Source of the DNA: Chloroflexota bacterium
GTDB lineage: Bacteria; Chloroflexota; UBA11872
Length of the DNA stretch: 64,000 nt
Direction of reading: 5' to 3'
Assembly: GCA_965243625.1 (NCBI GenBank)
Contig: CBDEVI010000002.1
Coordinates: forward strand, 2,339,475 to 2,403,474
Both the position numbers and the translations under genes were made by a program. How positions within the stretch are numbered: position 1 is the first letter of the stretch; each line of letters starts with the position of its first letter. Shown here piece after piece: positions 1-64,000 of this stretch. Below the pieces are notes generated by a model, which was not told the DNA's origin, did not search any database, and saw only the letters and a program-made list of their open reading frames with translations.

Positions 1-787
1 GAATCAACCCGGCGATAACGAGGTGCCGAAGTCGGACTAGATGTGCCGGCACCCTGTCTGGCGTCGGGTCCACGGGCTTCGTCTCGGGTTTCGGCTCAGG
101 CTCGGGATCGGGCACGCCGCTGTGCACCAGCGGAAACTCGAAGCGCGCCCGCACCCGACGCAGACTTGCAGCCACATCGTCGTCCGTCAGTTCGGCCGCG
201 CTCTCTCGCAGCATGCGAACGAAGGATTCATCCGGCACGCGGCCGAACAGCCCATTCAGCGCCATTTGCACCTGCCGGTCAACAAAGTGCGCATGCCATT
301 GCGCCTTGAGGCGATCCTTGGGTCCATCAGCGCGAGATAGAAAGTCGAGAATCTGAGCGACGCTCGCATCGTCATCGGTCACCCGAACGGAGTGAAGGAG
401 CTTTTCCGCGACCGGAACCGGCGCATGCGTGTTGTAGATGCGGTATTCATTCCCATCGGTCAGCACCACCCATTCCACGCCCGCCATGGTGGCGTAGCTC
501 ACGATCTGACTTGCCCACTTGTGATCGCCCAGGTTTTTGCCCAGTGCCTTGGCCTCCACGAAGAGGCTCGGCTTTCCAGCCTCCATCAGTGCATAGTCAA
601 CTCGGCTGTCGGAGCCTTGGAATCCGTATTCCTGCCGAACTTGCTCAAGGTCCCCGACGCGCCAGCCAAGAGCGTTGAGTAGTGGGTTGATCAGGCTGGC
701 TCTGGTTTCCATTTCAGTGATGCCCATTCCCCCATAGCGCTCGATGAGCTCGCGAATGTTCGGCAAGACATCCCGCACAGCGCTCAC
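1..787 (-). CDS. PD-(D/E)xK nuclease-fold protein with type I restriction enzyme R-subunit N-terminal (HsdR_N)-like domain; partial, 3' end leaves the window
   Basis: Hand translation of the minus strand (not in the ORF track because there is no stop in the window). GTG at 787 (TTG at 796 also possible), in-frame TAA at about 812-814. Sequence reads VSAVRDVLPNIRELIERYGG...RVDYALMEAGKPSLFVEAKALGKNL...WVVLTDGNEYRIYN, giving a D...E-A-K nuclease core. GC is about 57%, below the window average. Confidence 0.55.
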   Translation of the reverse strand, partial: MSAVRDVLPNIRELIERYGGMGITEMETRASLINPLLNALGWRVGDLEQVRQEYGFQGSDSRVDYALMEAGKPSLFVEAKALGKNLGDHKWASQIVSYATMAGVEWVVLTDGNEYRIYNTHAPVPVAEKLLHSVRVTDDDASVAQILDFLSRADGPKDRLKAQWHAHFVDRQVQMALNGLFGRVPDESFVRMLRESAAELTDDDVAASLRRVRARFEFPLVHSGVPDPEPEPKPETKPVDPTPDRVPAHLVRLRHLVIAGLI

Positions 788-850
788 GATGAACAAGTCT
801 CCATACCGTGATTAGGCCCGTATCTTACTCGCCGTCTGGATTGTCTGGCC

Positions 851-1600
851 CTACCCAAACCGCGACGCGAGCGCCCGATACAGCCCCGGCCACACTCCGT
901 GGAGCCAGATGGGGAGTCGCAGCCAGGCGGGCACCACGACCTCGTCGCGGTTGCGCTCGATGGCGTGCACGATGGCCTGGGCGACGCGCTCCGGGGGGAT
1001 GGGTCGTGGCCGGCGGCGGCGAAACGGGCTGCCGCGCCGCGCGAAGAACTCCGTATCCACCACGCCGGGCGAGACCGCGGTCACGCGCACGCCGGACTCC
1101 TGGATCTCGTAGCGCAGGCCCTCGCTGAAAGTGAGCAGGGCGGCCTTGGTGGCGGCGTAGAGCGCCTCGTCGCGGACGCCCACGTGGCCTGCAATCGAGG
1201 CCACGTTCACGATGTGCCCGCGCCGGCGCTCCAGCATGGACGGCAGCAGCGCCCGGGTGAGCCGCGTCGCGCCCAACAGGTTCACCGCCACCAGGTCGTC
1301 GATCTTGTCGGGCGGCATGGCGGCGAACGGCCCTTCCCAGCCGATGCCCGCGTTGTTGACCAGGATCTCGACCGGCTCGGATTCGCCCAACGCCGCCGCC
1401 AGCCGCTCGATGTCCGCCGGATCCGCCAGATCCGCGGCGACGGCCGTGCCGCCGGTGGCATCGCGGATCGCGGCGAGCGCCTGGAGGTCGCGTCCGGTGG
1501 CGATCACGCGCGCGCCCGCCCGCGCCAGGGCAACCGCCGTCGCGCGGCCGATGCCCGCCGTGGCTCCGGTCACCAGGGCCGTCGATCCGCGAATTCTCAT
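851..1600 (-). CDS. short-chain dehydrogenase/reductase (SDR family)
   Basis: ORF 851..1780(-). TGATAGIGRA Rossmann motif directly after internal Met 61 (MRIRGSTALVTGATAGIGRAT), plus NNAG and YAATK motifs. The upstream 60 codons look like GC-shadow, so the start is set at 1600. Confidence 0.9.
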   Translation of the reverse strand: MRIRGSTALVTGATAGIGRATAVALARAGARVIATGRDLQALAAIRDATGGTAVAADLADPADIERLAAALGESEPVEILVNNAGIGWEGPFAAMPPDKIDDLVAVNLLGATRLTRALLPSMLERRRGHIVNVASIAGHVGVRDEALYAATKAALLTFSEGLRYEIQESGVRVTAVSPGVVDTEFFARRGSPFRRRRPRPIPPERVAQAIVHAIERNRDEVVVPAWLRLPIWLHGVWPGLYRALASRFG

Positions 1601-1804
1601 GGGCGCCGAAGAATATTCCGCCTGTGGTCGCCAGCGGTCGGAGCGTATCGCGAAGCCGCCCATCGACTCACGGTGAGCCGCTGGCCCCTTCGTGATGCGC
1701 TTGTCGAACCGCGACGCAACGGCGAATCCTGCATTTCCGCTCTCGGAAACCTCTTGCCCCACCCCAGGCCAAACTGCCAACTCTCTTCCAGGTTCGGCCG
1801 GACT

Positions 1805-1829
1805 GGATTCCGGCTTTCGCCGGAATGAC
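1805..1829. repeat. REP-like hairpin, family A (GGATTCCGGCTTTCGCCGGAATGAC)
   Basis: Imperfect palindrome in the intergenic region. Related copies at 3024-3050, 37950-37975 and 54848-54878. Confidence 0.6.
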
Positions 1830-1950
1830 GGAGGGGCGACGTTGGAGCCGGACTAGCGCGAAGTGGCCACAAACGGCTCCGCGGGCGTTTGCCTCGATGC
1901 TTGGCGCGCGGCACGATCGAGCACCCGCCAATCCGTCATCCGGGCCTTCC

Positions 1951-2985
1951 ATGACCACCAGCGCCGCCGCGCCGGCCGAGCTGTTCGAGCGCTACCGAGA
2001 CGATGTCGACGCCGCCCTGCGCGCGGTGTTCGATGGCTTGGACTCGCCGCTGGCGACGATGGCCCGTTATCAGCTTGGCTGGGTGGACGCGGACGGCAAC
2101 CCGGTGCAGGCCAATCGCGGCAAGGCGCTGCGTCCGACCCTCTGCTTGCTCACCTGCGAGGCTCTGGGCGGCGACATCCAGGCGGCGCTGCCCGCGGCGG
2201 CGGGCGTGGAGCTGTTGCACAACTTTTCGCTGGTGCACGACGACGTGATGGACAACGACCTGCTGCGGCGCCACCGCCCCACTGTGTGGGCGGTGTGGGG
2301 CCAGGCCAAGGCCATCGACGCGGGCGACTTCATGCACGTGCTCGCGACGCTCAGCGTCCTGCGGGCGGGCACGCCCGACGACGCCCGCGCCGCGCGCGAC
2401 GCCGTGGAGGTGCTGACCCTGGGCTGCCGGCGCATGACCGAAGGGCAATACCTGGACATGGCCTACGAGGACGAGGATGCGGTGACGGTCGACGACTATC
2501 TCCGCATGATCGACCTCAAGACGGCGGCGTTGATCGGCACGGCCATGGAGCTGGGCGCGGTGTTCGCCGGCAACGATTCGACGGTGCGCGAGGCGGTGCG
2601 CGAGGCCGGCAGGGCGTTGGGCGCCGCCTTTCAGATTCGCGACGATTTCCTGGGCATTTGGGGCGACCCCGACGCCACCGGCAAGTCCGTCGAGAGCGAC
2701 ATTCAGAAGCGCAAGAAGACGCTGCCCATCGTGCACGCGATGACCGAGGGCGCCCCGGCCGACCGCGACCGCCTGCGAACCGCGCTCGCCGACCTGGAGG
2801 TCCCGCCGGACACCGCGGAGATCGTGGCGCTGCTCGAGCGGTCCGGCTCACGCGACTACGCGGAGTCGCTGGCCGAGAAGTATCACGCCGTGACCCGCGA
2901 TCTCCTCTCCGACGTGCCGCTCAACGCCTGGGGCGGCGAAGCCCTGGGCGCCCTGGCGGCCTTCACCGCGCGGCGAACGGTCTAG
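1951..2985 (+). CDS. polyprenyl (geranylgeranyl/farnesyl-type) diphosphate synthase
   Basis: ORF 1825..2985(+). Both Asp-rich motifs of trans-isoprenyl diphosphate synthases are present (LVHDDVMDND and FQIRDDFLGIWGD). Start moved to Met 43 (MTTSAAAP). Confidence 0.9.
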   Translation: MTTSAAAPAELFERYRDDVDAALRAVFDGLDSPLATMARYQLGWVDADGNPVQANRGKALRPTLCLLTCEALGGDIQAALPAAAGVELLHNFSLVHDDVMDNDLLRRHRPTVWAVWGQAKAIDAGDFMHVLATLSVLRAGTPDDARAARDAVEVLTLGCRRMTEGQYLDMAYEDEDAVTVDDYLRMIDLKTAALIGTAMELGAVFAGNDSTVREAVREAGRALGAAFQIRDDFLGIWGDPDATGKSVESDIQKRKKTLPIVHAMTEGAPADRDRLRTALADLEVPPDTAEIVALLERSGSRDYAESLAEKYHAVTRDLLSDVPLNAWGGEALGALAAFTARRTV

Positions 2986-3209
2986 CGCGTCTCCGCCAGC
3001 GCGACCATTCCGGTGGCCCGAATGTCATTCCGAGCCGCAGGCGAGGAATCTAAGGGGCTGGGAAAACGCGCAACGTCCTTAGATTTCTCACTGCGTTCGA
3101 AATGACATGTCGAGTGCCTCACCGCGGTGCTCGTGAGCCGTCCAGAACCTTGCCACCGGCTCGAAGCCGGCATGACCAACCGTCTAGCGCGTCTCCGCCA
3201 GCGCGACCA
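2980..3209. mobile_element. MITE-like insertion: 174-bp hairpin element flanked by perfect 28-bp direct repeats
   Basis: GTCTAGCGCGTCTCCGCCAGCGCGACCA occurs at 2980-3007 and again at 3182-3209. Internal inverted repeat: 3024-3055 (GTCATTCCGAGCCGCAGGCGAGGAATCTAAGG) versus 3077-3106 (CCTTAGATTTCTCACTGCGTTCGAAATGAC). Confidence 0.75.
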
Positions 3210-4626
3210 GCGTGGCCTTGTTCTGCGAGGCCTGCTCGTAGAGGTCCATCAGCGCCGCCGCCAGCGCGTGCGGCTCGTGGTGATGCGGCGCCGCCGGGTC
3301 CACCACGTCGGCCAGCACCGCCTGCACGCCCGCGTCCAGCAGCTCGACCTGCGTGGCCGGATCGCAGGTGACCAGCCGGGTGCCGCTGCCCTCGGGCAAC
3401 TCAACCTGCGTGTTGCTGTTGCCCAGCATGTATTGGAAGAGATCGGGCCCGACGTGCCGCGTGCAGCAGTAGACGTGCTCGGCGGGTCCAAAGTCGTCCG
3501 TCTCTCCAAGCTCGGTGGCCACGTTGCACACATAGACCTTGACGGCGCGCGAGGCGCGGATCGCCGTGGTCAGCCGACCCACCAGCAGGTTGGGAATCAC
3601 GCTGGTGAAGACGCTTCCCGGCCCCAGCACCACCATGTCCGCCGCCAGGATTTCCTGAATGGCCGCCGAATTGGCCGCCACGTGGCGCGGCTCGATAAAG
3701 ACGCGGGAAATGGGTTGGCCGGATGACCGCAGCTTGGATTCGCCGCGCACGATTCGCCCGTCGGCCAGCTCCCCCACCAGCCGGATGTCGGAGTGGGTGG
3801 AGGGGAGGATGCGCCCGCGCACCCGCAGCACGTCGCTGAGCGCGCGCACGCCCTGCTCGAAATTCCCGTCCTTGAGCTCGGTGGTCGCGGCGATGAGCAG
3901 GTTGCCCAGGCTGTGCCCCTGGAGGCCGCCGCCGCGGCTGAAGCGATAGTTCATCACCTCGTTCATCAGCGACTCGGAGTCGGCCAGCGCGGCCAGGCAC
4001 TGGCGCACGTCGCCCGGCGGCGCGAGGCCAAACTCCTCCCGCAGCCGCCCCGAGCTGCCGCCGTCGTCGGCCACCGTCACCACGGCGGTGATGTTGTTGG
4101 TGTGCTCCTTGAGCCCTCGCAGAAGGATGCCCAGCCCCGTGCCGCCGCCGATGGCCACGATTCGCGGACCGCGCTGCAGCCGGCGGCTCTGGTAGAGCGT
4201 TTCGGCAATGTTGTCGTCGGGGCTCACGACCACCGACAGCACCGTGCGTCCGAGCAGGAACCCGCCGGCGACGACCCCCGCCAGGCCCAACCCGCCGACC
4301 ACCAGCGAGCGGAAGGGATGCTCGATGAACTGCAGTGTCATGTAGTAGACCACCGAGCCGGCCGGACCCGGCACGTCGATGGTGCGGTAGACGTAGGCCA
4401 GGAACATGGCCAGCGCCAGCGCCAGGATGACCGTGCCCGCGAAGATGAGGAGGATGTAGCGCTTGACGCCGATACCGAGGGTTAGCCAACGACGTGAGCG
4501 CATGCGCGGACGAGCCTCCAGCCAACGAAGAAGTCCGCCGTCGTCGCGACGCTGGGACTCGGCGGCGCGGAGTACCCGGGTGACCCAGAGATCAATTATA
4601 CGCAGCGCCTGTGGCGCGGTTATCAA
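3184..4626 (-). CDS. YvcK/CofD-family (UPF0052, gluconeogenesis factor-like) protein with N-terminal membrane extension
   Basis: ORF 3184..4626(-). Family signature IVAIGGGTGLGILLRGL...VVTVADDGGSSGRLR. About 150 N-terminal residues with two hydrophobic helices precede the domain. Met 42 (4503) is an alternative start. Confidence 0.85.
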   Translation of the reverse strand: MITAPQALRIIDLWVTRVLRAAESQRRDDGGLLRWLEARPRMRSRRWLTLGIGVKRYILLIFAGTVILALALAMFLAYVYRTIDVPGPAGSVVYYMTLQFIEHPFRSLVVGGLGLAGVVAGGFLLGRTVLSVVVSPDDNIAETLYQSRRLQRGPRIVAIGGGTGLGILLRGLKEHTNNITAVVTVADDGGSSGRLREEFGLAPPGDVRQCLAALADSESLMNEVMNYRFSRGGGLQGHSLGNLLIAATTELKDGNFEQGVRALSDVLRVRGRILPSTHSDIRLVGELADGRIVRGESKLRSSGQPISRVFIEPRHVAANSAAIQEILAADMVVLGPGSVFTSVIPNLLVGRLTTAIRASRAVKVYVCNVATELGETDDFGPAEHVYCCTRHVGPDLFQYMLGNSNTQVELPEGSGTRLVTCDPATQVELLDAGVQAVLADVVDPAAPHHHEPHALAAALMDLYEQASQNKATLVALAETR

Positions 4627-4694
4627 ATCCGCGGCGACAGCTGAGCCGGCGATGTGGCGCCGATCGACAGCGACCTGGGGGTAGGCTGCATGGC

Positions 4695-5540
4695 ATGCGC
4701 GCGTCCAATTCCGACAACCCGATGAACTCCGCGATCCGGCTGCTGGCCCTGGATCTCGACGGCACCATCGTCAGCGGCGAGCAGGGCGTCACGCCACGGG
4801 TGCGGACGGCCATTCGCCGCGCCCAGGCGCAGGGCGTGGCCGTGACCATCGCCACCGGCCGCATGTTTCGCTCGGCCCGGCGGTTCGCCCGCGACCTCGA
4901 CGTCACCGCGCCGATCATCTGCTACCAGGGGGCGCTGGTGCGCAACCCCGTCACCGGCGAAACCCTGCACTCGAGCGTGCTGCCGGTCCAACCCGGGTTG
5001 GACGTGGTGGCGTACGCCAAGACGCGCCGCTGGCACATCAACGCCTACGTGAATGACGAGCTCTACATGGAGGCAGCCACGCCCGAGGGCCGCTTCTACG
5101 CCGAGACCTCCGACGTGCCGATCCGGCTGATCCCCGATCTCGCGGCGGCCGTGCACCGCGGCACGACCAAGCTTGTCGTCGTGGCCGACCAGGCCGACGT
5201 GCCGGCGATCGTGAGCGACCTCGACGAGCGGTTCCGATCCGTGCTGGACATTACCCGCTCCCATCCGCGATTCGCGGAAGCGATCGGGCAGGACGTGAGC
5301 AAAGGCCAGGCGCTGCACTTGCTCGCGCGGGCGCTGGGCATCGCGCCCGAGGCGACCATGGCGATCGGCGACAACCTCAACGACCTCGACCTCGTCACGG
5401 CGGCCGGCGTCGGCGTGGCCATGGGCGACGGCGATCCGCGCGTGCGCGCCGCCGCCGATTGGGTCACCGGCACCTACGCAGACGACGGCGCGGCGTTGGC
5501 CATCGAACGGTTCGTGCTGGGCGAGGAAGCCGAACCGTGA
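4695..5540 (+). CDS. Cof-type HAD-IIB family hydrolase
   Basis: ORF 4611..5540(+). Motif I LLALDLDGTIV and motif IV GDNLNDLDL. Start set at Met 29. Confidence 0.85.
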   Translation: MRASNSDNPMNSAIRLLALDLDGTIVSGEQGVTPRVRTAIRRAQAQGVAVTIATGRMFRSARRFARDLDVTAPIICYQGALVRNPVTGETLHSSVLPVQPGLDVVAYAKTRRWHINAYVNDELYMEAATPEGRFYAETSDVPIRLIPDLAAAVHRGTTKLVVVADQADVPAIVSDLDERFRSVLDITRSHPRFAEAIGQDVSKGQALHLLARALGIAPEATMAIGDNLNDLDLVTAAGVGVAMGDGDPRVRAAADWVTGTYADDGAALAIERFVLGEEAEP

Positions 5541-5584
5541 GCCGCTCCGCGCCACCCGCCGACGCGGCCATCGACCGCTGCGCC

Positions 5585-5942
5585 TGAGTGGCTGCCAAGG
5601 AGGGCCGCGCGCCACTGGATCTAGCGAGTCAGACCCTATCTAGTCGTAGACTATGGCAACCACCCCAGCTTCTTCGGCGGCTGGGATAGAGGCCGCCTAC
5701 GGGCGGCCTCTGCTACGTTCCGCGTATGGACGCCAACCTCTACGTGGACGGATTCAACCTCTACTATCGGGCGCTCAGACACACGCCCTGGCACCGGCTT
5801 GACCTGAAAGCTCTTGCCCACTCCCCGCTTCCTCAGTGTCAACTCCCCATCACGCTCTCGGATTCCTTCGGCACGATCACGCGACCGTCAGCGTGGCAGG
5901 GCTCCGGCGAGCGGTGAGTCGACCGCCCCGGAAAGGCGACCG
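5585..5942. other. 358-bp insert between two diverged copies of the tsaC 5' end
   Basis: 48-nt copies at 5537-5584 and 5943-5990 share 42/48 identities. The insert carries a strong hairpin (5688-5711, AGAGGCCGCC-TACG-GGCGGCCTCT) and a gene remnant. Confidence 0.65.
5726..5917 (+). pseudogene. 5' remnant of a NYN/LabA-like (PIN-related) domain gene
   Basis: ORF 5726..5917(+). MDANLYVDGFNLYYRALRHTPWHRLDLKAL resembles the conserved N-terminus (xVYIDGFNLYY) of NYN-domain proteins. The resemblance is lost after about 35 residues. Confidence 0.45.
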
Positions 5943-6584
5943 CTGAGCCGCCCCACGCCACCTACCGAGGCGGCCATCGACCGCTGCGCCCGCGTCATCG
6001 CCGGCGGCGGTGTGGCGGTGGTCCCCACCGATACGCTCTACGGCCTGGCGGCCGGCATCACCAACGCCGAAGCCGTGGCGCGCGTGGCCGCCATCAAGGG
6101 CCGCGCGCTCGGCACCGGCATGCCGGTGCTGCTGGCCGCGTCGGAGCAGGTCGCGGCGGTCGGCTTCGACGCGCCCTACCTCGAAGAGCTTGGCGCCGCC
6201 TTTTGGCCGGGTGGCGTGACCCTGGTGATCCCCGCCCGGCCCGCAATCGACCCGCGCATCACCGACGCGCGCCGCACGGTGGCGGTGCGCGTGCCGGGTA
6301 TGGCGGTTACGCGCGAGATCTGTCGACGCGCCGGCGCTCCGATCACCGGCACCAGCGCCAACCGCCACGGCGACCCGCCGCCCACCACCGCCGCCGATGC
6401 CCGCGCCGCGCTTGGCGACACCGTGGACGCGCTGCTGGACGGCGGACCCGTTGGCGGCACCGCCTCCACCATCGTGGATCTCACCGGCGACCGCCCGCGC
6501 ATCCTCCGCGCCGGCGCCGTCACCTGGGACGACCTGCGCCGCATTGCGCCCACCATCGCGAATACGCCGAGCGGCGCGCCCTGA
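5814..6584 (+). CDS. tsaC: L-threonylcarbamoyladenylate synthase, YrdC/TsaC domain protein
   Basis: ORF 5814..6584(+). VAVVPTDTLYGLAA and TSANRHG motifs of the YrdC/Sua5 domain. The first 43 codons lie in inserted DNA, so the real start is uncertain. Confidence 0.85.
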   Translation: MPTPRFLSVNSPSRSRIPSARSRDRQRGRAPASGESTAPERRPLSRPTPPTEAAIDRCARVIAGGGVAVVPTDTLYGLAAGITNAEAVARVAAIKGRALGTGMPVLLAASEQVAAVGFDAPYLEELGAAFWPGGVTLVIPARPAIDPRITDARRTVAVRVPGMAVTREICRRAGAPITGTSANRHGDPPPTTAADARAALGDTVDALLDGGPVGGTASTIVDLTGDRPRILRAGAVTWDDLRRIAPTIANTPSGAP

Positions 6585-8098
6585 TGGCCACAACGTTTGG
6601 CGCTCCGGCGGTCGCCAGGCGCTTCATGCGGGCGCTGCCGACACCCAGTCCGCGCGTCCGGGCCTGGCTGCTGGCAATTTTTCTGGCCGCGAATATCGCG
6701 TTGGCGCTCATTCCAGCGGGAGACGCGCAGCGACTCGGATGGCTCGGACAGGCCGCCTGGCTCAGGGAGCTGGACGCCGAAACGGAGGTCTCGCTTGCCA
6801 ACACGTACTCCGTGGTCGTTTGGGCCGCCATCGCCGCGCTGGGACTCGCGCAACTCGCCCGTCCCAGGCCCGCCGACGCCCGCAGGTGGTTGCGAGTGCT
6901 CGGCTGGCTGAGCGTGGCCGTCCTGGCCGCGCTTGTGGCGCTCGAGGAAGGTCTCAGTCAGAAAGACGGGGTCGTCGCGGACATGGCCTGGATTGACGCG
7001 GCGACCCTGGGGCGTGGCACGGTGCCACTGGAGCCCCGCTGGCTCGTGGTGGCCGTGCCGCTGTTCGCTCCGCTGCTTGCCGCGGCCGGCTGGGTCTTCC
7101 ACACGGATCAGCGCGGCCATCCCGCCTTGCGGCTGTGCACGCTGCTCGCGGCGGTCCTCCTGGTGGAAGCCGTAGCCCAAGACGCGTTCAACGTGCTCAA
7201 TATCTCGATTCCCGCTTGGCATCAGCTGATGGAAGAGTCCGCGCAAATCGTGGGCGCCGCCGCGCTGGCGGTCATCCTCGTGGAGATGTTGGCCAGGCCG
7301 AAATCCGCCCACGCGGCACGCGAAATGCGTGCGGGGGAGCGCTGGGTGGCGGTCGCGGTCTGCGCGGCGCTGCTGGCGGCGAGCGCGTTCGCCCTGGTGT
7401 CGCACCGACACCTCAAAGACGACGGTTGGGAACTCACCGCTCCACGGTTCTACACCGGCCCAATCACGTTGGTTGAGCAGCCGTTCAGGGTGCATCAGGA
7501 CTACTTCTCACGCATCGACGTCTGGGCATATGCCGATGGCGGTCCACCCGGCGCAACGGCTCAAGTCTTCGCCCGTCTGACACCCGAGGGCTCGGATCGC
7601 CCAATCCGCGAGAGCCGCGCCGAGGTCCATGGCGCCCGTTTCAGCAACGCGACGGCCACCTTCGGATTCGATCCCATCCCCGACAGCCGCGGGAAGGTCT
7701 ACACGCTGGCCGTAGGCACCCTGCCGGGTCCAGTCCCCTGGGTGTTTCTTGGCATGAACAACGGTGACACGATCGCCGAGGGCACGGCTCTGGTCAGCGG
7801 TGCGCCGACGCCCCATGCCGATGACCTGGCGCTGCGCACCGCGTGGACCGGTCGCTCCATTGAGGGGCTGTACCCGCAAGACCCCCGCCACTGGGGGCTG
7901 ATTGGCAAAGTGATGGGCCATATCTTCGTATGGGTATTTCTGGTCGTGGCCATCTGGTCGGGGCTCTCCGGCCACCGGCCCCAATTCTGGCGCCGCTTCG
8001 TATGGCCCTCGGTGGGAATCAGCGCCCTTGTCACTGCCGGCGTCGTCGGCATCGCGCTGGCGCTCGTTACGGTGCTGTCGCCCGCGCTCGTCGTGTGA
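6584..8098 (+). CDS. polytopic membrane protein with a beta-rich extracytoplasmic domain, unknown function
   Basis: ORF 6203..8098(+). Start set at MATTFGAP, where the ATG overlaps the tsaC stop (TGATG). Multiple hydrophobic helices, a soluble segment (FRVHQDYFSRIDVWAYADGG...VYTLAVGTLPG), then two C-terminal helices. Confidence 0.7.
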   Translation: MATTFGAPAVARRFMRALPTPSPRVRAWLLAIFLAANIALALIPAGDAQRLGWLGQAAWLRELDAETEVSLANTYSVVVWAAIAALGLAQLARPRPADARRWLRVLGWLSVAVLAALVALEEGLSQKDGVVADMAWIDAATLGRGTVPLEPRWLVVAVPLFAPLLAAAGWVFHTDQRGHPALRLCTLLAAVLLVEAVAQDAFNVLNISIPAWHQLMEESAQIVGAAALAVILVEMLARPKSAHAAREMRAGERWVAVAVCAALLAASAFALVSHRHLKDDGWELTAPRFYTGPITLVEQPFRVHQDYFSRIDVWAYADGGPPGATAQVFARLTPEGSDRPIRESRAEVHGARFSNATATFGFDPIPDSRGKVYTLAVGTLPGPVPWVFLGMNNGDTIAEGTALVSGAPTPHADDLALRTAWTGRSIEGLYPQDPRHWGLIGKVMGHIFVWVFLVVAIWSGLSGHRPQFWRRFVWPSVGISALVTAGVVGIALALVTVLSPALVV

Positions 8099-8273
8099 GC
8101 GCGGGGCGATGCACGCTGGGCGCCGCTGGCCGATCCCGACAAACCCGTTCCAGAATCCGTAGCGAGTTCGCGCGGCCCTGACCAGGGAGACCAGCGCGGC
8201 GGTGGCCACGGCCACCCTCGCCCTGGTTCGAGTCGCCGGCCACGAATGTGGCCGAGGTTGTGCGGGTCGGCGC

Positions 8274-9749
8274 CTAGCTGGAGATGGCTGAAGCGCTGGG
8301 GGCGGAAAAGCCCGGGCGGTGGCGTGGCATTCCGCGGCGGCGGGAGGTCCGCTGCGGCTGCCGAGGCGACTGATCCGGGCCTTGCGTGTTTGCTTGGCCC
8401 CCCTTCCACGGCTTTCGGATAAAGCGGCGGCCGAGTCCGCGCACGATCTCCCGCCACTTCTTTTCCTCATCTGGCGTGACGAAGGTCACGGCCTCGCCGG
8501 AGCGGCCCATGCGACCGGTTCGTCCGACCCGGTGGGTGAAGAGCTTGTCGGAGTCCGGCAGGTCATAGTTGATGACCTGCTCGATACCCTGGATGTCCAA
8601 CCCTCGGGCAGCAACGTTGGTCGCCACGAGCACCGGCGTGGTCCCAGACCGGAAGTCCGCCATCATGCGCTCGCGGGCGCGCTGGCTGAGATTGCCTTGC
8701 AGCGCGCCGGCGGGATACCCCAACGCCGCGAGCTGTTTGGCCAGCTTCTTCACACCGTGCTTGGTCCGTCCAAAAACGATGACCGGCGCGTCTTTTCGAT
8801 CATCGAGCAGAGCCCGGAGCGCGCCCAGCTTGTCGTGCCTCTTGATGGTGTAGATCAGGTGCTCGACGGTGGGCGGCGCATGCACGTTCGCGTCCACTTG
8901 AACCGTCACCGGGTGGCGCAGGTGCTTGGCCGCCGTCTTCGCCACCCAGCTTGGCATCGTCGCCGAAAAGAGCACCGTCTGGCGGCTGGCGGGCGTCTGG
9001 TTGAGGATGGCCTCAACGTCGCGGGCGAACCCCATGTCCAGCATTTCATCCGCCTCGTCCAAGACCATGACCCGCACGCCGCGCAAATCGAGCGTGCCCT
9101 GCCGGAGATGGTCAAGCGTGCGGCCCGGCGTGCCGATGATGATCTGGGCGCCGCGTTTCAATGCCGTGGATTCCGGACGGAACGACCGGCCGCCGTAAAG
9201 CAATGTGACGCACAGCCCCTGTGACGAGGCCAAGGAATCAACGACGCCGGCCACCTGGATGGCCAGCTCGCGCGTGGGCACGAGCACCAGGGCCTGGACC
9301 CGGCGGACCGACGGGTCGCAGCGTTCGGCAAGGGGCACCGCGAAGGCCAGGGTCTTCCCGGACCCGGTGCGCGCCTGCCCGATCAAGTCATGCCCCGCCA
9401 GGAATTGGGGAATGGTCTCTTCCTGAATGGGCGTGGGCGCCGAGATGCCCATGCGCGTGAGGGCGGCTCGGCTGGCCGCACTCAGGGCAATCCCTGGAAA
9501 CGCTGATGCGGCATCGGGAGCGTCGGCAGCTGAAGGAGTGCTCGTTGCGCGCGGCTCCGATTCACGCGCCCTTGGCGCGGCGGAAGATCCGTTGCGCCGC
9601 GCACTGAAGCACGGTGGACAGTAGACCGGCCGGTCCTGCCGTGGTCGGAATGGGACGGTGGTCGACGAGTCGCAGTCAGCGCAGACGGCCGGATGGCCGC
9701 CGGAACGGCGGGGACGACGTGACCGGGTCGGTCGAGATTCAAAAGACAT
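8274..9749 (-). CDS. DEAD-box ATP-dependent RNA helicase with N-terminal CxxC-x17-CxxC zinc ribbon
   Basis: ORF 8274..9914(-). AQARTGSGKT, VLDEADEML, SAT and HRVGRTGR motifs. Zinc ribbon CADCDSSTTVPFRPRQDRPVYCPPC. Start set at Met 56 (MSFESRP). Confidence 0.9.
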   Translation of the reverse strand: MSFESRPTRSRRPRRSGGHPAVCADCDSSTTVPFRPRQDRPVYCPPCFSARRNGSSAAPRARESEPRATSTPSAADAPDAASAFPGIALSAASRAALTRMGISAPTPIQEETIPQFLAGHDLIGQARTGSGKTLAFAVPLAERCDPSVRRVQALVLVPTRELAIQVAGVVDSLASSQGLCVTLLYGGRSFRPESTALKRGAQIIIGTPGRTLDHLRQGTLDLRGVRVMVLDEADEMLDMGFARDVEAILNQTPASRQTVLFSATMPSWVAKTAAKHLRHPVTVQVDANVHAPPTVEHLIYTIKRHDKLGALRALLDDRKDAPVIVFGRTKHGVKKLAKQLAALGYPAGALQGNLSQRARERMMADFRSGTTPVLVATNVAARGLDIQGIEQVINYDLPDSDKLFTHRVGRTGRMGRSGEAVTFVTPDEEKKWREIVRGLGRRFIRKPWKGGQANTQGPDQSPRQPQRTSRRRGMPRHRPGFSAPSASAISS

Positions 9750-9850
9750 ACAGACATGAACTCCATGGGCGATGCAGGGTGAAAACGGCGATTCAGCGCG
9801 GGGCGAGGAGACAAACGGACAGGAGTTGTACGAGGGGTAATCCGCCGCCG

Positions 9851-9891
9851 GGTGAATCCCAGGTGCGCCGATTGTGGCGCCTGTATTCACC
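9851..9891 (-). terminator. 41-nt imperfect hairpin between a small membrane ORF and the helicase gene
   Basis: GGTGAATCCCAGGTGCGCC-GATTGT-GGCGCCTGTATTCACC. No U-tract, so it could instead be a 5'-UTR element of the helicase gene. Confidence 0.3.
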
Positions 9892-9963
9892 CTAACAGAC
9901 CGCCGAGGTGTCATGGGGAGGGTCCCGATTCACGAAACATCGTCGATTGCGCCGGCCGGTGCG

Positions 9964-10209
9964 CTAGCCGATCCGGAAGACTCCCAACCACGACCCGTGT
10001 CGGCTGCGCACGGCCTTGTCCAGCGCGGCCAGCGCCCCGGCGGCCACGGCCACGCCCGCCGCGCCGAGCAGCTGCGACCCAAGTTTGTAGATCTCGGGGC
10101 TTTGCACGGCGGCCACCGCGCCGGGTACGCCACCGGCTACGAATGCCGCGCTCACGATGCGCGCGAAACGCCGCAGCACGCCCAGCTTCAGGCTGTAAGC
10201 CGTCGTCAT
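9964..10209 (-). CDS. small hydrophobic protein (about 81 aa), unknown function
   Basis: C-terminal part of ORF 9964..10353(-): MTTAYSLKLGVLRRFARIVSAAFVAGGVPGAVAAV...LLGAAGVAVAAGALAAL. High third-position GC and two hydrophobic stretches. No family recognised. Confidence 0.4.
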   Translation of the reverse strand: MTTAYSLKLGVLRRFARIVSAAFVAGGVPGAVAAVQSPEIYKLGSQLLGAAGVAVAAGALAALDKAVRSRHGSWLGVFRIG

Positions 10210-10403
10210 CGGTTGTCCCTTCATCCAATTGCCTCCAAACTCTCGCCCCGCGTTCGCCGCGAAGCCCTGTCGAATCCCTGACCCGTTCAAGTCAGTCGTG
10301 CCGGCCAGCCGGGTCTTGCCATGCCGCCGAATCCCTGCGTACCGTCCACCCAATCAACCTGGGCGCATCGTCAGGTCGCCTGTCTTGGAACGGACTCGCT
10401 GAT

Positions 10404-11399
10404 ATGCGCGTGGGCGTTACCGGGGTCGGTCGCATTGGTCGACCGCACGCCGAACGGCTGGCAGCCAATCCCGACGTTTCTGCGGTAGTGCTGCACGACA
10501 TCGACACGACGCTCGCTTCCGCAATGGCCGCCGATCTGGATATGCAGGCTGTCGCGGATCTTGACGCGCTCCTGTCGTCGGTCGATGCGCTGGTGATCGC
10601 CGCCATCACCACCGCCCATGCGGACCTGCTCAGCGCGGCCGTCGAGGCCCGTGTGCCGGTCATGTGCGAAAAGCCCATCTCGCACGACCTCGAGCGCGCC
10701 CGCGAAATCGTGAGCCGCGTGCATGCCCTCGACGTTCCCGTGCTCATGGGCTTCCAGCGCCGCTTCGACGCCGGCTATCAGGCCGCGCGCGATCTGGTTG
10801 CATCGGGTGACCTGGGAACGCTCTACACCTTCCGCACCGCCGGCCACGATCCCGAACCCGCCAGCGAGTCCTACATCGCCGGCTCCGGCGGCATGTTTCG
10901 CGACTTTGCCGTCCATGACTTCGACGCCCTTCGCTTTGTCACCAACCAGGAAATCGCGCGCGTCTACGCCGACGCCACCGTGCGCGCCTTCTCGGTTTAC
11001 GAGCGCTACGACGACGCCGACACGGCCGTGGCCACGCTCACCCTCTCGGGCGGTGCGCTCGGGTTGGCCGGCTACACCCGGCACAACCCCTTGGGCTATG
11101 ACGTCCGCATGGAACTGTTTGGCTCGCGCGACAGCGTGGTGGTCGGATGGGACGACCAAGCGCCGCTTCGCTCCCTCGAACCCAACGGCCCGCCGCTTCA
11201 CCCCAGGCCCCATGCCGCGTTCCACGACCGCTTTGCGGACGCCTACGCCGCCGAGATCGCGGCCTTTCTCGACGTCGCCCGCGGCCGCATGGCGTCTCCC
11301 AGCACCGTTGACGACGCACTCGAGGCTCTGCGTGTCGCCGTCGCCTGCAACCTGTCCCTGCGCGAACGCCGACCCGTCGACCTCTCTGAGATTCCCTAG
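10404..11399 (+). CDS. Gfo/Idh/MocA family oxidoreductase (inositol 2-dehydrogenase-like)
   Basis: ORF 9852..11399(+). Real start at internal MRVGVTGVGRIGRPHAERL (Rossmann GxGxxG). MCEKPIS motif present. The upstream 184 codons are Arg/Pro-rich shadow. Confidence 0.85.
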   Translation: MRVGVTGVGRIGRPHAERLAANPDVSAVVLHDIDTTLASAMAADLDMQAVADLDALLSSVDALVIAAITTAHADLLSAAVEARVPVMCEKPISHDLERAREIVSRVHALDVPVLMGFQRRFDAGYQAARDLVASGDLGTLYTFRTAGHDPEPASESYIAGSGGMFRDFAVHDFDALRFVTNQEIARVYADATVRAFSVYERYDDADTAVATLTLSGGALGLAGYTRHNPLGYDVRMELFGSRDSVVVGWDDQAPLRSLEPNGPPLHPRPHAAFHDRFADAYAAEIAAFLDVARGRMASPSTVDDALEALRVAVACNLSLRERRPVDLSEIP

Positions 11400-11464
11400 T
11401 ACCAGCCGCTGAGGACTGGAGGGCCAGGCCCGGGTCCGCGTGGTCCAGCGCTTCCTCACGTTCG

Positions 11465-11659
11465 TCACGCACTCCCCCGCTCCGGCCCCACGTTCCGCCA
11501 GGCCCACAGGCCCGCCGCGCCGAGGACGCCCCACCAGGGCTCCGGGATTGGGAGCTGGGCCGCCATCATCCCCACCGTGCCGCCCACGACCAGCAGAAAC
11601 CCCGCGGCCGCCGCGCTCGGCTTCGTCACCTCGCGCACCGCGTGCACCACCTGATTCAT
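11465..11659 (-). CDS. small two-helix membrane protein at the end of the lysis cassette (holin/spanin-like candidate)
   Basis: ORF 11465..11659(-), 64 aa. Hydrophobic segments AAAGFLLVVGGTVGMMAA and WWGVLGAAGLWAW. Lies 16 nt downstream of the endolysin gene. Confidence 0.5.
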   Translation of the reverse strand: MNQVVHAVREVTKPSAAAAGFLLVVGGTVGMMAAQLPIPEPWWGVLGAAGLWAWRNVGPERGSA

Positions 11660-11674
11660 CCTTGCTTTCCTTCC

Positions 11675-12658
11675 TTACCCCGCCTCGGGTTCGTGGTAGA
11701 ACCGCTCGGCGGTCATGACCCGGCGCCAGTCCTCCGGGCGGAAGGCGGCTTCGCCGGCCCGCCGCACCACCTGGATCACCTCGCCGAGGTGTCCCAGCGC
11801 CGCGAGCTTTCGGCTGTGATTGGCGTCGCGGTCCCGCCGCAGCGACTCGATCTCCGCCATTCGCGTCATGTCCAAGCCCTTCAGAATCTTGTCGGCGTAG
11901 CGGTAGCCCTGCGCACGGAATGCGCCGTCCGACCCGCGGCCGGTGTTGTAGTCCGCCAGCGCCTCGCGGTAGTCGCCATTTCGGTGATCCAGGTGCGCCG
12001 CCATCAGCCGCGCCGCGTAGTCCAGCGCCGCGAACGGGTCGAAGGTGCGCCCGCGCATGGCCGGGTGCCAGCGGGGGATGATCTGCGCCAGGCCCTCGGC
12101 CCCCGCGCGACTCACGGCCAGCGGGTCCCAGTTGCTCTCCACGGTGATCTGCCGCCGGAACACCTCGGGGGCGTAGCCGGCATCACGCGCGTACGCCTCC
12201 GCGTAGAGGCGCAGCGGGTCGACCCGCGAACCGCGAACGCGGAAGGTCGCCGGATCGATGGCGCCGTGGGGCGACGCGTCCAAGTGCAGGTGGTGCCCGG
12301 TGCTGTTTCCGGTCGAGTCGCACAGGCCGAGCGTCTGGCCGGCCGCGACGCGCTCCCCGACGCGAACCGTCGGCGGCTCGTCGAAGTGCAGCAGGCGCCA
12401 CAGCACGCCCGCGTCGTCGCGCAGCGCCACGGCGTTGCCGTAGGGAAACCCGTCCCGCACCGACGGCGCCCGCGTGCTCGGCCGGTCCGTCGTCCAGACC
12501 GCCAAGACCGTCCCCGCCGCCGGCGCTTTGACCGGGCGGCGGTAGACCGACTCCCGCTGCAACGCCAGGTCGATCCCGCCGTGGCGATAGCTTCCGCGGT
12601 CCAGGCCGAACACCGAGGTCACGCGAACGACGCCGTCGAGCGGCGGCAGATAGGCCAT
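11675..12658 (-). CDS. two-domain endolysin-like peptidoglycan hydrolase: M23 peptidase plus SLT lytic transglycosylase
   Basis: ORF 11675..12658(-). M23 motifs HGGIDL and GHHLHLD. SLT motifs ITVESNW, AEGLAQIIP and ADYNTG. Confidence 0.9.
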   Translation of the reverse strand: MAYLPPLDGVVRVTSVFGLDRGSYRHGGIDLALQRESVYRRPVKAPAAGTVLAVWTTDRPSTRAPSVRDGFPYGNAVALRDDAGVLWRLLHFDEPPTVRVGERVAAGQTLGLCDSTGNSTGHHLHLDASPHGAIDPATFRVRGSRVDPLRLYAEAYARDAGYAPEVFRRQITVESNWDPLAVSRAGAEGLAQIIPRWHPAMRGRTFDPFAALDYAARLMAAHLDHRNGDYREALADYNTGRGSDGAFRAQGYRYADKILKGLDMTRMAEIESLRRDRDANHSRKLAALGHLGEVIQVVRRAGEAAFRPEDWRRVMTAERFYHEPEAG

Positions 12659-12674
12659 CAGCTCGCCCCGCCCG

Positions 12675-12923
12675 TCATCGCAGCACCAGGGCCAACACGC
12701 CGCCGCCCACGCTCGTCAACGTCAGGCCCACCAGTCCATAGATCACGCTGCGAATGGGTCGAAACTCCGCCCGCGTCACGTAGGTCGCGCGCGCCTCGGC
12801 CTTGTGCGTTGCCATGTCCGCCCGCAGCTGCGCCACCTCGCGCAGGATCGACGCCGTGCGCTCGTCGATGCGCGCCAGGAGGCGGCCGTTGGCGTCAGGC
12901 GTCGGGCGTGCGCCGCTCGTCAC
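12675..12923 (-). CDS. holin-like small protein (N-terminal coiled segment, single C-terminal TM helix)
   Basis: ORF 12675..12923(-), 82 aa. C-terminus VIYGLVGLTLTSVGGGVLALVL. The GTG start overlaps the stop of the upstream hydrolase gene (GTGA). Confidence 0.6.
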   Translation of the reverse strand: MTSGARPTPDANGRLLARIDERTASILREVAQLRADMATHKAEARATYVTRAEFRPIRSVIYGLVGLTLTSVGGGVLALVLR

Positions 12924-13921
12924 GCCCAGATCCGTCGAAAGTCGGCGTCGGCCTCCGCCATCCGCCCCACGCCGTCCGCCAAGGCCTCATCGCGCCAATG
13001 GCCGTCGCCGTTGGCGTCCACGAACCAGGCCAGACCCTCGAGGCGTCGCCCAAACACGGCGCAGGCGTAGGCGAAGGCGTTCGCCAGCAGGCCCGCCGGA
13101 TAGGCCGCGGCGGACGGCGCATCGGTGCGCGCGTTGTATTCCGCGATGATCACCGGCTTGCGCGCCAGCCCGACGGCGCGCAGGGTGTCGTCCCACGTTT
13201 GCAAGACGTTGGATCCCCACCGCCGCCCCAACCGGTCGCGCGGGTCTCGCCACGGCTCGTGCCGTCCGTCGTGCGCGCGGCCATCCGGGCCGGTGCGCGC
13301 ATAGGCGTGCAGCGCCACGCCCTGGAAGCGCCGCGACCAGGCCGTTCGCGCCGCGTCCCGGCACCGCTCCCAAAGCTCGGCGGTATACGAGGCCCAGGGC
13401 GATGGCTCCACCGCGGCCTTGGGCCGTCCGCCGCGAGGGGCGAACGGCCCCGTGGGCGTGACGAAGAAGCGGCAGCGCGATGCGGCGTGGGTTCGCCAAA
13501 CCTGCAGGGCGTTCCACGGGTCGCTCGGCTCGTTGCCGGCGCCGTTGAACACCCGCGCCATCCAGGCGGGGCTCACGCTGGGATCCTCGGACTCGGAGCG
13601 CCGCCAGTTGGGCTCGTTGCCGAAGGTCACGTCGATGCCGCCGAAATCCGGCGCCAGCGCCTCCAGCCCGTGGAGATACGCGTCCAGCTCCGCCCCGGTC
13701 CGCGGCTGATCGACGCCGGCTCGGTACTTGACCTTGAGCAGGACCCGATGCCCGGCGTCGCGCAGCAGGCGGCAGCGGCTCGCCATTTCCCGCCAGTGGC
13801 GCCGCCGGTCATCCCCGGGATGGGTGTACACGTGCTCCACGAACAGCGTCGGCACGGGATAGCCCGGCGTCCGCGCCGGATTCCAGAAGTGCACACCGAG
13901 GAGCGGCGCGATCTGGGCCAT
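12920..13921 (-). CDS. clan GH-A (TIM-barrel) glycoside hydrolase-like protein
   Basis: ORF 12920..14035(-). Start set at MAQIAPLLG, whose ATG overlaps the fibre gene stop (ATGA). TFGNEPNW (acid/base NEP motif) and IIAEYN (candidate nucleophile). Confidence 0.65.
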   Translation of the reverse strand: MAQIAPLLGVHFWNPARTPGYPVPTLFVEHVYTHPGDDRRRHWREMASRCRLLRDAGHRVLLKVKYRAGVDQPRTGAELDAYLHGLEALAPDFGGIDVTFGNEPNWRRSESEDPSVSPAWMARVFNGAGNEPSDPWNALQVWRTHAASRCRFFVTPTGPFAPRGGRPKAAVEPSPWASYTAELWERCRDAARTAWSRRFQGVALHAYARTGPDGRAHDGRHEPWRDPRDRLGRRWGSNVLQTWDDTLRAVGLARKPVIIAEYNARTDAPSAAAYPAGLLANAFAYACAVFGRRLEGLAWFVDANGDGHWRDEALADGVGRMAEADADFRRIWA

Positions 13922-14598
13922 CAGGCCCGCGCTCCAATGGCGAGCCAGGCAAAGCCGTTCCACGTTTCGTTCGCGGCGTGGGCGACGTGAGCTTCCGCTG
14001 TAAACCCGGTGGTGCTGATATCGATCGCGAACCACCGGGTATGCAGGCTTTGGTCGCCGAACACGGTGACCGCGTCGTCGTTCGGCTCGGCGCCGCTGCC
14101 GGTGACCGTTCCCAGCGCCGTCACGAATACGATGGGCGCGCTGGAAAACGCCTGGGCGAACGTTACGTCTTTGGTCTGGCGGTTGGTGAGCTGGGTGGAG
14201 ACATAGCCCCAGCCCACCTCGGCGCGAAGGCTCGAGACGTTGGCGTCGTTCCGCCCAGCGCCGTCCTGGACGTTGGTCAGCGCGATGCCGCCGACATTGG
14301 GCGCCAGCTTTGCGGCCGTCACGGCCGCGTCGGCGAGCTTGTCCGCGGTCACCGCCGCGTCCGCCAGGGCCGCGGTGACCACCGCGCCGGGCGCAACCTT
14401 GGGGCTCGTGACGGCCCCGCCGGCGAGCGCGTCGCTGGCCAGGGGCGGTCCCTGGCCTGCCGTCCCGTCGTGTCGGTGCCCGTCGGCGGCATCGAAGGCC
14501 GCGTCGACCGCATCCGCGTTGGCATTCACGCCCCCCACGTCATAGCGCTCCGTGGGCAGCGGCTTGGTGAGCTGAAGATTCAGCGTGGTCGTTGGCAT
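13921..14598 (-). CDS. phage tail fibre-like protein
   Basis: ORF 13921..14655(-). Start at MPTTTLNLQLTKPLPTERYD, preceded by AAAGGAGGA. Fibre-type repeats (GAVTSPKVAPGAVVTAALADAAVTADKLADAAVTAAKLAP) and a beta-rich C-terminal domain. Confidence 0.7.
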   Translation of the reverse strand: MPTTTLNLQLTKPLPTERYDVGGVNANADAVDAAFDAADGHRHDGTAGQGPPLASDALAGGAVTSPKVAPGAVVTAALADAAVTADKLADAAVTAAKLAPNVGGIALTNVQDGAGRNDANVSSLRAEVGWGYVSTQLTNRQTKDVTFAQAFSSAPIVFVTALGTVTGSGAEPNDDAVTVFGDQSLHTRWFAIDISTTGFTAEAHVAHAANETWNGFAWLAIGARA

Positions 14599-14608
14599 CG
14601 GTCCTCCT

Positions 14609-16939
14609 TTAGAGCCGGGAGATCTGGCGGTGCGCATAGGCCGCCAGGTGGTCATGGCGATAGGTGGCGAGCCGCCGATGGCGACCGTGGGCGGCCGTCG
14701 GCCGGTACTCGGTCGCCGAGATGTGCATGGCCCACGCGAGCGGGCGTCCCGTCGCGCGGACTTCGGCCTCGCGCACCAGCACCTCCAGCGCCTCGCCGTC
14801 CGGCGCCGTCAGCACCACGGGGAGCTCCGAGGCCGCCGCGGCCATGAGCGCCCGCTTGAGGTCGCGCGCCGTCCGACGGTCCCGGCCTCCGTCTCGCAAC
14901 GAAAGCTGGTCCGCAAGCCGCACGCGGAAGTCAAAGACGCGCCGGAAGCCGGTGCGCGCCGCATAGGCCAGCGAGACGGCCCGGATCACCGGCGTCAGGC
15001 GGTCGCTGTATGACGTGAGGCGCAGGCGCAGATCGATCGAGGTCCCGGCCACCGCGGAGCCAAAGTCCACCCGCTGGCCCGAAGCGGTGGCGAACCGACC
15101 GAGCGGCGCATAGGCCCCGTGCCCATCCAGCCGGTAGGCGGCGTCGACAAAGGCGTTTGGCCCCAGCCGCGCGCCGTCGATGTTCAGGCCGAGGAACGCG
15201 GTGCGCCGGGCGGCGGGGCTGCCGTGGAAGCGCGACAGCCGCAGCTCGCCCGACGCGGCAAAGCGGCACCGCGGGTCGTGCAAGGGATTGGCGGTGTGCC
15301 GCGGCAGGATGATCACGCCGATGTCGCCGTCCAGCCCGAGATACAGCCGCGGGTTTGGCCCCGGAATGCCCGAGACCCACATATGGCGGCATTCGCGTCG
15401 GCCGAGGTCGGCCAGCGGATGCCAGGCGCCGCGCTCCGCGTCGTAGCACAGCAGATAGGTGACGCCCTGGTCGCTGCGGAGGGCGGCGTACAAGAAAAAG
15501 GCGTCGCCCGCGCAGGCGGTGATGCGGCCGCGAACCGGCGAGTCGTTGTCCGTCAGCGTCTCGGGCCCCACCAGCTCGAACGCGCCCGGCGCGAAGCGAT
15601 AGAGCCCCTCCTTCGATGGCAGCCACAACGCCCCGCGCCACACCGCGCCTCCCCGGCCGTCACTCCGACCGCGCAGTGCCGCCGGACGTGGCCACGACGC
15701 CTCGAACGCCGCCTCACCGGATGATCGAACGCGAAACAGCCCTTCGGTCTTGACCGCGTAGGGCGCGTCGCCCAGCGACACAAGCGCTGTCACGGTTTGA
15801 CCCGGGCCGCCAGCCGGCTCGCCGGACGTCCACGTCGCGGCGCCGCCGCCGTCCACCGAGCGCGAAATCCGGGGAACGCCCACTTCCGACGACGAGCGCA
15901 ACAGCGCATCGCCGACCACGAGGAACCGGTCGGCCTTGCGGGGCTGGTGCACGGCCATGGCGTGCAGCCGCGTCCTGCCGTCCAGCGTCGCGGTCGCCGA
16001 CAGGCGCAGCCAGAAGGCTTGGATGCCCTCGATGCGTGAGGGGCGCCACGCGACGGGCTCCGTGAACTCACCCGCGCCGGCGCGCCCCAGCGTGGCGGAC
16101 TCGACGATCGACCGGTCGACCCAATCACTGACGGGCTCCCACGCAGCGCCCGTCCAGAACTCGGCCCTGAGCGTTGCGGCGCGCCGGTTGATGCGCTCGC
16201 GCGGGTCCAGGCGCACGCGGTCGAACGGTGCGTCGGATCCGAGGAGCAGCCAGGCGCCGCCCGCGGCCAAGCCGCTCAGGCGAACCTCGGCCGACTCCGT
16301 CTGATCGGTGTAGGTCACGCCGCCGTCAGTGGTCACAAGCACGGCGGTCGGCTTCGCCTGCACGCCCGGATGGGGCGTCCACGCGTCGCCGTCGAACGTC
16401 CAATACGGGCGGTCACCGGGGCCGCCGCCGACGGCAACGAACGCGTGAGGCGCCGCCGCCGCGCCCTGGAAGACGGCCGCCGAAGTCGGCGTGACGCCGT
16501 CGGCGAACCGGTGCGCCAGCGTCCAGCGGGCGCCGTCGGTCGATTGGTAGACCGCCGATCCGATCAGCGCGTACAGCACGCCGCCCAGCGCGAAGTGGCC
16601 GCGCACCGTGCCGGAGGCGCTGGTCGGGGCCACGGCCAGGGCCGGCGGCAGCATGATCTGGTTGGGAAAACGCGCGTCGACGAAGCCGTGGGCGTACTGC
16701 CGCCCGCCCTCCGCCGGCGCCGTGCCCGCGCCGTAGCCGCCCGTGAGGTCGCCGCTGGTCCAGGCCGCCTCATGCTCGGAGGGAAACTGGGCGTAGGCCC
16801 GGGCCGGCCCCGAGATCGGCGGCGGCAGCGACTCGAGGCGTCGCTCGCGCCAGGCCAAGCCGCCGTCGTCGGCCAGCATCAAGCCCGTCCCGTGCAGCAC
16901 GCAGTCATAGGGGAAGGGGGATCGCCGCGATTCAGGCAT
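14609..16939 (-). CDS. large phage tail/baseplate-like protein with BNR/Asp-box (beta-propeller) repeats
   Basis: ORF 14609..16939(-), 776 aa. Asp-box-like motifs YQSTDGARWT, VTTDGGVTYT and SRSVDGGGATWT. Size and position are comparable to podoviral tail tubular protein B. Confidence 0.7.
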   Translation of the reverse strand: MPESRRSPFPYDCVLHGTGLMLADDGGLAWRERRLESLPPPISGPARAYAQFPSEHEAAWTSGDLTGGYGAGTAPAEGGRQYAHGFVDARFPNQIMLPPALAVAPTSASGTVRGHFALGGVLYALIGSAVYQSTDGARWTLAHRFADGVTPTSAAVFQGAAAAPHAFVAVGGGPGDRPYWTFDGDAWTPHPGVQAKPTAVLVTTDGGVTYTDQTESAEVRLSGLAAGGAWLLLGSDAPFDRVRLDPRERINRRAATLRAEFWTGAAWEPVSDWVDRSIVESATLGRAGAGEFTEPVAWRPSRIEGIQAFWLRLSATATLDGRTRLHAMAVHQPRKADRFLVVGDALLRSSSEVGVPRISRSVDGGGAATWTSGEPAGGPGQTVTALVSLGDAPYAVKTEGLFRVRSSGEAAFEASWPRPAALRGRSDGRGGAVWRGALWLPSKEGLYRFAPGAFELVGPETLTDNDSPVRGRITACAGDAFFLYAALRSDQGVTYLLCYDAERGAWHPLADLGRRECRHMWVSGIPGPNPRLYLGLDGDIGVIILPRHTANPLHDPRCRFAASGELRLSRFHGSPAARRTAFLGLNIDGARLGPNAFVDAAYRLDGHGAYAPLGRFATASGQRVDFGSAVAGTSIDLRLRLTSYSDRLTPVIRAVSLAYAARTGFRRVFDFRVRLADQLSLRDGGRDRRTARDLKRALMAAAASELPVVLTAPDGEALEVLVREAEVRATGRPLAWAMHISATEYRPTAAHGRHRRLATYRHDHLAAYAHRQISRL

Positions 16940-17746
16940 CTACAGCCGCTCCCCGAGTTGCACCCGCCGCACGGACCGGGGCTGGTAGAGCCGGGAAAGT
17001 CGCTGAAACTCATGCGCGGCCTCTCGCTGCAGCGAGGCAAAGCGATCCACATCCGCCGCCGCCGCGTCCCGCCGCAGGCGTCGATAGGCGTGAGCCAGCG
17101 CCCCCGCCACCACCCAGTCGGCCGGGGCGTCGGTGATGCTCTGGTCGTTGGCCAACGCCTCGTAGGGACGCAGCGCCTCGACCACCAACGCGCCGCCCGG
17201 CGCGTGCCCAACCTCCAACCCGAACGGCGACGGGCTTGCGACTGGACGTCGCCTGAGCCGCCACCAATCCACCGCGCGCAGGTGCTCGCCGCGACGCTCC
17301 CAAATCTCGACGACCTGCTGGCGTCGAGTGACCCAGGCCGGCAGCGGGAACTGCCGCTGGGCGTCGGCGACCGACGTCACGTCGGCCAACGTTCGGCGCC
17401 AGCAGCGCGCCAGTGTGTCGTCAATGGCCTGATGCAGCTCCGCCGGCGAGAGCAGGCGCAGCAGCTCGTAGGCCGCCGTCCCGTCGATGGGCTGCGCGAA
17501 GGGCCGATTGACCGTGACCGACCCCGACGCCGGATCGTAGACCGTCACGCGGCGGACCTCGCCCGCATTGGCCCCCGCGGTGATGTGCAGCCATGCGCCG
17601 GTCCACGCGTCGTCGGACGCGCCGGCGTCTTGAAGCCGGTCCGGGTCGGCCAGCGCCACGGTGGACCCGCCGCCGGCGACGCCGATCACCGTGCGCATCA
17701 TCCGCGCGGCCACGGCCTGCCGCAGCGCCGCTCGCGTGACGCTCAC
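16940..17746 (-). CDS. phage-like structural protein (adaptor/tail candidate), family not recognised
   Basis: ORF 16940..17746(-), 268 aa. Its stop abuts the start of the 776-aa gene. Coding-like composition. Confidence 0.6.
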   Translation of the reverse strand: MSVTRAALRQAVAARMMRTVIGVAGGGSTVALADPDRLQDAGASDDAWTGAWLHITAGANAGEVRRVTVYDPASGSVTVNRPFAQPIDGTAAYELLRLLSPAELHQAIDDTLARCWRRTLADVTSVADAQRQFPLPAWVTRRQQVVEIWERRGEHLRAVDWWRLRRRPVASPSPFGLEVGHAPGGALVVEALRPYEALANDQSITDAPADWVVAGALAHAYRRLRRDAAAADVDRFASLQREAAHEFQRLSRLYQPRSVRRVQLGERL

Positions 17747-17759
17747 GAGCGCCCACCCA

Positions 17760-17987
17760 TCAAGCGTCGCGCCATTGCGGCCGCTGGGCGTCGAGGCGCT
17801 CGCTGAAGGCGCTGCCCCGGTCGGCCAAGCGCCGGCGCTGGCGTTCGAGCGCCGCCTCCGCCGCGTCGGCGGCCTCGCTCGCGTCGGGGGTCACCACCAC
17901 CACCGGCGAATGCGGCGTCGCGCCGCGAAACCGGTGCACCAGCCGCGCCCGTCGCTCACGCGGAATCCAGATGATCGGACCAGACAT
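17760..17987 (-). CDS. small hypothetical protein in the structural operon
   Basis: ORF 17760..17987(-), 75 aa. High GC3. Lies between the capsid terminator-like hairpin and the next structural gene. Confidence 0.4.
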   Translation of the reverse strand: MSGPIIWIPRERRARLVHRFRGATPHSPVVVVTPDASEAADAAEAALERQRRRLADRGSAFSERLDAQRPQWRDA

Positions 17988-18037
17988 TCACACGTCCCTT
18001 CTTCGCCGGCGCCATGCGGCGCCAGTCGTCATTCCCG

Positions 18038-18063
18038 TAGGGGCGGCCCTTGTGGCCGCCCGC
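18038..18063 (-). terminator. GC-rich stem-loop downstream of the capsid gene (REP family D-like)
   Basis: GTAGGGGCGGCC-CTTGT-GGCCGCCC, about 100 nt past the capsid stop. No U-tract. Confidence 0.4.
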
Positions 18064-18164
18064 GATGTGCCCCGCGCCCCTCGCAGGAGGCAGGGGCGGT
18101 TCGTGAACCGCCCCTGCACCGGGCCGAACTCGTGGCAGGCGATCTCGGCCGGGGCTCCCGCGAC

Positions 18165-19019
18165 CTAGCTGCTGGGCGCCGCGGCGTCGAAGTACATCTC
18201 CACGCCCCAGGCGTCCTGGTACTCGGCGTAGCCGTAGTCGGCCACGACGTTGAGCTCCCACGCGCGCAGCGAAGCGTCGCGCTCGCGCTCCACGGCCCAG
18301 TCCTTGAAGATCACTAGGACCAGCGCCTCGCGCGAGAACACGCCGCCCTTGGCGTCGTCTTCGGCATCCACCGACAGGTTCCCGGCCTGAAACAGGTCAA
18401 CCCCGAAGGCCCGCCCGACCCAGTGGTTCTCGAGCACCGTCTGCGAAATGCCACTGGGCACCGGGTAGGTGCCGACGGGCGTGATGTCGGCCGCCAGGTC
18501 ATGCGCCTGGTAGGGATGCAGCACGCCGTAGTACGGCATGGGCGCCGGCTCGTCGGCGGCGTGCAGCCGCGATACCGCCGCGCGCAGGTGACCCATCGTG
18601 ATGGACTCGCCGGCCCCGCCCAACGAGGTGCCGAAGCCGTCGAGCAGCCCCAGCAGGTCCGCGTCGAGCTTCTTGGCCACCGCGTCGCCGAGCACGCGGC
18701 CGGCGGCGCGCGCCATGTCCTCGCGCGCGGTGCGCAGCGCCCGGTCCGTGATCACGATCTGCGCGCCAACCTCGGCCGGCGTGATCGCGACCTTGGTGGT
18801 CGCCAGCGTCTGCGGGTTGGTCATGTCCACGCCCTCGGTGAGGGCGCCGGCCGTGACCGTGCCGAACTTGGGAATCTCCAATGTGTCGCCAGAGCCGCGA
18901 CTCACGCGGTAGGTGCGCACCAGCGGCTCCATGACCGTGCGGTGCATCTGGGTCCGGCGCGCTTCGGCGATCACCGTGTCGACGACGTCTCCGATCGAGG
19001 CGCCCGTCGTAATCGCCAT
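18165..19019 (-). CDS. major capsid protein candidate (HK97-fold size class, 284 aa)
   Basis: ORF 18165..19367(-). Start set at MAITTGASIGDV because of the strong RBS (GTGAAAGGAGAGTCC-ATG). It is the first gene of the tail/lysis operon and is followed by a hairpin. The 116 upstream in-frame codons are Arg/Pro-rich. Confidence 0.6.
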   Translation of the reverse strand: MAITTGASIGDVVDTVIAEARRTQMHRTVMEPLVRTYRVSRGSGDTLEIPKFGTVTAGALTEGVDMTNPQTLATTKVAITPAEVGAQIVITDRALRTAREDMARAAGRVLGDAVAKKLDADLLGLLDGFGTSLGGAGESITMGHLRAAVSRLHAADEPAPMPYYGVLHPYQAHDLAADITPVGTYPVPSGISQTVLENHWVGRAFGVDLFQAGNLSVDAEDDAKGGVFSREALVLVIFKDWAVERERDASLRAWELNVVADYGYAEYQDAWGVEMYFDAAAPSS

Positions 19020-19390
19020 GGACTCTCCTTTCACGCCCCAAGCGGGCGTCGGGGGAGCGATGAAAGCTCGCCGCGCGGATCCGGGAGACGAACCCTTGGG
19101 TGCAGGGCGTCCCGAAGGCGGCGACCGGGGCACCGGGCCGGACTCCTGCCGGTGATGCCGCCGGACCGCCGCCTTCCAGCCGCGCGGAAGCGTGCGGCGC
19201 CCGTCGATCGGGACGCCGGAGCGCCGGCGCCGGTCCACACGGGCGTCCATCCGCCTTGCGAGGCGCGTCCGCCGCCTGCGGGCCGGCCCGGCGGCGCCGG
19301 GCGCCGACCGAGGCGCACACCCACGGGACCCACTCGCGCGGCTCCGGGTCCGGAGCGCCGGGCGCATCCGCGTGCGTGCTTACACAGAGA

Positions 19391-19419
19391 ACTCTACGTT
19401 ACTATAGTAACGTATGCAA
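19391..19419 (-). promoter_or_regulatory. promoter-like site with an 18-bp perfect palindrome in the spacer (capsid/tail/lysis block)
   Basis: Minus strand reads TTGCAT-ACGTTACTATAGTAACG-TAGAGT. The palindrome ACGTTACTATAGTAACGT spans 19396-19413. It is an AT-rich island in about 70% GC DNA, with a near-identical site at 30180-30209. Confidence 0.45.
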
Positions 19420-19495
19420 ATGGAGTACGGCAGGGTCGCAGGTAATTCTCGCGCCAATGAGGCGTCGGCAAGCCGTCGCCGGTGCCTCGTCAGAC

Positions 19496-19568
19496 GTAGG
19501 GGCAGGTTTGAAACCTGCCCCTACCCGGAAAGTATGTTCGGTGGCCCACGCTGCGTGCAGCGTGGGAG
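19496..19568. repeat. composite REP cluster (family D hairpin plus family C hairpin)
   Basis: GTAGGGGCAGGTTTGAAACCTGCCCCTAC (19496-19524) and CGGTGGCCCACGCTGCGTGCAGCGTGGGAG (19539-19568). Family C recurs at 34388-34417 and, inverted, at 47169-47198. Confidence 0.65.
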
Positions 19569-19680
19569 TGCCCCTTCGGGCCGGGACGGGCAGTTCGCAA
19601 GCCGGCCTACCTGGACGGCGAGGGCCTAATCGATTGATGCTGTTATACTATCGTTCCGATATCACCTACCGGGAAGCACC

Positions 19681-19923
19681 ATGCGGCAGGTAGCGTTGCG
19701 GGGAATCCCTGACGATCTGCACCGTGAGCTGAAGGCGGCGGCAGCGCGCAACCATCGCAGCCTGAACGGCGAGATCCTGGCGCGCCTTACGGCTTCCGTA
19801 CGCCCCGGTACCGCAGACGTCACGGCACTGCTGGCGCGGATTCGACAGCGGCACGAGACTCTGGGCCCGATCGACCTCAGCGAGGCGACACTGCGGGAGT
19901 TGCGAAACGCCGGTCGCCTGTGA
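19681..19923 (+). CDS. Arc/MetJ (FitA-like) ribbon-helix-helix antitoxin
   Basis: ORF 19681..19923(+). MRQVALRGIPDDLHRELKAAAARNHRSLNGEILARL. Overlaps the downstream PIN gene by 4 nt. Confidence 0.8.
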   Translation: MRQVALRGIPDDLHRELKAAAARNHRSLNGEILARLTASVRPGTADVTALLARIRQRHETLGPIDLSEATLRELRNAGRL

Positions 19924-20318
19924 TCGTGGTCGACACGAACATCATGGTCTACCTGCTCATCGGCGGCCCGAGCGGGCCTGACGCAACGCAGCTCCTGGAG
20001 CGGGAACCCCTGTGGGCGGCGCCCGGAATCCTGCTCAGCGAGCTGCGCAACGCGCTGGTGGGCTTCGTGCGACGGGACGCGCTGTCGCCGGAGCATGCTG
20101 AGGTGATGTGCGCGGACGCGGTGGAGGTGCTGGGGGATCGTGTGTTCACGGTTCCGAGCAGTGACGTTTTGGACACCGCGTTGGCCTGTGGACTGAGCGC
20201 CTATGACGCCGAGTTCGTGGTCTTGGCACGCCAACTAGACGTGCCTCTGGTGACCGCTGACCGAGAGATCCTGCGTTCGGCGGCGGACGTGGCCGTCTCC
20301 CTGGTCGACCGGTCGTAG
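19920..20318 (+). CDS. vapC: PIN-domain toxin (VapC family)
   Basis: ORF 19920..20318(+). VIVVDTNIMVYLL N-terminus and conserved acidic residues (SAYDAEFV, TADRE). Confidence 0.85.
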   Translation: MIVVDTNIMVYLLIGGPSGPDATQLLEREPLWAAPGILLSELRNALVGFVRRDALSPEHAEVMCADAVEVLGDRVFTVPSSDVLDTALACGLSAYDAEFVVLARQLDVPLVTADREILRSAADVAVSLVDRS

Positions 20319-20338
20319 CGATCCCGAGCCGAGCACCA

Positions 20339-21793
20339 ATGCAACCCCAGAACCTGCTCGTCATCATGTCCGACGAGCACAACGCGCGCATGCTCGGCTG
20401 CGCCGGGCATCCCGTGGTCCAGACGCCGCATCTCGACGCGCTGGCGGCCCGCGGCACGCGCTTCACCAACGCCTCGTGCAACATCCCCATCTGCGTGCCG
20501 TCGCGGGCGAGCTTCCTCACCGGGCGCTATGGCCACGAGATCGGCGCGTGGGACAACGCCATGCCCTACACCGGCGGCGCGGCGCCAAGCTGGGGCCATC
20601 GGCTGGGCGCCCACGGCCACCAGGTCACCACCATCGGCAAGCTGCACTACCGCAACACGCGCGACGACATTGGCTTGCCGGACCAGCGCCGGCCCATGCA
20701 CGTGATGTTCGAGCGCGGCGACGCGTTTGGCTCGATTCGCTGGAACATGCCGCGCGCGCGCCGCCAGCTCGAGAACGTTCACGCCGCCGGGCCGGGCGAT
20801 TCGGAATACCTGCGCTACGACGCCACCATCGCCGACGAGGCCTGCGCCTGGCTGCGCGAGGAGTCTGGACGGCACACAAATCCCTGGTGCCTCTTCGTCT
20901 CCTTCACGTTGCCGCACTTTCCCCTGATCGCGCCGCCGTCCGACTTCGCGCGCTATCCACTGCACGACGTTCCACTGCCGATCCAGTGGCACCCCGACGA
21001 GTGGCCGGATCATCCGCACGTGTCGGCGTTCCGCGAGGCGCGGATATTCACGCCCGACGACTTCCCGGGCGAGGAGCCCACGCGCCGCGCCATCGCCGCC
21101 TACCTGGGCATGTGCACCTACCTCGACCGGCAGATCGGTCGCGTGCTGGGCGCGCTGGAGGCGTGCGGCCTGACCGACAGCACCCGCGTGATCTACACCA
21201 GCGACCACGGCGAGACCCTGGGCGACTACGGGCTCTGGGGCAAGAGCGTGATGTATGACAGCGCGGTGGCCGCGCCGCTGATCCTGGCCGGACCCGACGT
21301 GCCAATGGGCGCGGTGCGCGACGTGAGCGTCTCGCTGGTCGACGCCTTTCCGACCATTTGCGAGGGGGTTGGCGTGCCGCTCGAAGCCGCCGATGCCGAC
21401 CTGCCCGGCATGTCGCTGTGGCCGCTGGCCCGGGGCGAGGGGCCGGCGTCGCGCACGACGTTCGCCGAATACCACGCCAGCGGGTCGGTGTCGGGCGCGT
21501 TCATGCTGCGCGACGAGCGGTGGAAGTACGTGCACTATCACGGCTTTCCGCCGCAACTCTTCGACCTGGCGAACGACCCGGAAGAGCGTCACGACCTGGC
21601 GGGCGATCCGGCGTACGCAGGCGATCTGCGGCGCTTCGAGGCGCAGCTGCGCACGATCGTCGATCCCGAGGCCGTGGATGCCGAAGCCAAGGCGGCCCAG
21701 CGCCGGCTGGTGGAGCGCAGCGGCGGCGAGGCCGCCGTCCGCGCCGCCGGCCCGCAGATCAACTTCACCCGGGCGCCGGAGCAATTCCGGTAG
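20339..21793 (+). CDS. sulfatase (formylglycine-dependent arylsulfatase family)
   Basis: ORF 20339..21793(+). LLVIMSDEHN and the CVPSRASFLTGRY (C-x-P-x-R) signature. Confidence 0.9.
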   Translation: MQPQNLLVIMSDEHNARMLGCAGHPVVQTPHLDALAARGTRFTNASCNIPICVPSRASFLTGRYGHEIGAWDNAMPYTGGAAPSWGHRLGAHGHQVTTIGKLHYRNTRDDIGLPDQRRPMHVMFERGDAFGSIRWNMPRARRQLENVHAAGPGDSEYLRYDATIADEACAWLREESGRHTNPWCLFVSFTLPHFPLIAPPSDFARYPLHDVPLPIQWHPDEWPDHPHVSAFREARIFTPDDFPGEEPTRRAIAAYLGMCTYLDRQIGRVLGALEACGLTDSTRVIYTSDHGETLGDYGLWGKSVMYDSAVAAPLILAGPDVPMGAVRDVSVSLVDAFPTICEGVGVPLEAADADLPGMSLWPLARGEGPASRTTFAEYHASGSVSGAFMLRDERWKYVHYHGFPPQLFDLANDPEERHDLAGDPAYAGDLRRFEAQLRTIVDPEAVDAEAKAAQRRLVERSGGEAAVRAAGPQINFTRAPEQFR

Positions 21794-21990
21794 GCGAGAA
21801 GCGTGCCGAACCGGGCGCCACGCTCGCACGCCGCCGGCGCCGCACACGAGGTCCAGCACCAGGAGCGCCGGTGTCGGCGGATTCGATGCGACGTGAGGCC
21901 GGCCGCTGTAGCCTCAACGGCCCACCACGTTCGCTCGACCACTCAATCCGCGCCCATGCACCCTGACACGATCCGCCCCATCACCTGACG

Positions 21991-23415
21991 ATGGGAATCG
22001 CTGTCGGACAAGCGGTGGGTTGGACGGCGCGGCTGCTGCTACTGGGCGCGATCGGCTTCTGGTGGGGTGGCTACGTCGCAACCCACCTGTTCAGCCTCGC
22101 ATTCCCGGCGGTGCTTCCGCCCTGGGACCCCACCCTGGGCCGTCTGGATGCCGACAACGAAGGCACGATTGCGAACTCGGTGTCGGCTGCCGGCTTGGCG
22201 TGCGTCACGGCGCTTGCGCTTGCCGCGGCCGCCGTCAGCTTCCGCCGCTCGACCGGCTGGATTGCGGTCGGCGGATGGGCCGCGCTGACCCTGACGACCG
22301 CGGTCCTGACCTTCGAGGAGCTGGCCGAGTTCAAGGACCGCGGACCGATTTCGCTCTTCGATCAGGCCGGACGCACCGGCCTGCCGTGGCCCGTGCTGGT
22401 GAGTCCGCTGGTCGCCGTTTTCGTGCTGGCGATGTGGCTCTTCGTCCGCAAGGGTCTGAGCGCGCGGGCGGCCCGCGCTCCGCTGACGCTTGGCATTGCC
22501 TGCTGGGTGTTTGCGCTCGTGCAGGAGGCGATCGGGCGCTGGATGCCCACCGGTGGAGCGGTGACGCTGGGGTACGTGCTCGAAGAAACCGCGGAGTTCA
22601 GCGGCACCCTGCTGATCGGGCTCAGCGCGGTCGGCGTGCTGCGCCATGGCCGCCCGCCGCCGTATCCCCTCTTCGGCGGTCGCTGGCGTCGGTCGCTTGT
22701 CGGGTCGATCGCGGCGCTGGCCATTCTCGGAAGCCTGGCGCTCGCGTTTCTCTTCCGTGCGCCGCTGATCGAGGCGCTGGCCCCCTACACGCGTTCCGGC
22801 GCCTTCGAGGTGACCCTCGGCCGCCAGGAAGCCGTGGTCCAGGGATTCCGCATGCCGGCCACGCCCGTGCAGAGCCTCGGGCTCCTGCTCTTCAACTGCG
22901 AGTGGGCAGGTCACGGGGGAGCGGTCACGGTGCGCGTCACGCCCCTCGACGCGCCCGACCGCACCCTTGCCGAGGGGTCGATCGAGGTCCCGGTGGGCGA
23001 CTGTCCGCGCTGGAAAATGATTGAGCTCCAACCGCCGCTCAGCGCCGCTGAGGGCCAGCCGCTGGCCGCGCAAGTCGCGGCCGATGTCGCGCCCGGCGCG
23101 GCGCTTGGCGTTGGCCTGACCAATGGCCACCGCTACGAGGACGGTCGGCTCTGGATCAACGGCGAGTTGGCCTGGCCGGATCAAAACCTGGAGTTTGTCG
23201 CCTACAGCGCGCCCGAGGCAACGCTCAGCAAGCTGGCCGCGATTTGGCGGCTCCTCACCACCGACGCACGCTGGTGGCTGCTGGTGGCGGACGTGGTCGT
23301 CGCGCTGACGGCGATCACGCTGATCCCACTCGTCCTCGTGGAGAGCGTTCGACCAGGGCCGCCTGGTTTCGGGCTGTTCGCGGGACGCCGAAAGGGGCGT
23401 CAGCCGCGGGAGTGA
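21991..23415 (+). CDS. polytopic membrane protein with extracytoplasmic beta-rich domain, unknown function
   Basis: ORF 21991..23415(+). Many helices, a soluble segment (FEVTLGRQEAVVQGFRMPATPVQSLGLLLFN...VTVRVTPLD), then a C-terminal helix. Same layout as 6584..8098. Confidence 0.7.
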   Translation: MGIAVGQAVGWTARLLLLGAIGFWWGGYVATHLFSLAFPAVLPPWDPTLGRLDADNEGTIANSVSAAGLACVTALALAAAAVSFRRSTGWIAVGGWAALTLTTAVLTFEELAEFKDRGPISLFDQAGRTGLPWPVLVSPLVAVFVLAMWLFVRKGLSARAARAPLTLGIACWVFALVQEAIGRWMPTGGAVTLGYVLEETAEFSGTLLIGLSAVGVLRHGRPPPYPLFGGRWRRSLVGSIAALAILGSLALAFLFRAPLIEALAPYTRSGAFEVTLGRQEAVVQGFRMPATPVQSLGLLLFNCEWAGHGGAVTVRVTPLDAPDRTLAEGSIEVPVGDCPRWKMIELQPPLSAAEGQPLAAQVAADVAPGAALGVGLTNGHRYEDGRLWINGELAWPDQNLEFVAYSAPEATLSKLAAIWRLLTTDARWWLLVADVVVALTAITLIPLVLVESVRPGPPGFGLFAGRRKGRQPRE

Positions 23416-23449
23416 ATAACCCCTGGCGCGGCCCAAACTCCCCCGTCGT

Positions 23450-24997
23450 TCAGCCGCTGCGACGGCGCCCGCCGGCGCCGCGGGTCTCGATCGCCCAGGC
23501 AAGCCCGAGAACCACCAGCAGTCCCACCGCCAGCACCGCGATCGTCCATGGACCCAGCCGGTGCACCACGAAGAGATCGGGCCCTATCAGTCCGTCGACC
23601 CACTGGCGGGCCAGCCGCAGGTGGGCGCCAATCAGTGAGAAGTGGGGATTCCACTCGATCTGCTCCGGGCGCGCCCCGTGGTCCCAGAGATTGCGCCAGC
23701 CCGACTGGTAGTCGAACAGCACGCCCAGCACCGACAGGCCGGTCGACCACGCGGCGAGGCCAAGCGTCGCCAGGCGCATGCCCAGCGTCGCCGACGCCGA
23801 CTGCATCGCCAGACCCACGCCGAGCGCCAGGAACGGCGTGACGGTGGTGAGATATCGAGGTCCCCAGGAGACGCCGCCGAACCAGTCGTCGAATGACCCA
23901 TAGCCGATGACCGCCAGCACGGTCAGCGCCAGCATGACCAGCCAGACCGGCCGACGCGACGTCGCGCCGAGGATCCCCCACAGCCCCACGGCGGCGACGG
24001 GCATGAAGACCAGCAGCCCAAAGCTGGGACTGGCCAGCACGCCGAAGATGCCGATGTAGGCGCGGTCCGTCTGCCAGAGGATCGACGCCGTCCGATAGCC
24101 CACATCGAGGAAGTCGCCGCTTCGATAGAGGTTCCAGAGCCCGATGCCCGGGACGGCCACGACGGCCCACACCCCGGCAAACGCCAGCCCGCGGGTCAGA
24201 CCGACGCGCGACAACCGTCTCTCGCTCAGCAGGCTCAACACACCGACCGCGGGCGCCAGGACCACGAACTCCGGACGCGTCAGCGCGGCAAGTCCTGTGA
24301 GGCCGCCGGCAACGGCCCAGACTCCGGCTCCTGAGCGCGAGCCGGTGACCGCGACAAACGCCAACACGCTGAACAGCGCGGCGAGCGGGATGTTGGCGAG
24401 CCCCTGGGCATAGACCCAGAGGGGGCTGGCAAACGCCAGCACCAGCGCCGCCGCGGCGGCGGTGCGGGGTCGCAGGCCAAGATTGCGCCCCAGCAGAAAC
24501 GTTGCGCCCACCAACAGGGCGGCGATGGTCGGCCCATAGAGCAACGCCGCCACCGGCCGCACCGCGCTCGGCTGGGGAAACGTCGACGACGGGGGCGGTG
24601 GCCGCGAGTTGGTCCAGCGCGCAAGGAGCTCGGCCGGCGACATCCCCACCCACGACAGCAGGCCGTAGCGACTGGTGGTCCGGTCCATCGACGGGTGCCG
24701 CAGCGTCAGCAGCTGCTCGCGAGGAAACGGCTGCTCGCCGGACAAGTCGGGGCTGCCGGATTCGACCAGCGCCCGGGCCGAGGCGTAGTTGGTGATCTCG
24801 TCCACGCTGTAGGCATGCGCGCCCGAGGAAAGCGCATAGAACAAGCCCGCCAGCAGCACCAGCACCGCCGCGCGAGCCACGTCAAGTCGCGGCGAGCGCG
24901 GCTCCATAGCGCCACCGCGGGGGCTCGCGTCAACGGGCGGCCGATTCAAGCTCCGCCATCGCGCCGCCAGCGTGACCGTGCGCCCGGAGACCAACAT
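23450..24997 (-). CDS. GT-C fold membrane glycosyltransferase-like protein (ArnT/PMT-like)
   Basis: ORF 23450..24997(-). More than 10 hydrophobic helices and an acidic first-loop motif (YSVDEITNY). Met 31 (24907) is an alternative start. Family assignment is tentative. Confidence 0.55.
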   Translation of the reverse strand: MLVSGRTVTLAARWRSLNRPPVDASPRGGAMEPRSPRLDVARAAVLVLLAGLFYALSSGAHAYSVDEITNYASARALVESGSPDLSGEQPFPREQLLTLRHPSMDRTTSRYGLLSWVGMSPAELLARWTNSRPPPPSSTFPQPSAVRPVAALLYGPTIAALLVGATFLLGRNLGLRPRTAAAAALVLAFASPLWVYAQGLANIPLAALFSVLAFVAVTGSRSGAGVWAVAGGLTGLAALTRPEFVVLAPAVGVLSLLSERRLSRVGLTRGLAFAGVWAVVAVPGIGLWNLYRSGDFLDVGYRTASILWQTDRAYIGIFGVLASPSFGLLVFMPVAAVGLWGILGATSRRPVWLVMLALTVLAVIGYGSFDDWFGGVSWGPRYLTTVTPFLALGVGLAMQSASATLGMRLATLGLAAWSTGLSVLGVLFDYQSGWRNLWDHGARPEQIEWNPHFSLIGAHLRLARQWVDGLIGPDLFVVHRLGPWTIAVLAVGLLVVLGLAWAIETRGAGGRRRSG

Positions 24998-25311
24998 GCC
25001 GCGCGGAATCGCTCGCGCAAACGGGAGTCGAATCGAATTGTCGCCGCAACCGACGGTGCGACTGAGTATGGCCGCGCCCGGTCCGCGCTCGCCAGCGCGA
25101 CGCGGAGACGTCCACCGATCCCCTGCGCTCCGGCTCGCGGACCGGTTTCACCCGCGCGCCCGAGCAGCCTCCGCAGATGCCCCGCGATCGACGGCCCCAG
25201 TTCGGCAGCCGATCTAATGGAATATCACATTGCCCCAATGGATTATTCCCTTGACAGCCGCGAAACTTCGAATCATCCTTGACCAGAAGGGGCTGATGTC
25301 TTGGTGGATGC

Positions 25312-26472
25312 ATGGATCTCTCGCTAACCGCGGATGTCGGCGATATCGACACCGATTCGCTATTCCGGCGCCTCTATGAGGTCCGCACGCTGATTCCCGG
25401 CGGCTATGAGCCCTATTTTCGCGAGCGCGCGCGCTATCTGAACACGCTCACCTCGGCGAAGGTGGAGGGCAACCCCCTCGGCTACGGCGAGGCCCGGGTC
25501 GTGCTGTCGGGCGAGGCCGAACCGGTCCGACCCGAGGAGCGCGAGTTGACGAACCTGTGGGGCTCGCATGAGCTGATGGCGCAGCTGGCGGCGGACCCGA
25601 CGGTGGGAATCGACCAGGGGCTGCTGCGCGCCATGAACTCGCTGATCCTGGAGGGCTTGCCGGAGGAGATGTCAGGGCGCCGCGGGCAGTACCGCACGGG
25701 ACCCAGTCTGATCGAGGATCCGGAGTCGCGCGAGATCCGCTACCGGCCGCCGCCGCCGGCTTGGGTCCCGGACCTGATGGGCCGGCTGGTCGCCCACATC
25801 CAGCGCTGGACGGCCGAGGAAAGCTATCCGGCGCCGATCATCGCGGCGCTGGCGCACGCCGGCCTGGTATCAATCCATCCGTTCGAGGAGGGCAACGGCC
25901 GCACGGCCCGTCTCCTGGCCGACATGATCCTGCACCAGGCGGGGTGGTCGGCCGAGGGCACACTGGCGCTCAATGTGGTGATCTGGCGCGAACGCGATCG
26001 CTACCACCAGGCACTCCGCGACACGCACGGTCTGGACTTCCAGTCGGAGGTCGACGGGACGCCGTTCGCCGCATTCCACACCGACGCTCTGAGCACGGCC
26101 GCGACGATGCTTGAACACTTCATCGAGGTTTTCAACGGGCGTCAGGACGCTTGGCGGGACGAGTTCGGCGCGCGTCTGAACGAACGGCAGACGCTGGGCC
26201 TGACGTACATCATCGACACGGGCTCCGTGTCCAGTTCCATGTACGCGCGCCTGATCGGTGCGTCCGCCTCCACCGCCTACGCCGACCTGACGCACCTGGT
26301 GTCCTGTGGCGCCGCCGTGCGATCGGGCAAGGGACGGAATACGCGCTACGCGGTGCATCCGGACCTCTGGGCCCAGCTGATCGCCGCCGCCGAGCGGTCG
26401 GGTTGGGCGGAGGCTCAGAGGAGCAGAGGCCGCCGACGCGACTCAGGCGGAAGCGACGGCTCGGACCGGTAG
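25312..26472 (+). CDS. Fic family protein (AMPylase-type) with C-terminal winged-helix
   Basis: ORF 25312..26472(+). Canonical HPFEEGNGRTARLL Fic motif. Confidence 0.9.
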   Translation: MDLSLTADVGDIDTDSLFRRLYEVRTLIPGGYEPYFRERARYLNTLTSAKVEGNPLGYGEARVVLSGEAEPVRPEERELTNLWGSHELMAQLAADPTVGIDQGLLRAMNSLILEGLPEEMSGRRGQYRTGPSLIEDPESREIRYRPPPPAWVPDLMGRLVAHIQRWTAEESYPAPIIAALAHAGLVSIHPFEEGNGRTARLLADMILHQAGWSAEGTLALNVVIWRERDRYHQALRDTHGLDFQSEVDGTPFAAFHTDALSTAATMLEHFIEVFNGRQDAWRDEFGARLNERQTLGLTYIIDTGSVSSSMYARLIGASASTAYADLTHLVSCGAAVRSGKGRNTRYAVHPDLWAQLIAAAERSGWAEAQRSRGRRRDSGGSDGSDR

Positions 26473-26483
26473 CCCGACGGCCC

Positions 26484-26840
26484 TCACTCGGTAGCGTCGG
26501 CGTCGGCCTGGCGCCGGGCCTGGGTCTCCTGATAGTTGCGATAGTTCGTCTGCAGTGCTCGGATCAGCTCGAGCACGCGCTCCGGGGTCAGGGCCAGGCG
26601 GGCCACCGGATGCACCGGAATCGTGCCGCGTTCCCGCAGCTTGGCGGCTGCGGCCATGACATCCGCGTCGGACCCAATGAGCAGCGGCGGCGACACCGCG
26701 CCGACGTTGAGATAGAACTCGTTGGACTGCGCGTCGTGCTGCACGGCAAACCGGTTCACGAAGTGGACCGACAGATCCTCGAAGCCCGACCAGTCGAGCT
26801 TGAGCGAGAGCTCGTTCGTCTCACGTGGGTTATTCGCCAT
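26484..26840 (-). CDS. small hypothetical protein, possibly DUF3467-like
   Basis: ORF 26484..26897(-). Start set at MANNPRETNEL (GAGGGG RBS). VHFVNRFAVQHDAQSNEFYLNVGAVSPP resembles DUF3467 from memory only. It is the last gene of the packaging block. Confidence 0.5.
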   Translation of the reverse strand: MANNPRETNELSLKLDWSGFEDLSVHFVNRFAVQHDAQSNEFYLNVGAVSPPLLIGSDADVMAAAAKLRERGTIPVHPVARLALTPERVLELIRALQTNYRNYQETQARRQADADATE

Positions 26841-26923
26841 CCCAACCCCTCGCCGCGGCGCGCGCTGGCGTCGAATGGTAGCAACGGGCAGCGGCACAAC
26901 GGTTTCCCCGAGCGCCGGCGCCG

Positions 26924-28195
26924 CTATCGCACCAGCGCGAAGGGCCGGTACGACCGCGCGGGCCGCGCGACGGGGCCGAAGCGGTCGTAGAGCCAGTAGG
27001 CCAGCGCCTTGATGGCGTGGTTGTCGCGGTCGATCGGCAGCTCCGAAATCGGGCGGTCGTCCCGCGCTTCGTGGTAGCGGTAGCTGCCGAACTCCTGCAT
27101 CAGCGCGCGGCAGGCCGGCGCCAGGGTGAGCCGCGGCTCGCCGCCGGCCGGGTCACGCAGAAACGTGTGGAGCCGGTCGATGCCGTCCTGGATCCGCACC
27201 GGGCGGGACCGCAGGCGCAGCCCGGCCAGGGCCTGCCAGATCTCAATCTGGCTGGCGCTGGCGTGGTGCTGACGTCCGGCGACGTCGATCACCCCGCCGC
27301 TCACGCGCGGCCACCACCAGCGCCGCCGGCACTCGGCGATGATTTCGGCGGCCACCATGCGGCGGTGGTAGACCTCGTCGATCACCCGCGCCACGCCGGC
27401 GGCCTCGGTGACGGCGAGCACGGCATACGCGCCCGCGTAGCCCGGGTCGATGGCCAGCTCAACGGTTTCGACGGCGGCCGGGTCGACCGCGGCCACGTGC
27501 CGCGCCGGCTCGAACTCGGGGAATACGAGGGTCGCGGGCGGGCAGGGCACGCCGCCGAACCGCTCCCGAAACACCGCCGCCGGATAGGTGGCTTCGAGCG
27601 CCTCGATCTCGGCGTCGGCGCGCCCGCCCGGAAACAGCGCCCGGTTGGACCAGGTGGGGATGGAGAACGACGCCGCGCCGTCGGCGTTCACCACCTGCCA
27701 GGCGCTGAAGTGATCGGCGTACCAACCGCGCGAGCCCTCGAAGGTGCCGCTCAGCCAGAGCCATCCCCGGCGCTCCGCCACGCGGCCCCGCAGCCGCAAA
27801 TAGACCTCATAGGGCAGCTGGGCCGCCTCGCAGCCAAGGATTCCGTCGGGCGCCTCGCCGGCCAGCCGCGCCGGATCGCGCGCCGACTTGGTCACGATCC
27901 GCGCCCCGGTGCGCAGCGTCAGCCGGCACTGCTCCGAGTTGGGAAAGCTCAGGCTGTCAACGGCGCCGATGGCCCCGAACGCCTCCGCCAGGTAGCGGAA
28001 CTCGGGCCGACAGAGCTCGTAGTCCGGGCCCACCAGCCAGTAGAGCCGGCCTTCCAGGCAGCGGCCGAACAGCTCCATGGCGGCGCTGCGGCTCTTGCCG
28101 GCGCGCTCGCCGCCGGCGATCAGGCGAATGCGCGCGGGCGAGTCGTGCGCCTGCCGCTGCTCGGGACTCGGCGCGTACCCGACCCGCCGCCACAG
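26924..28195 (-). CDS. phage terminase large subunit (TerL); N-terminal Walker A segment lacks a canonical start codon
   Basis: ORF 26924..28078(-) begins at the first ATG. The same frame stays open upstream to a TGA and encodes ...EALWRRVGYAPSPEQRQAHDSPARIRLIAGGERAGKSRSAA-MELF, with Walker A at about 28091-28120. Nuclease motifs AIDPGYAGAY and DRDNHAIKALAYW. The only candidate starts are CTG (28195), ATT and ATC. Confidence 0.75.
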   Translation of the reverse strand: MWRRVGYAPSPEQRQAHDSPARIRLIAGGERAGKSRSAAMELFGRCLEGRLYWLVGPDYELCRPEFRYLAEAFGAIGAVDSLSFPNSEQCRLTLRTGARIVTKSARDPARLAGEAPDGILGCEAAQLPYEVYLRLRGRVAERRGWLWLSGTFEGSRGWYADHFSAWQVVNADGAASFSIPTWSNRALFPGGRADAEIEALEATYPAAVFRERFGGVPCPPATLVFPEFEPARHVAAVDPAAVETVELAIDPGYAGAYAVLAVTEAAGVARVIDEVYHRRMVAAEIIAECRRRWWWPRVSGGVIDVAGRQHHASASQIEIWQALAGLRLRSRPVRIQDGIDRLHTFLRDPAGGEPRLTLAPACRALMQEFGSYRYHEARDDRPISELPIDRDNHAIKALAYWLYDRFGPVARPARSYRPFALVR

Positions 28196-28199
28196 CGCC

Positions 28200-28436
28200 T
28201 CACGCGCTGTGCGCGAGGCGGGCGCGAATCTCCTCCAGCAGGTTCACCAGCGCATCCTCGGACGCCTCGGCGGAGCGGTCGAACGCGTACTGCATCACCA
28301 ATTCGGTGGCCCAGCGCTCGCCCTTGCGCGCCTTCGCGATGACGGCGTCACAGATCTCGTCCGTGTGCTCCTCGGCCAGCGTGCGGAATCGAGCCGGAAA
28401 GTCGTGCGGCGACGGCCGCCGTCTCGCCGGCGTCAC
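28200..28436 (-). CDS. small terminase-like / DNA-binding protein candidate (about 78 aa)
   Basis: Part of ORF 28200..28499(-). The GTG at 28436 overlaps the portal stop (GTGA). FPARFRTLAEEHTDEICDAVIAKARKGERWATELVMQYAFDRS is helical. Position between portal and TerL. Confidence 0.5.
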   Translation of the reverse strand: MTPARRRPSPHDFPARFRTLAEEHTDEICDAVIAKARKGERWATELVMQYAFDRSAEASEDALVNLLEEIRARLAHSA

Positions 28437-30118
28437 GATGCAGCCGCCGGAGCCACTCGCTCCACGTTCGCCGTTTCCGCGCCGCCATCGCGACGCCACA
28501 GCTCGCGCCTGACCTCCGGATCGTCGAGCATCTCCTCGCGCAGGATCTCCGCCTGCATCTCCGCCGCGTTGGCGATGCCCAGCTTCTCCTGCATGGCCCA
28601 GCGCCGCGACGCCAGCTTGGCCGCCACCAGGTTGGCGGCGTAGGTGCCCTGGGCAATCTCATCCGCCGGGGCCAAGGCCTCCAGCTTGGCGCGCACCGCG
28701 TAGTAGCCGTTGATGTCGCGGGGCGACAGGCCCAGCCACGCGGCGTCCTCGTCGCCATAGACGTAGACCGTCTCCCGCACCCGGTGCTCGACCAGCCGCC
28801 AGGCCAGCTGCACGATGCGCTCGAGCGCCTGCTCGGCGTGTCGCGTGATCTGGTTGAACGACAGCCGCGCCGCGTTGATCAGCTGGTTCAGGTAGTAGCC
28901 GCTGGTGTTGCCGTCGGGCGCGATGCCGAAGAGCACCGTGGGCACGCCCGCCTGGTCGATCATCGAGCGCGTGAGGGCGATCAGCTCGTCCAGATCGGGC
29001 GGCGTGCCCGACCACTGCAGCAGGCTCAGGTCCTCGCCGGGAAACAGCGGCAGAATCTCGCCCGGCCGAAACTCGATCGGCGGCGGACGGCCGTCATCGC
29101 CCAACGCGCCGTCGCCGCCGGCGAAGCCGGTGAGCTTGGGCGTCGGATAGGCGTAGAGGTGCACCGCGTTCTGCTTCATGGTGAGCAGCCGGTCGAGCAG
29201 CGGCACCAGGTACTCCACCGACGCCAGCATCGACTCGCCGGCCTTGGCCGGGTCGCGGCTGGGCGATTGGTTGCCATGCGCCATCACGTAGGGCACCGCG
29301 CCGTAGGCGTGGCGGCCGCGCCGCACCAGGTGGCCGTCCACCAGGTAGGCGAAGTGCTCGCGGTCCCAATACTCGACCACGCGCACGCTGCCGGCGGCGG
29401 CCGCGGGACCCTCGCTCGACGCCGCGCTCCCCGCCGGCGCCAGGCGGCCCGAGCGGCGGTCTTCGACCAGGCCGTAGCGCCGCATCATGAGCCACTTCGG
29501 GCGCTCGGCGATCTCCAGGCAGGCCTCGATCCCATCGTCGCCAATGAGCGGATAGAAGGTGAGCACGTCCACGTCGCGCCAGGCCAGCGGGAACGGCGCG
29601 GATCGTTTGAAGCGGGTCGAGCGCTCGTTGAAGTCGGCGTCGGTTTCGGGTCCGCCGTCGCCGCGGCGCGGATAGCCCGTCCACCGCTCGGGCATATAGA
29701 CCAGCTTCATCACGCCGGTGCCGTCCGCCACCAGCGCGTCCACGAACATCCCGAAGATGTCGCGCCCGGCGTCGTTCTTCATGCGCCGCAGGGCGGCGGC
29801 CGTCCAACGCTCGCGGCGCGAGGCGTTCGCCCGGCTCTCCGGCGTCTGGTCCGCCGGCGGCACGCTGATTGTCGGGTGGTTGGCGGTCAGGCTGCCCACG
29901 ACGCGCTTGAGCTGCTCCCGCGCCAGCGGCGTCCGCACCTCGCGCGTGGTGGCCCGGTAGGCCGCCGGAATGTCCACCGGCTCTTCCATGAACCGCAACC
30001 GCCGCAGCCGCTCGATGCGGGCGTTGCGCCCGCCGAACTCCGTCAGCAGGTGCTGCTCCAGCTCTTGAACATAGGACTCGGACGGTGGGGGCAACGCGTC
30101 GGGGCGAAGCTCGGACAA
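28433..30118 (-). CDS. phage portal protein candidate (561 aa)
   Basis: ORF 28433..30118(-). TTG start with a GGGAGG RBS. Size, acidic C-terminus and direct coupling to the terminase genes support the call; I cannot quote a family-specific motif. Confidence 0.6.
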   Translation of the reverse strand: MSELRPDALPPPSESYVQELEQHLLTEFGGRNARIERLRRLRFMEEPVDIPAAYRATTREVRTPLAREQLKRVVGSLTANHPTISVPPADQTPESRANASRRERWTAAALRRMKNDAGRDIFGMFVDALVADGTGVMKLVYMPERWTGYPRRGDGGPETDADFNERSTRFKRSAPFPLAWRDVDVLTFYPLIGDDGIEACLEIAERPKWLMMRRYGLVEDRRSGRLAPAGSAASSEGPAAAAGSVRVVEYWDREHFAYLVDGHLVRRGRHAYGAVPYVMAHGNQSPSRDPAKAGESMLASVEYLVPLLDRLLTMKQNAVHLYAYPTPKLTGFAGGDGALGDDGRPPPIEFRPGEILPLFPGEDLSLLQWSGTPPDLDELIALTRSMIDQAGVPTVLFGIAPDGNTSGYYLNQLINAARLSFNQITRHAEQALERIVQLAWRLVEHRVRETVYVYGDEDAAWLGLSPRDINGYYAVRAKLEALAPADEIAQGTYAANLVAAKLASRRWAMQEKLGIANAAEMQAEILREEMLDDPEVRRELWRRDGGAETANVERVAPAAAS

Positions 30119-30179
30119 AGGGGCCTCCCGGTGTCATTGGCGCCGTGCGCGTAGCGCGGGCCGTCGTGCTACAGCCCTA

Positions 30180-30209
30180 ATCCTAGAGCGTTACAATAGT
30201 AACTTCCAA
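30180..30209 (-). promoter_or_regulatory. promoter-like site with palindrome in the spacer (portal/terminase block)
   Basis: Minus strand reads TTGGAA-GTTACTATTGTAACGCTC-TAGGAT, about 60 nt upstream of the portal start. The core CGTTACAATAGTAAC (30189-30203) matches 19397-19411 at 14/15 positions. Confidence 0.45.
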
Positions 30210-30283
30210 GGCCATTTGGTAATCCCGCAGCGTTTCGGCAATGACCGGTCGTGGCTGGGGGTGCTAGCTGCCGAGCGCGTCGC

Positions 30284-31048
30284 TCACGCCCGTCGCGGGC
30301 TGACGAGGTCGGCGAGCCGCAGCCGCCAGATGACGAGCAGGTATTCCGCGATGTCCCGCAGGCCGAGCTTGGTCCGTCCGTGGTCGCGCTCGCGGAAGAA
30401 GACCGGCTCCTCGACGACGCATGCGCCGCCGCGGCTCAGCCGGTGCAGCAGCACGACATTGAAGGCGTAGCCGCGCGCGCTGACGCCGCCGACATCCGCC
30501 GCCCGCAGCGCCGCCGCGCGGATGGCCCGATAGCCCGCCGTGCAGTCGTGCACGTGCCGCAGGCCGGCCACCCAGCGCGTCAGCTGGTTGCCCCATGCCG
30601 ATAGCAGCCGGCGGCGCAGGCTCCAGCGATCGTCAATGCCTCCGCCGGCCACGTAGCGGCTCCCAATCACCACGTCGGCGCCGGCGGATAGACGGTCCAG
30701 CAGGCGCTGCGCATCGGCGGGATCGTGCGAAGCGTCGGCATCCAGTTGCACCACCACCTCGGCGTCAAGCGCGTCCAGCGCGTGGCGCATGCCCCGCACG
30801 TAGGCGTGGCCCAATCCGCGCCGCGCGCCTTCCAGGAGATGGACGCGGGGATCGCTCGCAGCGAACGCCCGCACCAATTGGCCGGTGCCGTCCGGGCTGC
30901 GGTCGTCCACGATCAGCACCGCAGTGTCCTCGCCGGGGTACAACGCGGTCAGCCGCTCGAGCAGCGGCGTGATGTTGGCTGCCTCGTTGTAGGTGGGGAT
31001 GACGAAGCAGACGCGCGAATCGGTTGACGGCGGCATCCGCCGCAGCAT
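30284..31048 (-). CDS. GT2 family glycosyltransferase, polyprenol-phosphate mannose/glucose synthase-like
   Basis: ORF 30284..31048(-). CFVIPTYNEAANI and LIVDDRSPDGT motifs, and a DAD motif (QLDADASH). Confidence 0.9.
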   Translation of the reverse strand: MLRRMPPSTDSRVCFVIPTYNEAANITPLLERLTALYPGEDTAVLIVDDRSPDGTGQLVRAFAASDPRVHLLEGARRGLGHAYVRGMRHALDALDAEVVVQLDADASHDPADAQRLLDRLSAGADVVIGSRYVAGGGIDDRWSLRRRLLSAWGNQLTRWVAGLRHVHDCTAGYRAIRAAALRAADVGGVSARGYAFNVVLLHRLSRGGACVVEEPVFFRERDHGRTKLGLRDIAEYLLVIWRLRLADLVSPRRA

Positions 31049-31135
31049 GCCACCGGACGCCGCTGGCTGTCATGACCCCTCACGTCTCTCCCGGCTCGAG
31101 GTCCCGCCTCGACCATTGGGCACGCGGGCCAATCC

Positions 31136-33103
31136 CTAGCCCGGATCGGCCTCCCTCCGGCGCAGCCACACGTCCATGGTGCTCGGCCCCCGATTGGCCC
31201 AGGCGAAGTAGGGAATCGCGCGGATGGCCACCCGATTCGTGCGCGCGCCGTCCGCCTGGCCATCGCCCGATACCGACTGATAGAGCGCACCGCGCGCGGG
31301 CGTCCCCGGCAGCGGGGCGGCCGTCGTGTGCAGCAACGTCATCCCCGGCAGTCGCTCGTCGACGGGCCCGGTGGTGACCGCCGCGTCGTCGGGCAGCGCG
31401 AAGGCGTCCTGCTCCAGTCCCGGGCGGTCGTGGGATTCGACGCAATAGACCAGGGGGCCGCGGGCCAGGGCCACCCGGCCCACATTGGCCGTCACGCGCG
31501 GATCGCTCACGAGGCGACGCGGCGGCATGGGCAGCCGCAGCGTGACCCGGTCGCCCGACGACCAGACGCGGCGCAGCGCGGCGTAGTCCCCGGCGGGGCT
31601 GTCGGGGACCTGGCGGGGATCCCCTTCACCCCAACCCTCTCCCTCGAGGGGAGAGGGAGCCGGACCCGAATCGGTAGGGATTACCTCAACGCTGGCGGCG
31701 CCACACCACCCGGGCACGCGCAGCCGCAGCTCCACCGGATCCTCCGGCGCCTGCCGCACGGTAAGCCGAATTTCGCCCGACCATGGATAGTCCGTGTCCA
31801 CCTCCAGCGCCAGCCGGCCCGCGCCCGGCACGTCGGCGTCCACCCGGCCCGCCACGAACTGGTGCACCCACAGCGCGCGCTCGGACACGCCGTAGAGGTA
31901 GCCCGGCAAGCTGGCGAGCAGGCGCGCCAGGTTCGGCGGGCAGCAGGCGCATTCGAACCACTCCACCCGGGCATGCCCCGCCGACGCGCTGAGCGGGTTG
32001 GGATAGAAGTAATGCGCGCCGTCAAGGGACAGGCCCGCCAGCATGCCGTTGTAGAGCGTGGTTTCCATCCAGTCGGCGTAGCGCGCCTCGCCCGTGCCGG
32101 CGAGCAGACGCCTGTTCCACATCACGCCGGCCACGGCGGCGCACGACTCCGCATAGGAGTTGCGGTTGGGCAGGTCGAAGGCGTCGCCAAACGACTCGCC
32201 GGCCCAGTGCGCCCCCAGGCCGCCGGTGACGTAGACCTTCGTCTCGTAGGCGCTGCGCCAGAGCCGCTCCGCCGCCTCCCACAGCGCGGGATCCTCGAGC
32301 TCCAATCCGGCGTCGGCCAACCCGCACGCCAGGTAGACCGCCCGCACGGCGTGTCCCGCGATCTCCTGCTGCTCGGCCGCCGGCTCGTGATCTTGGAGAT
32401 AGCGATATCCGCCCAACCGCGGCGGCTGCTGTCCACGCTGCTTCAGAAAGAATCGCGCCTGCTCGGCGTAGACGCGGCGGCCCGTCTCGCGCGCCAGCTC
32501 GACCAGCGCCAGCTCGATCTCGGGATGCCCGTCCGCCGTTTCACGGGCATCCGGACCGAACTCGGCGCAGATGTGATCGGCCAGCCGCACGGCCACGTCC
32601 AGCAGGGTCTCGACGCCGGTCGCGCGGTGGTGGGCGATGCCCGCCTGGATCAGGTGTCCGGCGCAGTAGAGCTCGTGCTTGTTGATGAGGTCGGTGTAGC
32701 GCTGGTCGGCCCGCTCCAGCGCGAAGTAGGTATGGACGTATCCGTCCGGCTGCTGAGCGGCGGCGATGTCGTCGACCAGCGCGTCCACCTGCGCCCTAAG
32801 CCGCCGATCCTCACGCCCCGCCAGCGCCCAGCCGGCGGCCTCGAGCCACTTGTAGACGTCGGACTCGTCGTAGTAGCGCCCGCGAAACGGCGCGTCCACG
32901 CGGCCCGAGACGCGCCGGATGTTGTCGAGGCGGCCGGTGGCCTCGCACTGCGCATGCTGCGTGGGCAGCGTGACGTCGTAGAGCCGGTCGAGCCAGCCGC
33001 GCCAGAATCCGGGACCAATCCGCACCGCCTCGATCGGCACCGGCTGAACCGTGACTCCGGGCGTGCGGCGGGTGTCTGTCACCAGCGCCGTCATGGATGC
33101 CAT
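31136..33103 (-). CDS. glycoside hydrolase family 127 (DUF1680, beta-L-arabinofuranosidase-like)
   Basis: ORF 31136..33103(-). YDESDVYKWLEA and the Cys-rich catalytic/zinc motif VEWFECACCPPN. Confidence 0.85.
   Translation of the reverse strand: MASMTALVTDTRRTPGVTVQPVPIEAVRIGPGFWRGWLDRLYDVTLPTQHAQCEATGRLDNIRRVSGRVDAPFRGRYYDESDVYKWLEAAGWALAGREDRRLRAQVDALVDDIAAAQQPDGYVHTYFALERADQRYTDLINKHELYCAGHLIQAGIAHHRATGVETLLDVAVRLADHICAEFGPDARETADGHPEIELALVELARETGRRVYAEQARFFLKQRGQQPPRLGGYRYLQDHEPAAEQQEIAGHAVRAVYLACGLADAGLELEDPALWEAAERLWRSAYETKVYVTGGLGAHWAGESFGDAFDLPNRNSYAESCAAVAGVMWNRRLLAGTGEARYADWMETTLYNGMLAGLSLDGAHYFYPNPLSASAGHARVEWFECACCPPNLARLLASLPGYLYGVSERALWVHQFVAGRVDADVPGAGRLALEVDTDYPWSGEIRLTVRQAPEDPVELRLRVPGWCGAASVEVIPTDSGPAPSPLEGEGWGEGDPRQVPDSPAGDYAALRRVWSSGDRVTLRLPMPPRRLVSDPRVTANVGRVALARGPLVYCVESHDRPGLEQDAFALPDDAAVTTGPVDERLPGMTLLHTTAAPLPGTPARGALYQSVSGDGQADGARTNRVAIRAIPYFAWANRGPSTMDVWLRRREADPG
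31621..31680 (-). repeat. REP family E copy embedded in frame in the GH127 coding sequence
   Basis: Gene-sense strand CCGATTCGGGTCCGGCTCCCTCTCCCCTCGAGGGAGAGGGTTGGGGTGAAGGGG translates as TDSGPAPSPLEGEGWGEG. The same element is intergenic at 54993-55042 and 55550-55628. Confidence 0.7.
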
Positions 33104-33323
33104 GCGCCCTGACTCACTCGAAGGCCCAGGAGTGTTTCGGGCAAGACGGTCCCCATGCCCCGCCTAGCTCCGTGTCGTCGCCGCAGGCTCGATTGTCGTA
33201 TCCGGCGAACAACTAGGCCACCCATGTCCATGCCGACCCCATCAACACCGCTGCCGTCGCGCAGCAGTGGTTACCATCGGATTGGCACCGCCTACGGTGC
33301 CAGTTGTTTCCGGAAGGACTCCC

Positions 33324-33620
33324 ATGCCGACGACGCTCATCCGGCCAACCAAGGTCGAAGCTCGAGGCGGGCATCGCCTCTGGCTTCGGTATGCCGACGA
33401 TACGGCTGGGGAGGTCGATCTGTCCCATCTGGTTGGACGCGGCGTATTCAAGGTTTGGGATACCCCGGGGTGCTTTGAGGCGGTTCGCATCGCTCCGTCC
33501 GGGGGGATTGCCTGGGGCGACGACGTCGAACTCTGTCCCGACGCGCTGTACATAAGGCTTACGGGCCAGGCGCTTGCCGACGTGGTTCCAGCCGCCGGTT
33601 TCTTATTCGAGCGTGCCTGA
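33324..33620 (+). CDS. DUF2442 domain protein
   Basis: ORF 33267..33620(+). Start at MPTTLIRPTKVEARGGHRLWLRYADD (GGAAGGA RBS). Typical DUF2442 beta pattern. Confidence 0.75.
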   Translation: MPTTLIRPTKVEARGGHRLWLRYADDTAGEVDLSHLVGRGVFKVWDTPGCFEAVRIAPSGGIAWGDDVELCPDALYIRLTGQALADVVPAAGFLFERA

Positions 33621-33873
33621 GCTCTGCCGCTTCTACGGCATCGTCATCCGCATGTACTTCGACGATCACGGACCACCGCACTTTCACGCCCTATATGGTG
33701 GAGACTAAGCCCTAGTGGGTATTGAGACTCTGGCGGTATTGCACGGACGCCTGCCGCCCCGCGCGCACGGCCTTGTGGCCGAATGGGCCGCGCTGCGCCA
33801 AGAGGAGTTGCGGGAAGCCTGGGAACGCGCCCGCCGTCTCGAAGCGCCAGGGAAAATCGCCCCGCTTGAATAA
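33613..33873 (+). pseudogene. DUF4160 gene interrupted by one in-frame TAA
   Basis: Hand translation from GTG at 33613: VPELCRFYGIVIRMYFDDHGPPHFHALYGGD-TAA(33706-33708)-ALVGIETLAVLHGRLPPRAHGLVAEWAALRQEELREAWERARRLEAPGKIAPLE. Both halves match the DUF4160 consensus (FYGIxIxMYxxDHxPPHFH...LP). Each half is under 60 aa, so neither appears in the ORF track. Confidence 0.7.
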
Positions 33874-33922
33874 GCCGCGCGCGCGGCAGACCTAGCGAAA
33901 TCTCAGTCACCGGAGGATCCTC

Positions 33923-34378
33923 ATGGCCTGGAAACACCCAAGCGAACTAGACAACACGGAGGAGCTGGAAGAAGGCTGCGACATCGCCCTCGATTTCGAG
34001 CGGTTCTTCTCCGCCAGCGGCCAGGGCGTGCTGCCGGTCGTGGCCCAGGATGTCGACTCCCACGACGTGCTGGTGCTGGCGCACGTGAACAAAGCTGCCC
34101 TCGACTACACCCTGCGCGAGCGCGTGGCGGCGTTTTGGAGCCTTTCGCGAGACCGCCTGTGGATCAAGGGCGAAACGTCCGGCAACCAACTGGACATGGT
34201 CGACGTGCGCGTGAACTGCGAGCAGAACTCGCTGCTGTATCTCGTCCGCCTGCGCAAGGGCGGCGTGTGCCACACCCTGGAGGACGGGGAGGCGCGGCAC
34301 AGTTGCTACTACCGCCGGATCGAGGGTGACCGGCTGGAGCCGGTGGCGCGCGAGCGCGGGACAAACCTGAACGACTGA
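33923..34378 (+). CDS. hisI: phosphoribosyl-AMP cyclohydrolase
   Basis: ORF 33923..34378(+). LPVVAQD..., WIKGETSGN and the Cys-containing C-terminal motif (VNCEQN...GGVCHT). Confidence 0.85.
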   Translation: MAWKHPSELDNTEELEEGCDIALDFERFFSASGQGVLPVVAQDVDSHDVLVLAHVNKAALDYTLRERVAAFWSLSRDRLWIKGETSGNQLDMVDVRVNCEQNSLLYLVRLRKGGVCHTLEDGEARHSCYYRRIEGDRLEPVARERGTNLND

Positions 34379-34387
34379 CGCGCGTTT

Positions 34388-34417
34388 CGGTGGCCCACGC
34401 TGCGTGCAGCGTGGGAC
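34388..34417. repeat. REP family C hairpin
   Basis: CGGTGGCCCACGCTGCGTGCAGCGTGGGAC, identical over 29 nt to 19539-19567. Confidence 0.65.
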
Positions 34418-34495
34418 TTCCGCGGCTGGAGCTGCTAGCAGGTATCGACGGCGGCATAGACTTGCCCTCAAACCGCTGTCGCAACACCTCGACTC

Positions 34496-35341
34496 ATGCC
34501 CACGTCCGACATGCCACCCGAAATCGCCAAATACATCGGCGAAGACCAGTTCGGTCCGGCCTACCAGATCATGCTGGCCGGCGACGCCCATGCCCCGGGA
34601 TCGGTCGACCGGGTGCTTTGGCAACGCATGGTCCGGCTAGACCCAGCGACCGCCAACTACCTCTATGGGTCCTACACGCCCACCACGCTGCGCTACCGCT
34701 CCGGATCTCGTCCCGAGTTGGAGCGGTTCCTTCGCGCGGCGACCGCCGGCGCCAGGGACCCCGAGGCGATTGTCGACGGCATCGCCCGGTGGTGCGCCGA
34801 CATTGCAGAGGCCGCCGACGAACTGAGCCTCGACGATCTCCGGATGGGCGGCACCGAGGAGGCCATCGTCAAACGCGGCACCGACTGGTGCACCGATTTG
34901 TCCCGGGTTGGCTGCGTCCTATGCCAGGTCGCCGGATTGCCGGCCAGGTTGGTGGGCCTCTTCAACACCGCGGCGGCCTACAGCGGCCATGTGATCGTCG
35001 AAGTGCTGCGCCAAGGACGCTGGGGCTGCGTCGATGTCGTGAACGGGGTCGTCTACCGCCACGATGGCGGCGCCCCGGCATCGGCGTGGGAGCTCCAGCG
35101 CGCCCCGCAGCTGATCGCCGCCCACCGGCGGCTCCACGGAGGCTACGGCTCGCCGGCGCAGTTCCTGGGCGTGGCCATCGTCAACTACTTCGTGTGGGAG
35201 GCCGACCGCTACGACTTCACGGTCAGCGGGCTCAACTCCTACACCCGATCGATCCTGGAGCAGTCCATGCGCGGCTGGCCGGACGGCCTCCGCTGGCTGC
35301 ACGGCGAGGATGAGTTGCCACCGACGAAGCGGACGCCGTAG
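34496..35341 (+). CDS. transglutaminase-like cysteine protease superfamily protein
   Basis: ORF 34496..35341(+). GTDWCTDLSRVGCVLCQVAGLPAR...GHVIVEV...WGCVDV gives the Cys-His-Asp core layout. Confidence 0.75.
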   Translation: MPTSDMPPEIAKYIGEDQFGPAYQIMLAGDAHAPGSVDRVLWQRMVRLDPATANYLYGSYTPTTLRYRSGSRPELERFLRAATAGARDPEAIVDGIARWCADIAEAADELSLDDLRMGGTEEAIVKRGTDWCTDLSRVGCVLCQVAGLPARLVGLFNTAAAYSGHVIVEVLRQGRWGCVDVVNGVVYRHDGGAPASAWELQRAPQLIAAHRRLHGGYGSPAQFLGVAIVNYFVWEADRYDFTVSGLNSYTRSILEQSMRGWPDGLRWLHGEDELPPTKRTP

Positions 35342-35442
35342 TCGCAGAGCGCACCGTCCCGCTGAGCCGGCGGGCCTTGACTCCCCAGCCTTATTCGTAG
35401 GTGGGACGCCGGGCAACGGCTTGACCAATACTGTGACGAGGA

Positions 35443-35814
35443 GTGGAGGTTCCGACTTTGGAGAAGCCGTTGCGAAAGCGCCGGAGCCTCGGTTCGCTGA
35501 CCGCCGCGCTCGACCAGGCAACGACAAAGCAGGCGATGGCTCGAGCTCACTTCGACCTGGCCCTCTTCCACGACAACAACGGGCGGGAAGCCCAGGCAAT
35601 CCCCCATTACCGAAACGCGCTCGCACTCGGCATCGATCCGGGCTTAGAGGCAGAGGCGTACGCCTGGCTGGCGAGCAGCTTGTTCAAGACCGGCTCTCAT
35701 ACGGAGGCCAGCAGCAGCGCGCATCACGCCCTTTGCCTCACGCAGGACCCGGAACTCAAAGGGTTCCTGGTCCGGCTGCTTCGACGTATCGAGCGCGCTG
35801 CAAGCAAGCCATAG
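35443..35814 (+). CDS. small TPR-like repeat protein
   Basis: ORF 35443..35814(+), GTG start. AHFDLALFHDNNGREAQAIPHYRNALALG helix-pair pattern. Confidence 0.55.
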   Translation: MEVPTLEKPLRKRRSLGSLTAALDQATTKQAMARAHFDLALFHDNNGREAQAIPHYRNALALGIDPGLEAEAYAWLASSLFKTGSHTEASSSAHHALCLTQDPELKGFLVRLLRRIERAASKP

Positions 35815-35824
35815 TTGGGCGCGT

Positions 35825-36781
35825 CTACCTGCTGCGGCTGGCGAGCGCCGCCACGCGAATACCGTCTAGCTCCTCAGCCGTGAAAACCCCGGCCCGGAAC
35901 AGGTTCAAGTATTCGTCCGAGACGCTTTGCCCAAACACCGTCAGATCGTCGGAGTTCACCGTCACCGCGACGCCGTGGTCGTGGAGCCGGCGGATCGGAT
36001 GGCCCGCGAGGTCTCCCACCACGCCCAGCATCACGTTGCTGGTCGGACAGACATTGAGTCGCACGCTCCTGTCCGCGAGCCACCGCATGACGTCGGCGCT
36101 GTCGGCGGCGGCGATGCCGTGCTGCACCTCGTCGAGGTCCAACACCTCGACCGTTCGTCGGACGTCTTCGGCGCTGCCGAACTCGCCCACGTGCGCCTTG
36201 AGCAGCATTCCCTGGGCGCGCGCCTGCGCGTAGAGCGGCTGCACATCCTCGGGGGCGCAGGCGTCCTCGGTGCTGTAGAGATCAATCGAGGTAAAGAAGT
36301 CGGACGCCACGGCCTCGGCGGCGTGGTCCATGAGTGTGGCGTTGGATGGGTAGCGTCGCGAGATGCCGAGCTCCGGCCGCAGCCGAATGCAGTCCTGGAA
36401 CTGCTCGACCAATGACCGAATGAAGCGGAGATGGCCGTCGAGGCCGTCCGAGTAGCGGGGCGCCGGCCAGATATCGAAGCTCATCTCGAACACGGACACG
36501 CCGTCGTCGACGGCATCGGCCACGGCCACCTCAGCCGCAAGCTCCGCGCCTTCAACGGTGCCGACATGGGGATCGATGGCCAGCCGCAGGTACTCCTGGA
36601 ACTCCCCCAGGCCGTTCATGCGGCTCGGCGGTCTCAGCAGCGCGTGGCCAAGCCGTCGCTCGAGGCTCTCGATGCGGGCGCTGATGTACCCGTGCGCGTG
36701 GAGGTCGGTCTTCGGAAAGCTTCTAACAGCCGCGGCATCGCCGGCGCGCAGCGCCTCCGCGAAGCCTTCGCCGGCGCCCAT
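35825..36781 (-). CDS. adenosine/adenine deaminase family amidohydrolase
   Basis: ORF 35825..36913(-). PKTDLHAHG metal motif, HVGEFG and VTVNSDD. Start set at Met 45. Confidence 0.8.
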   Translation of the reverse strand: MGAGEGFAEALRAGDAAAVRSFPKTDLHAHGYISARIESLERRLGHALLRPPSRMNGLGEFQEYLRLAIDPHVGTVEGAELAAEVAVADAVDDGVSVFEMSFDIWPAPRYSDGLDGHLRFIRSLVEQFQDCIRLRPELGISRRYPSNATLMDHAAEAVASDFFTSIDLYSTEDACAPEDVQPLYAQARAQGMLLKAHVGEFGSAEDVRRTVEVLDLDEVQHGIAAADSADVMRWLADRSVRLNVCPTSNVMLGVVGDLAGHPIRRLHDHGVAVTVNSDDLTVFGQSVSDEYLNLFRAGVFTAEELDGIRVAALASRSR

Positions 36782-36949
36782 TCGCCCATAACTCCAGCGA
36801 TCGGCCGATTCAGACCACCATAGCCCCGTGACTCGAGCCGCCGTGGGTACTGGGTGATTCCTACACCCGACCCACATCGATCGGGCGCCGCGCACGTGCT
36901 TCCCGGGCTGCACGCAGCCCGGGCCACCGGACGCCGCCTCTGACGCGAG

Positions 36950-37852
36950 CTAGCCTGCGCTCTCGGGCCTCTCGCCGATGGCATCCAGCCGGCGCTTGGC
37001 CTCGGCGTAGACATCCGGGGCCAGGGGACCGCGCCGCTCCGTCTCCAGGTTTTCCCGCAGGTGGGCCGGGTTCTTGGTGCCCACGATGATCGTGTGCACG
37101 TCCGGGTGGCTCAGCGTGTAGCGCAGCATGAAGGCCGTGCGGCTCTCGCCTTCGGCGCGCAGCTCGTCAAGATTGGCCTGCTCGAATTTGTCCCAGGCAT
37201 CGGCCCGGCCGCCGCCTTCGCCCGGCTCGCCCTTCTGCACGCCCCCGCGGATCACGGTCCCGATCCCGGCTTGAGCCGACGCGCTGATCCACGCCTCGTG
37301 CTCGCGGTTGAGCGCCGAATAGGGAATCTGAAAGAGATCGAACGACCCCCACTCAACGAAGGTCGGCAGGTTCGGCACCGAGGTCGACGTCGCGATGTGC
37401 CGTACCTTGCCCTGCTCGCGCATGGCGTTCAGCGTGTCCACCACGCCCTCGCGCTCGCACTCCTCGACGGACGCGCCGTGCAGCTGCATCACGTCGACGT
37501 AGTCGGTCCGCAGCAACTCCAGGCTCTGCTCCAGCCCGCGCATCAGGTTCTCGCGCGTCCAGACGTGCTGACCGCCGGCGGGTCCCACGCAGCCGCACTT
37601 GGTGGCCAGGAAATACTCGTCCCGACGGTCGGCGATGAACCGGCCGATCAGCTCCTCACTCCGCCCGTAGTCGTTGGACGTGTCGATATAGGTGATCCCG
37701 GCGTCGAGCACCGCCGCGAGGATGGCCTCCGCCTCGGCATCGCTGGTGGGGCGCCCGCGCGTCCCGCCGCGGATTTCCATCGCGCCGAATCCCAGGCGCG
37801 TCACTTCCAGACCCGTTCGTCCCAACGTCGCGGTCGCCAGTTGCTCGGCCAT
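36950..37852 (-). CDS. aldo/keto reductase
   Basis: ORF 36950..37927(-). LGRTGLEVTRLGFGAMEI and IDTSNDYG motifs. Start set at Met 26. Confidence 0.9.
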   Translation of the reverse strand: MAEQLATATLGRTGLEVTRLGFGAMEIRGGTRGRPTSDAEAEAILAAVLDAGITYIDTSNDYGRSEELIGRFIADRRDEYFLATKCGCVGPAGGQHVWTRENLMRGLEQSLELLRTDYVDVMQLHGASVEECEREGVVDTLNAMREQGKVRHIATSTSVPNLPTFVEWGSFDLFQIPYSALNREHEAWISASAQAGIGTVIRGGVQKGEPGEGGGRADAWDKFEQANLDELRAEGESRTAFMLRYTLSHPDVHTIIVGTKNPAHLRENLETERRGPLAPDVYAEAKRRLDAIGERPESAG

Positions 37853-37946
37853 GACTTCTCCAATGGTGTGGTGCGTCGCTCGCCGGACTCGGCTCACGGT
37901 ACCCCGCACGACCTGACTCCCGCGCACCGCTCACGGCCATCCCTCG

Positions 37947-38072
37947 TCACCCCGGCGAAAGCCGGGGGCCAGGGTCGTGGCAACGACCAAGACGCGGCAC
38001 GGCCGCGCTCGGGGGCACTGGATACCGGCCCCATATCAAGTACGGGACAGACTCTCCGCCGGAGTAACGGAC
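37947..38072. repeat. REP cluster (family A variant plus inverted family B copy)
   Basis: GTCACCCCGGCGAAAGCCGGGGGCC, followed by the reverse complement of GTCCGTTACTCCGGCGGAGAGTCTGTCCCGTACTTGATATGGGGCCGGTATCCAG (compare 43230-43283). Confidence 0.55.
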
Positions 38073-38080
38073 GGGGGTGA

Positions 38081-40474
38081 CTACCGCGCCCGCGCCCCCT
38101 CGCGCGAGACCGCGATCACGCCGCGGACGGTCTCGATGCGCCGCAGCAGGCGGGCCAGCTGGGCCACGCTGCGCAGCGCCACGGTGAGCCGGAAGGTGGC
38201 CTCGTGCCGCCGGTTGGTGCGCACCGACATGGTGGCAATGTTGAGTCCTTCTTCGCGGATGATCCCCGTGATGTCGTGCGTCAGCCCTTCGCGGTCGTGC
38301 GCCACCACGCGGATGCTGACCGGCAGGCTTTGCGTGTCGTCCTCGATCCAGCGCACCGGCACCCGCGCGTCGGTCTCGCCCGCCAGCTCGCGGCACGTGC
38401 GCCGGTGCACCTCCACCGCGCCGTTCTTGGCCACGCCTTCGATGCGTCGGCCGAGCCTCGGCGTGCAGCAGCTCGCCAGTCGGACGGGAAGGTCGGTATC
38501 CGTCTCGACCAGCCGGTCGGCCCACGACACGGGCACCAGGCGCTCGGGCTCGGACACGTTGCGCACGTTGGCGCAGCTGCGGCGGTGGATGCTGACCCCG
38601 TGGCCGCGGGTGATGAACCCCACGATGTCGTCGCCGGGCAGCGGATGGCAGCAGGCCGCCACGCGCGTGAGCAGATTGCCCGCGCCCAGCACGTTGACCA
38701 GCGGCTGCACCTCGCGCCGCTCGTCCGGTTCCAGCATTTCCGGCAGCTCCGGCTCCGCCACCTCCGGGGTGAGCCGTAGCCGCGTCACGACCTGGTGCAC
38801 CGTGGTGGCGCCGTAGCCCACGCCGGCCAGCAGGCTCTCGACGTCCAGGTAGCCGAGCGCGGTGGCGATCGCCTTCAGATCGGCGTCCGGCACGTTCGCG
38901 ACCCCGCCCTGACCCACGCGCCGCAACTCCCGGTCGAGCAACGCGCGGCCCGAGACGACGTTTTCGGCCTTTTCGTGCCGCTTGAACCAGCGGCGAATCT
39001 TGTCGCGGGCATGCGCCGTGCGCACTTGCGACAGCCACGCCCGGCTGGGCCCCTTGCTGCTGGTGCTGGTCAGAATCTCCACCACGTCGCCGTTCTCCAG
39101 CTCGTGGTCCAGCGGCACGAGGCGGCGGTTGACCTTGGCCCCGATGCAGGAGTGGCCCACGTCGCTGTGGATGCGATAGGCAAAGTCCAGCGGCGTGCTG
39201 CCTATGGGAAAGTCCTTGACCTCGCCCTTGGGCGTGAAGACGAACACGGTGTCGCTGAAAAAGTCGGTCTTGACGGCGTCCACGAATGCCCCCGCCGAGT
39301 CGCCGTCCTCCTGCCAGCTGAGGATCTGCCGAATCCACGCCAGCTTGTCCAGGAAGGCCTCGGGCCCAAGCGGGCCGCCCTCCTTGTAGCGCCAGTGCGC
39401 CGCCACGCCGTACTCCGCGTTTTGGTGCATCTCGCGCGTGCGGATTTGCACCTCGACCGGCTTGCCGTCGGGCCCCAGCACGGCGGTGTGCAGGGACTGG
39501 TAGCCGTTTTCCTTGGGCGCCGATATGTAGTCGTCGAACTCGACCGGGATATGGCGCCAGGCCCCGTGCACCACACCCAGCGCGCCATAGCAGTCCTGCT
39601 GGGAGTTCACGATCACGCGGATGGCCAGAATGTCGTAGATCGACTCGCGGTCGGCGCCCTTGCGCCGAATCTTCCGCTCGATGCTGTAGATGTGCTTGAC
39701 CCGGCTCTGGATGTGGGCGTCGATGCCCGCGTCGTCCAGGCCGTGGCGCAACTGCTCCTGCACCTCGGCGATGGCGGCCTCGCGCGCGCGCCGCTCGGCC
39801 AGCAGCCAGCGGGCCAGGTCGCGGTAGCGGTCGGGGTCCAGCAGCTTGAGCGCGTAGTCCTCCAGCTGCCAGCGCCATTCCTCGATGCCCAGGCGCCCGG
39901 CCAACGGCGCGAAGATCTCCAGCGTCTCCTGCCCATACCTGGCGCGCTTCTCCGCCGAAAACACCCAGGCGGTGCGCACGTTGTGCAGCCGGTCGGCGAG
40001 CTTGATCAGCACCACGCGCACGTCGCGCGCCATGGCCAGCAGCACCTTGCGCAGGTTTTGCGCCTGCTGCTCGTCCAGGCTCGCCACGGTGACGCGCTCC
40101 AGCTTGGTCACCCCATCGACCAGTTCCGCCACTCCGCTCCCGAACTGCCGCCGGATCACCTCCAGGCTCAGGCTGGTGTCCTCGACCGCGTCGTGCAGCA
40201 GACCGGCGGCGACGGTATCGGCATCGAGGTGCAGATCGGCCACCAGCATGGCCACCGCCAGCACGTGCTGGATGTAGGGCTCGCCCGACAGCCGCTTCTG
40301 CGGCGCGTGCGCCCGCTCGGCGGCGTCGTAGGCGCGGCGGATGAGCTCGCCGGTCTCGGGCTGATCGTCGGCGGGCGTGTAGGCGGCGACCCGCTCCAGC
40401 AGCTCGTCGATGGCCAGCGCGGGCGTGTCCCCACTCACCATCGGCGCCAGGGTGGCCGTCACGGATACCGGCAT
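38081..40474 (-). CDS. relA: bifunctional (p)ppGpp synthetase/hydrolase, RelA/SpoT homologue
   Basis: ORF 38081..40474(-), 797 aa. HD hydrolase motif (LLHDAVEDT), synthetase domain (YQSLHTAV), and TGS and ACT regions. Confidence 0.95.
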   Translation of the reverse strand: MPVSVTATLAPMVSGDTPALAIDELLERVAAYTPADDQPETGELIRRAYDAAERAHAPQKRLSGEPYIQHVLAVAMLVADLHLDADTVAAGLLHDAVEDTSLSLEVIRRQFGSGVAELVDGVTKLERVTVASLDEQQAQNLRKVLLAMARDVRVVLIKLADRLHNVRTAWVFSAEKRARYGQETLEIFAPLAGRLGIEEWRWQLEDYALKLLDPDRYRDLARWLLAERRAREAAIAEVQEQLRHGLDDAGIDAHIQSRVKHIYSIERKIRRKGADRESIYDILAIRVIVNSQQDCYGALGVVHGAWRHIPVEFDDYISAPKENGYQSLHTAVLGPDGKPVEVQIRTREMHQNAEYGVAAHWRYKEGGPLGPEAFLDKLAWIRQILSWQEDGDSAGAFVDAVKTDFFSDTVFVFTPKGEVKDFPIGSTPLDFAYRIHSDVGHSCIGAKVNRRLVPLDHELENGDVVEILTSTSSKGPSRAWLSQVRTAHARDKIRRWFKRHEKAENVVSGRALLDRELRRVGQGGVANVPDADLKAIATALGYLDVESLLAGVGYGATTVHQVVTRLRLTPEVAEPELPEMLEPDERREVQPLVNVLGAGNLLTRVAACCHPLPGDDIVGFITRGHGVSIHRRSCANVRNVSEPERLVPVSWADRLVETDTDLPVRLASCCTPRLGRRIEGVAKNGAVEVHRRTCRELAGETDARVPVRWIEDDTQSLPVSIRVVAHDREGLTHDITGIIREEGLNIATMSVRTNRRHEATFRLTVALRSVAQLARLLRRIETVRGVIAVSREGARAR

Positions 40475-40486
40475 GCGACGCCTCCG

Positions 40487-42175
40487 CTAGGCCGCCGTGT
40501 GGCGGATGTCGTCGATGAGCATTTGCAGCCGCGTTTCGTCGTTGAACGTCCGCAGGTTCAGACGGAACGCGACGTCGCAGCGCCGGCCCGGCGGAAGCTC
40601 GTGGCGCAGATCCGCCTGTCCGAACCAGATGCCCTCCACATCCGCGCCCAGCTCCGCAAAGCGCAGCACGAGATGCGTCGAGCCCACGACCCGCGTTTCG
40701 TCGATGGCCACATTTTCCACCACGAAGCGCGGTTCGGCATGCGCCTCGCCGAACGGACCCAGCTGCTGGGTTAACTCATAGGTCTCCCAGGTCACGGTGC
40801 GCGGATAGACACGGCAGTCGGCGTCCAACCGCGGCTCCGCCGGCACCTGGACGCCCGCCCGCTCCAGCTCTGCCGCCAATCCGTCGCGCAGCGCATCCAC
40901 GCGCTCGGGTCGCACGCTGAACCCGGCAGCCTGGGCATGCCCGCCCCAGGCGTCGAGCAAATTCGCCTGCGTTCCGAGGACATCGGCCAGCACCACGCCG
41001 TCCGGCGCCCGCGCCGATCCGCGCACGACGCCGTTCACATGCGCCCCCACGAATGCCGGCAGCCCCGTCTGTTCCACCAGGCGGCCCGCCGCCAGCCCGA
41101 CGACGCCCAGCGGAAACTCGTCACCGATGGCAAATACCAACGGCTGCGCCGGGTCGATCTGCGCCGCGGCCGCGTCGATCACCAGCTGGGTCAAACGCCG
41201 GCGCTCGATGTTCAGATTGTCGAGCTCGTGCGCCAGCGATTCGGCCTCCACGGTGTGACCGGCTCGCAGCAGCTGCAGCGCCAGATCGGCGCGCGCCAGG
41301 CGGCCGGCGGCATTGAGCCGCGGGGCGTAGCCGAAGGCAATGTCCGCGGCGCCGACGCGTGAGACTGGGCGACGGGCGATCTCGCCCAACGCATGCAGGC
41401 CGCGGCGTTGGGTTTGGCGCAGCGCTTCGAGTCCCTCGGCCACGAACGTGCGATTCTCATCCCGCAGCGGCGCCATGTCCGCCACGGTCCCCAGGGCCAC
41501 GAGATCGAGAAACTCCTCGGGATAGGGCAGCCGCTCCGGCAATTCCTCCGCCAGCGCCTGCACCAGCTTGTAGGCCACGCCCACGCCGGAGAGCCCCGGA
41601 AACGGATAGGCGCCGCCCGGCTGATTGGGGTTCAGCACCGCCGCCGCGCCGCTGTCGGCGCCGTCGCCCGGATGGTGGTCCGTGACGATGGTGTCGATCC
41701 CGTGCGACCGCGCGCGCGCAATCTCATCGGCGCTGCCGATCCCACAGTCCACCGTCACCATGAGTCCGGGACCCTGCGCGCCGATGGCGTCAACCGCGTC
41801 GTGGTTGAGACCGTAGCCCTCGGTCAGCCGCTCCGGGATGTAGGGCGTGGCCGCGGCGCCGAGCATTTCGAAGGTCTCAAGCAGCAGCGCGGTGCCGGTG
41901 ACGCCGTCGACGTCGTAGTCGCCGTAGACGTAGACGCGCTCGCCCTGCGCCAGCGCCTGCGTCACGCGAGCCACCGCCGCATCCATGCCGTCGAGCAGGT
42001 AGGGATCGTGGGGCGGCAGCGGACCGTCCAGGAACTCGCGAATCGCCGCCTCGTCGCCGTAGCCCCGGTTGTGAAGCAGCTGCACCGCCAGCGGCGGCAC
42101 GTCCTCCAGCCGCGCAAACAGCTCCTTCGGCGCGCGGCGGCGAATGTCCCACGCCGCGCCCGTGAGGCTGCTCAT
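40487..42175 (-). CDS. recJ: single-stranded-DNA-specific exonuclease RecJ
   Basis: ORF 40487..42298(-). DHH motifs (VYGDYDVDGVT, TVDCGI, IVTDHH). Start set at Met 42. Confidence 0.9.
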   Translation of the reverse strand: MSSLTGAAWDIRRRAPKELFARLEDVPPLAVQLLHNRGYGDEAAIREFLDGPLPPHDPYLLDGMDAAVARVTQALAQGERVYVYGDYDVDGVTGTALLLETFEMLGAAATPYIPERLTEGYGLNHDAVDAIGAQGPGLMVTVDCGIGSADEIARARSHGIDTIVTDHHPGDGADSGAAAVLNPNQPGGAYPFPGLSGVGVAYKLVQALAEELPERLPYPEEFLDLVALGTVADMAPLRDENRTFVAEGLEALRQTQRRGLHALGEIARRPVSRVGAADIAFGYAPRLNAAGRLARADLALQLLRAGHTVEAESLAHELDNLNIERRRLTQLVIDAAAAQIDPAQPLVFAIGDEFPLGVVGLAAGRLVEQTGLPAFVGAHVNGVVRGSARAPDGVVLADVLGTQANLLDAWGGHAQAAGFSVRPERVDALRDGLAAELERAGVQVPAEPRLDADCRVYPRTVTWETYELTQQLGPFGEAHAEPRFVVENVAIDETRVVGSTHLVLRFAELGADVEGIWFGQADLRHELPPGRRCDVAFRLNLRTFNDETRLQMLIDDIRHTAA

Positions 42176-42365
42176 GCCGAAGGGTCCAGGGGCCACACAG
42201 ACCGTAGGGTACCCGCACGATGCTCCTGCCGACCTGCCAATCCCGCCCGTCGTGCCCCGGGTGCGTCTGGGTGATGTCCGGCAATTGCACCCTCTCAACC
42301 TCTAGCGCTTCTCGGTTTGAGTAAACTGGGCGCCGCGAACGCCCCTGGACTCTCGCCTGGACGCT

Positions 42366-43151
42366 ATGGCTGCCGAAGAACAAAGTCGTCATACGAAGCC
42401 GACTGTTCTACCTGACACTATCCCGAACGAAGACGAGATAGCGCCGGCTACAGACATTAGCTTTGTTGTTCACCCATCGACTTGGGAGTTTATTCGCGAA
42501 CGATTGGACGCTGGCGGTCGCATTCTCGATGTGGGGTGTGGCAACGGAACATTCCTGTGGAATGTTGAGAACCGTACGTCTTCGAAAGGATATGGCCTGG
42601 ATCTTTCGCGCTCCAGAGCAAGGACGGCGGCAGCCACGGTACCTAGCGGACGCATCGTAAACGCCGATGGCGCACGAGCGCCTTTCCCTTCGGGGTCTTT
42701 CGATATGATCGCGTGCTTTCAAGTCATCGAGCATATTGTCGATCGCCAAGGTTTCTTGGCTGGATTGTACGAGATGCTCAAGCCTGGAGGCATGCTGGTT
42801 ATCTCATCCATACGACGCGGAAAGCGTCGCTGGTACTTCCTGCGAAACGAGCAGGGAGAGTTTGTCTTGGATAAAGGACATGTGTACGAGTTTGGTTCGC
42901 TCGATGAGTTTAATCGTCTCATTCTTTCTGCACACGATTCCCCACCCTTAGCCATCGTTCGTTCTTTCGAATACCAGGTGCGCTTCTCCGCTCTGGATTT
43001 CTTTCTCAGACGGCTGCATCGGGTGTTTCGGACCTCATTTACGCGAGCGTTTCCCGCCAGCCGGATTGGGATGGCGTTGCGGAAAGCTTCCCGCGTGCCA
43101 ATTCCGGGGTATTTCAGCACGGACGTGGTCGCGGTGCGAAGGGACCCCTGA
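42366..43151 (+). CDS. class I SAM-dependent methyltransferase (about 50% GC)
   Basis: ORF 42366..43151(+). ILDVGCGNGTF motif I. Two 60-nt samples gave 52% and 48% GC. Confidence 0.85.
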   Translation: MAAEEQSRHTKPTVLPDTIPNEDEIAPATDISFVVHPSTWEFIRERLDAGGRILDVGCGNGTFLWNVENRTSSKGYGLDLSRSRARTAAATVPSGRIVNADGARAPFPSGSFDMIACFQVIEHIVDRQGFLAGLYEMLKPGGMLVISSIRRGKRRWYFLRNEQGEFVLDKGHVYEFGSLDEFNRLILSAHDSPPLAIVRSFEYQVRFSALDFFLRRLHRVFRTSFTRAFPASRIGMALRKASRVPIPGYFSTDVVAVRRDP

Positions 43152-43229
43152 GCGCGAGCCGCATCGACGCGTTGAGGTCTGCCGCGGGTTCGTAAGCTTC
43201 ACAAGGCGCTAGTGGGGCATTTTGACTCC

Positions 43230-43283
43230 GTCATTCCGGCGGAGAGCCTGCCCCGTACTTGATACGGGGCCCGAATCCAGGTC
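43230..43283. repeat. REP family B element
   Basis: GTCATTCCGGCGGAGAGCCTGCCCCGTACTTGATACGGGGCCCGAATCCAGGTC. Copies at 46989-47039 and 38016-38070 (inverted), and a partial copy at 55686-55715. Confidence 0.65.
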
Positions 43284-43467
43284 CGCACGTCGCCTGACGA
43301 ATTGAGAGCACGCGCCAGTGGTGGGGCCTCATGCTGCGGCGCAGAGGCAAAGTGACTCATCACCCGCAAGGCGCCGCTGACTGGGCCGAGCGGACCGGCG
43401 CGTCGCTTGCCCTTCGTTGGTGATGGGCTGTGGGACCGTGCGGCGGGAGCTAGGGTATGTCCGACGG

Positions 43468-44967
43468 CTACGCTGCCTGGCGCTCGCCGATCACCTGATC
43501 GAACGTCCGCACCGTCGCCGCCGCGGGCGGCGGCGTGAGCAGCGAAACCGCAACGGCCGCGATGAGCCCCAGCACGAACCCCGGGGTCGCCGGGTGAATG
43601 TCCATCACGCCGCCCGGGCCTCCGGAGGACGCCCACCAGATCGAGGACACGAGCGTGCCGGTCACAATCGCCGCGCCCGCGCCCCAGAGGTTGAAGCGGC
43701 GCCAGTACAGCGCCAGGATCGTCACCGGCCCGAAGGCGGCGCCCATGCCGCCCCAGGCATAGGTGACCAACTGCAACACCGACTCCTGGGCCACCAGCGC
43801 CAGCACCGCGGCCACGATGCCGATCACGACCAGCAGTCCGCGGCCAATCCACACGCGCGCGTAGGCCGCGCGGGAATAGGTGAGCCGTCGGAGCACCGGC
43901 ACGTCGTCCGCCGCGACCGCCGACGCCAGGAGCAACTGCGAGTCCGCCGTGCTCATGACCGCCGCGATCAACGTGGTCATCAGCAAACCGGTGATGACGG
44001 GATGGAAGAACGCCACCGCCACCACCAGGTAGATCCGCTCCGGGTCCGCCACGGCTTCGAGCAGGTCGAGCTCGGTGAGCGCGGGGAGCGCGATGACGCC
44101 CAGCACCACCGCCGTGGCGTACATCAGCGCGATCCAGATCGTGCCGATTCGCCGCCCCGCGGGAATGCTCGACTCGCCTTCGATCGCCATGAACCGTTGC
44201 AAGATTCGCTGCGAGCCAAAGAAGCCCAGGCCCCAGCCAACGGCCGACAGCAGCATGACCGGCGTGATTGGGTTGTTGTCGGGATCGGTCAGCGGATTCC
44301 AGAACCCCGGCGTGTCGGACCCCGCGCGCAGCAACGACTCGCCCGCGACGACGATCAGCGCCAGCGGCACGATCATGAAGCCGACCAGCATCAACACCGA
44401 CTGAAAGACGTCGGTACGCGAGACGGCCAGGAATCCGCCAATGAACGTGTAGGACGCCACGGCGATCAACGTAATCAGAATGCCGGGGGTGTATTCGACG
44501 CCAAATTCAGATTCCAGCAGCTTGGCGCCCGCGACCAATCCTGAGCTTACGTAGAAGATGACAAAGAGAATCGTCAGCAACGCGGCCAGGGTGCGCAGGA
44601 CTTGCGAGGTGTCGCCGAACCGTTTCTCAAGGAATTCGGGCAGCGTCAGCGCGTCGTCGGCCGCGATGGTGTAGCGGCGCAGCCGCTTCGCCACCACGGT
44701 CCAGCAAATCCAACTGCCGGCCACGAGGGCGACCACGGTCCACAGGTGGGTCACTCCGCCGGCAAAGGCCAGCGCCGGCAGCGCCAGGATCGTCCACGCG
44801 CTCGTCGTCGAGGAGCTGGCGCTCAGCGCCGTGGTGAAGCTGCTGAGTTTCCGGCCCCCGAGCACATAGTCCGACATCGCTCGCATGCGCCGGGCGCGAA
44901 ACACGGCGATGCCGATAAGCACCGCAAAATAGGCGATGAAGACCGCAAGTACCCAGGCGTCCAACAT
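43468..44967 (-). CDS. putP: sodium:solute symporter family transporter (proline symporter PutP-like)
   Basis: ORF 43468..44967(-), 499 aa. N-terminus FIAYFAVLIGIAVFRARRMRAMSDYVLGGRKL is typical of SSS/PutP. About 13 TM helices. Confidence 0.8.
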   Translation of the reverse strand: MLDAWVLAVFIAYFAVLIGIAVFRARRMRAMSDYVLGGRKLSSFTTALSASSSTTSAWTILALPALAFAGGVTHLWTVVALVAGSWICWTVVAKRLRRYTIAADDALTLPEFLEKRFGDTSQVLRTLAALLTILFVIFYVSSGLVAGAKLLESEFGVEYTPGILITLIAVASYTFIGGFLAVSRTDVFQSVLMLVGFMIVPLALIVVAGESLLRAGSDTPGFWNPLTDPDNNPITPVMLLSAVGWGLGFFGSQRILQRFMAIEGESSIPAGRRIGTIWIALMYATAVVLGVIALPALTELDLLEAVADPERIYLVVAVAFFHPVITGLLMTTLIAAVMSTADSQLLLASAVAADDVPVLRRLTYSRAAYARVWIGRGLLVVIGIVAAVLALVAQESVLQLVTYAWGGMGAAFGPVTILALYWRRFNLWGAGAAIVTGTLVSSIWWASSGGPGGVMDIHPATPGFVLGLIAAVAVSLLTPPPAAATVRTFDQVIGERQAA

Positions 44968-45214
44968 CTGTGCCGACTAATCCCCCGGCTTAGGGACCGC
45001 CCCCCGCGGGCCGATCAGACTAGCCAACGCCTATCCCGGCGGCAACAGCCCGGACAATGCTTCGCGAACCCCCGGGTGAGACTCCGCCCTCCCCACGTCC
45101 CGGCTGCCGCGCCCGCTCCAGACGGCACTCCACTCACGCCGAGCGCCCACGGCAGATGGTCCGCCGAGTCGGCGGCGGGCTATCCTCGCGCTCCCCGGCG
45201 CCGGCAATGCGGAC

Positions 45215-46066
45215 ATGATCGACTTCAATCGATCCTTCATCACCTGGACCATCGACTGGGCCGAGCCCGACCCCGTCTATGCCTTTCCGGGCGGGTTCGT
45301 CGGAGAGCCGGGCGAGGCCACCACCAGCCGCGTTCAGATCGACGCTTGCTTCGAGGTTGTCGATGAGGCGCGGGGCACGGCCGGCACGATCTATCTCACC
45401 GCACCCTGCCGCTCCGAGTTCATCATCGCCGACGACAACCTGTTCCAGGTGCCCAACGGCGAGTTCCGCGCCGCGGTCGGCGACGCGTTCACGGTCCCCC
45501 TCGCCACCGAGCCCAGCTGGCATGACGAAGGCACGCGGCGGGAGCCCCTCGGCGCACGCTTCGCGAAGGTCGCCATCGACGTGCGCACTTGTGACGCCGT
45601 GGCCCTGGCCTCGGACGACGCGGTCGTCGCGGCTTCGCTGGCGGGCGCGCGCCTCAACGCCCGATCCACCTACCGCGACGACGCGCGCGGCGTGACCGTC
45701 ACGGTCGAATACCCGATCAAGCTCATCAACCTGCACGCCGGCGGCGGACGCTATCAGGTCTGCACCGGCGCGGTGGCGCTACCCGATCTGACGACCTGGG
45801 ACGGGCATGGCGTCGACCGGGTCTTCGTAGCCCACGCGGCCTTCACCGCCGACGACCACGTCGAGTTCATCCTGCGTCGCGGCATCGACCTGGCCGAGCA
45901 CGAGCTCGACTGGGCGGCCGCCGTGCGCGGGCGCGATCGGTACGAGCGGCGCGTCCCGGGAGAGCCGATTGATCGGCCGCCACCCCGCGCCGCCGGCTAC
46001 TTCGAAACCTGGGAGCTGGCGGCGGTGAACACCATCTGGCAGGTCTCCGGCGAGTCGCGCCGATGA
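45215..46066 (+). CDS. conserved hypothetical protein, paralogue 1 of a tandem pair (283 aa)
   Basis: ORF 45215..46066(+). Begins MIDFNRSFITW...PGGFVGEPGEA. No family recognised. Confidence 0.75.
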   Translation: MIDFNRSFITWTIDWAEPDPVYAFPGGFVGEPGEATTSRVQIDACFEVVDEARGTAGTIYLTAPCRSEFIIADDNLFQVPNGEFRAAVGDAFTVPLATEPSWHDEGTRREPLGARFAKVAIDVRTCDAVALASDDAVVAASLAGARLNARSTYRDDARGVTVTVEYPIKLINLHAGGGRYQVCTGAVALPDLTTWDGHGVDRVFVAHAAFTADDHVEFILRRGIDLAEHELDWAAAVRGRDRYERRVPGEPIDRPPPRAAGYFETWELAAVNTIWQVSGESRR

Positions 46067-46914
46067 TCGACTTCGCGCGCTCGCACTTCACGTGGGACCA
46101 CGTGCCTCACCAGCCAGACCCGGAGTACAAGTATCCGGGCGGCTTCGTGGGCGAGCCGGGCGAGGCTTATCACGTGCGCATCGGCTACGACGCCGTCTGC
46201 ACGATCAGCGGCAATGACGACGCACCCCCGCTGGAGATCTTCCTGCTGCAGCCCTGCCTGGCCGAATACACCATCGCCGACCGCAACCTGTTCCAGGTCC
46301 CCAGCCAGGAGTTCCGCGTGGCGCTGAGCCGCACGCACGGCATCCCCATCGCCAGGCGCCCGTCAACCGAGCGCGAGCCGACCGCCGCCACGCCGCACGC
46401 CGGCCGCTACGCCGGCACGCACTTCACGACCCACGAGGTTCCGGACGCGCAGGGCACCCGAGACACGGACGAGGTCATGCGCGCGGTCCTGGCCGGCCGG
46501 CGCTTGAATGCCCGCACCACGCACTACGACAACGCCCTGGGGCTCACCATCACGCTGGAATACCCCATTCGCACGATCAACATCGAGCGCGCCAAAGGGC
46601 GGTTTCAGGTCGATACCGGGCCGATGGCGCTGCCCGATCTCGCGACGTGGGACGGGGCCACGGTGTCGCGGGTGTTCCTGGCCCACGCGGCCTTCAGCGC
46701 CTGGGACCGCGCCGAGTTCATCCTGCGGCGCGAGGTCGAGCCGTTGGCATCCGAGCACTGGTGGTGGGAGGTGCGGGGCCGCGACCGGCGCGCCCGGCGC
46801 GACCCGTCCCAGACGCCCACCGAGCCGCCGCTGCCGCGTCGGCCGCCGACGCTCTACAACGAGACGCTGGTCGTGACCGTCCGCAACGAGATCCTCATCG
46901 CGCCCGACCGATAA
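46063..46914 (+). CDS. conserved hypothetical protein, paralogue 2 of a tandem pair (283 aa)
   Basis: ORF 46063..46914(+). The ATGA overlaps the paralogue 1 stop. Shares MIDFxRSxxTW, PGGFVGEPGEA, NLFQVP, RLNARxT, TLEYPI, ALPDLxTWDG, AHAAF, EFILRR and VRGRDR blocks. Confidence 0.75.
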   Translation: MIDFARSHFTWDHVPHQPDPEYKYPGGFVGEPGEAYHVRIGYDAVCTISGNDDAPPLEIFLLQPCLAEYTIADRNLFQVPSQEFRVALSRTHGIPIARRPSTEREPTAATPHAGRYAGTHFTTHEVPDAQGTRDTDEVMRAVLAGRRLNARTTHYDNALGLTITLEYPIRTINIERAKGRFQVDTGPMALPDLATWDGATVSRVFLAHAAFSAWDRAEFILRREVEPLASEHWWWEVRGRDRRARRDPSQTPTEPPLPRRPPTLYNETLVVTVRNEILIAPDR

Positions 46915-46988
46915 ACGCCCCGTTCTCAAGCGTGCGCGGGCAGCCGGTCCGGTCCCCTCTCCCATGGGAGGCCTTTGCGTATCCCGTC

Positions 46989-47198
46989 GTCATTCCCGCG
47001 AAGAGCCTGCCCCGTACTTGATACGGGGCGGGAATCCACCCGTCATCGAATCTGGGGCGGAAAAGACGCGCTCGGTCGTCCCCAAGCCCGGTTGAGTTTG
47101 CAAGGGTTTCCATGGGGAGCGGGTTTGAGCCTGCCCCGTACCGCGATAGTGGGTGAGGGGGACGGCCAGTCCCACGCTGCCCGCAGCGCGGGCCACCG
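46989..47198. repeat. REP mosaic (families B, D and C)
   Basis: B at 46989-47039, D-like GGGGAGCGGGTTTGAGCCTGCCCCGTACC at 47114-47142, and C inverted at 47169-47198. Confidence 0.6.
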
Positions 47199-47248
47199 GA
47201 CCGAGCGCGGCGGGCCCTAGAGCGCGGCAGCCCGTTCGGCCCCCGCCG

Positions 47249-48064
47249 TCAGGCGTGCCGAATCCGCACCCGGCCCAGGTGTGACGACCCCTGGATGAGC
47301 AGGTTTACGAAACCCGCGTCCGGCTCCGGTTCGTCGCTTCCACTGACGCCGCGCCTGCGGTTGCCGACCGACCGCATCGGACCAATCCAGTTGCGGGGCA
47401 CGGGGCTGCCATGTTCCCCGGCCAGGCGCGCCTCGAGCACCAGGCGCGAAAGCGTGGTGTTCACGTTTTGGCCGATACGCCACCAGACCGGCACGACCAA
47501 GTCCAGCCGGCCCGCGACGCACGTCACGTCGAGAATCGCCGGCGGCCGCGTGATATCGACGTAGCGCAGATCGACCGTGACGTCGCACAGCCGGCAGGTG
47601 ATCTCGCCCCGCCGGACATCGCCCCTGGCGCGGAGCGTGCCCCCGGTGTAGCTCAGGTCCACGTGGCTGTCCTTCCACCCCCGCAAGCGCACCGTGCGGC
47701 GCGTGCGGATGGCCCCGGCTTGCCACAGGGCGCCGATGGCAACGATCGCGAAGGCCAGCCAAATGCCGAACTGCACGCCGCCGGTGAATTCGCCGAGATG
47801 GCTCACCTGCACCAGGACTCCGCCGCCGACCACAAGCCAAGGGAACGGACTGCCAAAACCGAGATCGTTCGCCCAGCTGAGACTAAAGAGGACCAACATC
47901 ATCGTCAGCAGGTCCCAGACATCGAAGACCCCGATCATGCGCAGGATGATCCAGAGAAAAAGGACCATCCCAAAGGCCGCTCGCATGAAGCGCGGCGAAT
48001 CCAGGAGCTGGCGCCAAAACGGCCTGGCCATCATGTAGCGCCGGTCGCGCATGTCGTCAGGCAT
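47249..48064 (-). CDS. membrane protein with LiaF-like (DUF2154-type) C-terminal beta domain
   Basis: ORF 47249..48340(-). Start set at Met 93 (MPDDMRDRRY). Four hydrophobic helices, then repetitive beta pattern VDLSYTGGTLRARGDV...CDVTVDLRYVDI...GRLDLVVP. Confidence 0.5.
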   Translation of the reverse strand: MPDDMRDRRYMMARPFWRQLLDSPRFMRAAFGMVLFLWIILRMIGVFDVWDLLTMMLVLFSLSWANDLGFGSPFPWLVVGGGVLVQVSHLGEFTGGVQFGIWLAFAIVAIGALWQAGAIRTRRTVRLRGWKDSHVDLSYTGGTLRARGDVRRGEITCRLCDVTVDLRYVDITRPPAILDVTCVAGRLDLVVPVWWRIGQNVNTTLSRLVLEARLAGEHGSPVPRNWIGPMRSVGNRRRGVSGSDEPEPDAGFVNLLIQGSSHLGRVRIRHA

Positions 48065-48529
48065 GGGATCGCCCACCGTGCGCGCGGCCAGTTCTGGAGA
48101 CGTACCGCGCCGAGCACGTCTCAAGGCTGCACTCATCCCGCGAAAATTGCCCGGTGTGGTGCATGCGACGCTCCTCGATTTGGAGCCTAGCAAAGGACCG
48201 GAAACAGACGATCGAGGCGGCCAAAGATTCGGGCCCGCGCGTAACTGGCCGCCCCCGCGGAATTCGATGGTCGCCAGGGATTGGCGTGCGGACCGCGCAG
48301 AAGCGCCGGAGACGAGAATCGTCATCGATTCCGCGCACATCCACGGTGAAATCGAACGTCACGAGTCTCACCAATGGACTGCTCCCTTGCCATAGGAGAA
48401 TAGTGCGATAAACACCGTTGGTCAAGGGAGTAATCCATTGATTCAATGTCTTATTCCATTAGACTAGGCCGCCCATTCGCGGGTCGTCGCCCGCAAAACG
48501 ACCACCAGACCAGTCTTGGCGCCCGGGCG

Positions 48530-49705
48530 TCACTCCCCGACGCCGCAGAACTCCATCGCCGCCAGGGCGTACAGCCCAGCGGTCCGGTGCAGGCGCTCGA
48601 CCGACACGCGCTCGTGGTCCGAGTGGGCCGTGGCGTACTCGGGACCGCAGCAGACCACCGGCAGCGACGCGTCGTTGGCGTAGATGTTGGCGTCGGTCAC
48701 CAGCGCCAGCCCAATCCGCGGCAGCGCGGCGCCGGTGGCGGTAGCGGACGCGGCCTCTAGCGCACGCACCAGCGCGTGGTCGCCGGGCGTCTCGAACGGC
48801 TCGTGCGGCGCATCCAGCGAAAACGTCGCCTCCAGTCCCGACCGCTGCTCGATGCGCCGGCAAATGCCCTGAAGCTCCGCCTCGATGTCCGCCGCCGTCA
48901 GCCCGTGCCGCCAACGTCGCGTGCCCCGGAGTGTGAGGGGCGTCGGCAGACGGTTCGGATAGTCACCGCCCGCGACCAGGCCAATGTCGACCCGCTGCCG
49001 GCCGCAGAGCGGATGCGGCGTCTCGCTTTCGAATCGCGCTTCCCATTCGGCAAACGCCTCCAGCATCGCGCCCGCCCAACGCGCCGGGTTGTCCGCGTAG
49101 GGCACGTGCAGCGTGTGCACGATGCCCCGCGCGCTGGTCAGCGTGATGCGGAACATCGCCGCGCCCAGCCCGGCCGTCCAGATGGCGTGCGGTCCCTCGG
49201 CGATGATTACCGCCGCCGCCGGGATTTCGCCCGCGCGGATGCGCTCCACCAGCCGCTTCGGCCCTTCCTTCTTGCCCACCGGCGTTTCGTGACCGACGAC
49301 CCCCGTCAGCCAGAGGTCCGAGCGCAACCGCACCCCGGCGCGCCGCAGCGCCGACGCCGCGTGCACCATCGCCACGAGCCCGCCCTTCATGTCCTCGCTA
49401 CCGCGGCCCACGACCCAGCCGTCCCGCAGTTCCGGTGGGTCGCTGTCGCCCCGCGGGATCGTGTCCACGTGGCCATTCAACAGCAGCGGACGCCCGGGCT
49501 CGGCTCCCGGAAGTCGCGCGTAGACGTTGGGTCGATCGGGAATGAAGCGGTCGACCTCGACCTCGAGCCCGGCCCGCTCGCACAGGGCGGCGAAGTGCTC
49601 GCCGCCCGGACCCTCGGCGCCCGTCTCGCTGGGCACCTGGACAAAGTCCAGCGTGTCCCGCGCAATGGCGTCGGCATCGAGCATATCCAGAACCCGTTGC
49701 TGCAT
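48530..49705 (-). CDS. M20 family metallopeptidase (ArgE/DapE/acetylornithine deacetylase-like)
   Basis: ORF 48530..49756(-). LLLNGHVDTIP, GRGSEDMKGG and HSDHERV motifs. Start set at Met 18. Confidence 0.85.
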   Translation of the reverse strand: MQQRVLDMLDADAIARDTLDFVQVPSETGAEGPGGEHFAALCERAGLEVEVDRFIPDRPNVYARLPGAEPGRPLLLNGHVDTIPRGDSDPPELRDGWVVGRGSEDMKGGLVAMVHAASALRRAGVRLRSDLWLTGVVGHETPVGKKEGPKRLVERIRAGEIPAAAVIIAEGPHAIWTAGLGAAMFRITLTSARGIVHTLHVPYADNPARWAGAMLEAFAEWEARFESETPHPLCGRQRVDIGLVAGGDYPNRLPTPLTLRGTRRWRHGLTAADIEAELQGICRRIEQRSGLEATFSLDAPHEPFETPGDHALVRALEAASATATGAALPRIGLALVTDANIYANDASLPVVCCGPEYATAHSDHERVSVERLHRTAGLYALAAMEFCGVGE

Positions 49706-49779
49706 CACGTGCGCACTCCGCCGGCGCGGGCCGCTCATACTAGACTCTGCGCACAAACCACACCGTCCGGGAACAGGCC

Positions 49780-50769
49780 ATGCTCAAAGCCGCCATGATC
49801 GGGGCCGGAGGGCGCGCGACGCGGGCGCACTATCCCGCGCTGGCCGACGCCGACGACGTCAGCCTCGAGGCCGTCTGCGACCTCGACCCGGAGCGGCTGG
49901 CGCACGCCGCGGACGCCTACGACATCCCCCGGCGCTACACCGACTACCGCCGCATGCTGGACGAAGTCGACTGCGACGTGGTCTACGCCATCATGCAGCC
50001 CTACCAGGTGTGCCAGGTGGCCGTGGACGCGCTGGACGCGGGCAAGCACGTCATGGTCGAGAAGCCGCCCGGCGCCAACTCGACGGAGGCGGCCCGCATC
50101 GCCGCGGCCGCCAAGCGCAACGACCGGCTGGTGTGTGTGGCGCTGCAGCGGCGCTGGACGCCGCTGATTCGCGCCGCCAAGCAGCGCATCGAGGCTCACG
50201 GTCCCATTCGCTTCGTCCTGGCGGGCATGCACAAGCACCCGTCGCATCAGCCGCCGGAGTCGCTGCGGATCAACGTGATGTACGACCGCGACATTCACAT
50301 GATCGATTTCATTCGCTGGGTGTGCGGCGGCGAGTGGGACGAGGCGCACGCCCGCGTCGACAACGCCTACACCGAGTGGACGAACGCCACGCAGTCCGTC
50401 ATCGCCTTCACATCGGGCGCGCTGGCGGTGCACACGGCCGTCGGCCACGCGGGCAGCCGCTTCTATCGAATCGAGCTGCACGGCAACGGCATCAGCGCCT
50501 ACCTGCGCCCGCCGTCCTACGGCGAGGTCTTCGCCGACGGCGGCGACACCCCCGAGATTCTCGACGCCGCCAGCCTCACCGGCGATCCGCAGGGGCAGCT
50601 GGACGACGGAGTGCCGGCGCTGCACCGCGACTTCCGCGATTGCATTCGCGAGGGCCGTGAGCCGCTCACCAGCATCCACGACGTCGTGCACAGCATGCGG
50701 CTGCTGGAGCAGGTCGCCCGGCTCGACGCCCACGGGCAGCCGCTGCCGGATGCGACGGGCGCGGGTTAG
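49780..50769 (+). CDS. Gfo/Idh/MocA family oxidoreductase
   Basis: ORF 49780..50769(+). MLKAAMIGAGGRA Rossmann start and VEKPPG motif. Confidence 0.85.
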   Translation: MLKAAMIGAGGRATRAHYPALADADDVSLEAVCDLDPERLAHAADAYDIPRRYTDYRRMLDEVDCDVVYAIMQPYQVCQVAVDALDAGKHVMVEKPPGANSTEAARIAAAAKRNDRLVCVALQRRWTPLIRAAKQRIEAHGPIRFVLAGMHKHPSHQPPESLRINVMYDRDIHMIDFIRWVCGGEWDEAHARVDNAYTEWTNATQSVIAFTSGALAVHTAVGHAGSRFYRIELHGNGISAYLRPPSYGEVFADGGDTPEILDAASLTGDPQGQLDDGVPALHRDFRDCIREGREPLTSIHDVVHSMRLLEQVARLDAHGQPLPDATGAG

Positions 50770-51971
50770 TCGGCCGTCTCGCCGCCCTCCAGAGCGTGTA
50801 AGTAGGGGCCGTAGCGAAACACGCGGTTGCGCCGGCTGTCGGTGATTTCCTCCAGCACCCCTATCCGGACCAGTCGGGCGATCAGGCGATTGGCGGCGGG
50901 ATAGTTGGTCCCCGTGATCGCCGGCACATCGGCAACGGTGAGGAACGGCCGCCGGTAAAGGTGGTTAAGCACGCGATGGCCGTCGCCGGCAGCCCGACCC
51001 AGACGATCCGTCACCAGGGCCCGATGCTCCTCCCGCAGGGTCAAGATACGGCGCACGGTCTCGGCGGCCTCACTGCTGACGGCAGCCACGCCGCGCAGGA
51101 AGAAGGCCAGCCAGCCTTCCCAATCGCCGCCATCGCGCACGGACTGCAGCCGGTCGTAGTATTCGCTGCGGTGCTGCCGGAAGAAGTGTGAGAGATAGAG
51201 CACCGGTTGTTTGAGAATGCCCCGCTGGCATAGCAGAAACGTGATGAGAAGCCGGCCGACGCGGCCATTCCCATCCAGAAACGGATGAATCGTTTCGAAT
51301 TGCGCGTGGATCAAGCCAATCTGGATGAGCACCGGCAACTCGCCGGGGCTGTGAACAAACGCTTCCAGCGCGCCTAGGGCGTTCGGCACCTCCCGATGCG
51401 GCGGCGGAATGAACATAGCCTCGTTGAGCGTGCACCCGGCGGGGCCGATCCAGTTCTGACCGCGGCGCAACTCGCCGGGCTGGAGCTGAGACCCGCGGAC
51501 GCCTTCGAGCAGCCGGGCATGGATCTCCCGGACCAAGCGGACGGAAATCGGCAGCGTCCGCAATCGATCCAGCCCGTGATTCATGGCCGTCACGTAGTTG
51601 ATGACCTCGTCGACGTCGCGTGGTCGATCCGGCGAGCGGATCCGAGCCTCCGCGGCCAGCACGTCTTGCAGGGAGCTTTGCGTGCCCTCGATTTGGCTGG
51701 AGAGCACGGCCTCCTTGCGCACGTACATGAATACGAAGAGATCCGAGTCGGGCAACGTCTGAATCGAGCCATCGAGGCGGCCGAGCGCCTGGTCGGCCTG
51801 GGAGAGCAAGGCCTGAAGCTCGCCTTCCATTTGCACCGGCGGCCGCGGCGGCAGGGGAGCGGGTAGAAATGCCCGGTAGCCCCGCGGCTGCGCAACATAT
51901 CTCCCGGCCCGCTGGCTCGCGGCTGCTTCCGCAGCGGCTGAGAGGTCGACTCGGGCGGCGGAGCTTTCCAT
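50766..51971 (-). CDS. Fic family protein with N-terminal Fic_N and C-terminal winged-helix
   Basis: ORF 50766..51971(-). HPFLDGNGRVGRLL Fic motif. Its 3' end overlaps the convergent oxidoreductase gene by 4 nt. Confidence 0.9.
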   Translation of the reverse strand: MESSAARVDLSAAAEAAASQRAGRYVAQPRGYRAFLPAPLPPRPPVQMEGELQALLSQADQALGRLDGSIQTLPDSDLFVFMYVRKEAVLSSQIEGTQSSLQDVLAAEARIRSPDRPRDVDEVINYVTAMNHGLDRLRTLPISVRLVREIHARLLEGVRGSQLQPGELRRGQNWIGPAGCTLNEAMFIPPPHREVPNALGALEAFVHSPGELPVLIQIGLIHAQFETIHPFLDGNGRVGRLLITFLLCQRGILKQPVLYLSHFFRQHRSEYYDRLQSVRDGGDWEGWLAFFLRGVAAVSSEAAETVRRILTLREEHRALVTDRLGRAAGDGHRVLNHLYRRPFLTVADVPAITGTNYPAANRLIARLVRIGVLEEITDSRRNRVFRYGPYLHALEGGETAD

Positions 51972-52235
51972 ATGTTCGGAACCGACAACACGGAACGATT
52001 AGCGTTTCCATGTTATCACTTCGGGAATATATGGGAGAAGTCTAGCTCCTTATTGTCACTAGCAGTATCTATACAGTCGCACCACCGGCCATAGTGTCAC
52101 CAGCCGACAGTATGGAACGAGTGCGGGCTCACCAAACTCCTTCCCGCCGACTCCAACTCGGGCACCGTCGCGGGCGGGGCGATATGCTAGCCGCAGGCTT
52201 GCGAGCTTCATCAAGCACGCAAAGGAGCGTGGCCG

Positions 52236-52886
52236 GTGCTGAGATTCGCCGAAGAGATCATGCTGCTCCTGCTCGACGACGAGGGCGGGGACTTCCTGCA
52301 CGTTTCCGACTGGTCGCTGCGCTGCGCCCTGGCCGGCGCGGTGCTCATGGACTTGGCATTGGAGAACCGCATCGACACCGACCTCAAGCAGCTCGTCCTC
52401 GTCGACGCCACGCCCGTCGGGGACGACCTGCTCGACCCGACGCTGGCCAGGATCGCCGCGGCCGACGAGACGCACGACGCCGCCCATTGGGTCCACCAGA
52501 CCGCGCGCCAATCCGACGAGATTCGCGACCGCGCGCTCGCCCGGCTCACCGAGCACGGCATCCTCGAGCGTCGGGATGAGAGCTTCCTGTGGGTGTTCAA
52601 GTCGCGGCGCTATCCGGCCGTGGACGGCAAGGCCGACCGCGAAGTCAAGCTCCGGATCATGGGGGTGCTCTTCAGCGACGAGATCCCCGACCCGCGCGAC
52701 ATCGTCATCGTCTGCCTCGCCGAGGCCTGCGGCATCTTTCAGGCGCTGCTGTCGGCGCGCGAGCTGGCGACCGCGTCGGCGCGCATCGAGCAGGTGCGCA
52801 AGCTGGACCTGATCGGCCAGGCCATCTCGCAGGCCGTGTGGGACATCGAGACGTCCCTGGCCATGGCCATGCACCCGCCCATGTAG
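52236..52886 (+). CDS. GPP34 (GOLPH3/VPS74-like) family protein
   Basis: ORF 52236..52886(+). FAEEIMLLLLDDEGGDF...LAGAVLMDLALENRI is typical of bacterial GPP34. Confidence 0.8.
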   Translation: MLRFAEEIMLLLLDDEGGDFLHVSDWSLRCALAGAVLMDLALENRIDTDLKQLVLVDATPVGDDLLDPTLARIAAADETHDAAHWVHQTARQSDEIRDRALARLTEHGILERRDESFLWVFKSRRYPAVDGKADREVKLRIMGVLFSDEIPDPRDIVIVCLAEACGIFQALLSARELATASARIEQVRKLDLIGQAISQAVWDIETSLAMAMHPPM

Positions 52887-53032
52887 CAGCCGCCTCCGGA
52901 CGCTGCGCCGTTGGCGAACCACGGAACAAGCCGAAACCCACGACGTACATGGCCCGATCCGTTCGCCCTGAGCTTGTCGAAGGGTTATCCGAACGGAATC
53001 GGGTCGGGCGGACGGCCTAGTCCAGACCCTGT

Positions 53033-54721
53033 CTAGGGCGTGAAGACGCTCGTCACGGCCCCCGCGCTCGCCGACGAGACCTGCGCGGCGTATTTGGCCA
53101 TCACGCCGCCGGGATAGCGCGGCGGCGGCGGCGACCAGGCCGCAAAACGCTCCGCGATCTCGTCATCCGACAGCGCCACCTCCAGCCGCCGGCCCACGGG
53201 ATCTAGGGTGATGCGGTCGCCGTCGCGCACGATCGCGATGGGCCCGCCGTGCGCGGCCTCGGGCGCCACGTGCCCGACCATGCGTCCGTGGGAGGCGCCC
53301 GAGAACCGTCCGTCGGTCATCAGGGCCACCGAGCCGCCCAAACCGGCGCCCTGCAGGGCGCCCGTCACCTGCAGCATCTCGCGCATGCCGGGTCCGCCCA
53401 CCGGCCCCTCATAGCGAATCACCACGAAGTCGCCGGGCGCAATCTGGCCCGCCTCCAACGCCGCGTAGCAGGCGGCCTCGCCGTCGAAGACCCGCGCCGG
53501 TCCGCTGAAGGGCGTCTGCTCTTGGCCGGAGACCTTGGCGACGCAGCCGTCGGGCGCCAGATTCCCGCGCAGGATGGCAATCCCGCCGCTGGCCTTCACG
53601 GGCGCGTCGATGCTCGTGATCACGTTGCCGGCGGCGTCCGACCGCTGCGCCGCGGCGGCAATCTCCGCCAGTGTCCGGCCGTCCACGTTCCGCGCGTCCG
53701 CATGCAGCAGGTCGCGCGACGCCAGTTCGGCGGCGATGACGGCCAGGCCGCCCGCGGCATAAACGTCCGACGCCACAAATCGCCCCGTGGGCTTGAGGTC
53801 GGTGATGATCGGCGTGCGCTCGGCGATACGATCAAAATCCTCGAGTTCGAGGTCAACGCCCGCCTCGTGGGCAATGGCCATGAGGTGCAGCACGGCGTTG
53901 GTGGAACCGCCGGTGGCCGCCAGCGAGGCGATGGCGTTCTCCATCGACGCGCGGGTGATGACGTCGCGCGGGCGCACGTCGCGCCGCAGCAGGTCGACCG
54001 CGAGCTCGCCGGCGGCAACCGCCGCCTGGGCCTTGGCGGCGTGGGTGGCCGGCACCGCGTTGGCGCCCGCCGGGCTGATCCCCAGGAACTCCAGCGCCGT
54101 GGCCATGGTGTTGGCCGTGAACTGTCCCCCGCAGGCTCCGGCGCCGGGACAGGCGGCGTCCTCGATGGCCAACAGCTCGGCGTCGTCGATGCGCCCCGCC
54201 GCGTGCGTACCCACGCCTTCGAACACGTCCTGGATCGTCACGTCGCGCCCGCGGTGAGTGCCCGGGGCGATGCTGCCCGTATAGAACGCCAGCCCCGGAA
54301 GGTTCAGCCGCGCCAGCACCATGGCGCCGGCGGGAATGGTCTTGTCACAGCCAACCAGCACCACCAGCGCGTCGACGCAGTGCCCGCGAGACGCCAGCTC
54401 GATGGAGTCGGCGATAACCTCGCGGCTCACCAGCGAGGCGCGCATGCCTTCGGTGCCCATCGCCACGCCGTCGGAGACGGAAATGGTGTTGATCTCCACC
54501 GGCGTGCCACCCGCCGCCCGCACCCCGGCCTTGACGTGCTCGGCCATCTCGCGGTGGTTGAAGTTGCACGGCATGGTCTCGATCCACTGGTGCGCCACGC
54601 CGATGATGGGTCGCCGCAGGTCCTCGTCGGTGAAGCCAATGGCCTTGAGCATCGAGCGTGCGGGCGCACGCGCCGGGCCCTGGGTCATGGCGGCGCTGTT
54701 CGGTCGCGGCAGCGGAGGCAT
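53033..54721 (-). CDS. ilvD: dihydroxy-acid dehydratase
   Basis: ORF 53033..54721(-), 562 aa. PCNFNH, CDKTIPG and LMTDGRFSG signatures. Confidence 0.95.
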
Positions 54722-54847
54722 GGCAAGTCCTTCGGAGAGTCAGGAAAAGGGCCGCGGACCAGTGCCCGCGACCGGTGGTGCGCTGAATGGCGCAGTCACA
54801 AATGATATACGCAACATCGAGGCCGGGTAGCGAATCACTCCGATTCC

Positions 54848-55042
54848 GTCATTCCGGCGGAGGCCGAAATCCAGGTCCGATCGAACCGGCAGCGACACTG
54901 CAGGTGAGCGGGAATCCACCCCCACGCCCACACTCGGCCGGTGTAGGGGCGCTCCTCGTGGGAACCCGTTGCCCTGCTGAGAGACTCCTTCCCGATCGGG
55001 GTTCGGCTCCCTCTCCCACGGGGAGAGGGTCGGGGTGAGGGG
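54848..55042. repeat. REP mosaic (families A, D-like and E)
   Basis: GTCATTCCGGCGGAGGCCGAAATCCAGGTC (54848-54878), GTAGGGGCGCTCCTCGTGGGAACCC (54941-54968) and CGATCGGGGTTCGGCTCCCTCTCCCACGGGGAGAGGGTCGGGGTGAGGGG (54993-55042). Confidence 0.6.
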
Positions 55043-55080
55043 ATACCGACCATCGCCCCCCGAACCGACCGGCCCGCCCG

Positions 55081-55395
55081 TCAATCCTGGTGGAACAGCT
55101 CCTCCAGCATCTCCAGCGGCACCAGGCCCGAGCTCATGTCCACGTCCAGGATGTCCGTGTGCAGCTCCTGCCAGCGCAACTGGGATTCCGACTTCGCCAG
55201 GTATTCCGTCGCCGCGTCCCAGTCGTCGCACTCCAGCAGGCCGATGGCGTGGTGGCCGAAGAGCACGATGGTGTAGTTGCGGATGCCCGCGACGGTATTC
55301 TCGGCCAGCAATTCGGGCCACACGTTGGCGTGGGTTTCCCGGTAGGCGTCGATCTTGTCGGGCTTGATCGGCAGGGCAAAGGCGATGCGCGGCAT
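55081..55395 (-). CDS. rhaM: L-rhamnose mutarotase
   Basis: ORF 55081..55461(-). Start at Met 23 gives 104 aa. MPRIAFALPIKPDKIDAYRETHANVWPELL matches the RhaM N-terminus. Confidence 0.85.
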   Translation of the reverse strand: MPRIAFALPIKPDKIDAYRETHANVWPELLAENTVAGIRNYTIVLFGHHAIGLLECDDWDAATEYLAKSESQLRWQELHTDILDVDMSSGLVPLEMLEELFHQD

Positions 55396-55549
55396 GACGT
55401 TCTCCAGTACGCATGCAATGTCCGCTAGCAGGATGCGTTGCCGCCGGTGACCCGTCCACACACCAGCAGTGGGTCGCTGTGGTCAGGGCTAGGCACTTCT
55501 CCGATTCGGTGCCATGGTCCGAACCCCTTTTCCCTTGATGAGTCCTTTG

Positions 55550-55715
55550 CCTAACCCCTCCCGTGGGAATCGGTGAGCCGGTCCTGTTCCCTCTCCCTTG
55601 AGGGAGAGGGCTAGGGTGAGGGGGATCCGGGGCTTGGAACTAGGCAGTCGGCCATTCGTGCAAAGATCGCTCGATGGGAAAGGGCCAGAGTCTGCCTCGT
55701 ACTCGATACGGGGGT
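55550..55715. repeat. REP mosaic (family E plus partial family B)
   Basis: ...CCGGTCCTGTTCCCTCTCCCTTGAGGGAGAGGGCTAGGGTGAGGGGG... (55550-55628) and AGAGTCTGCCTCGTACTCGATACGGGGG (55686-55715). Confidence 0.6.
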
Positions 55716-55766
55716 GAGGGTGCAAATGCAGGTCGCCTTCGCCGGATGCACGCCGACAGAAGCACC

Positions 55767-56681
55767 ATGACCCAACACCCACACACCTTCAGCGGCAACC
55801 GGCTGGACCGCGCCGAGCGCGAGCGCCGCGACCCCGCGTGGATCGAGCGGCGCGAGCGGGACCCCGCCAGCGTCTTCCTGCCGTTACGCCGCCTGGACGT
55901 CCTGGTGCGCGAAACCACCGCCACGCGCCTGGACTGGCGTCCGGGCCGCTGGCTGGCCGAGATGCGGGTGGACGGCCCGCGCTATCTGCTGGGGCTATTT
56001 GGCGGCGTGGCGCACTTCGCCGTAGACGTCTCGGACCATCCCGACGACCTCGACCAGGACCGCGAGCAGCGCTTTGCCGAGCTGCGCGACGCCGCGGTGC
56101 TGCTCCCGGCGTCCGAGGCCGGCATCGCCGCGCAGGCCCGGGCCAACGTGGACTGGCACGCGCGCCATCGATTCTGCGGCGCGTGCGGCCACCCCACCGC
56201 GCCGCAGCGCGGCGGTCAATCCCGCAAGTGCGGAAACTGCGGCGCGGAGCACTTCCCGCGCACCGACCCGGTGGTCATCGTCGTCGTCGCCGACGGCGAC
56301 CGGTGCCTGCTGGGGCAATCCCACGGACGGCTGTCGAGCCAACGCATGTTCTCGGCGCTGGCCGGGTTCATGGACCAGGGCGAGTCCATCGAGGAAGCCG
56401 TGCGGCGCGAGGTGGCCGAGGAAGCCGGCGTCCAGGTCGGCGCCGTGCGCTACCACTCGTCGCAGCCCTGGCCGTTTCCCTCGTCGCTCATGATCGGCTG
56501 CCACGCCGACGCGCTGACGGTTGACCTACGCCCAGACGACGTCGAGATGCAGGCCGTCCGCTGGTTCGACCGCGCCCAGGTCCTCCGCGCCCTCGCAGGC
56601 GCCGACCCCGACCTCCGCGTCCCCGGTGAGTACGCCATCGCCCACCACCTCATCCGCACCTGGGCGGAGGAAGAGGTCTAG
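55767..56681 (+). CDS. nudC: NAD+ diphosphatase (NADH pyrophosphatase, Nudix)
   Basis: ORF 55674..56681(+). Zinc ribbon CGACGHPT...CGNCGAEHFPR plus Nudix box GFMDQGESIEEAVRREVAEEAGV. Start set at Met 32. Confidence 0.85.
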   Translation: MTQHPHTFSGNRLDRAERERRDPAWIERRERDPASVFLPLRRLDVLVRETTATRLDWRPGRWLAEMRVDGPRYLLGLFGGVAHFAVDVSDHPDDLDQDREQRFAELRDAAVLLPASEAGIAAQARANVDWHARHRFCGACGHPTAPQRGGQSRKCGNCGAEHFPRTDPVVIVVVADGDRCLLGQSHGRLSSQRMFSALAGFMDQGESIEEAVRREVAEEAGVQVGAVRYHSSQPWPFPSSLMIGCHADALTVDLRPDDVEMQAVRWFDRAQVLRALAGADPDLRVPGEYAIAHHLIRTWAEEEV

Positions 56682-56766
56682 CTGGCGCGGGCCCCTCCCC
56701 AAGAGTCTACCGGCGGTCGAGCAACTCGTGGGCGACGTCGTGGAATCGACCATCTTCCTGATCTAG

Positions 56767-57407
<641 letters not shown>

Positions 57408-57682
57408 CGCCGAAGTCGCCGCTTCCTACCGGGCATTCCGGCACCCTTCCAGCCGCAGTCAACCCAGGGAGGTCGACCACCGAGCTGCGTCGCCCGGGAG
57501 CCGCGCTCCTGGATCACTAGACTTGGCAGCCGCCGGCAGGCGGCGTGACCCGAAAATCGCCGCGTCACGTGTGAACGGTCGGCCGCTCGCGACTGAAAGA
57601 TTCACCACTGCGATTCGCAACGGTAGAACCGTACCCCGTACTATTGGCACACGGTCCCAGACTCCAACGGCGGAGTGGTCAT

Positions 57683-59776
57683 ATGGGCGGCATCCTGCGC
57701 GGTCGATTCATCTTCCTGCTTCTGATTCTCGGCGTTGCCGTGGCGGCGTTCGCCTGCGGCGACACCGACGAGCCGCCGCCCGTTGAAACAATCGTCACCG
57801 TCACGGTCGAAGTCCCGGTCGAGGTCGAAAAAGTTGTCGAAGTCGAGAAGGTCGTCGAGGTCGAGAAGATCGTGGAAGTCGAGAAAGTGGTCGAGGCCAC
57901 CCCGACCCCGGCGCCGACCGAGGCCCCGGCTCCAACCGGTCCGGCCATCTACAAGATGGGGCTGTTCGAGGACCCGATCTCGCGCAACGTCTGGAACTAC
58001 CTCGGCGGGCCTGCCGGGTCGGTCTGGACCGGTTACGTGATCGGCGGCTACGCCACGCAGCTCTATGGCTATTCCCCGCAGCGCTTCGACTGGGTCCCGG
58101 TGGCCGCCGACGGATTCCCGACGCCGCTGGCCCAGGAGACCATCGACGGAACCGAGTATTGGACGACCGAAGTTTCGCTCAAGCAGGGTGTGACCTGGAG
58201 CGACGGCGAGGAACTGACGGCGGACGACTTCGTCTTCACGGTCAACACCGTCATGGCCATGCAACTCGGCGGCAACTGGGCCCAACTGGTGGACTCCGCG
58301 TTCGTCGACCGGGCGGAGGCGCTCGACAGCCATCGGCTGAAGATCTATTTCAAGTCCACCGACGCCGACGGGAATCCGCAGACGCCCGGCCTCAGCGTGT
58401 GGCAGTTCGGCCTGGCGTTCATGCCGATTCTCCCGGAGCACTATTGGGCGCCCGTGGTCGAGCAGGCCAAGCAAGCGGGCACCATGCCCCAGCAGATCGA
58501 GGCGCTGTTCGCGCACGTGCCCGACGGCGAGCCCACCGCCGGCGGTCTGGCGTTTCGCCAGTGGGAGCCGGGCGCGTTCTTCGAGAACGAGACCGTTCCG
58601 AGTCACTTTCAGATGGGCGCCGTCGTCACTGAGTTCGCCAACGGCGCCTACCGGGAAACGAGCGAACGACTCGGCTACACCGAAGTCGCCTACGGCGAGG
58701 CCACCGGTGACACGGTGCTAGAGCTCGAGGTCGGTCCGCATTTCGAGACCGAGATCTTCAGCATCTACGGCAACCAGGACTCGGCGATCCTCGCCCTGAC
58801 CACGGGCGATATCGACTTCCTCTTCAACCCTCTGGGGTTGGAGAAGGGCTTCCTCGACCGCGTCCGCCAGGCGCCCGACCTCGAAGTGGTGACGAACCTC
58901 GACAACGGTGTCTTCTACCTGGGATTCAACACCCGCAAGGGCCCCATGGCCTTCAGGGAATTCCGGCAAGCCGTCGCGACCATGATCGACAAGGAATTCG
59001 TATCGCAGTCGATCCTCCAGGACGCGGCGATTCCCATGTACGCCATGGTTCCCGAGGGCAACGCCTTCTGGCACAACGACGCGACGTCCAAGATCGGTCA
59101 GGGGTTGAGCCTGGGCGAGCGGATCGCGCAGGCGGTCGAGCTGCTGAAGAGCGCCGGCTTCACCTACGAGCAGGAGCCGGAGGTCGGCGAGGACGGCGAG
59201 TTCGTTTCCTCACCCGGCCGTGGCCTGCGAATGCCCGACGGCTCGGAGGTCCCACAGCTCGACCTGATCGCCCCCAGCGCCGGCTACGACCCGCTGCGGT
59301 CCACCTTCGCCATCTGGATCGAGCGCTGGCTCAACGACCTGGGCATTCCGGTTCGAGCGCAGCTGGTCGGGTTCAACGTTCTCGTCGACCGGCTGTTCAG
59401 CGAGACCGTGGCCGAAGACCTCGACATGTGGATCCTGGGCTGGGGCTTCAGCATCTTCCCCAACTACCTGGAGAACATCTTCCACAGCCGCCACGCACCC
59501 GAGAACGAGGAGGGCGGCTACAACTGGGGCGGCTACGGCAACCCCGAATACGATGCCCTGGCCTTTGCCCTGCTGTCCGAGACCACCATTGAGGGCGCGC
59601 GGGAATTGGTCTACCAGATGCAGGCGCTCCTCGCCGAAGACCTCCCGTACGTAACGCTCTTCACGACGCCGAAGGTGGACGTGTTTCGACCGTCGCGGGT
59701 GGAGTACCCCTACACCGAGGTGCTCGGCGGCATGGCGCAGCAACAGGGACTGCAACACGTCGTGCTGATCAAGTAG
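57683..59776 (+). CDS. ABC transporter substrate-binding lipoprotein, family 5 (peptide/nickel type)
   Basis: ORF 57644..59776(+). Start at MGGILRGRFIFLLLILGVAVAAFACGD (lipobox), a repetitive linker, then an SBP_bac_5-like body. Confidence 0.9.
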   Translation: MGGILRGRFIFLLLILGVAVAAFACGDTDEPPPVETIVTVTVEVPVEVEKVVEVEKVVEVEKIVEVEKVVEATPTPAPTEAPAPTGPAIYKMGLFEDPISRNVWNYLGGPAGSVWTGYVIGGYATQLYGYSPQRFDWVPVAADGFPTPLAQETIDGTEYWTTEVSLKQGVTWSDGEELTADDFVFTVNTVMAMQLGGNWAQLVDSAFVDRAEALDSHRLKIYFKSTDADGNPQTPGLSVWQFGLAFMPILPEHYWAPVVEQAKQAGTMPQQIEALFAHVPDGEPTAGGLAFRQWEPGAFFENETVPSHFQMGAVVTEFANGAYRETSERLGYTEVAYGEATGDTVLELEVGPHFETEIFSIYGNQDSAILALTTGDIDFLFNPLGLEKGFLDRVRQAPDLEVVTNLDNGVFYLGFNTRKGPMAFREFRQAVATMIDKEFVSQSILQDAAIPMYAMVPEGNAFWHNDATSKIGQGLSLGERIAQAVELLKSAGFTYEQEPEVGEDGEFVSSPGRGLRMPDGSEVPQLDLIAPSAGYDPLRSTFAIWIERWLNDLGIPVRAQLVGFNVLVDRLFSETVAEDLDMWILGWGFSIFPNYLENIFHSRHAPENEEGGYNWGGYGNPEYDALAFALLSETTIEGARELVYQMQALLAEDLPYVTLFTTPKVDVFRPSRVEYPYTEVLGGMAQQQGLQHVVLIK
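57818..57898 (+). repeat. 18-nt tandem repeat (about 4.4 copies) encoding (VEVEKV)n linker
   Basis: GTCGAGGTCGAAAAAGTT / GTCGAAGTCGAGAAGGTC / GTCGAGGTCGAGAAGATC / GTGGAAGTCGAGAAAGTG / GTCGAGGCC. Confidence 0.8.
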
Positions 59777-59859
59777 CCGCTTGACCGCGCAAACGAGGCG
59801 GGCTGCATGGGTGTAGTCGCGGCGTCGGCGGCCAATTCGCGTTCGCGCAGGTGATGTAG

Positions 59860-61011
59860 GTGGCCGGATACCTCCTGCGCCGCACCGTCCAGATCCTGCT
59901 CACCCTCTTCATCTTCCTCACCATCGTGTTCTTTCTGGTGAGCGCCCAGCCCGGCGACATCACCCGCCTGTACTCGATGGACCCCAGTCTCCCGCCGGAG
60001 ACCCGCGCGAGCCTCCAAGAGCTCTTCGGCGTCAACGAGCCACTCTGGAAGCAGTACCTGGTCCATCTCAAGAACACGTTCACCGGCAACTTCGGCGTTT
60101 CGTTCAGCCTCTATCCGAGAACCGTTGGCGACGTGATCCTGGAACGCCTGCCGCGCACGCTGGTGCTGTTCGCGACCGCAACCGTGATTTCCTTTTACCT
60201 CGGGTTCGCGCTCGGCAAGATCATCGCCTGGCGCCGCGGCGGCTGGGTCGAATACACCTCGACCCTCGGCGGCGTCTCGCTGTACACGGTGTTCACGCCG
60301 TGGTTTGGCCTGATGATGATCTGGCTGTTCGCCTTCAAGGCCGGGTGGCTGCCCATCGGCAAGTTCCTGGATCCGGTGGTGTGGCGCGATGCGCCGACCG
60401 ACTCGAACACGGTCTTCAACCTCATGCTGGCCACCGCCGCCATCCTGACAGTGGTCGTATTTGCGGTGGCTGTGGCGACCAAGAAGAAGCGCCTCGCCAA
60501 GGCGCCGCTCATTCACGCGGGAACCATCGCCGCTGCGGCTGCGGCAGTGATCGGCGTGTGGTTCGCGTCGGGCGTCGGCTATCTCGCCGTGGACCTCGTC
60601 AAGCACATGATTCTGCCCATCGCCACGCTCTCGCTGATCAGCTTCGCCGGAACCATGCTGCTGACCCGCAACAGCATGCTGGAGGTCATTCGCGAGGACC
60701 ACGTGATGGTGGCCCGGGCCAAGGGACTGCCCGAAAAGGTCGTGCGTGACAAGCACGTCGCCCGCAACGCCCTGCTGCCGGTGGTGACCAGCTTCGTCTT
60801 CAGCCTGGCGTTCGCCATCGACGGCGGGGTCATCATCGAGTCCATCTTCTCCTGGCCCGGCATGGGACAGACGCTCGTGTCGGCCACGGTGAGCGAAGAC
60901 CTGCCGCTCGCCGTGGGCGCCTTCGTCTTCGTGGGCATCTTCGTGCTCGTGGCGCATCTGGCGGCCGATGTGCTCTACGCCTACCTCGACCCGCGAGTCA
61001 GGTACCGATGA
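59860..61011 (+). CDS. ABC transporter permease (DppB/OppB type)
   Basis: ORF 59860..61011(+). MAGYLLRRTVQILLTLF start typical of the family, six TM segments, EAA-like loop (ARAKGLPEKVV). Confidence 0.9.
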   Translation: MAGYLLRRTVQILLTLFIFLTIVFFLVSAQPGDITRLYSMDPSLPPETRASLQELFGVNEPLWKQYLVHLKNTFTGNFGVSFSLYPRTVGDVILERLPRTLVLFATATVISFYLGFALGKIIAWRRGGWVEYTSTLGGVSLYTVFTPWFGLMMIWLFAFKAGWLPIGKFLDPVVWRDAPTDSNTVFNLMLATAAILTVVVFAVAVATKKKRLAKAPLIHAGTIAAAAAAVIGVWFASGVGYLAVDLVKHMILPIATLSLISFAGTMLLTRNSMLEVIREDHVMVARAKGLPEKVVRDKHVARNALLPVVTSFVFSLAFAIDGGVIIESIFSWPGMGQTLVSATVSEDLPLAVGAFVFVGIFVLVAHLAADVLYAYLDPRVRYR

Positions 61012-61958
61012 CTCTCGAAGCCGCGCCCGTCGCCGCCGCGCCGTCGCTGTGGAAGATGCGCCTCACCCTGGCGGGCCGCAGCCTCAAGCAGAACTGGTCG
61101 CTATTCCTGGGCACGCGCATCGGCATCCTGGGCCTGGCGATCATCCTCTTCTACCTGCTGCTGGCCGCGGCGCATCCGATCCTGATGCACACCATCTGGG
61201 ACGAGCGCACCTACGACCCGATCATCGGCTACGCCTTCGACGAGCCCGTCCAACCCGCGCCGCCGAGCCTGAGGCATCCGCTCGGCACCGACCCGCTGGG
61301 CCGCGACATCCTCAGCCAACTCATGTTCAGCACGCGATCCGAGTTCCTGCTGGGATTGCTCGCGGCGCTCATGACCGTGTGCATCGGCACGATGGTCGGG
61401 GCCATCGCCGCCTACTACGGCGGCTGGGTCGACACGCTGCTGATGCGGCTGGCCGACATCATGATCATGATGCCGGCGATCAGCATCCTCATCGTGCTCA
61501 GCGCCCTCTTCGAGGTCGGGCACCTGGAGTTGGCCATACTCATCGGCCTGCTCTCCGGATTCGGCGGCACGGGCGTCGTGCTGAAATCCCAGGCGCTGTC
61601 CGTCGTCGTCAAGCCCTACATCGAGGCCGCCAGGGCCGCAGGCGGCGGCACGCTGCACATCCTGCTCGTCCACGTGGTCCCCAACCTGCTGCCGCTCTCC
61701 TTCCTCTACATGATGTTCACCGTCACCAGCGCCATCTTCTCGGAAGCCGTGCTGAGCTTTCTGGGCCTGCTGGACGTGCGCATGAGCTGGGGCCTGATGA
61801 TCCACACCACCGAATCCGCCGGATACCTGCTGCAAGTCGGCGAGTACTGGTGGCTCATATTCCCGGCCAGCTTGTCCATCACCCTCTTGTGCTCGTCGTT
61901 TTACCTGCTCGGCCGTTCGCTGGACGAAGTCGTCAACCCACGGCTGCGACGGCTATGA
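61008..61958 (+). CDS. ABC transporter permease (DppC/OppC type)
   Basis: ORF 61008..61958(+). HPLGTDPLGRDILS motif. 4-nt overlap with the upstream permease. Confidence 0.9.
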   Translation: MTLEAAPVAAAPSLWKMRLTLAGRSLKQNWSLFLGTRIGILGLAIILFYLLLAAAHPILMHTIWDERTYDPIIGYAFDEPVQPAPPSLRHPLGTDPLGRDILSQLMFSTRSEFLLGLLAALMTVCIGTMVGAIAAYYGGWVDTLLMRLADIMIMMPAISILIVLSALFEVGHLELAILIGLLSGFGGTGVVLKSQALSVVVKPYIEAARAAGGGTLHILLVHVVPNLLPLSFLYMMFTVTSAIFSEAVLSFLGLLDVRMSWGLMIHTTESAGYLLQVGEYWWLIFPASLSITLLCSSFYLLGRSLDEVVNPRLRRL

Positions 61959-63169
61959 GCGGCCTCCCGCGAATCGGCCGGCGACGCTTCCTCCGGGCGC
62001 TTGCCGTCACAGGTGCGAGCGCCGTGCTCGTAGCGTGCGGCGATTCGCAGGACCCGGAGGCTCCGCCGGCCGCCGGGCCGGTCGGGGATGAAGCCGCGAA
62101 GCCTCAGCCCTCCGCGTGGTTCAAGGACACGACGCCGTTCATCGTCCACGACGACGGCAAGAGCCTGGAAACCCGCCTGGAAAACATGGACGCGCTGATC
62201 ACGCCCAACCGTTTCTTCTTCGTGCGCAACAACTCCGTGAGTCTCGAGGTGGACCCGGATACATGGCGGCTCTCGATCGAGGGCGACGCCGTTTCCAACC
62301 CCCGGACGTTCACCTACGACGACATCCGCACGCTCCCCAGCCGCACCCTCGTCTGCTACCTGGAATGCGCCGGCAATCACCGCGCCATGTTCGGCTTGGT
62401 GCACGGACGGCAGTCCACGGGCACTCAGTGGATGACCGGGGGCGTGAGCAACGGCGAATGGGTGGGCGTCTCCCTGCGCGACGTGCTCACGCAGGCGGGG
62501 ATCACCGATAACGCGGTCAGCGTGCTCCTCATCGGGCTGGACGCCGAGTCGCCCGAGGAGGGGTTTCGCCGCGTCCTGCCCGTGGCCAAGGCCCTGCACC
62601 CGGACACGCTGCTCGCCTACTCGCTCAACGGCGAAGACCTGCCGCGCGACCACGGCTATCCACTCCGCGCGCTGGTGCCGGGCTGGGTCGGCAGCAGCAA
62701 CGTCAAGTGGCTGGGCCGCATCGTCGTCTCGAAGGAGCATCTCTGGACGCGCAACAACACCACGTCCTACGTGCTCATCGGCGACGACTACGCGCCGGAA
62801 GGCCAGGCGCTTGGCAAGGTCGCCACGACCCAGGTCATCAAGAGCGCGCTGGCGCTGCCCTGGCCGGCAAACTTGCCCGCCCAACGGCACCAGATTCACG
62901 GCTACGCCCACTCACCCGACGGTCCGATTCGCCGCGTCGAGTGGAGCCTCGATTCCGGCGCCACCTGGCACGAAGCCGCGGTCCTCGAGCCGCAGGTGCA
63001 GTACTCGTGGGCGCGCTTCGCCTTCGAGTGGGACGCACCGCCCGGCGAGCACACCGTTATGACCCGCGCCACCGACGCCTCTGGCGCCACCCAGCCGGAC
63101 CAGATTCCCTTCAACGAGAAGGGCTACCTCTTCAATCAGCCGGTGCCCCATCCGGTCAGCGTCACCTAG
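61955..63169 (+). CDS. sulfite oxidase-family molybdopterin oxidoreductase, Tat-signal lipoprotein
   Basis: In-frame C-terminal part of ORF 60968..63169(+). Start at MSGLPRIGRRRFLRALAVTGASAVLVACG (twin-arginine plus lipobox), with the ATG overlapping the permease stop. YLECAGNHR Mo-Cys motif and a C-terminal dimerisation-type domain. Confidence 0.85.
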   Translation: MSGLPRIGRRRFLRALAVTGASAVLVACGDSQDPEAPPAAGPVGDEAAKPQPSAWFKDTTPFIVHDDGKSLETRLENMDALITPNRFFFVRNNSVSLEVDPDTWRLSIEGDAVSNPRTFTYDDIRTLPSRTLVCYLECAGNHRAMFGLVHGRQSTGTQWMTGGVSNGEWVGVSLRDVLTQAGITDNAVSVLLIGLDAESPEEGFRRVLPVAKALHPDTLLAYSLNGEDLPRDHGYPLRALVPGWVGSSNVKWLGRIVVSKEHLWTRNNTTSYVLIGDDYAPEGQALGKVATTQVIKSALALPWPANLPAQRHQIHGYAHSPDGPIRRVEWSLDSGATWHEAAVLEPQVQYSWARFAFEWDAPPGEHTVMTRATDASGATQPDQIPFNEKGYLFNQPVPHPVSVT

Positions 63170-63178
63170 CGAAGGATC

Positions 63179-64000
63179 ATGGATACCCACCCGCAGCCGT
63201 CGGCCACTGAGCCAACGACAAGCGTCGCCACCCCGCACCCGGTCCTCGCGGTCGAGGACCTCACCATGTACTACGCGACGCGGGCCGGCGACGTGCGCGC
63301 CGTGGATGGGATCTCATTTGCCGTCCAGCGCGGGGAGTCCGTCGGGCTGGTGGGCGAGTCCGGCTGCGGCAAGTCGTCCATCGCCATGGCTTTGCTCAAG
63401 CTGCTGCCGGAGAACGCCCGCCTCATGCGGGGCAAGATCTTGCTCAACGGCACCGATCTGGCGCCGCTCTCCGACGACGAGATGCGGCCGCACCGCTGGA
63501 ACCACATCGCCATGGTGTTCCAGGCGGCCATGAACGCGCTCAATCCCGTCTACCGGGTCGGCGACCAGATCATCGAGGCCCTGGACGCCCACATCCGGTC
63601 GACTCCTGAGATCTCCATGGAGCGCGTGCGCGAGCTCTTCGACCTGGTGAGCCTCGACCCAAGCTTCATTCCGCGCTATCCGCACGAGTACAGCGGCGGC
63701 ATGAAGCAACGCGCCGGCATCGCCATGGCCCTGGCCTGCGAGCCGGACCTCTTGATCGCGGACGAGCCGACCACGGCGCTCGACGTCATCGTGCAGGACC
63801 GCATTCTCAAGGAGCTGCGGAAGGTCCAAGAGGCTCTGAACATGAGCCTGATCTACATCTCGCACGACATGGCCGTCATCGCCGAAGTCAGCCACGCGGT
63901 GGGCGTCATGTATGCCGGCCGGATCGTGGAGTGGGGCGAGACGGTGGATGTCTTCCACCGCCCCATCCATCCCTACACGCAAACCCTGATGTCGGCCTTT
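63179..64000 (+). CDS. ABC transporter ATP-binding protein (DppD/OppD type), partial at window end
   Basis: Hand translation from the ATG after GAAGGA: MDTHPQPS...GESGCGKSS (Walker A), YSGGMKQR (signature), [12 protein letters not shown] (Walker B). Runs off the window. Confidence 0.9.

What the first reader, a model, noticed from the sequence alone, without database searches (positions are those of the whole stretch)
11465..30209. Minimal podovirus-like head-tail-lysis gene set with no lysogeny or replication genes: candidate domesticated particle (GTA-like) or decaying prophage
All on the minus strand, in transcription order.
- Packaging block: portal candidate (561 aa), small TerS-like protein, TerL, and a 118-aa protein.
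- About 7 kb of non-viral genes follows.
- Second block: capsid candidate (284 aa), 75-aa and 268-aa proteins, a 776-aa Asp-box tail protein, a fibre, a GH-A hydrolase, a holin-like protein, an M23+SLT endolysin and a 2-TM protein.
- Genes inside each block are coupled by ATGA/GTGA overlaps or gaps under 15 nt.
- The viral DNA totals only about 11.7 kb, which is gene-transfer-agent size and below autonomous tailed phages.
- I see no integrase, repressor/Cro, replication, scaffold, protease, tape-measure or internal-core genes, and no obvious att repeats at 11400-11465 versus 30210-30284.
- Flanking genes are ordinary chromosomal genes.
- Most reading frames look intact (TerL start excepted), which fits maintenance rather than free decay.
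Basis: partly seen in the sequence, partly recalled or inferred. Interest (0 to 1): 0.8.

Follow-up and report, generated by a model that had tools for sequence, protein, structure and literature searches.

The report
Domesticated phage-particle genes in Chloroflexota
This is a small set of virus-derived head, tail, DNA-packaging and cell-wall-cutting genes that at least 33 species of uncultured Chloroflexota have kept intact at the same chromosomal site, which makes it a strong but untested candidate for a new gene-transfer-agent-like particle system.

Summary
They form a two-block, minus-strand, phage-derived locus: portal, a 78-aa protein and TerL; then about 7 kb of host-type genes; then capsid, a 75-aa protein, an adaptor-like protein, a nozzle-like tail protein, a fibre and lysis genes. 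There is no integrase, repressor, replication gene, tRNA or att repeat.

The same locus, with the same split around a sulfatase gene, lies between the same chromosomal neighbours in 33 species-representative Chloroflexota genomes. Every core gene is intact in 10-35 orthologues. Against close species, dN/dS is 0.05-0.11 for portal, TerL and capsid, lower than for flanking host genes (0.14-0.32). Synonymous divergence matches that of the flanks. No close relative was found in phage or viral-contig collections. An outgroup copy shows real decay.

In the window's subclade both blocks carry the same conserved dyad operator. The capsid block also has a conserved, structured 370-450-nt leader RNA with no Rfam match.

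Verdict: a vertically inherited, selectively maintained particle locus, GTA-like by genomic criteria. Particle production, DNA content and transfer are untested. The podovirus-type tail is only weakly supported.

The parts
30176..30205 (-). Promoter-like region of the packaging block: TTGGAA, 18 nt, TAGGAT. The dyad AAGTTACTATTGTAACGC (30188-30205) lies in the spacer, about 70 nt upstream of the portal start.
   Evidence: This is the only second match in 64 kb to the capsid-block dyad, with 0.01 expected by chance. It is conserved in the portal upstream regions of L001, L013, L016 and L027. The hexamers are my reading; the consensus scan did not call them.
28433..30118 (-). Portal protein, 561 aa, TTG start.
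   Evidence: phrog_156 portal, E 0.002. Orthologues hit Pfam SPP1_portal (4.7e-6), P22_portal and lambda portal. 49 homologues were found, all in this Chloroflexota group. dN/dS is 0.06-0.085. The AlphaFold model is poor, pLDDT 48.
28200..28436 (-). 78-aa protein between portal and TerL. It may be a small terminase or a DNA-binding partner; its function is not shown.
   Evidence: Its GTG overlaps the portal stop. Homologues occupy the same position in L003 and L004 (36-48% identity). The only family hit is a sub-threshold HTH_16 match, E 0.099.
26924..28195 (-). Large terminase. The frame is open back to 28243. The Walker A motif GGERAGKS lies upstream of the first ATG (28078). The likely start is the conserved CTG at 28195-28193, 4 nt after the stop of the 78-aa gene.
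   Evidence: phrog_2 terminase large subunit, 2.8e-24. Walker A was located. No ATG, GTG or TTG lies in frame in window, L001/L002, L014, L015, L016 or L027, whereas relatives have TTG or GTG about 7-10 codons upstream. dN/dS of 0.075-0.11 includes the N-terminal part.
26484..26840 (-). 118-aa protein of unknown function. It is accessory, not part of the conserved core.
   Evidence: No family match. Present in L012, L014, L016, L017 and L027, absent from L001, L013 and L015.
19420..26483 (.). Host-type genes lying between the two blocks: Fic (25312-26472 +), membrane proteins (23450-24997 -, 21991-23415 +), sulfatase (20339-21793 +), PIN toxin (19920-20318 +) and FitA-like RHH antitoxin (19681-19923 +).
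   Evidence: Pfam. A sulfatase on the opposite strand lies between the blocks in nearly every locus that reaches that far; L021 has none detected.
19391..19419 (-). Promoter-like region of the capsid block: TTGCAT, 17 nt, TAGAGT. The perfect dyad ACGTTACT-AT-AGTAACGT lies in the spacer.
   Evidence: Unique in the window. Conserved in all 10 species of the window's subclade. L015 carries a symmetric change in both arms. The other subclade has TTGCGN, 17 nt, TACAAT at the aligned place in 21 species. The consensus scan calls only a plus-strand site here.
19020..19390 (-). Conserved, non-coding, GC-rich 5' leader of the capsid operon (about 370 nt). It is predicted to be highly structured, and an anti-SD CTCCC pairs with the SD GGAGAG.
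   Evidence: Indels are not multiples of three. Mean pairwise identity is 0.90, against 0.70-0.83 at four-fold sites of neighbouring genes. RNAalifold gives -211 kcal/mol. The 400-450-nt leader of the other subclade has 17 pairs with compensatory changes, against 9.4+-2.0 in shuffles. No Rfam match even at E<=1.
18165..19019 (-). Major capsid protein, 284 aa, HK97-type, of the 'N4-gp56 / Phage_capsid_4' family.
   Evidence: Pfam PF25209 2.7e-9 and PF05065 1.4e-5; phrog_267 7e-12. Identity is 83-98% across 33 species. dN/dS is 0.05-0.10. The nearest cultured phages are Pelagibacter podophages at 34-35% and phage DSL-LC06 at 37%.
17760..17987 (-). 75-aa protein that follows the capsid gene in the 30 loci scored (decoration or head-completion protein?). 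Function unknown.
   Evidence: Homologues of 75-121 aa occupy the same position. dN/dS is 0-0.08 in six of seven close comparisons and 0.27 for L015. No family match.
16940..17746 (-). 268-aa protein, adaptor-like by position. In the window it is an in-frame shortened form (about 110 internal residues missing) of a 407-aa protein in most relatives.
   Evidence: L004's 407-aa protein aligns as residues 1-154 and 266-403 in one frame. The gene is intact in 33 loci. A family member directly precedes the nozzle homologue in the unrelated contig L046, E 4e-62. No PDB or PHROG match.
14609..16939 (-). 776-aa beta-rich tail protein, nozzle-like.
   Evidence: The profile hits chain M of 9EFK, an 818-aa chain present in six copies in the portal-tail complex of Legionella podophage LME-1, E 1.1e-4. 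I take it to be the hexameric nozzle described in PMC12407071. Foldseek ranks 9efk_M second, but TM is 0.17 on a poor model. The family has 3619 members, and distant ones hit PHROGs annotated as major tail protein or tail sheath. Full length in 33 loci.
13921..14598 (-). Tail fibre, 225 aa. The N-terminal ~70 residues are conserved as an anchor and the C-terminal part is variable.
   Evidence: phrog_892 2.6e-8, phrog_28766 and phrog_1396, all tail fibre. The N-terminus is 62% identical to L004's 350-aa fibre and the rest is unalignable. Identity to close species is only 62-89%, where the capsid is 94-98%.
12920..13921 (-). Found only in the window's subclade.
   Evidence: No Pfam, PHROG or PDB match. 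Present in L011-L017 and L027. dN/dS is 0.15-0.30.
12675..12923 (-). 82-aa protein with one C-terminal transmembrane helix (holin-like or membrane-anchored lysis factor).
   Evidence: Hydropathy places a TM helix at residues 60-82. In L042 a region 71% identical to L004's 76-aa protein lies directly before M23/SLT; L004's 76-aa protein sits one 34-codon ORF upstream of it. No similarity of the window's 82-aa protein to it was detected. dN/dS is 0.19-0.30.
11675..12658 (-). M23 peptidase + SLT lytic transglycosylase, 327 aa. It is either an endolysin or a virion-borne wall-piercing enzyme.
   Evidence: Pfam PF01551 1.6e-13 and PF01464 7.4e-12. The best PHROG is 'internal virion protein with endolysin domain', 3.6e-17. 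The HxxxD, HxH and E-S motifs are present. dN/dS is 0.13-0.26.
11465..11659 (-). 64-aa hydrophobic protein with 1-2 TM helices. Lineage-specific.
   Evidence: Hydropathy. The only match elsewhere is a partial one in L014.
10404..11399 (+). GFO/IDH/MocA oxidoreductase, a host-type gene inserted inside the end of the locus.
   Evidence: Pfam. Present here and in L014 and L016; absent at this place in L011-L013, L015, L017 and L027.
9964..10224 (-). About 81-86-aa protein with two TM helices (holin-like).
   Evidence: 61-62% identical to the 84-aa protein that directly follows M23/SLT in L004. The same gene follows M23/SLT in L011-L017, L027 and L042. Two TM helices.

Best explanation
The locus is the remnant of a tailed phage's structural, packaging and lysis modules. 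It became fixed in the chromosome of an ancestor of a clade of uncultured Chloroflexota and has been kept working by selection ever since. In other words it is a domesticated, host-inherited particle-making system, most likely working like a gene transfer agent (GTA).

Proposed mechanism (shown: gene content, conservation and regulatory sequences; all steps below inferred):
1. A host signal relieves a regulator bound at the dyad GTTAC-N4-GTAAC, which sits in the promoter region of both blocks.
2. The long structured leader, which pairs an anti-SD with the capsid ribosome-binding site, adds a second check on capsid-operon expression.
3. Capsid and portal assemble heads.
4. TerL, with the 78-aa partner, fills them with whatever DNA is available.
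5. A short tail made of adaptor-like, nozzle-like and fibre proteins is attached.
6. The membrane proteins and the M23/SLT enzyme open the cell, or the recipient's wall.

The locus has no replication, integration or immunity genes, and it is interrupted by host genes. It therefore cannot propagate as a virus. Any benefit must go to the host lineage.
For: Distribution and position:
- 33 species-representative genomes carry the locus, including complete 2.7-3.8 Mb chromosomes.
- Metagenome contigs add further copies.
- The order is the same everywhere: [GH127, GT2], portal, small protein, TerL, [sulfatase and other host genes], capsid, small protein, adaptor-like, nozzle-like, fibre..., [DEAD helicase or Sua5].

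Integrity and selection:
- No internal stop occurs in 10-35 orthologues of each core gene.
- Against close species (dS 0.17-0.36), dN/dS is 0.06-0.085 for portal, 0.075-0.11 for TerL and 0.05-0.10 for capsid.
- The neighbouring sulfatase, Fic, GH127, GT2 and DEAD genes give 0.14-0.32.
- Pairwise dN and dS of most element genes track those of the sulfatase embedded between the blocks. Spearman is about 0.8-0.9 for capsid, nozzle, adaptor and portal, but only 0.34-0.5 for TerL dS and the fibre. dS ratios are about 1, or 0.65 for the capsid.

Insertions without damage:
- Insertions differ between lineages: a type ISP restriction enzyme between portal and TerL in L003, an oxidoreductase near the end in the window.
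- The phage-derived genes stay intact around them.

Missing phage functions:
- No integrase, repressor, replication gene, tRNA or att repeat was found.

No free phage relative:
- Portal and nozzle have no match in 50,697 phage records.
- Portal, capsid and nozzle have no relatives among IMG/VR contigs.

Shared regulation (window's subclade):
- The same dyad lies in front of both blocks.
- The leader is more conserved than synonymous sites and shows covariation.

Internal contrast:
- An outgroup copy, L043, shows what decay looks like: a truncated, inverted TerL, an IS element inside the adaptor gene, and frameshifts in the nozzle gene.
Against: Nothing here shows that particles are made, that they hold host DNA, or that DNA is transferred.

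Several parts that a working podovirus-type particle normally needs were not identified:
- Scaffold. A 251-264-aa candidate lies between portal and capsid only in the outgroup.
- Head-completion proteins.
- Internal or ejection proteins.

The largest subclade (capsid 84-85% identical) has no M23/SLT or holin-like gene after the fibre within the DNA fetched. Release would therefore need genes elsewhere.

In the window's own subclade TerL has no canonical start codon.

The adaptor and small-terminase roles rest on position only. The nozzle role rests on one weak sequence match plus a low-confidence model.

Head capacity is unknown. Related capsids belong to 30-43 kb phages, so the particle might be able to hold the whole locus.

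All genomes are metagenome assemblies. Purifying selection shows that the genes are used, not what for.
Confidence: 0.6

Rival explanations
1. The locus is a domesticated particle with a job other than gene transfer. Examples would be a PBSX-like killer particle or bacteriocin aimed at competitors, programmed lysis that releases DNA or cell contents into a biofilm or host tissue, or a delivery vehicle. The genes are kept by selection, but packaged DNA is incidental.
For: The conservation, synteny and selection evidence is the same as for the main explanation. The fibre is the fastest-changing gene: it keeps a conserved anchor and has a replaceable tip, which fits target recognition under diversifying pressure. 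An M23/SLT wall-degrading enzyme is part of the set.
Against: Portal and TerL, the DNA-packaging parts, are among the most constrained genes (dN/dS 0.06-0.11), so filling the head with DNA matters. PBSX-type particles do package DNA, however, so this does not exclude the rival. Sequence alone cannot separate it from gene transfer.
Confidence: 0.22
2. The locus is an ordinary defective prophage in slow decay with no function. It looks conserved only because the genomes are closely related.
For: Lysogeny and replication genes are absent, host genes interrupt the locus, TerL lacks a canonical start in the window, and the adaptor-like gene has lost about 110 codons. The outgroup copy L043 is clearly decaying.
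Against: The genomes are not close. dS between subclades is 0.5-1.1, and the flanking GH127 is only 49-51% identical. Even so, none of the 10-35 orthologues of each core gene has a stop codon. dN/dS is 0.05-0.11 for the head and packaging genes, below that of the neighbouring host genes. The missing TerL start is conserved across several species while the protein stays under strong constraint.
Confidence: 0.04
3. The locus is a still-mobile element: a satellite (a capsid-forming PICI-like element) or a temperate phage whose replication and integration genes lie outside the fetched DNA or are supplied by a helper.
For: It encodes its own capsid, portal and terminase, as capsid-forming satellites do. 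The capsid family also occurs in free phages.
Against: The chromosomal neighbours are the same on both sides across the clade (GH127/GT2 and DEAD/Sua5). Synonymous divergence equals that of the flanks. There is no integrase, primase, att repeat or tRNA. Host genes in opposite orientation sit inside it. It carries tail genes, which capsid-forming satellites lack. No copies were found in viral-contig collections.
Confidence: 0.06
4. The genes are retained because prophage remnants protect against related phages, for example structural proteins or a terminase that poison an incoming phage's assembly. In that case no complete particle needs to be built.
For: Cryptic prophage genes can provide such protection (general knowledge). 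Defence-type genes accumulate in and near the locus: a type ISP restriction enzyme, PIN toxin-antitoxin pairs and Fic.
Against: This would not explain joint conservation of a complete, ordered set (portal, terminase, capsid, adaptor-like, nozzle-like, fibre) with shared regulatory sequences in 33 species. Interference usually needs one or two genes.
Confidence: 0.05

Closest known systems
RcGTA-type gene transfer agents of Alphaproteobacteria (Rhodobacter capsulatus, Caulobacter crescentus)
   Same: A chromosomal head-tail-packaging gene set without replication or lysogeny genes. It is inherited vertically over long periods and is under purifying selection. Parts are scattered among host genes, and lysis genes can lie apart from the structural genes. 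The reduced capsid dS may reflect codon-usage selection of the kind reported for GTA genes (title of PMC9765227; paper not read). The literature also reports promoter-level and anti-termination control (10.1101/2023.11.12.565669, listed).
   Different: The phylum is different and the viral ancestor is different and unrelated. There is no tape measure, tail tube or siphovirus-type tail here; instead the tail is short, with adaptor-, nozzle- and fibre-like genes. The capsid belongs to the N4-gp56/Phage_capsid_4 family. No GafA/GafYZ-type regulator was identified. Particle production and DNA transfer are not demonstrated.
Other independent GTAs (Bartonella BaGTA, Brachyspira VSH-1, Desulfovibrio Dd1, Methanococcus VTA) and PBSX-like defective prophages of Bacillus
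   Same: These are independent domestications of tailed phages that package host DNA and cannot propagate. PBSX shows that such particles can serve for killing rather than transfer (my general knowledge; not tested here).
   Different: No sequence relationship was seen or tested beyond family scans. The tail type differs. None of these is reported from Chloroflexota in the library searched.
T7-like short-tail machinery, as solved for the Legionella podophage LME-1 (PDB 9EFK; PMC12407071)
   Same: The gene order matches: portal ... capsid, small protein, adaptor, nozzle, fibre. The 776-aa family gives a weak profile match to chain M of the LME-1 portal-tail complex, which I take to be the nozzle (E 1.1e-4), and podovirus tail chains appear among the Foldseek matches. 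The M23/SLT protein resembles internal virion proteins with a lytic domain (phrog_342).
   Different: No significant match to T7 gp8, gp11 or gp12. No internal core proteins comparable to gp14, gp15 and gp16 were found. The structure models are too poor to confirm the folds. LME-1 and T7 are autonomous phages.
Capsid-forming phage satellites (cf-PICIs)
   Same: A small element that encodes its own capsid, portal and terminase.
   Different: Satellites have an integrase, replication genes and att sites, move between sites and lack tails. Here none of those genes or sites is present, the position is fixed and tail genes are present.

Membership tests
Gene transfer agent (functional definition) | Phage-like particles are produced by the cell | not testable with these tools
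   Only gene content is available. The hosts are uncultured metagenome-assembled genomes.
Gene transfer agent (functional definition) | Particles package essentially random host DNA and transfer it to recipients | not testable with these tools
   This needs sequencing of DNase-protected particle DNA and a transfer assay.
Gene transfer agent (functional definition) | Head capacity is smaller than the DNA needed to encode the particle | not testable with these tools
   The T number is unknown. The locus spans about 20 kb in the window and more in L003. Related capsids occur in 30-43 kb phages.
Gene transfer agent (genomic hallmarks) | Structural and packaging genes without replication, integration or immunity genes | tested here: met
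   Pfam scans of about 40 window proteins covering most of the 64 kb, including the element and its flanks. No tRNA and no att-like repeat.
Gene transfer agent (genomic hallmarks) | Fixed chromosomal position and vertical inheritance across a host clade | tested here: met
   33 species genomes with the same neighbours and order. Element dS is about equal to flank dS, and pairwise distances correlate at 0.8-0.9 for most genes. A genome-wide species tree was not available.
Gene transfer agent (genomic hallmarks) | Purifying selection on intact reading frames | tested here: met
   No internal stops. dN/dS is 0.05-0.11 for portal, TerL and capsid and 0.13-0.32 for the tail and lysis genes.
Gene transfer agent (genomic hallmarks) | Expression under host control | tested here: inconclusive
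   A shared dyad lies in front of both blocks and the capsid block has a structured leader. The regulator is unknown. The adjacent RHH antitoxin is degenerate in 3 of 10 species.
RcGTA-like family (homology) | Siphovirus-type head-tail cluster with tape measure and tail tube | tested here: not met
   No tape-measure, tube or sheath genes lie between the capsid and lysis genes. The gene set and families differ.
T7-like podovirus tail | Dodecameric adaptor (gp11-like) encoded after the capsid gene | tested here: inconclusive
   The 268/407-aa family has no PDB or PHROG match. It always precedes the nozzle-like gene, also in the unrelated contig L046.
T7-like podovirus tail | Hexameric beta-propeller nozzle (gp12-like) | tested here: inconclusive
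   Profile match to chain M of 9EFK, the LME-1 portal-tail complex (taken to be the nozzle), E 1.1e-4. Foldseek match with TM only 0.17 on a pLDDT 46 model. No hit to T7 gp12.
T7-like podovirus tail | Internal core or ejection proteins (gp14/15/16-like) | tested here: not met
   No large internal virion proteins were found. Only the 327-aa M23/SLT protein resembles the lytic domain of such proteins.
Functional temperate prophage | Integrase, att sites, repressor and replication module | tested here: not met
Capsid-forming phage satellite (cf-PICI) | Integrase and replication genes, variable insertion sites, no tail genes | tested here: not met
   No integrase or primase, a fixed site, and tail genes present.

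The most novel reading that the evidence does not exclude
This is an independent, previously undescribed gene-transfer-agent lineage. It derives from a short-tailed phage, has been fixed for a long time in a clade of (apparently sponge-associated) Chloroflexota, and is switched on through a shared operator plus a new structured leader RNA in front of the capsid operon.
Probability: 0.4. Interest if true: 0.85.

Novelty: new variant of a known kind. Interest (0 to 1): 0.72.

Why it matters
All well-studied gene transfer agents come from a handful of lineages, and most of them have long tails. A short-tailed one in Chloroflexota would be a new, independent case of bacteria taming a virus.

It would suggest a route for gene exchange within an uncultured symbiont clade. 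The 33 aligned natural variants would also form a ready data set for asking which phage parts are indispensable once a virus is domesticated.

The locus also brings two concrete, testable regulatory elements: a dyad operator shared by both blocks, and a 370-450-nt structured leader with no Rfam family.

Tried and rejected
- An exact-sequence look-up of the 776-aa protein found no source contig.
- AlphaFold2 models of the portal (pLDDT 48) and the 776-aa protein (pLDDT 46) were too poor. The Foldseek output is dominated by generic beta-propellers at TM about 0.17, so I do not use it as evidence of fold.
- Sequence profiles against PDB found nothing for the portal, the adaptor-like family or the 333-aa protein.
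- hhalign of the portal profile against an annotated phage portal was not significant.
- Profiles of portal, adaptor-like and nozzle-like families found nothing in the phage-like contig L008, phage DSL-LC06 or T7. Only the capsid is shared.
- Rfam gave no match in the window or in the leader.
- I considered that the capsid ORF really starts at 19367 (400 aa, possibly a scaffold-like N-terminal domain). Rejected: relatives differ there by 1-2-nt indels.
- I considered that the divergent RHH antitoxin (19681-19923) is the regulator that binds the dyad. Unlikely as the conserved regulator: the toxin-antitoxin pair is degenerate in L012, L013 and L015 while the dyad is kept.
- A search for att-like repeats at the borders found nothing of 11 nt or longer.
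- The consensus promoter scan does not call my minus-strand hexamers. They are conserved but match the E. coli consensus weakly.

Full report
WHAT IS IN THE WINDOW

The window is about 70% G+C, so I called genes by third-position GC.

The upstream block holds:
- A 561-aa portal (28433-30118). phrog_156 gives E 0.002. Orthologues hit Pfam SPP1_portal at 4.7e-6, plus P22_portal and lambda portal.
- A 78-aa protein (28200-28436) whose GTG overlaps the portal stop.
- TerL (phrog_2, 2.8e-24).
- A 118-aa protein.

About 7 kb of host-type genes follows: Fic, two membrane proteins, a sulfatase and a FitA-like/PIN toxin-antitoxin pair.

The downstream block holds:
- The major capsid protein (18165-19019; Pfam Phage_capsid_4 2.7e-9, phrog_267 7e-12).
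- A 75-aa protein, a 268-aa protein and a 776-aa protein.
- A fibre (PHROG tail-fibre hits).
- A 333-aa protein, and an 82-aa protein with a C-terminal membrane helix.
- An M23+SLT enzyme and a 64-aa hydrophobic protein.

The other window proteins I scanned against Pfam (about 40 in all, not every ORF) look like ordinary chromosomal genes: RelA/SpoT, RecJ, IlvD, Sua5, CofD and others. There is no integrase, repressor or replication gene, no tRNA, and no shared word of 11 nt or more between the two borders.

CORRECTIONS TO THE OBSERVATION

- The fibre starts at 14598.
- The 'GH-A hydrolase' has no detectable family.
- The 118-aa gene is not conserved.
- The apparent 400-codon capsid ORF is non-coding upstream of 19019.
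The two-helix membrane protein that directly follows M23/SLT in relatives sits at 9964-10224 in the window, displaced by an inserted GFO/IDH/MocA oxidoreductase gene.

THE DECISIVE EVIDENCE IS COMPARATIVE

Portal homologues (49) and close capsid homologues all come from Chloroflexota assemblies, several on contigs of 3 Mb or more. A scan of one genome per species found the capsid in 33 species-representative Chloroflexota genomes, including complete 2.7-3.8 Mb chromosomes. Some isolate names look like sponge-metagenome bins; I did not verify this.

Mapping all window genes and those of a divergent relative onto these loci (contexts) gives one conserved architecture:

[GH127, GT2] - portal - small protein - TerL - [4-8 kb of host genes, including a sulfatase on the opposite strand in nearly every locus that reaches that far] - capsid - small protein - 407-aa protein - ~790-aa protein - fibre - (lysis genes) - [DEAD helicase or Sua5]

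Lineage-specific insertions occur, for example a type ISP restriction enzyme between portal and TerL in L003 and the oxidoreductase in the window. They leave the phage-derived genes intact.

INTEGRITY AND SELECTION

None of the 10-35 orthologues extracted for each core gene has an internal stop.

Nei-Gojobori estimates against close species (dS 0.17-0.36):

| Gene | dN/dS |
|---|---|
| portal | 0.06-0.085 |
| TerL | 0.075-0.11 |
| capsid | 0.05-0.10 |
| 75-aa protein | 0-0.08 (0.27 for L015) |
| tail and lysis genes | 0.13-0.32 |
| adjacent sulfatase, Fic, GH127, GT2, DEAD | 0.14-0.32 |

Synonymous divergence of element genes equals that of the flanks. Pairwise dN and dS of capsid, nozzle, adaptor and portal correlate with those of the sulfatase embedded between the blocks (Spearman about 0.8-0.9). 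The correlation is weaker (0.34-0.5) for TerL dS and the fibre. The dS ratio is about 1, or 0.65 for the capsid, which may reflect stronger codon bias.

It is incompatible with free decay. It also argues against a mobile element that comes and goes.

AN OUTGROUP GIVES A USEFUL CONTRAST

A more distant lineage (capsid 63-65%, portal about 51% identical) carries an unsplit, roughly 11-kb version between host genes, again without an integrase. Its order is portal, a 251-264-aa scaffold-like protein, capsid..., a 253-aa protein, a 648-aa protein, fibre..., M23/SLT.

One such copy, L043, is visibly decaying. Its TerL is truncated and inverted, an IS element sits inside the adaptor-like gene, and the nozzle-like gene has frameshifts. 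No copy in the main clade looks like that.

NO CLOSE FREE PHAGE WAS FOUND

- Portal and the 776-aa protein have no tblastn match in 50,697 phage records.
- The capsid's best matches there are Pelagibacter podophages (34-35%) and a siphovirus (37%).
- Pattern scans of IMG/VR with portal, capsid and 776-aa alignments returned no relatives.
- A 43-kb phage-like contig with a 44%-identical capsid shares only the capsid.

HOW GOOD IS 'PODOVIRUS-LIKE'?

There is no tape-measure, tube or sheath gene. The order capsid, small protein, 268/407-aa protein, ~780-aa protein, fibre matches T7-like phages such as Legionella phage LME-1 (PMC12407071).

The 776-aa family has a weak profile match to chain M of the LME-1 portal-tail complex (9EFK; 818 aa, six copies), which I take to be the hexameric nozzle (E 1.1e-4). 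It belongs to a large family of 3619 representatives, whose distant members hit PHROGs annotated as tail proteins. A member of the 407-aa family directly precedes the nozzle-family gene in an unrelated contig.

The AlphaFold models are poor, however, and the Foldseek list is generic. The adaptor-like family has no known relative. No internal core proteins were found. I therefore treat the short tail as likely, not shown.

The M23/SLT protein could be an endolysin or a virion-borne wall-piercing enzyme; its best PHROG is 'internal virion protein with endolysin domain'. The window's 268-aa protein is an in-frame shortened form of the 407-aa protein.

TerL START

In window, L001/L002, L014, L015, L016 and L027 there is no ATG, GTG or TTG in frame upstream of the Walker A motif. 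Relatives have TTG or GTG about 7-10 codons upstream. A conserved CTG (28195-28193) lies 4 nt after the stop of the 78-aa gene.

The N-terminal part is conserved and under strong constraint. This is therefore a conserved non-canonical or coupled start, not a broken gene.

In another subclade TerL is separated from the portal and carries an N-terminal helix-turn-helix extension.

REGULATION (NEW RELATIVE TO THE FINDING)

About 400 nt upstream of the capsid ATG lies a conserved promoter-like sequence with a perfect dyad, ACGTTACT-AT-AGTAACGT (19396-19413). The only other match in the 64-kb window is about 70 nt upstream of the portal start (30188-30205), with 0.01 expected by chance.

Both sites are conserved in the window's subclade. 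One species has a symmetric change in both arms. The two blocks thus appear to share an operator.

Between promoter and capsid start lies a 370-nt non-coding leader:
- It is more conserved (0.90 identity) than four-fold sites of neighbouring genes (0.70-0.83).
- It is predicted to fold stably, with the ribosome-binding site paired to an anti-SD.

In the other subclade a TTGCGN, 17 nt, TACAAT promoter is conserved in 21 species, followed by a 400-450-nt leader. On 16 of these leaders:
- 17 predicted pairs show compensatory changes, against 9.4+-2.0 in shuffles (1 of 500 reach it).
- 43 cells show a change on both sides, against 14.5+-3.2 (0 of 500).
- 96.8% of cells are paired, against 38-50% when partners are slid.

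The usual caveat applies: the structure was derived from the same alignment. No Rfam family matches.

The divergent RHH antitoxin next to the dyad is a tempting regulator. It is degenerate in three species that keep the dyad.

INTERPRETATION

The data support a phage-derived particle locus that has been inherited vertically and kept functional, which is GTA-like by genomic hallmarks.

I put about 0.8-0.85 on 'domesticated and functional'. That splits as 0.6 for the GTA-like account given as the best explanation and about 0.2 for another particle function, such as PBSX-like killing or programmed lysis. The remainder goes to a mobile element, a defence-only role or plain decay.

Open problems:
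- No scaffold or ejection proteins were recognised.
- The largest subclade has no lysis genes next to the fibre.
- Head capacity is unknown.
- Everything rests on metagenome assemblies.

Full-text searches found no description of a GTA or similar element in Chloroflexota.

Noticed in passing
window 19020-19390 (-); L020:9595-10003 and equivalents: A 370-450-nt conserved, structured 5' leader lies in front of the capsid gene and matches no Rfam family. It is more conserved than synonymous sites, shows compensatory base-pair changes in the larger subclade, and its anti-SD pairs with the ribosome-binding site. It is a candidate new cis-regulatory RNA.
   Followed up: partly
window 28193-28243 (-): TerL has no canonical start codon in window, L001/L002, L014, L015, L016 and L027, yet it is under strong purifying selection. 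A conserved CTG lies 4 nt after the upstream gene's stop, which suggests coupled or non-canonical initiation.
   Followed up: partly
window 19681-20318 (+): A FitA-like RHH antitoxin and a PIN toxin are transcribed divergently from the capsid promoter region. The plus-strand promoter-like site found by the scan overlaps the dyad. The pair is degenerate in L012, L013 and L015.
   Followed up: partly
L003:13799-18423 and L003:19908-21410: In one subclade a pentapeptide-repeat gene and a 1129-aa type ISP restriction-modification enzyme are inserted between portal and TerL. TerL there has gained an N-terminal HTH_23/HTH_Tnp_1-like extension, making it 500 aa.
   Followed up: partly
window 25312-26472 (+): The Fic-domain protein inside the split matches a phage protein family of unknown function (phrog_5978, 1.1e-32). 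It is conserved at this place in the window's subclade.
   Followed up: no
L001:17439-20278; L010:4252-7028; L011:1670-4398; L012:3131-6130: The 474-aa membrane-protein gene inside the split is tandemly duplicated in several close relatives (copies 65-90% identical to the window's gene).
   Followed up: no
L014:19299-19613: A second fragment of the M23/SLT gene (residues 213-317, 74% identical) lies beyond the oxidoreductase gene in L014. This hints at a duplication or rearrangement at this end of the locus.
   Followed up: no
L043:15214-16424 and neighbours: The outgroup copy carries an IS element (rve transposase) inside the adaptor-like gene, a truncated inverted TerL, and two tandem paralogous genes of 275 and 335 aa upstream of the portal.
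   Followed up: partly
window 18165-19019 vs neighbours: Synonymous divergence of the capsid gene is only about 0.62-0.65 of that of the neighbouring genes, which suggests strong codon-usage selection and therefore high expression.
   Followed up: no
L008:11101 and L009:11101: The same dyad core, GTTACAATTGTAAC, occurs just after the capsid gene of the distantly related 43-kb phage-like contig. This may be chance.
   Followed up: no
window 45215-46914 (+): Two adjacent 283-aa proteins with good coding signal have no Pfam match.
   Followed up: no
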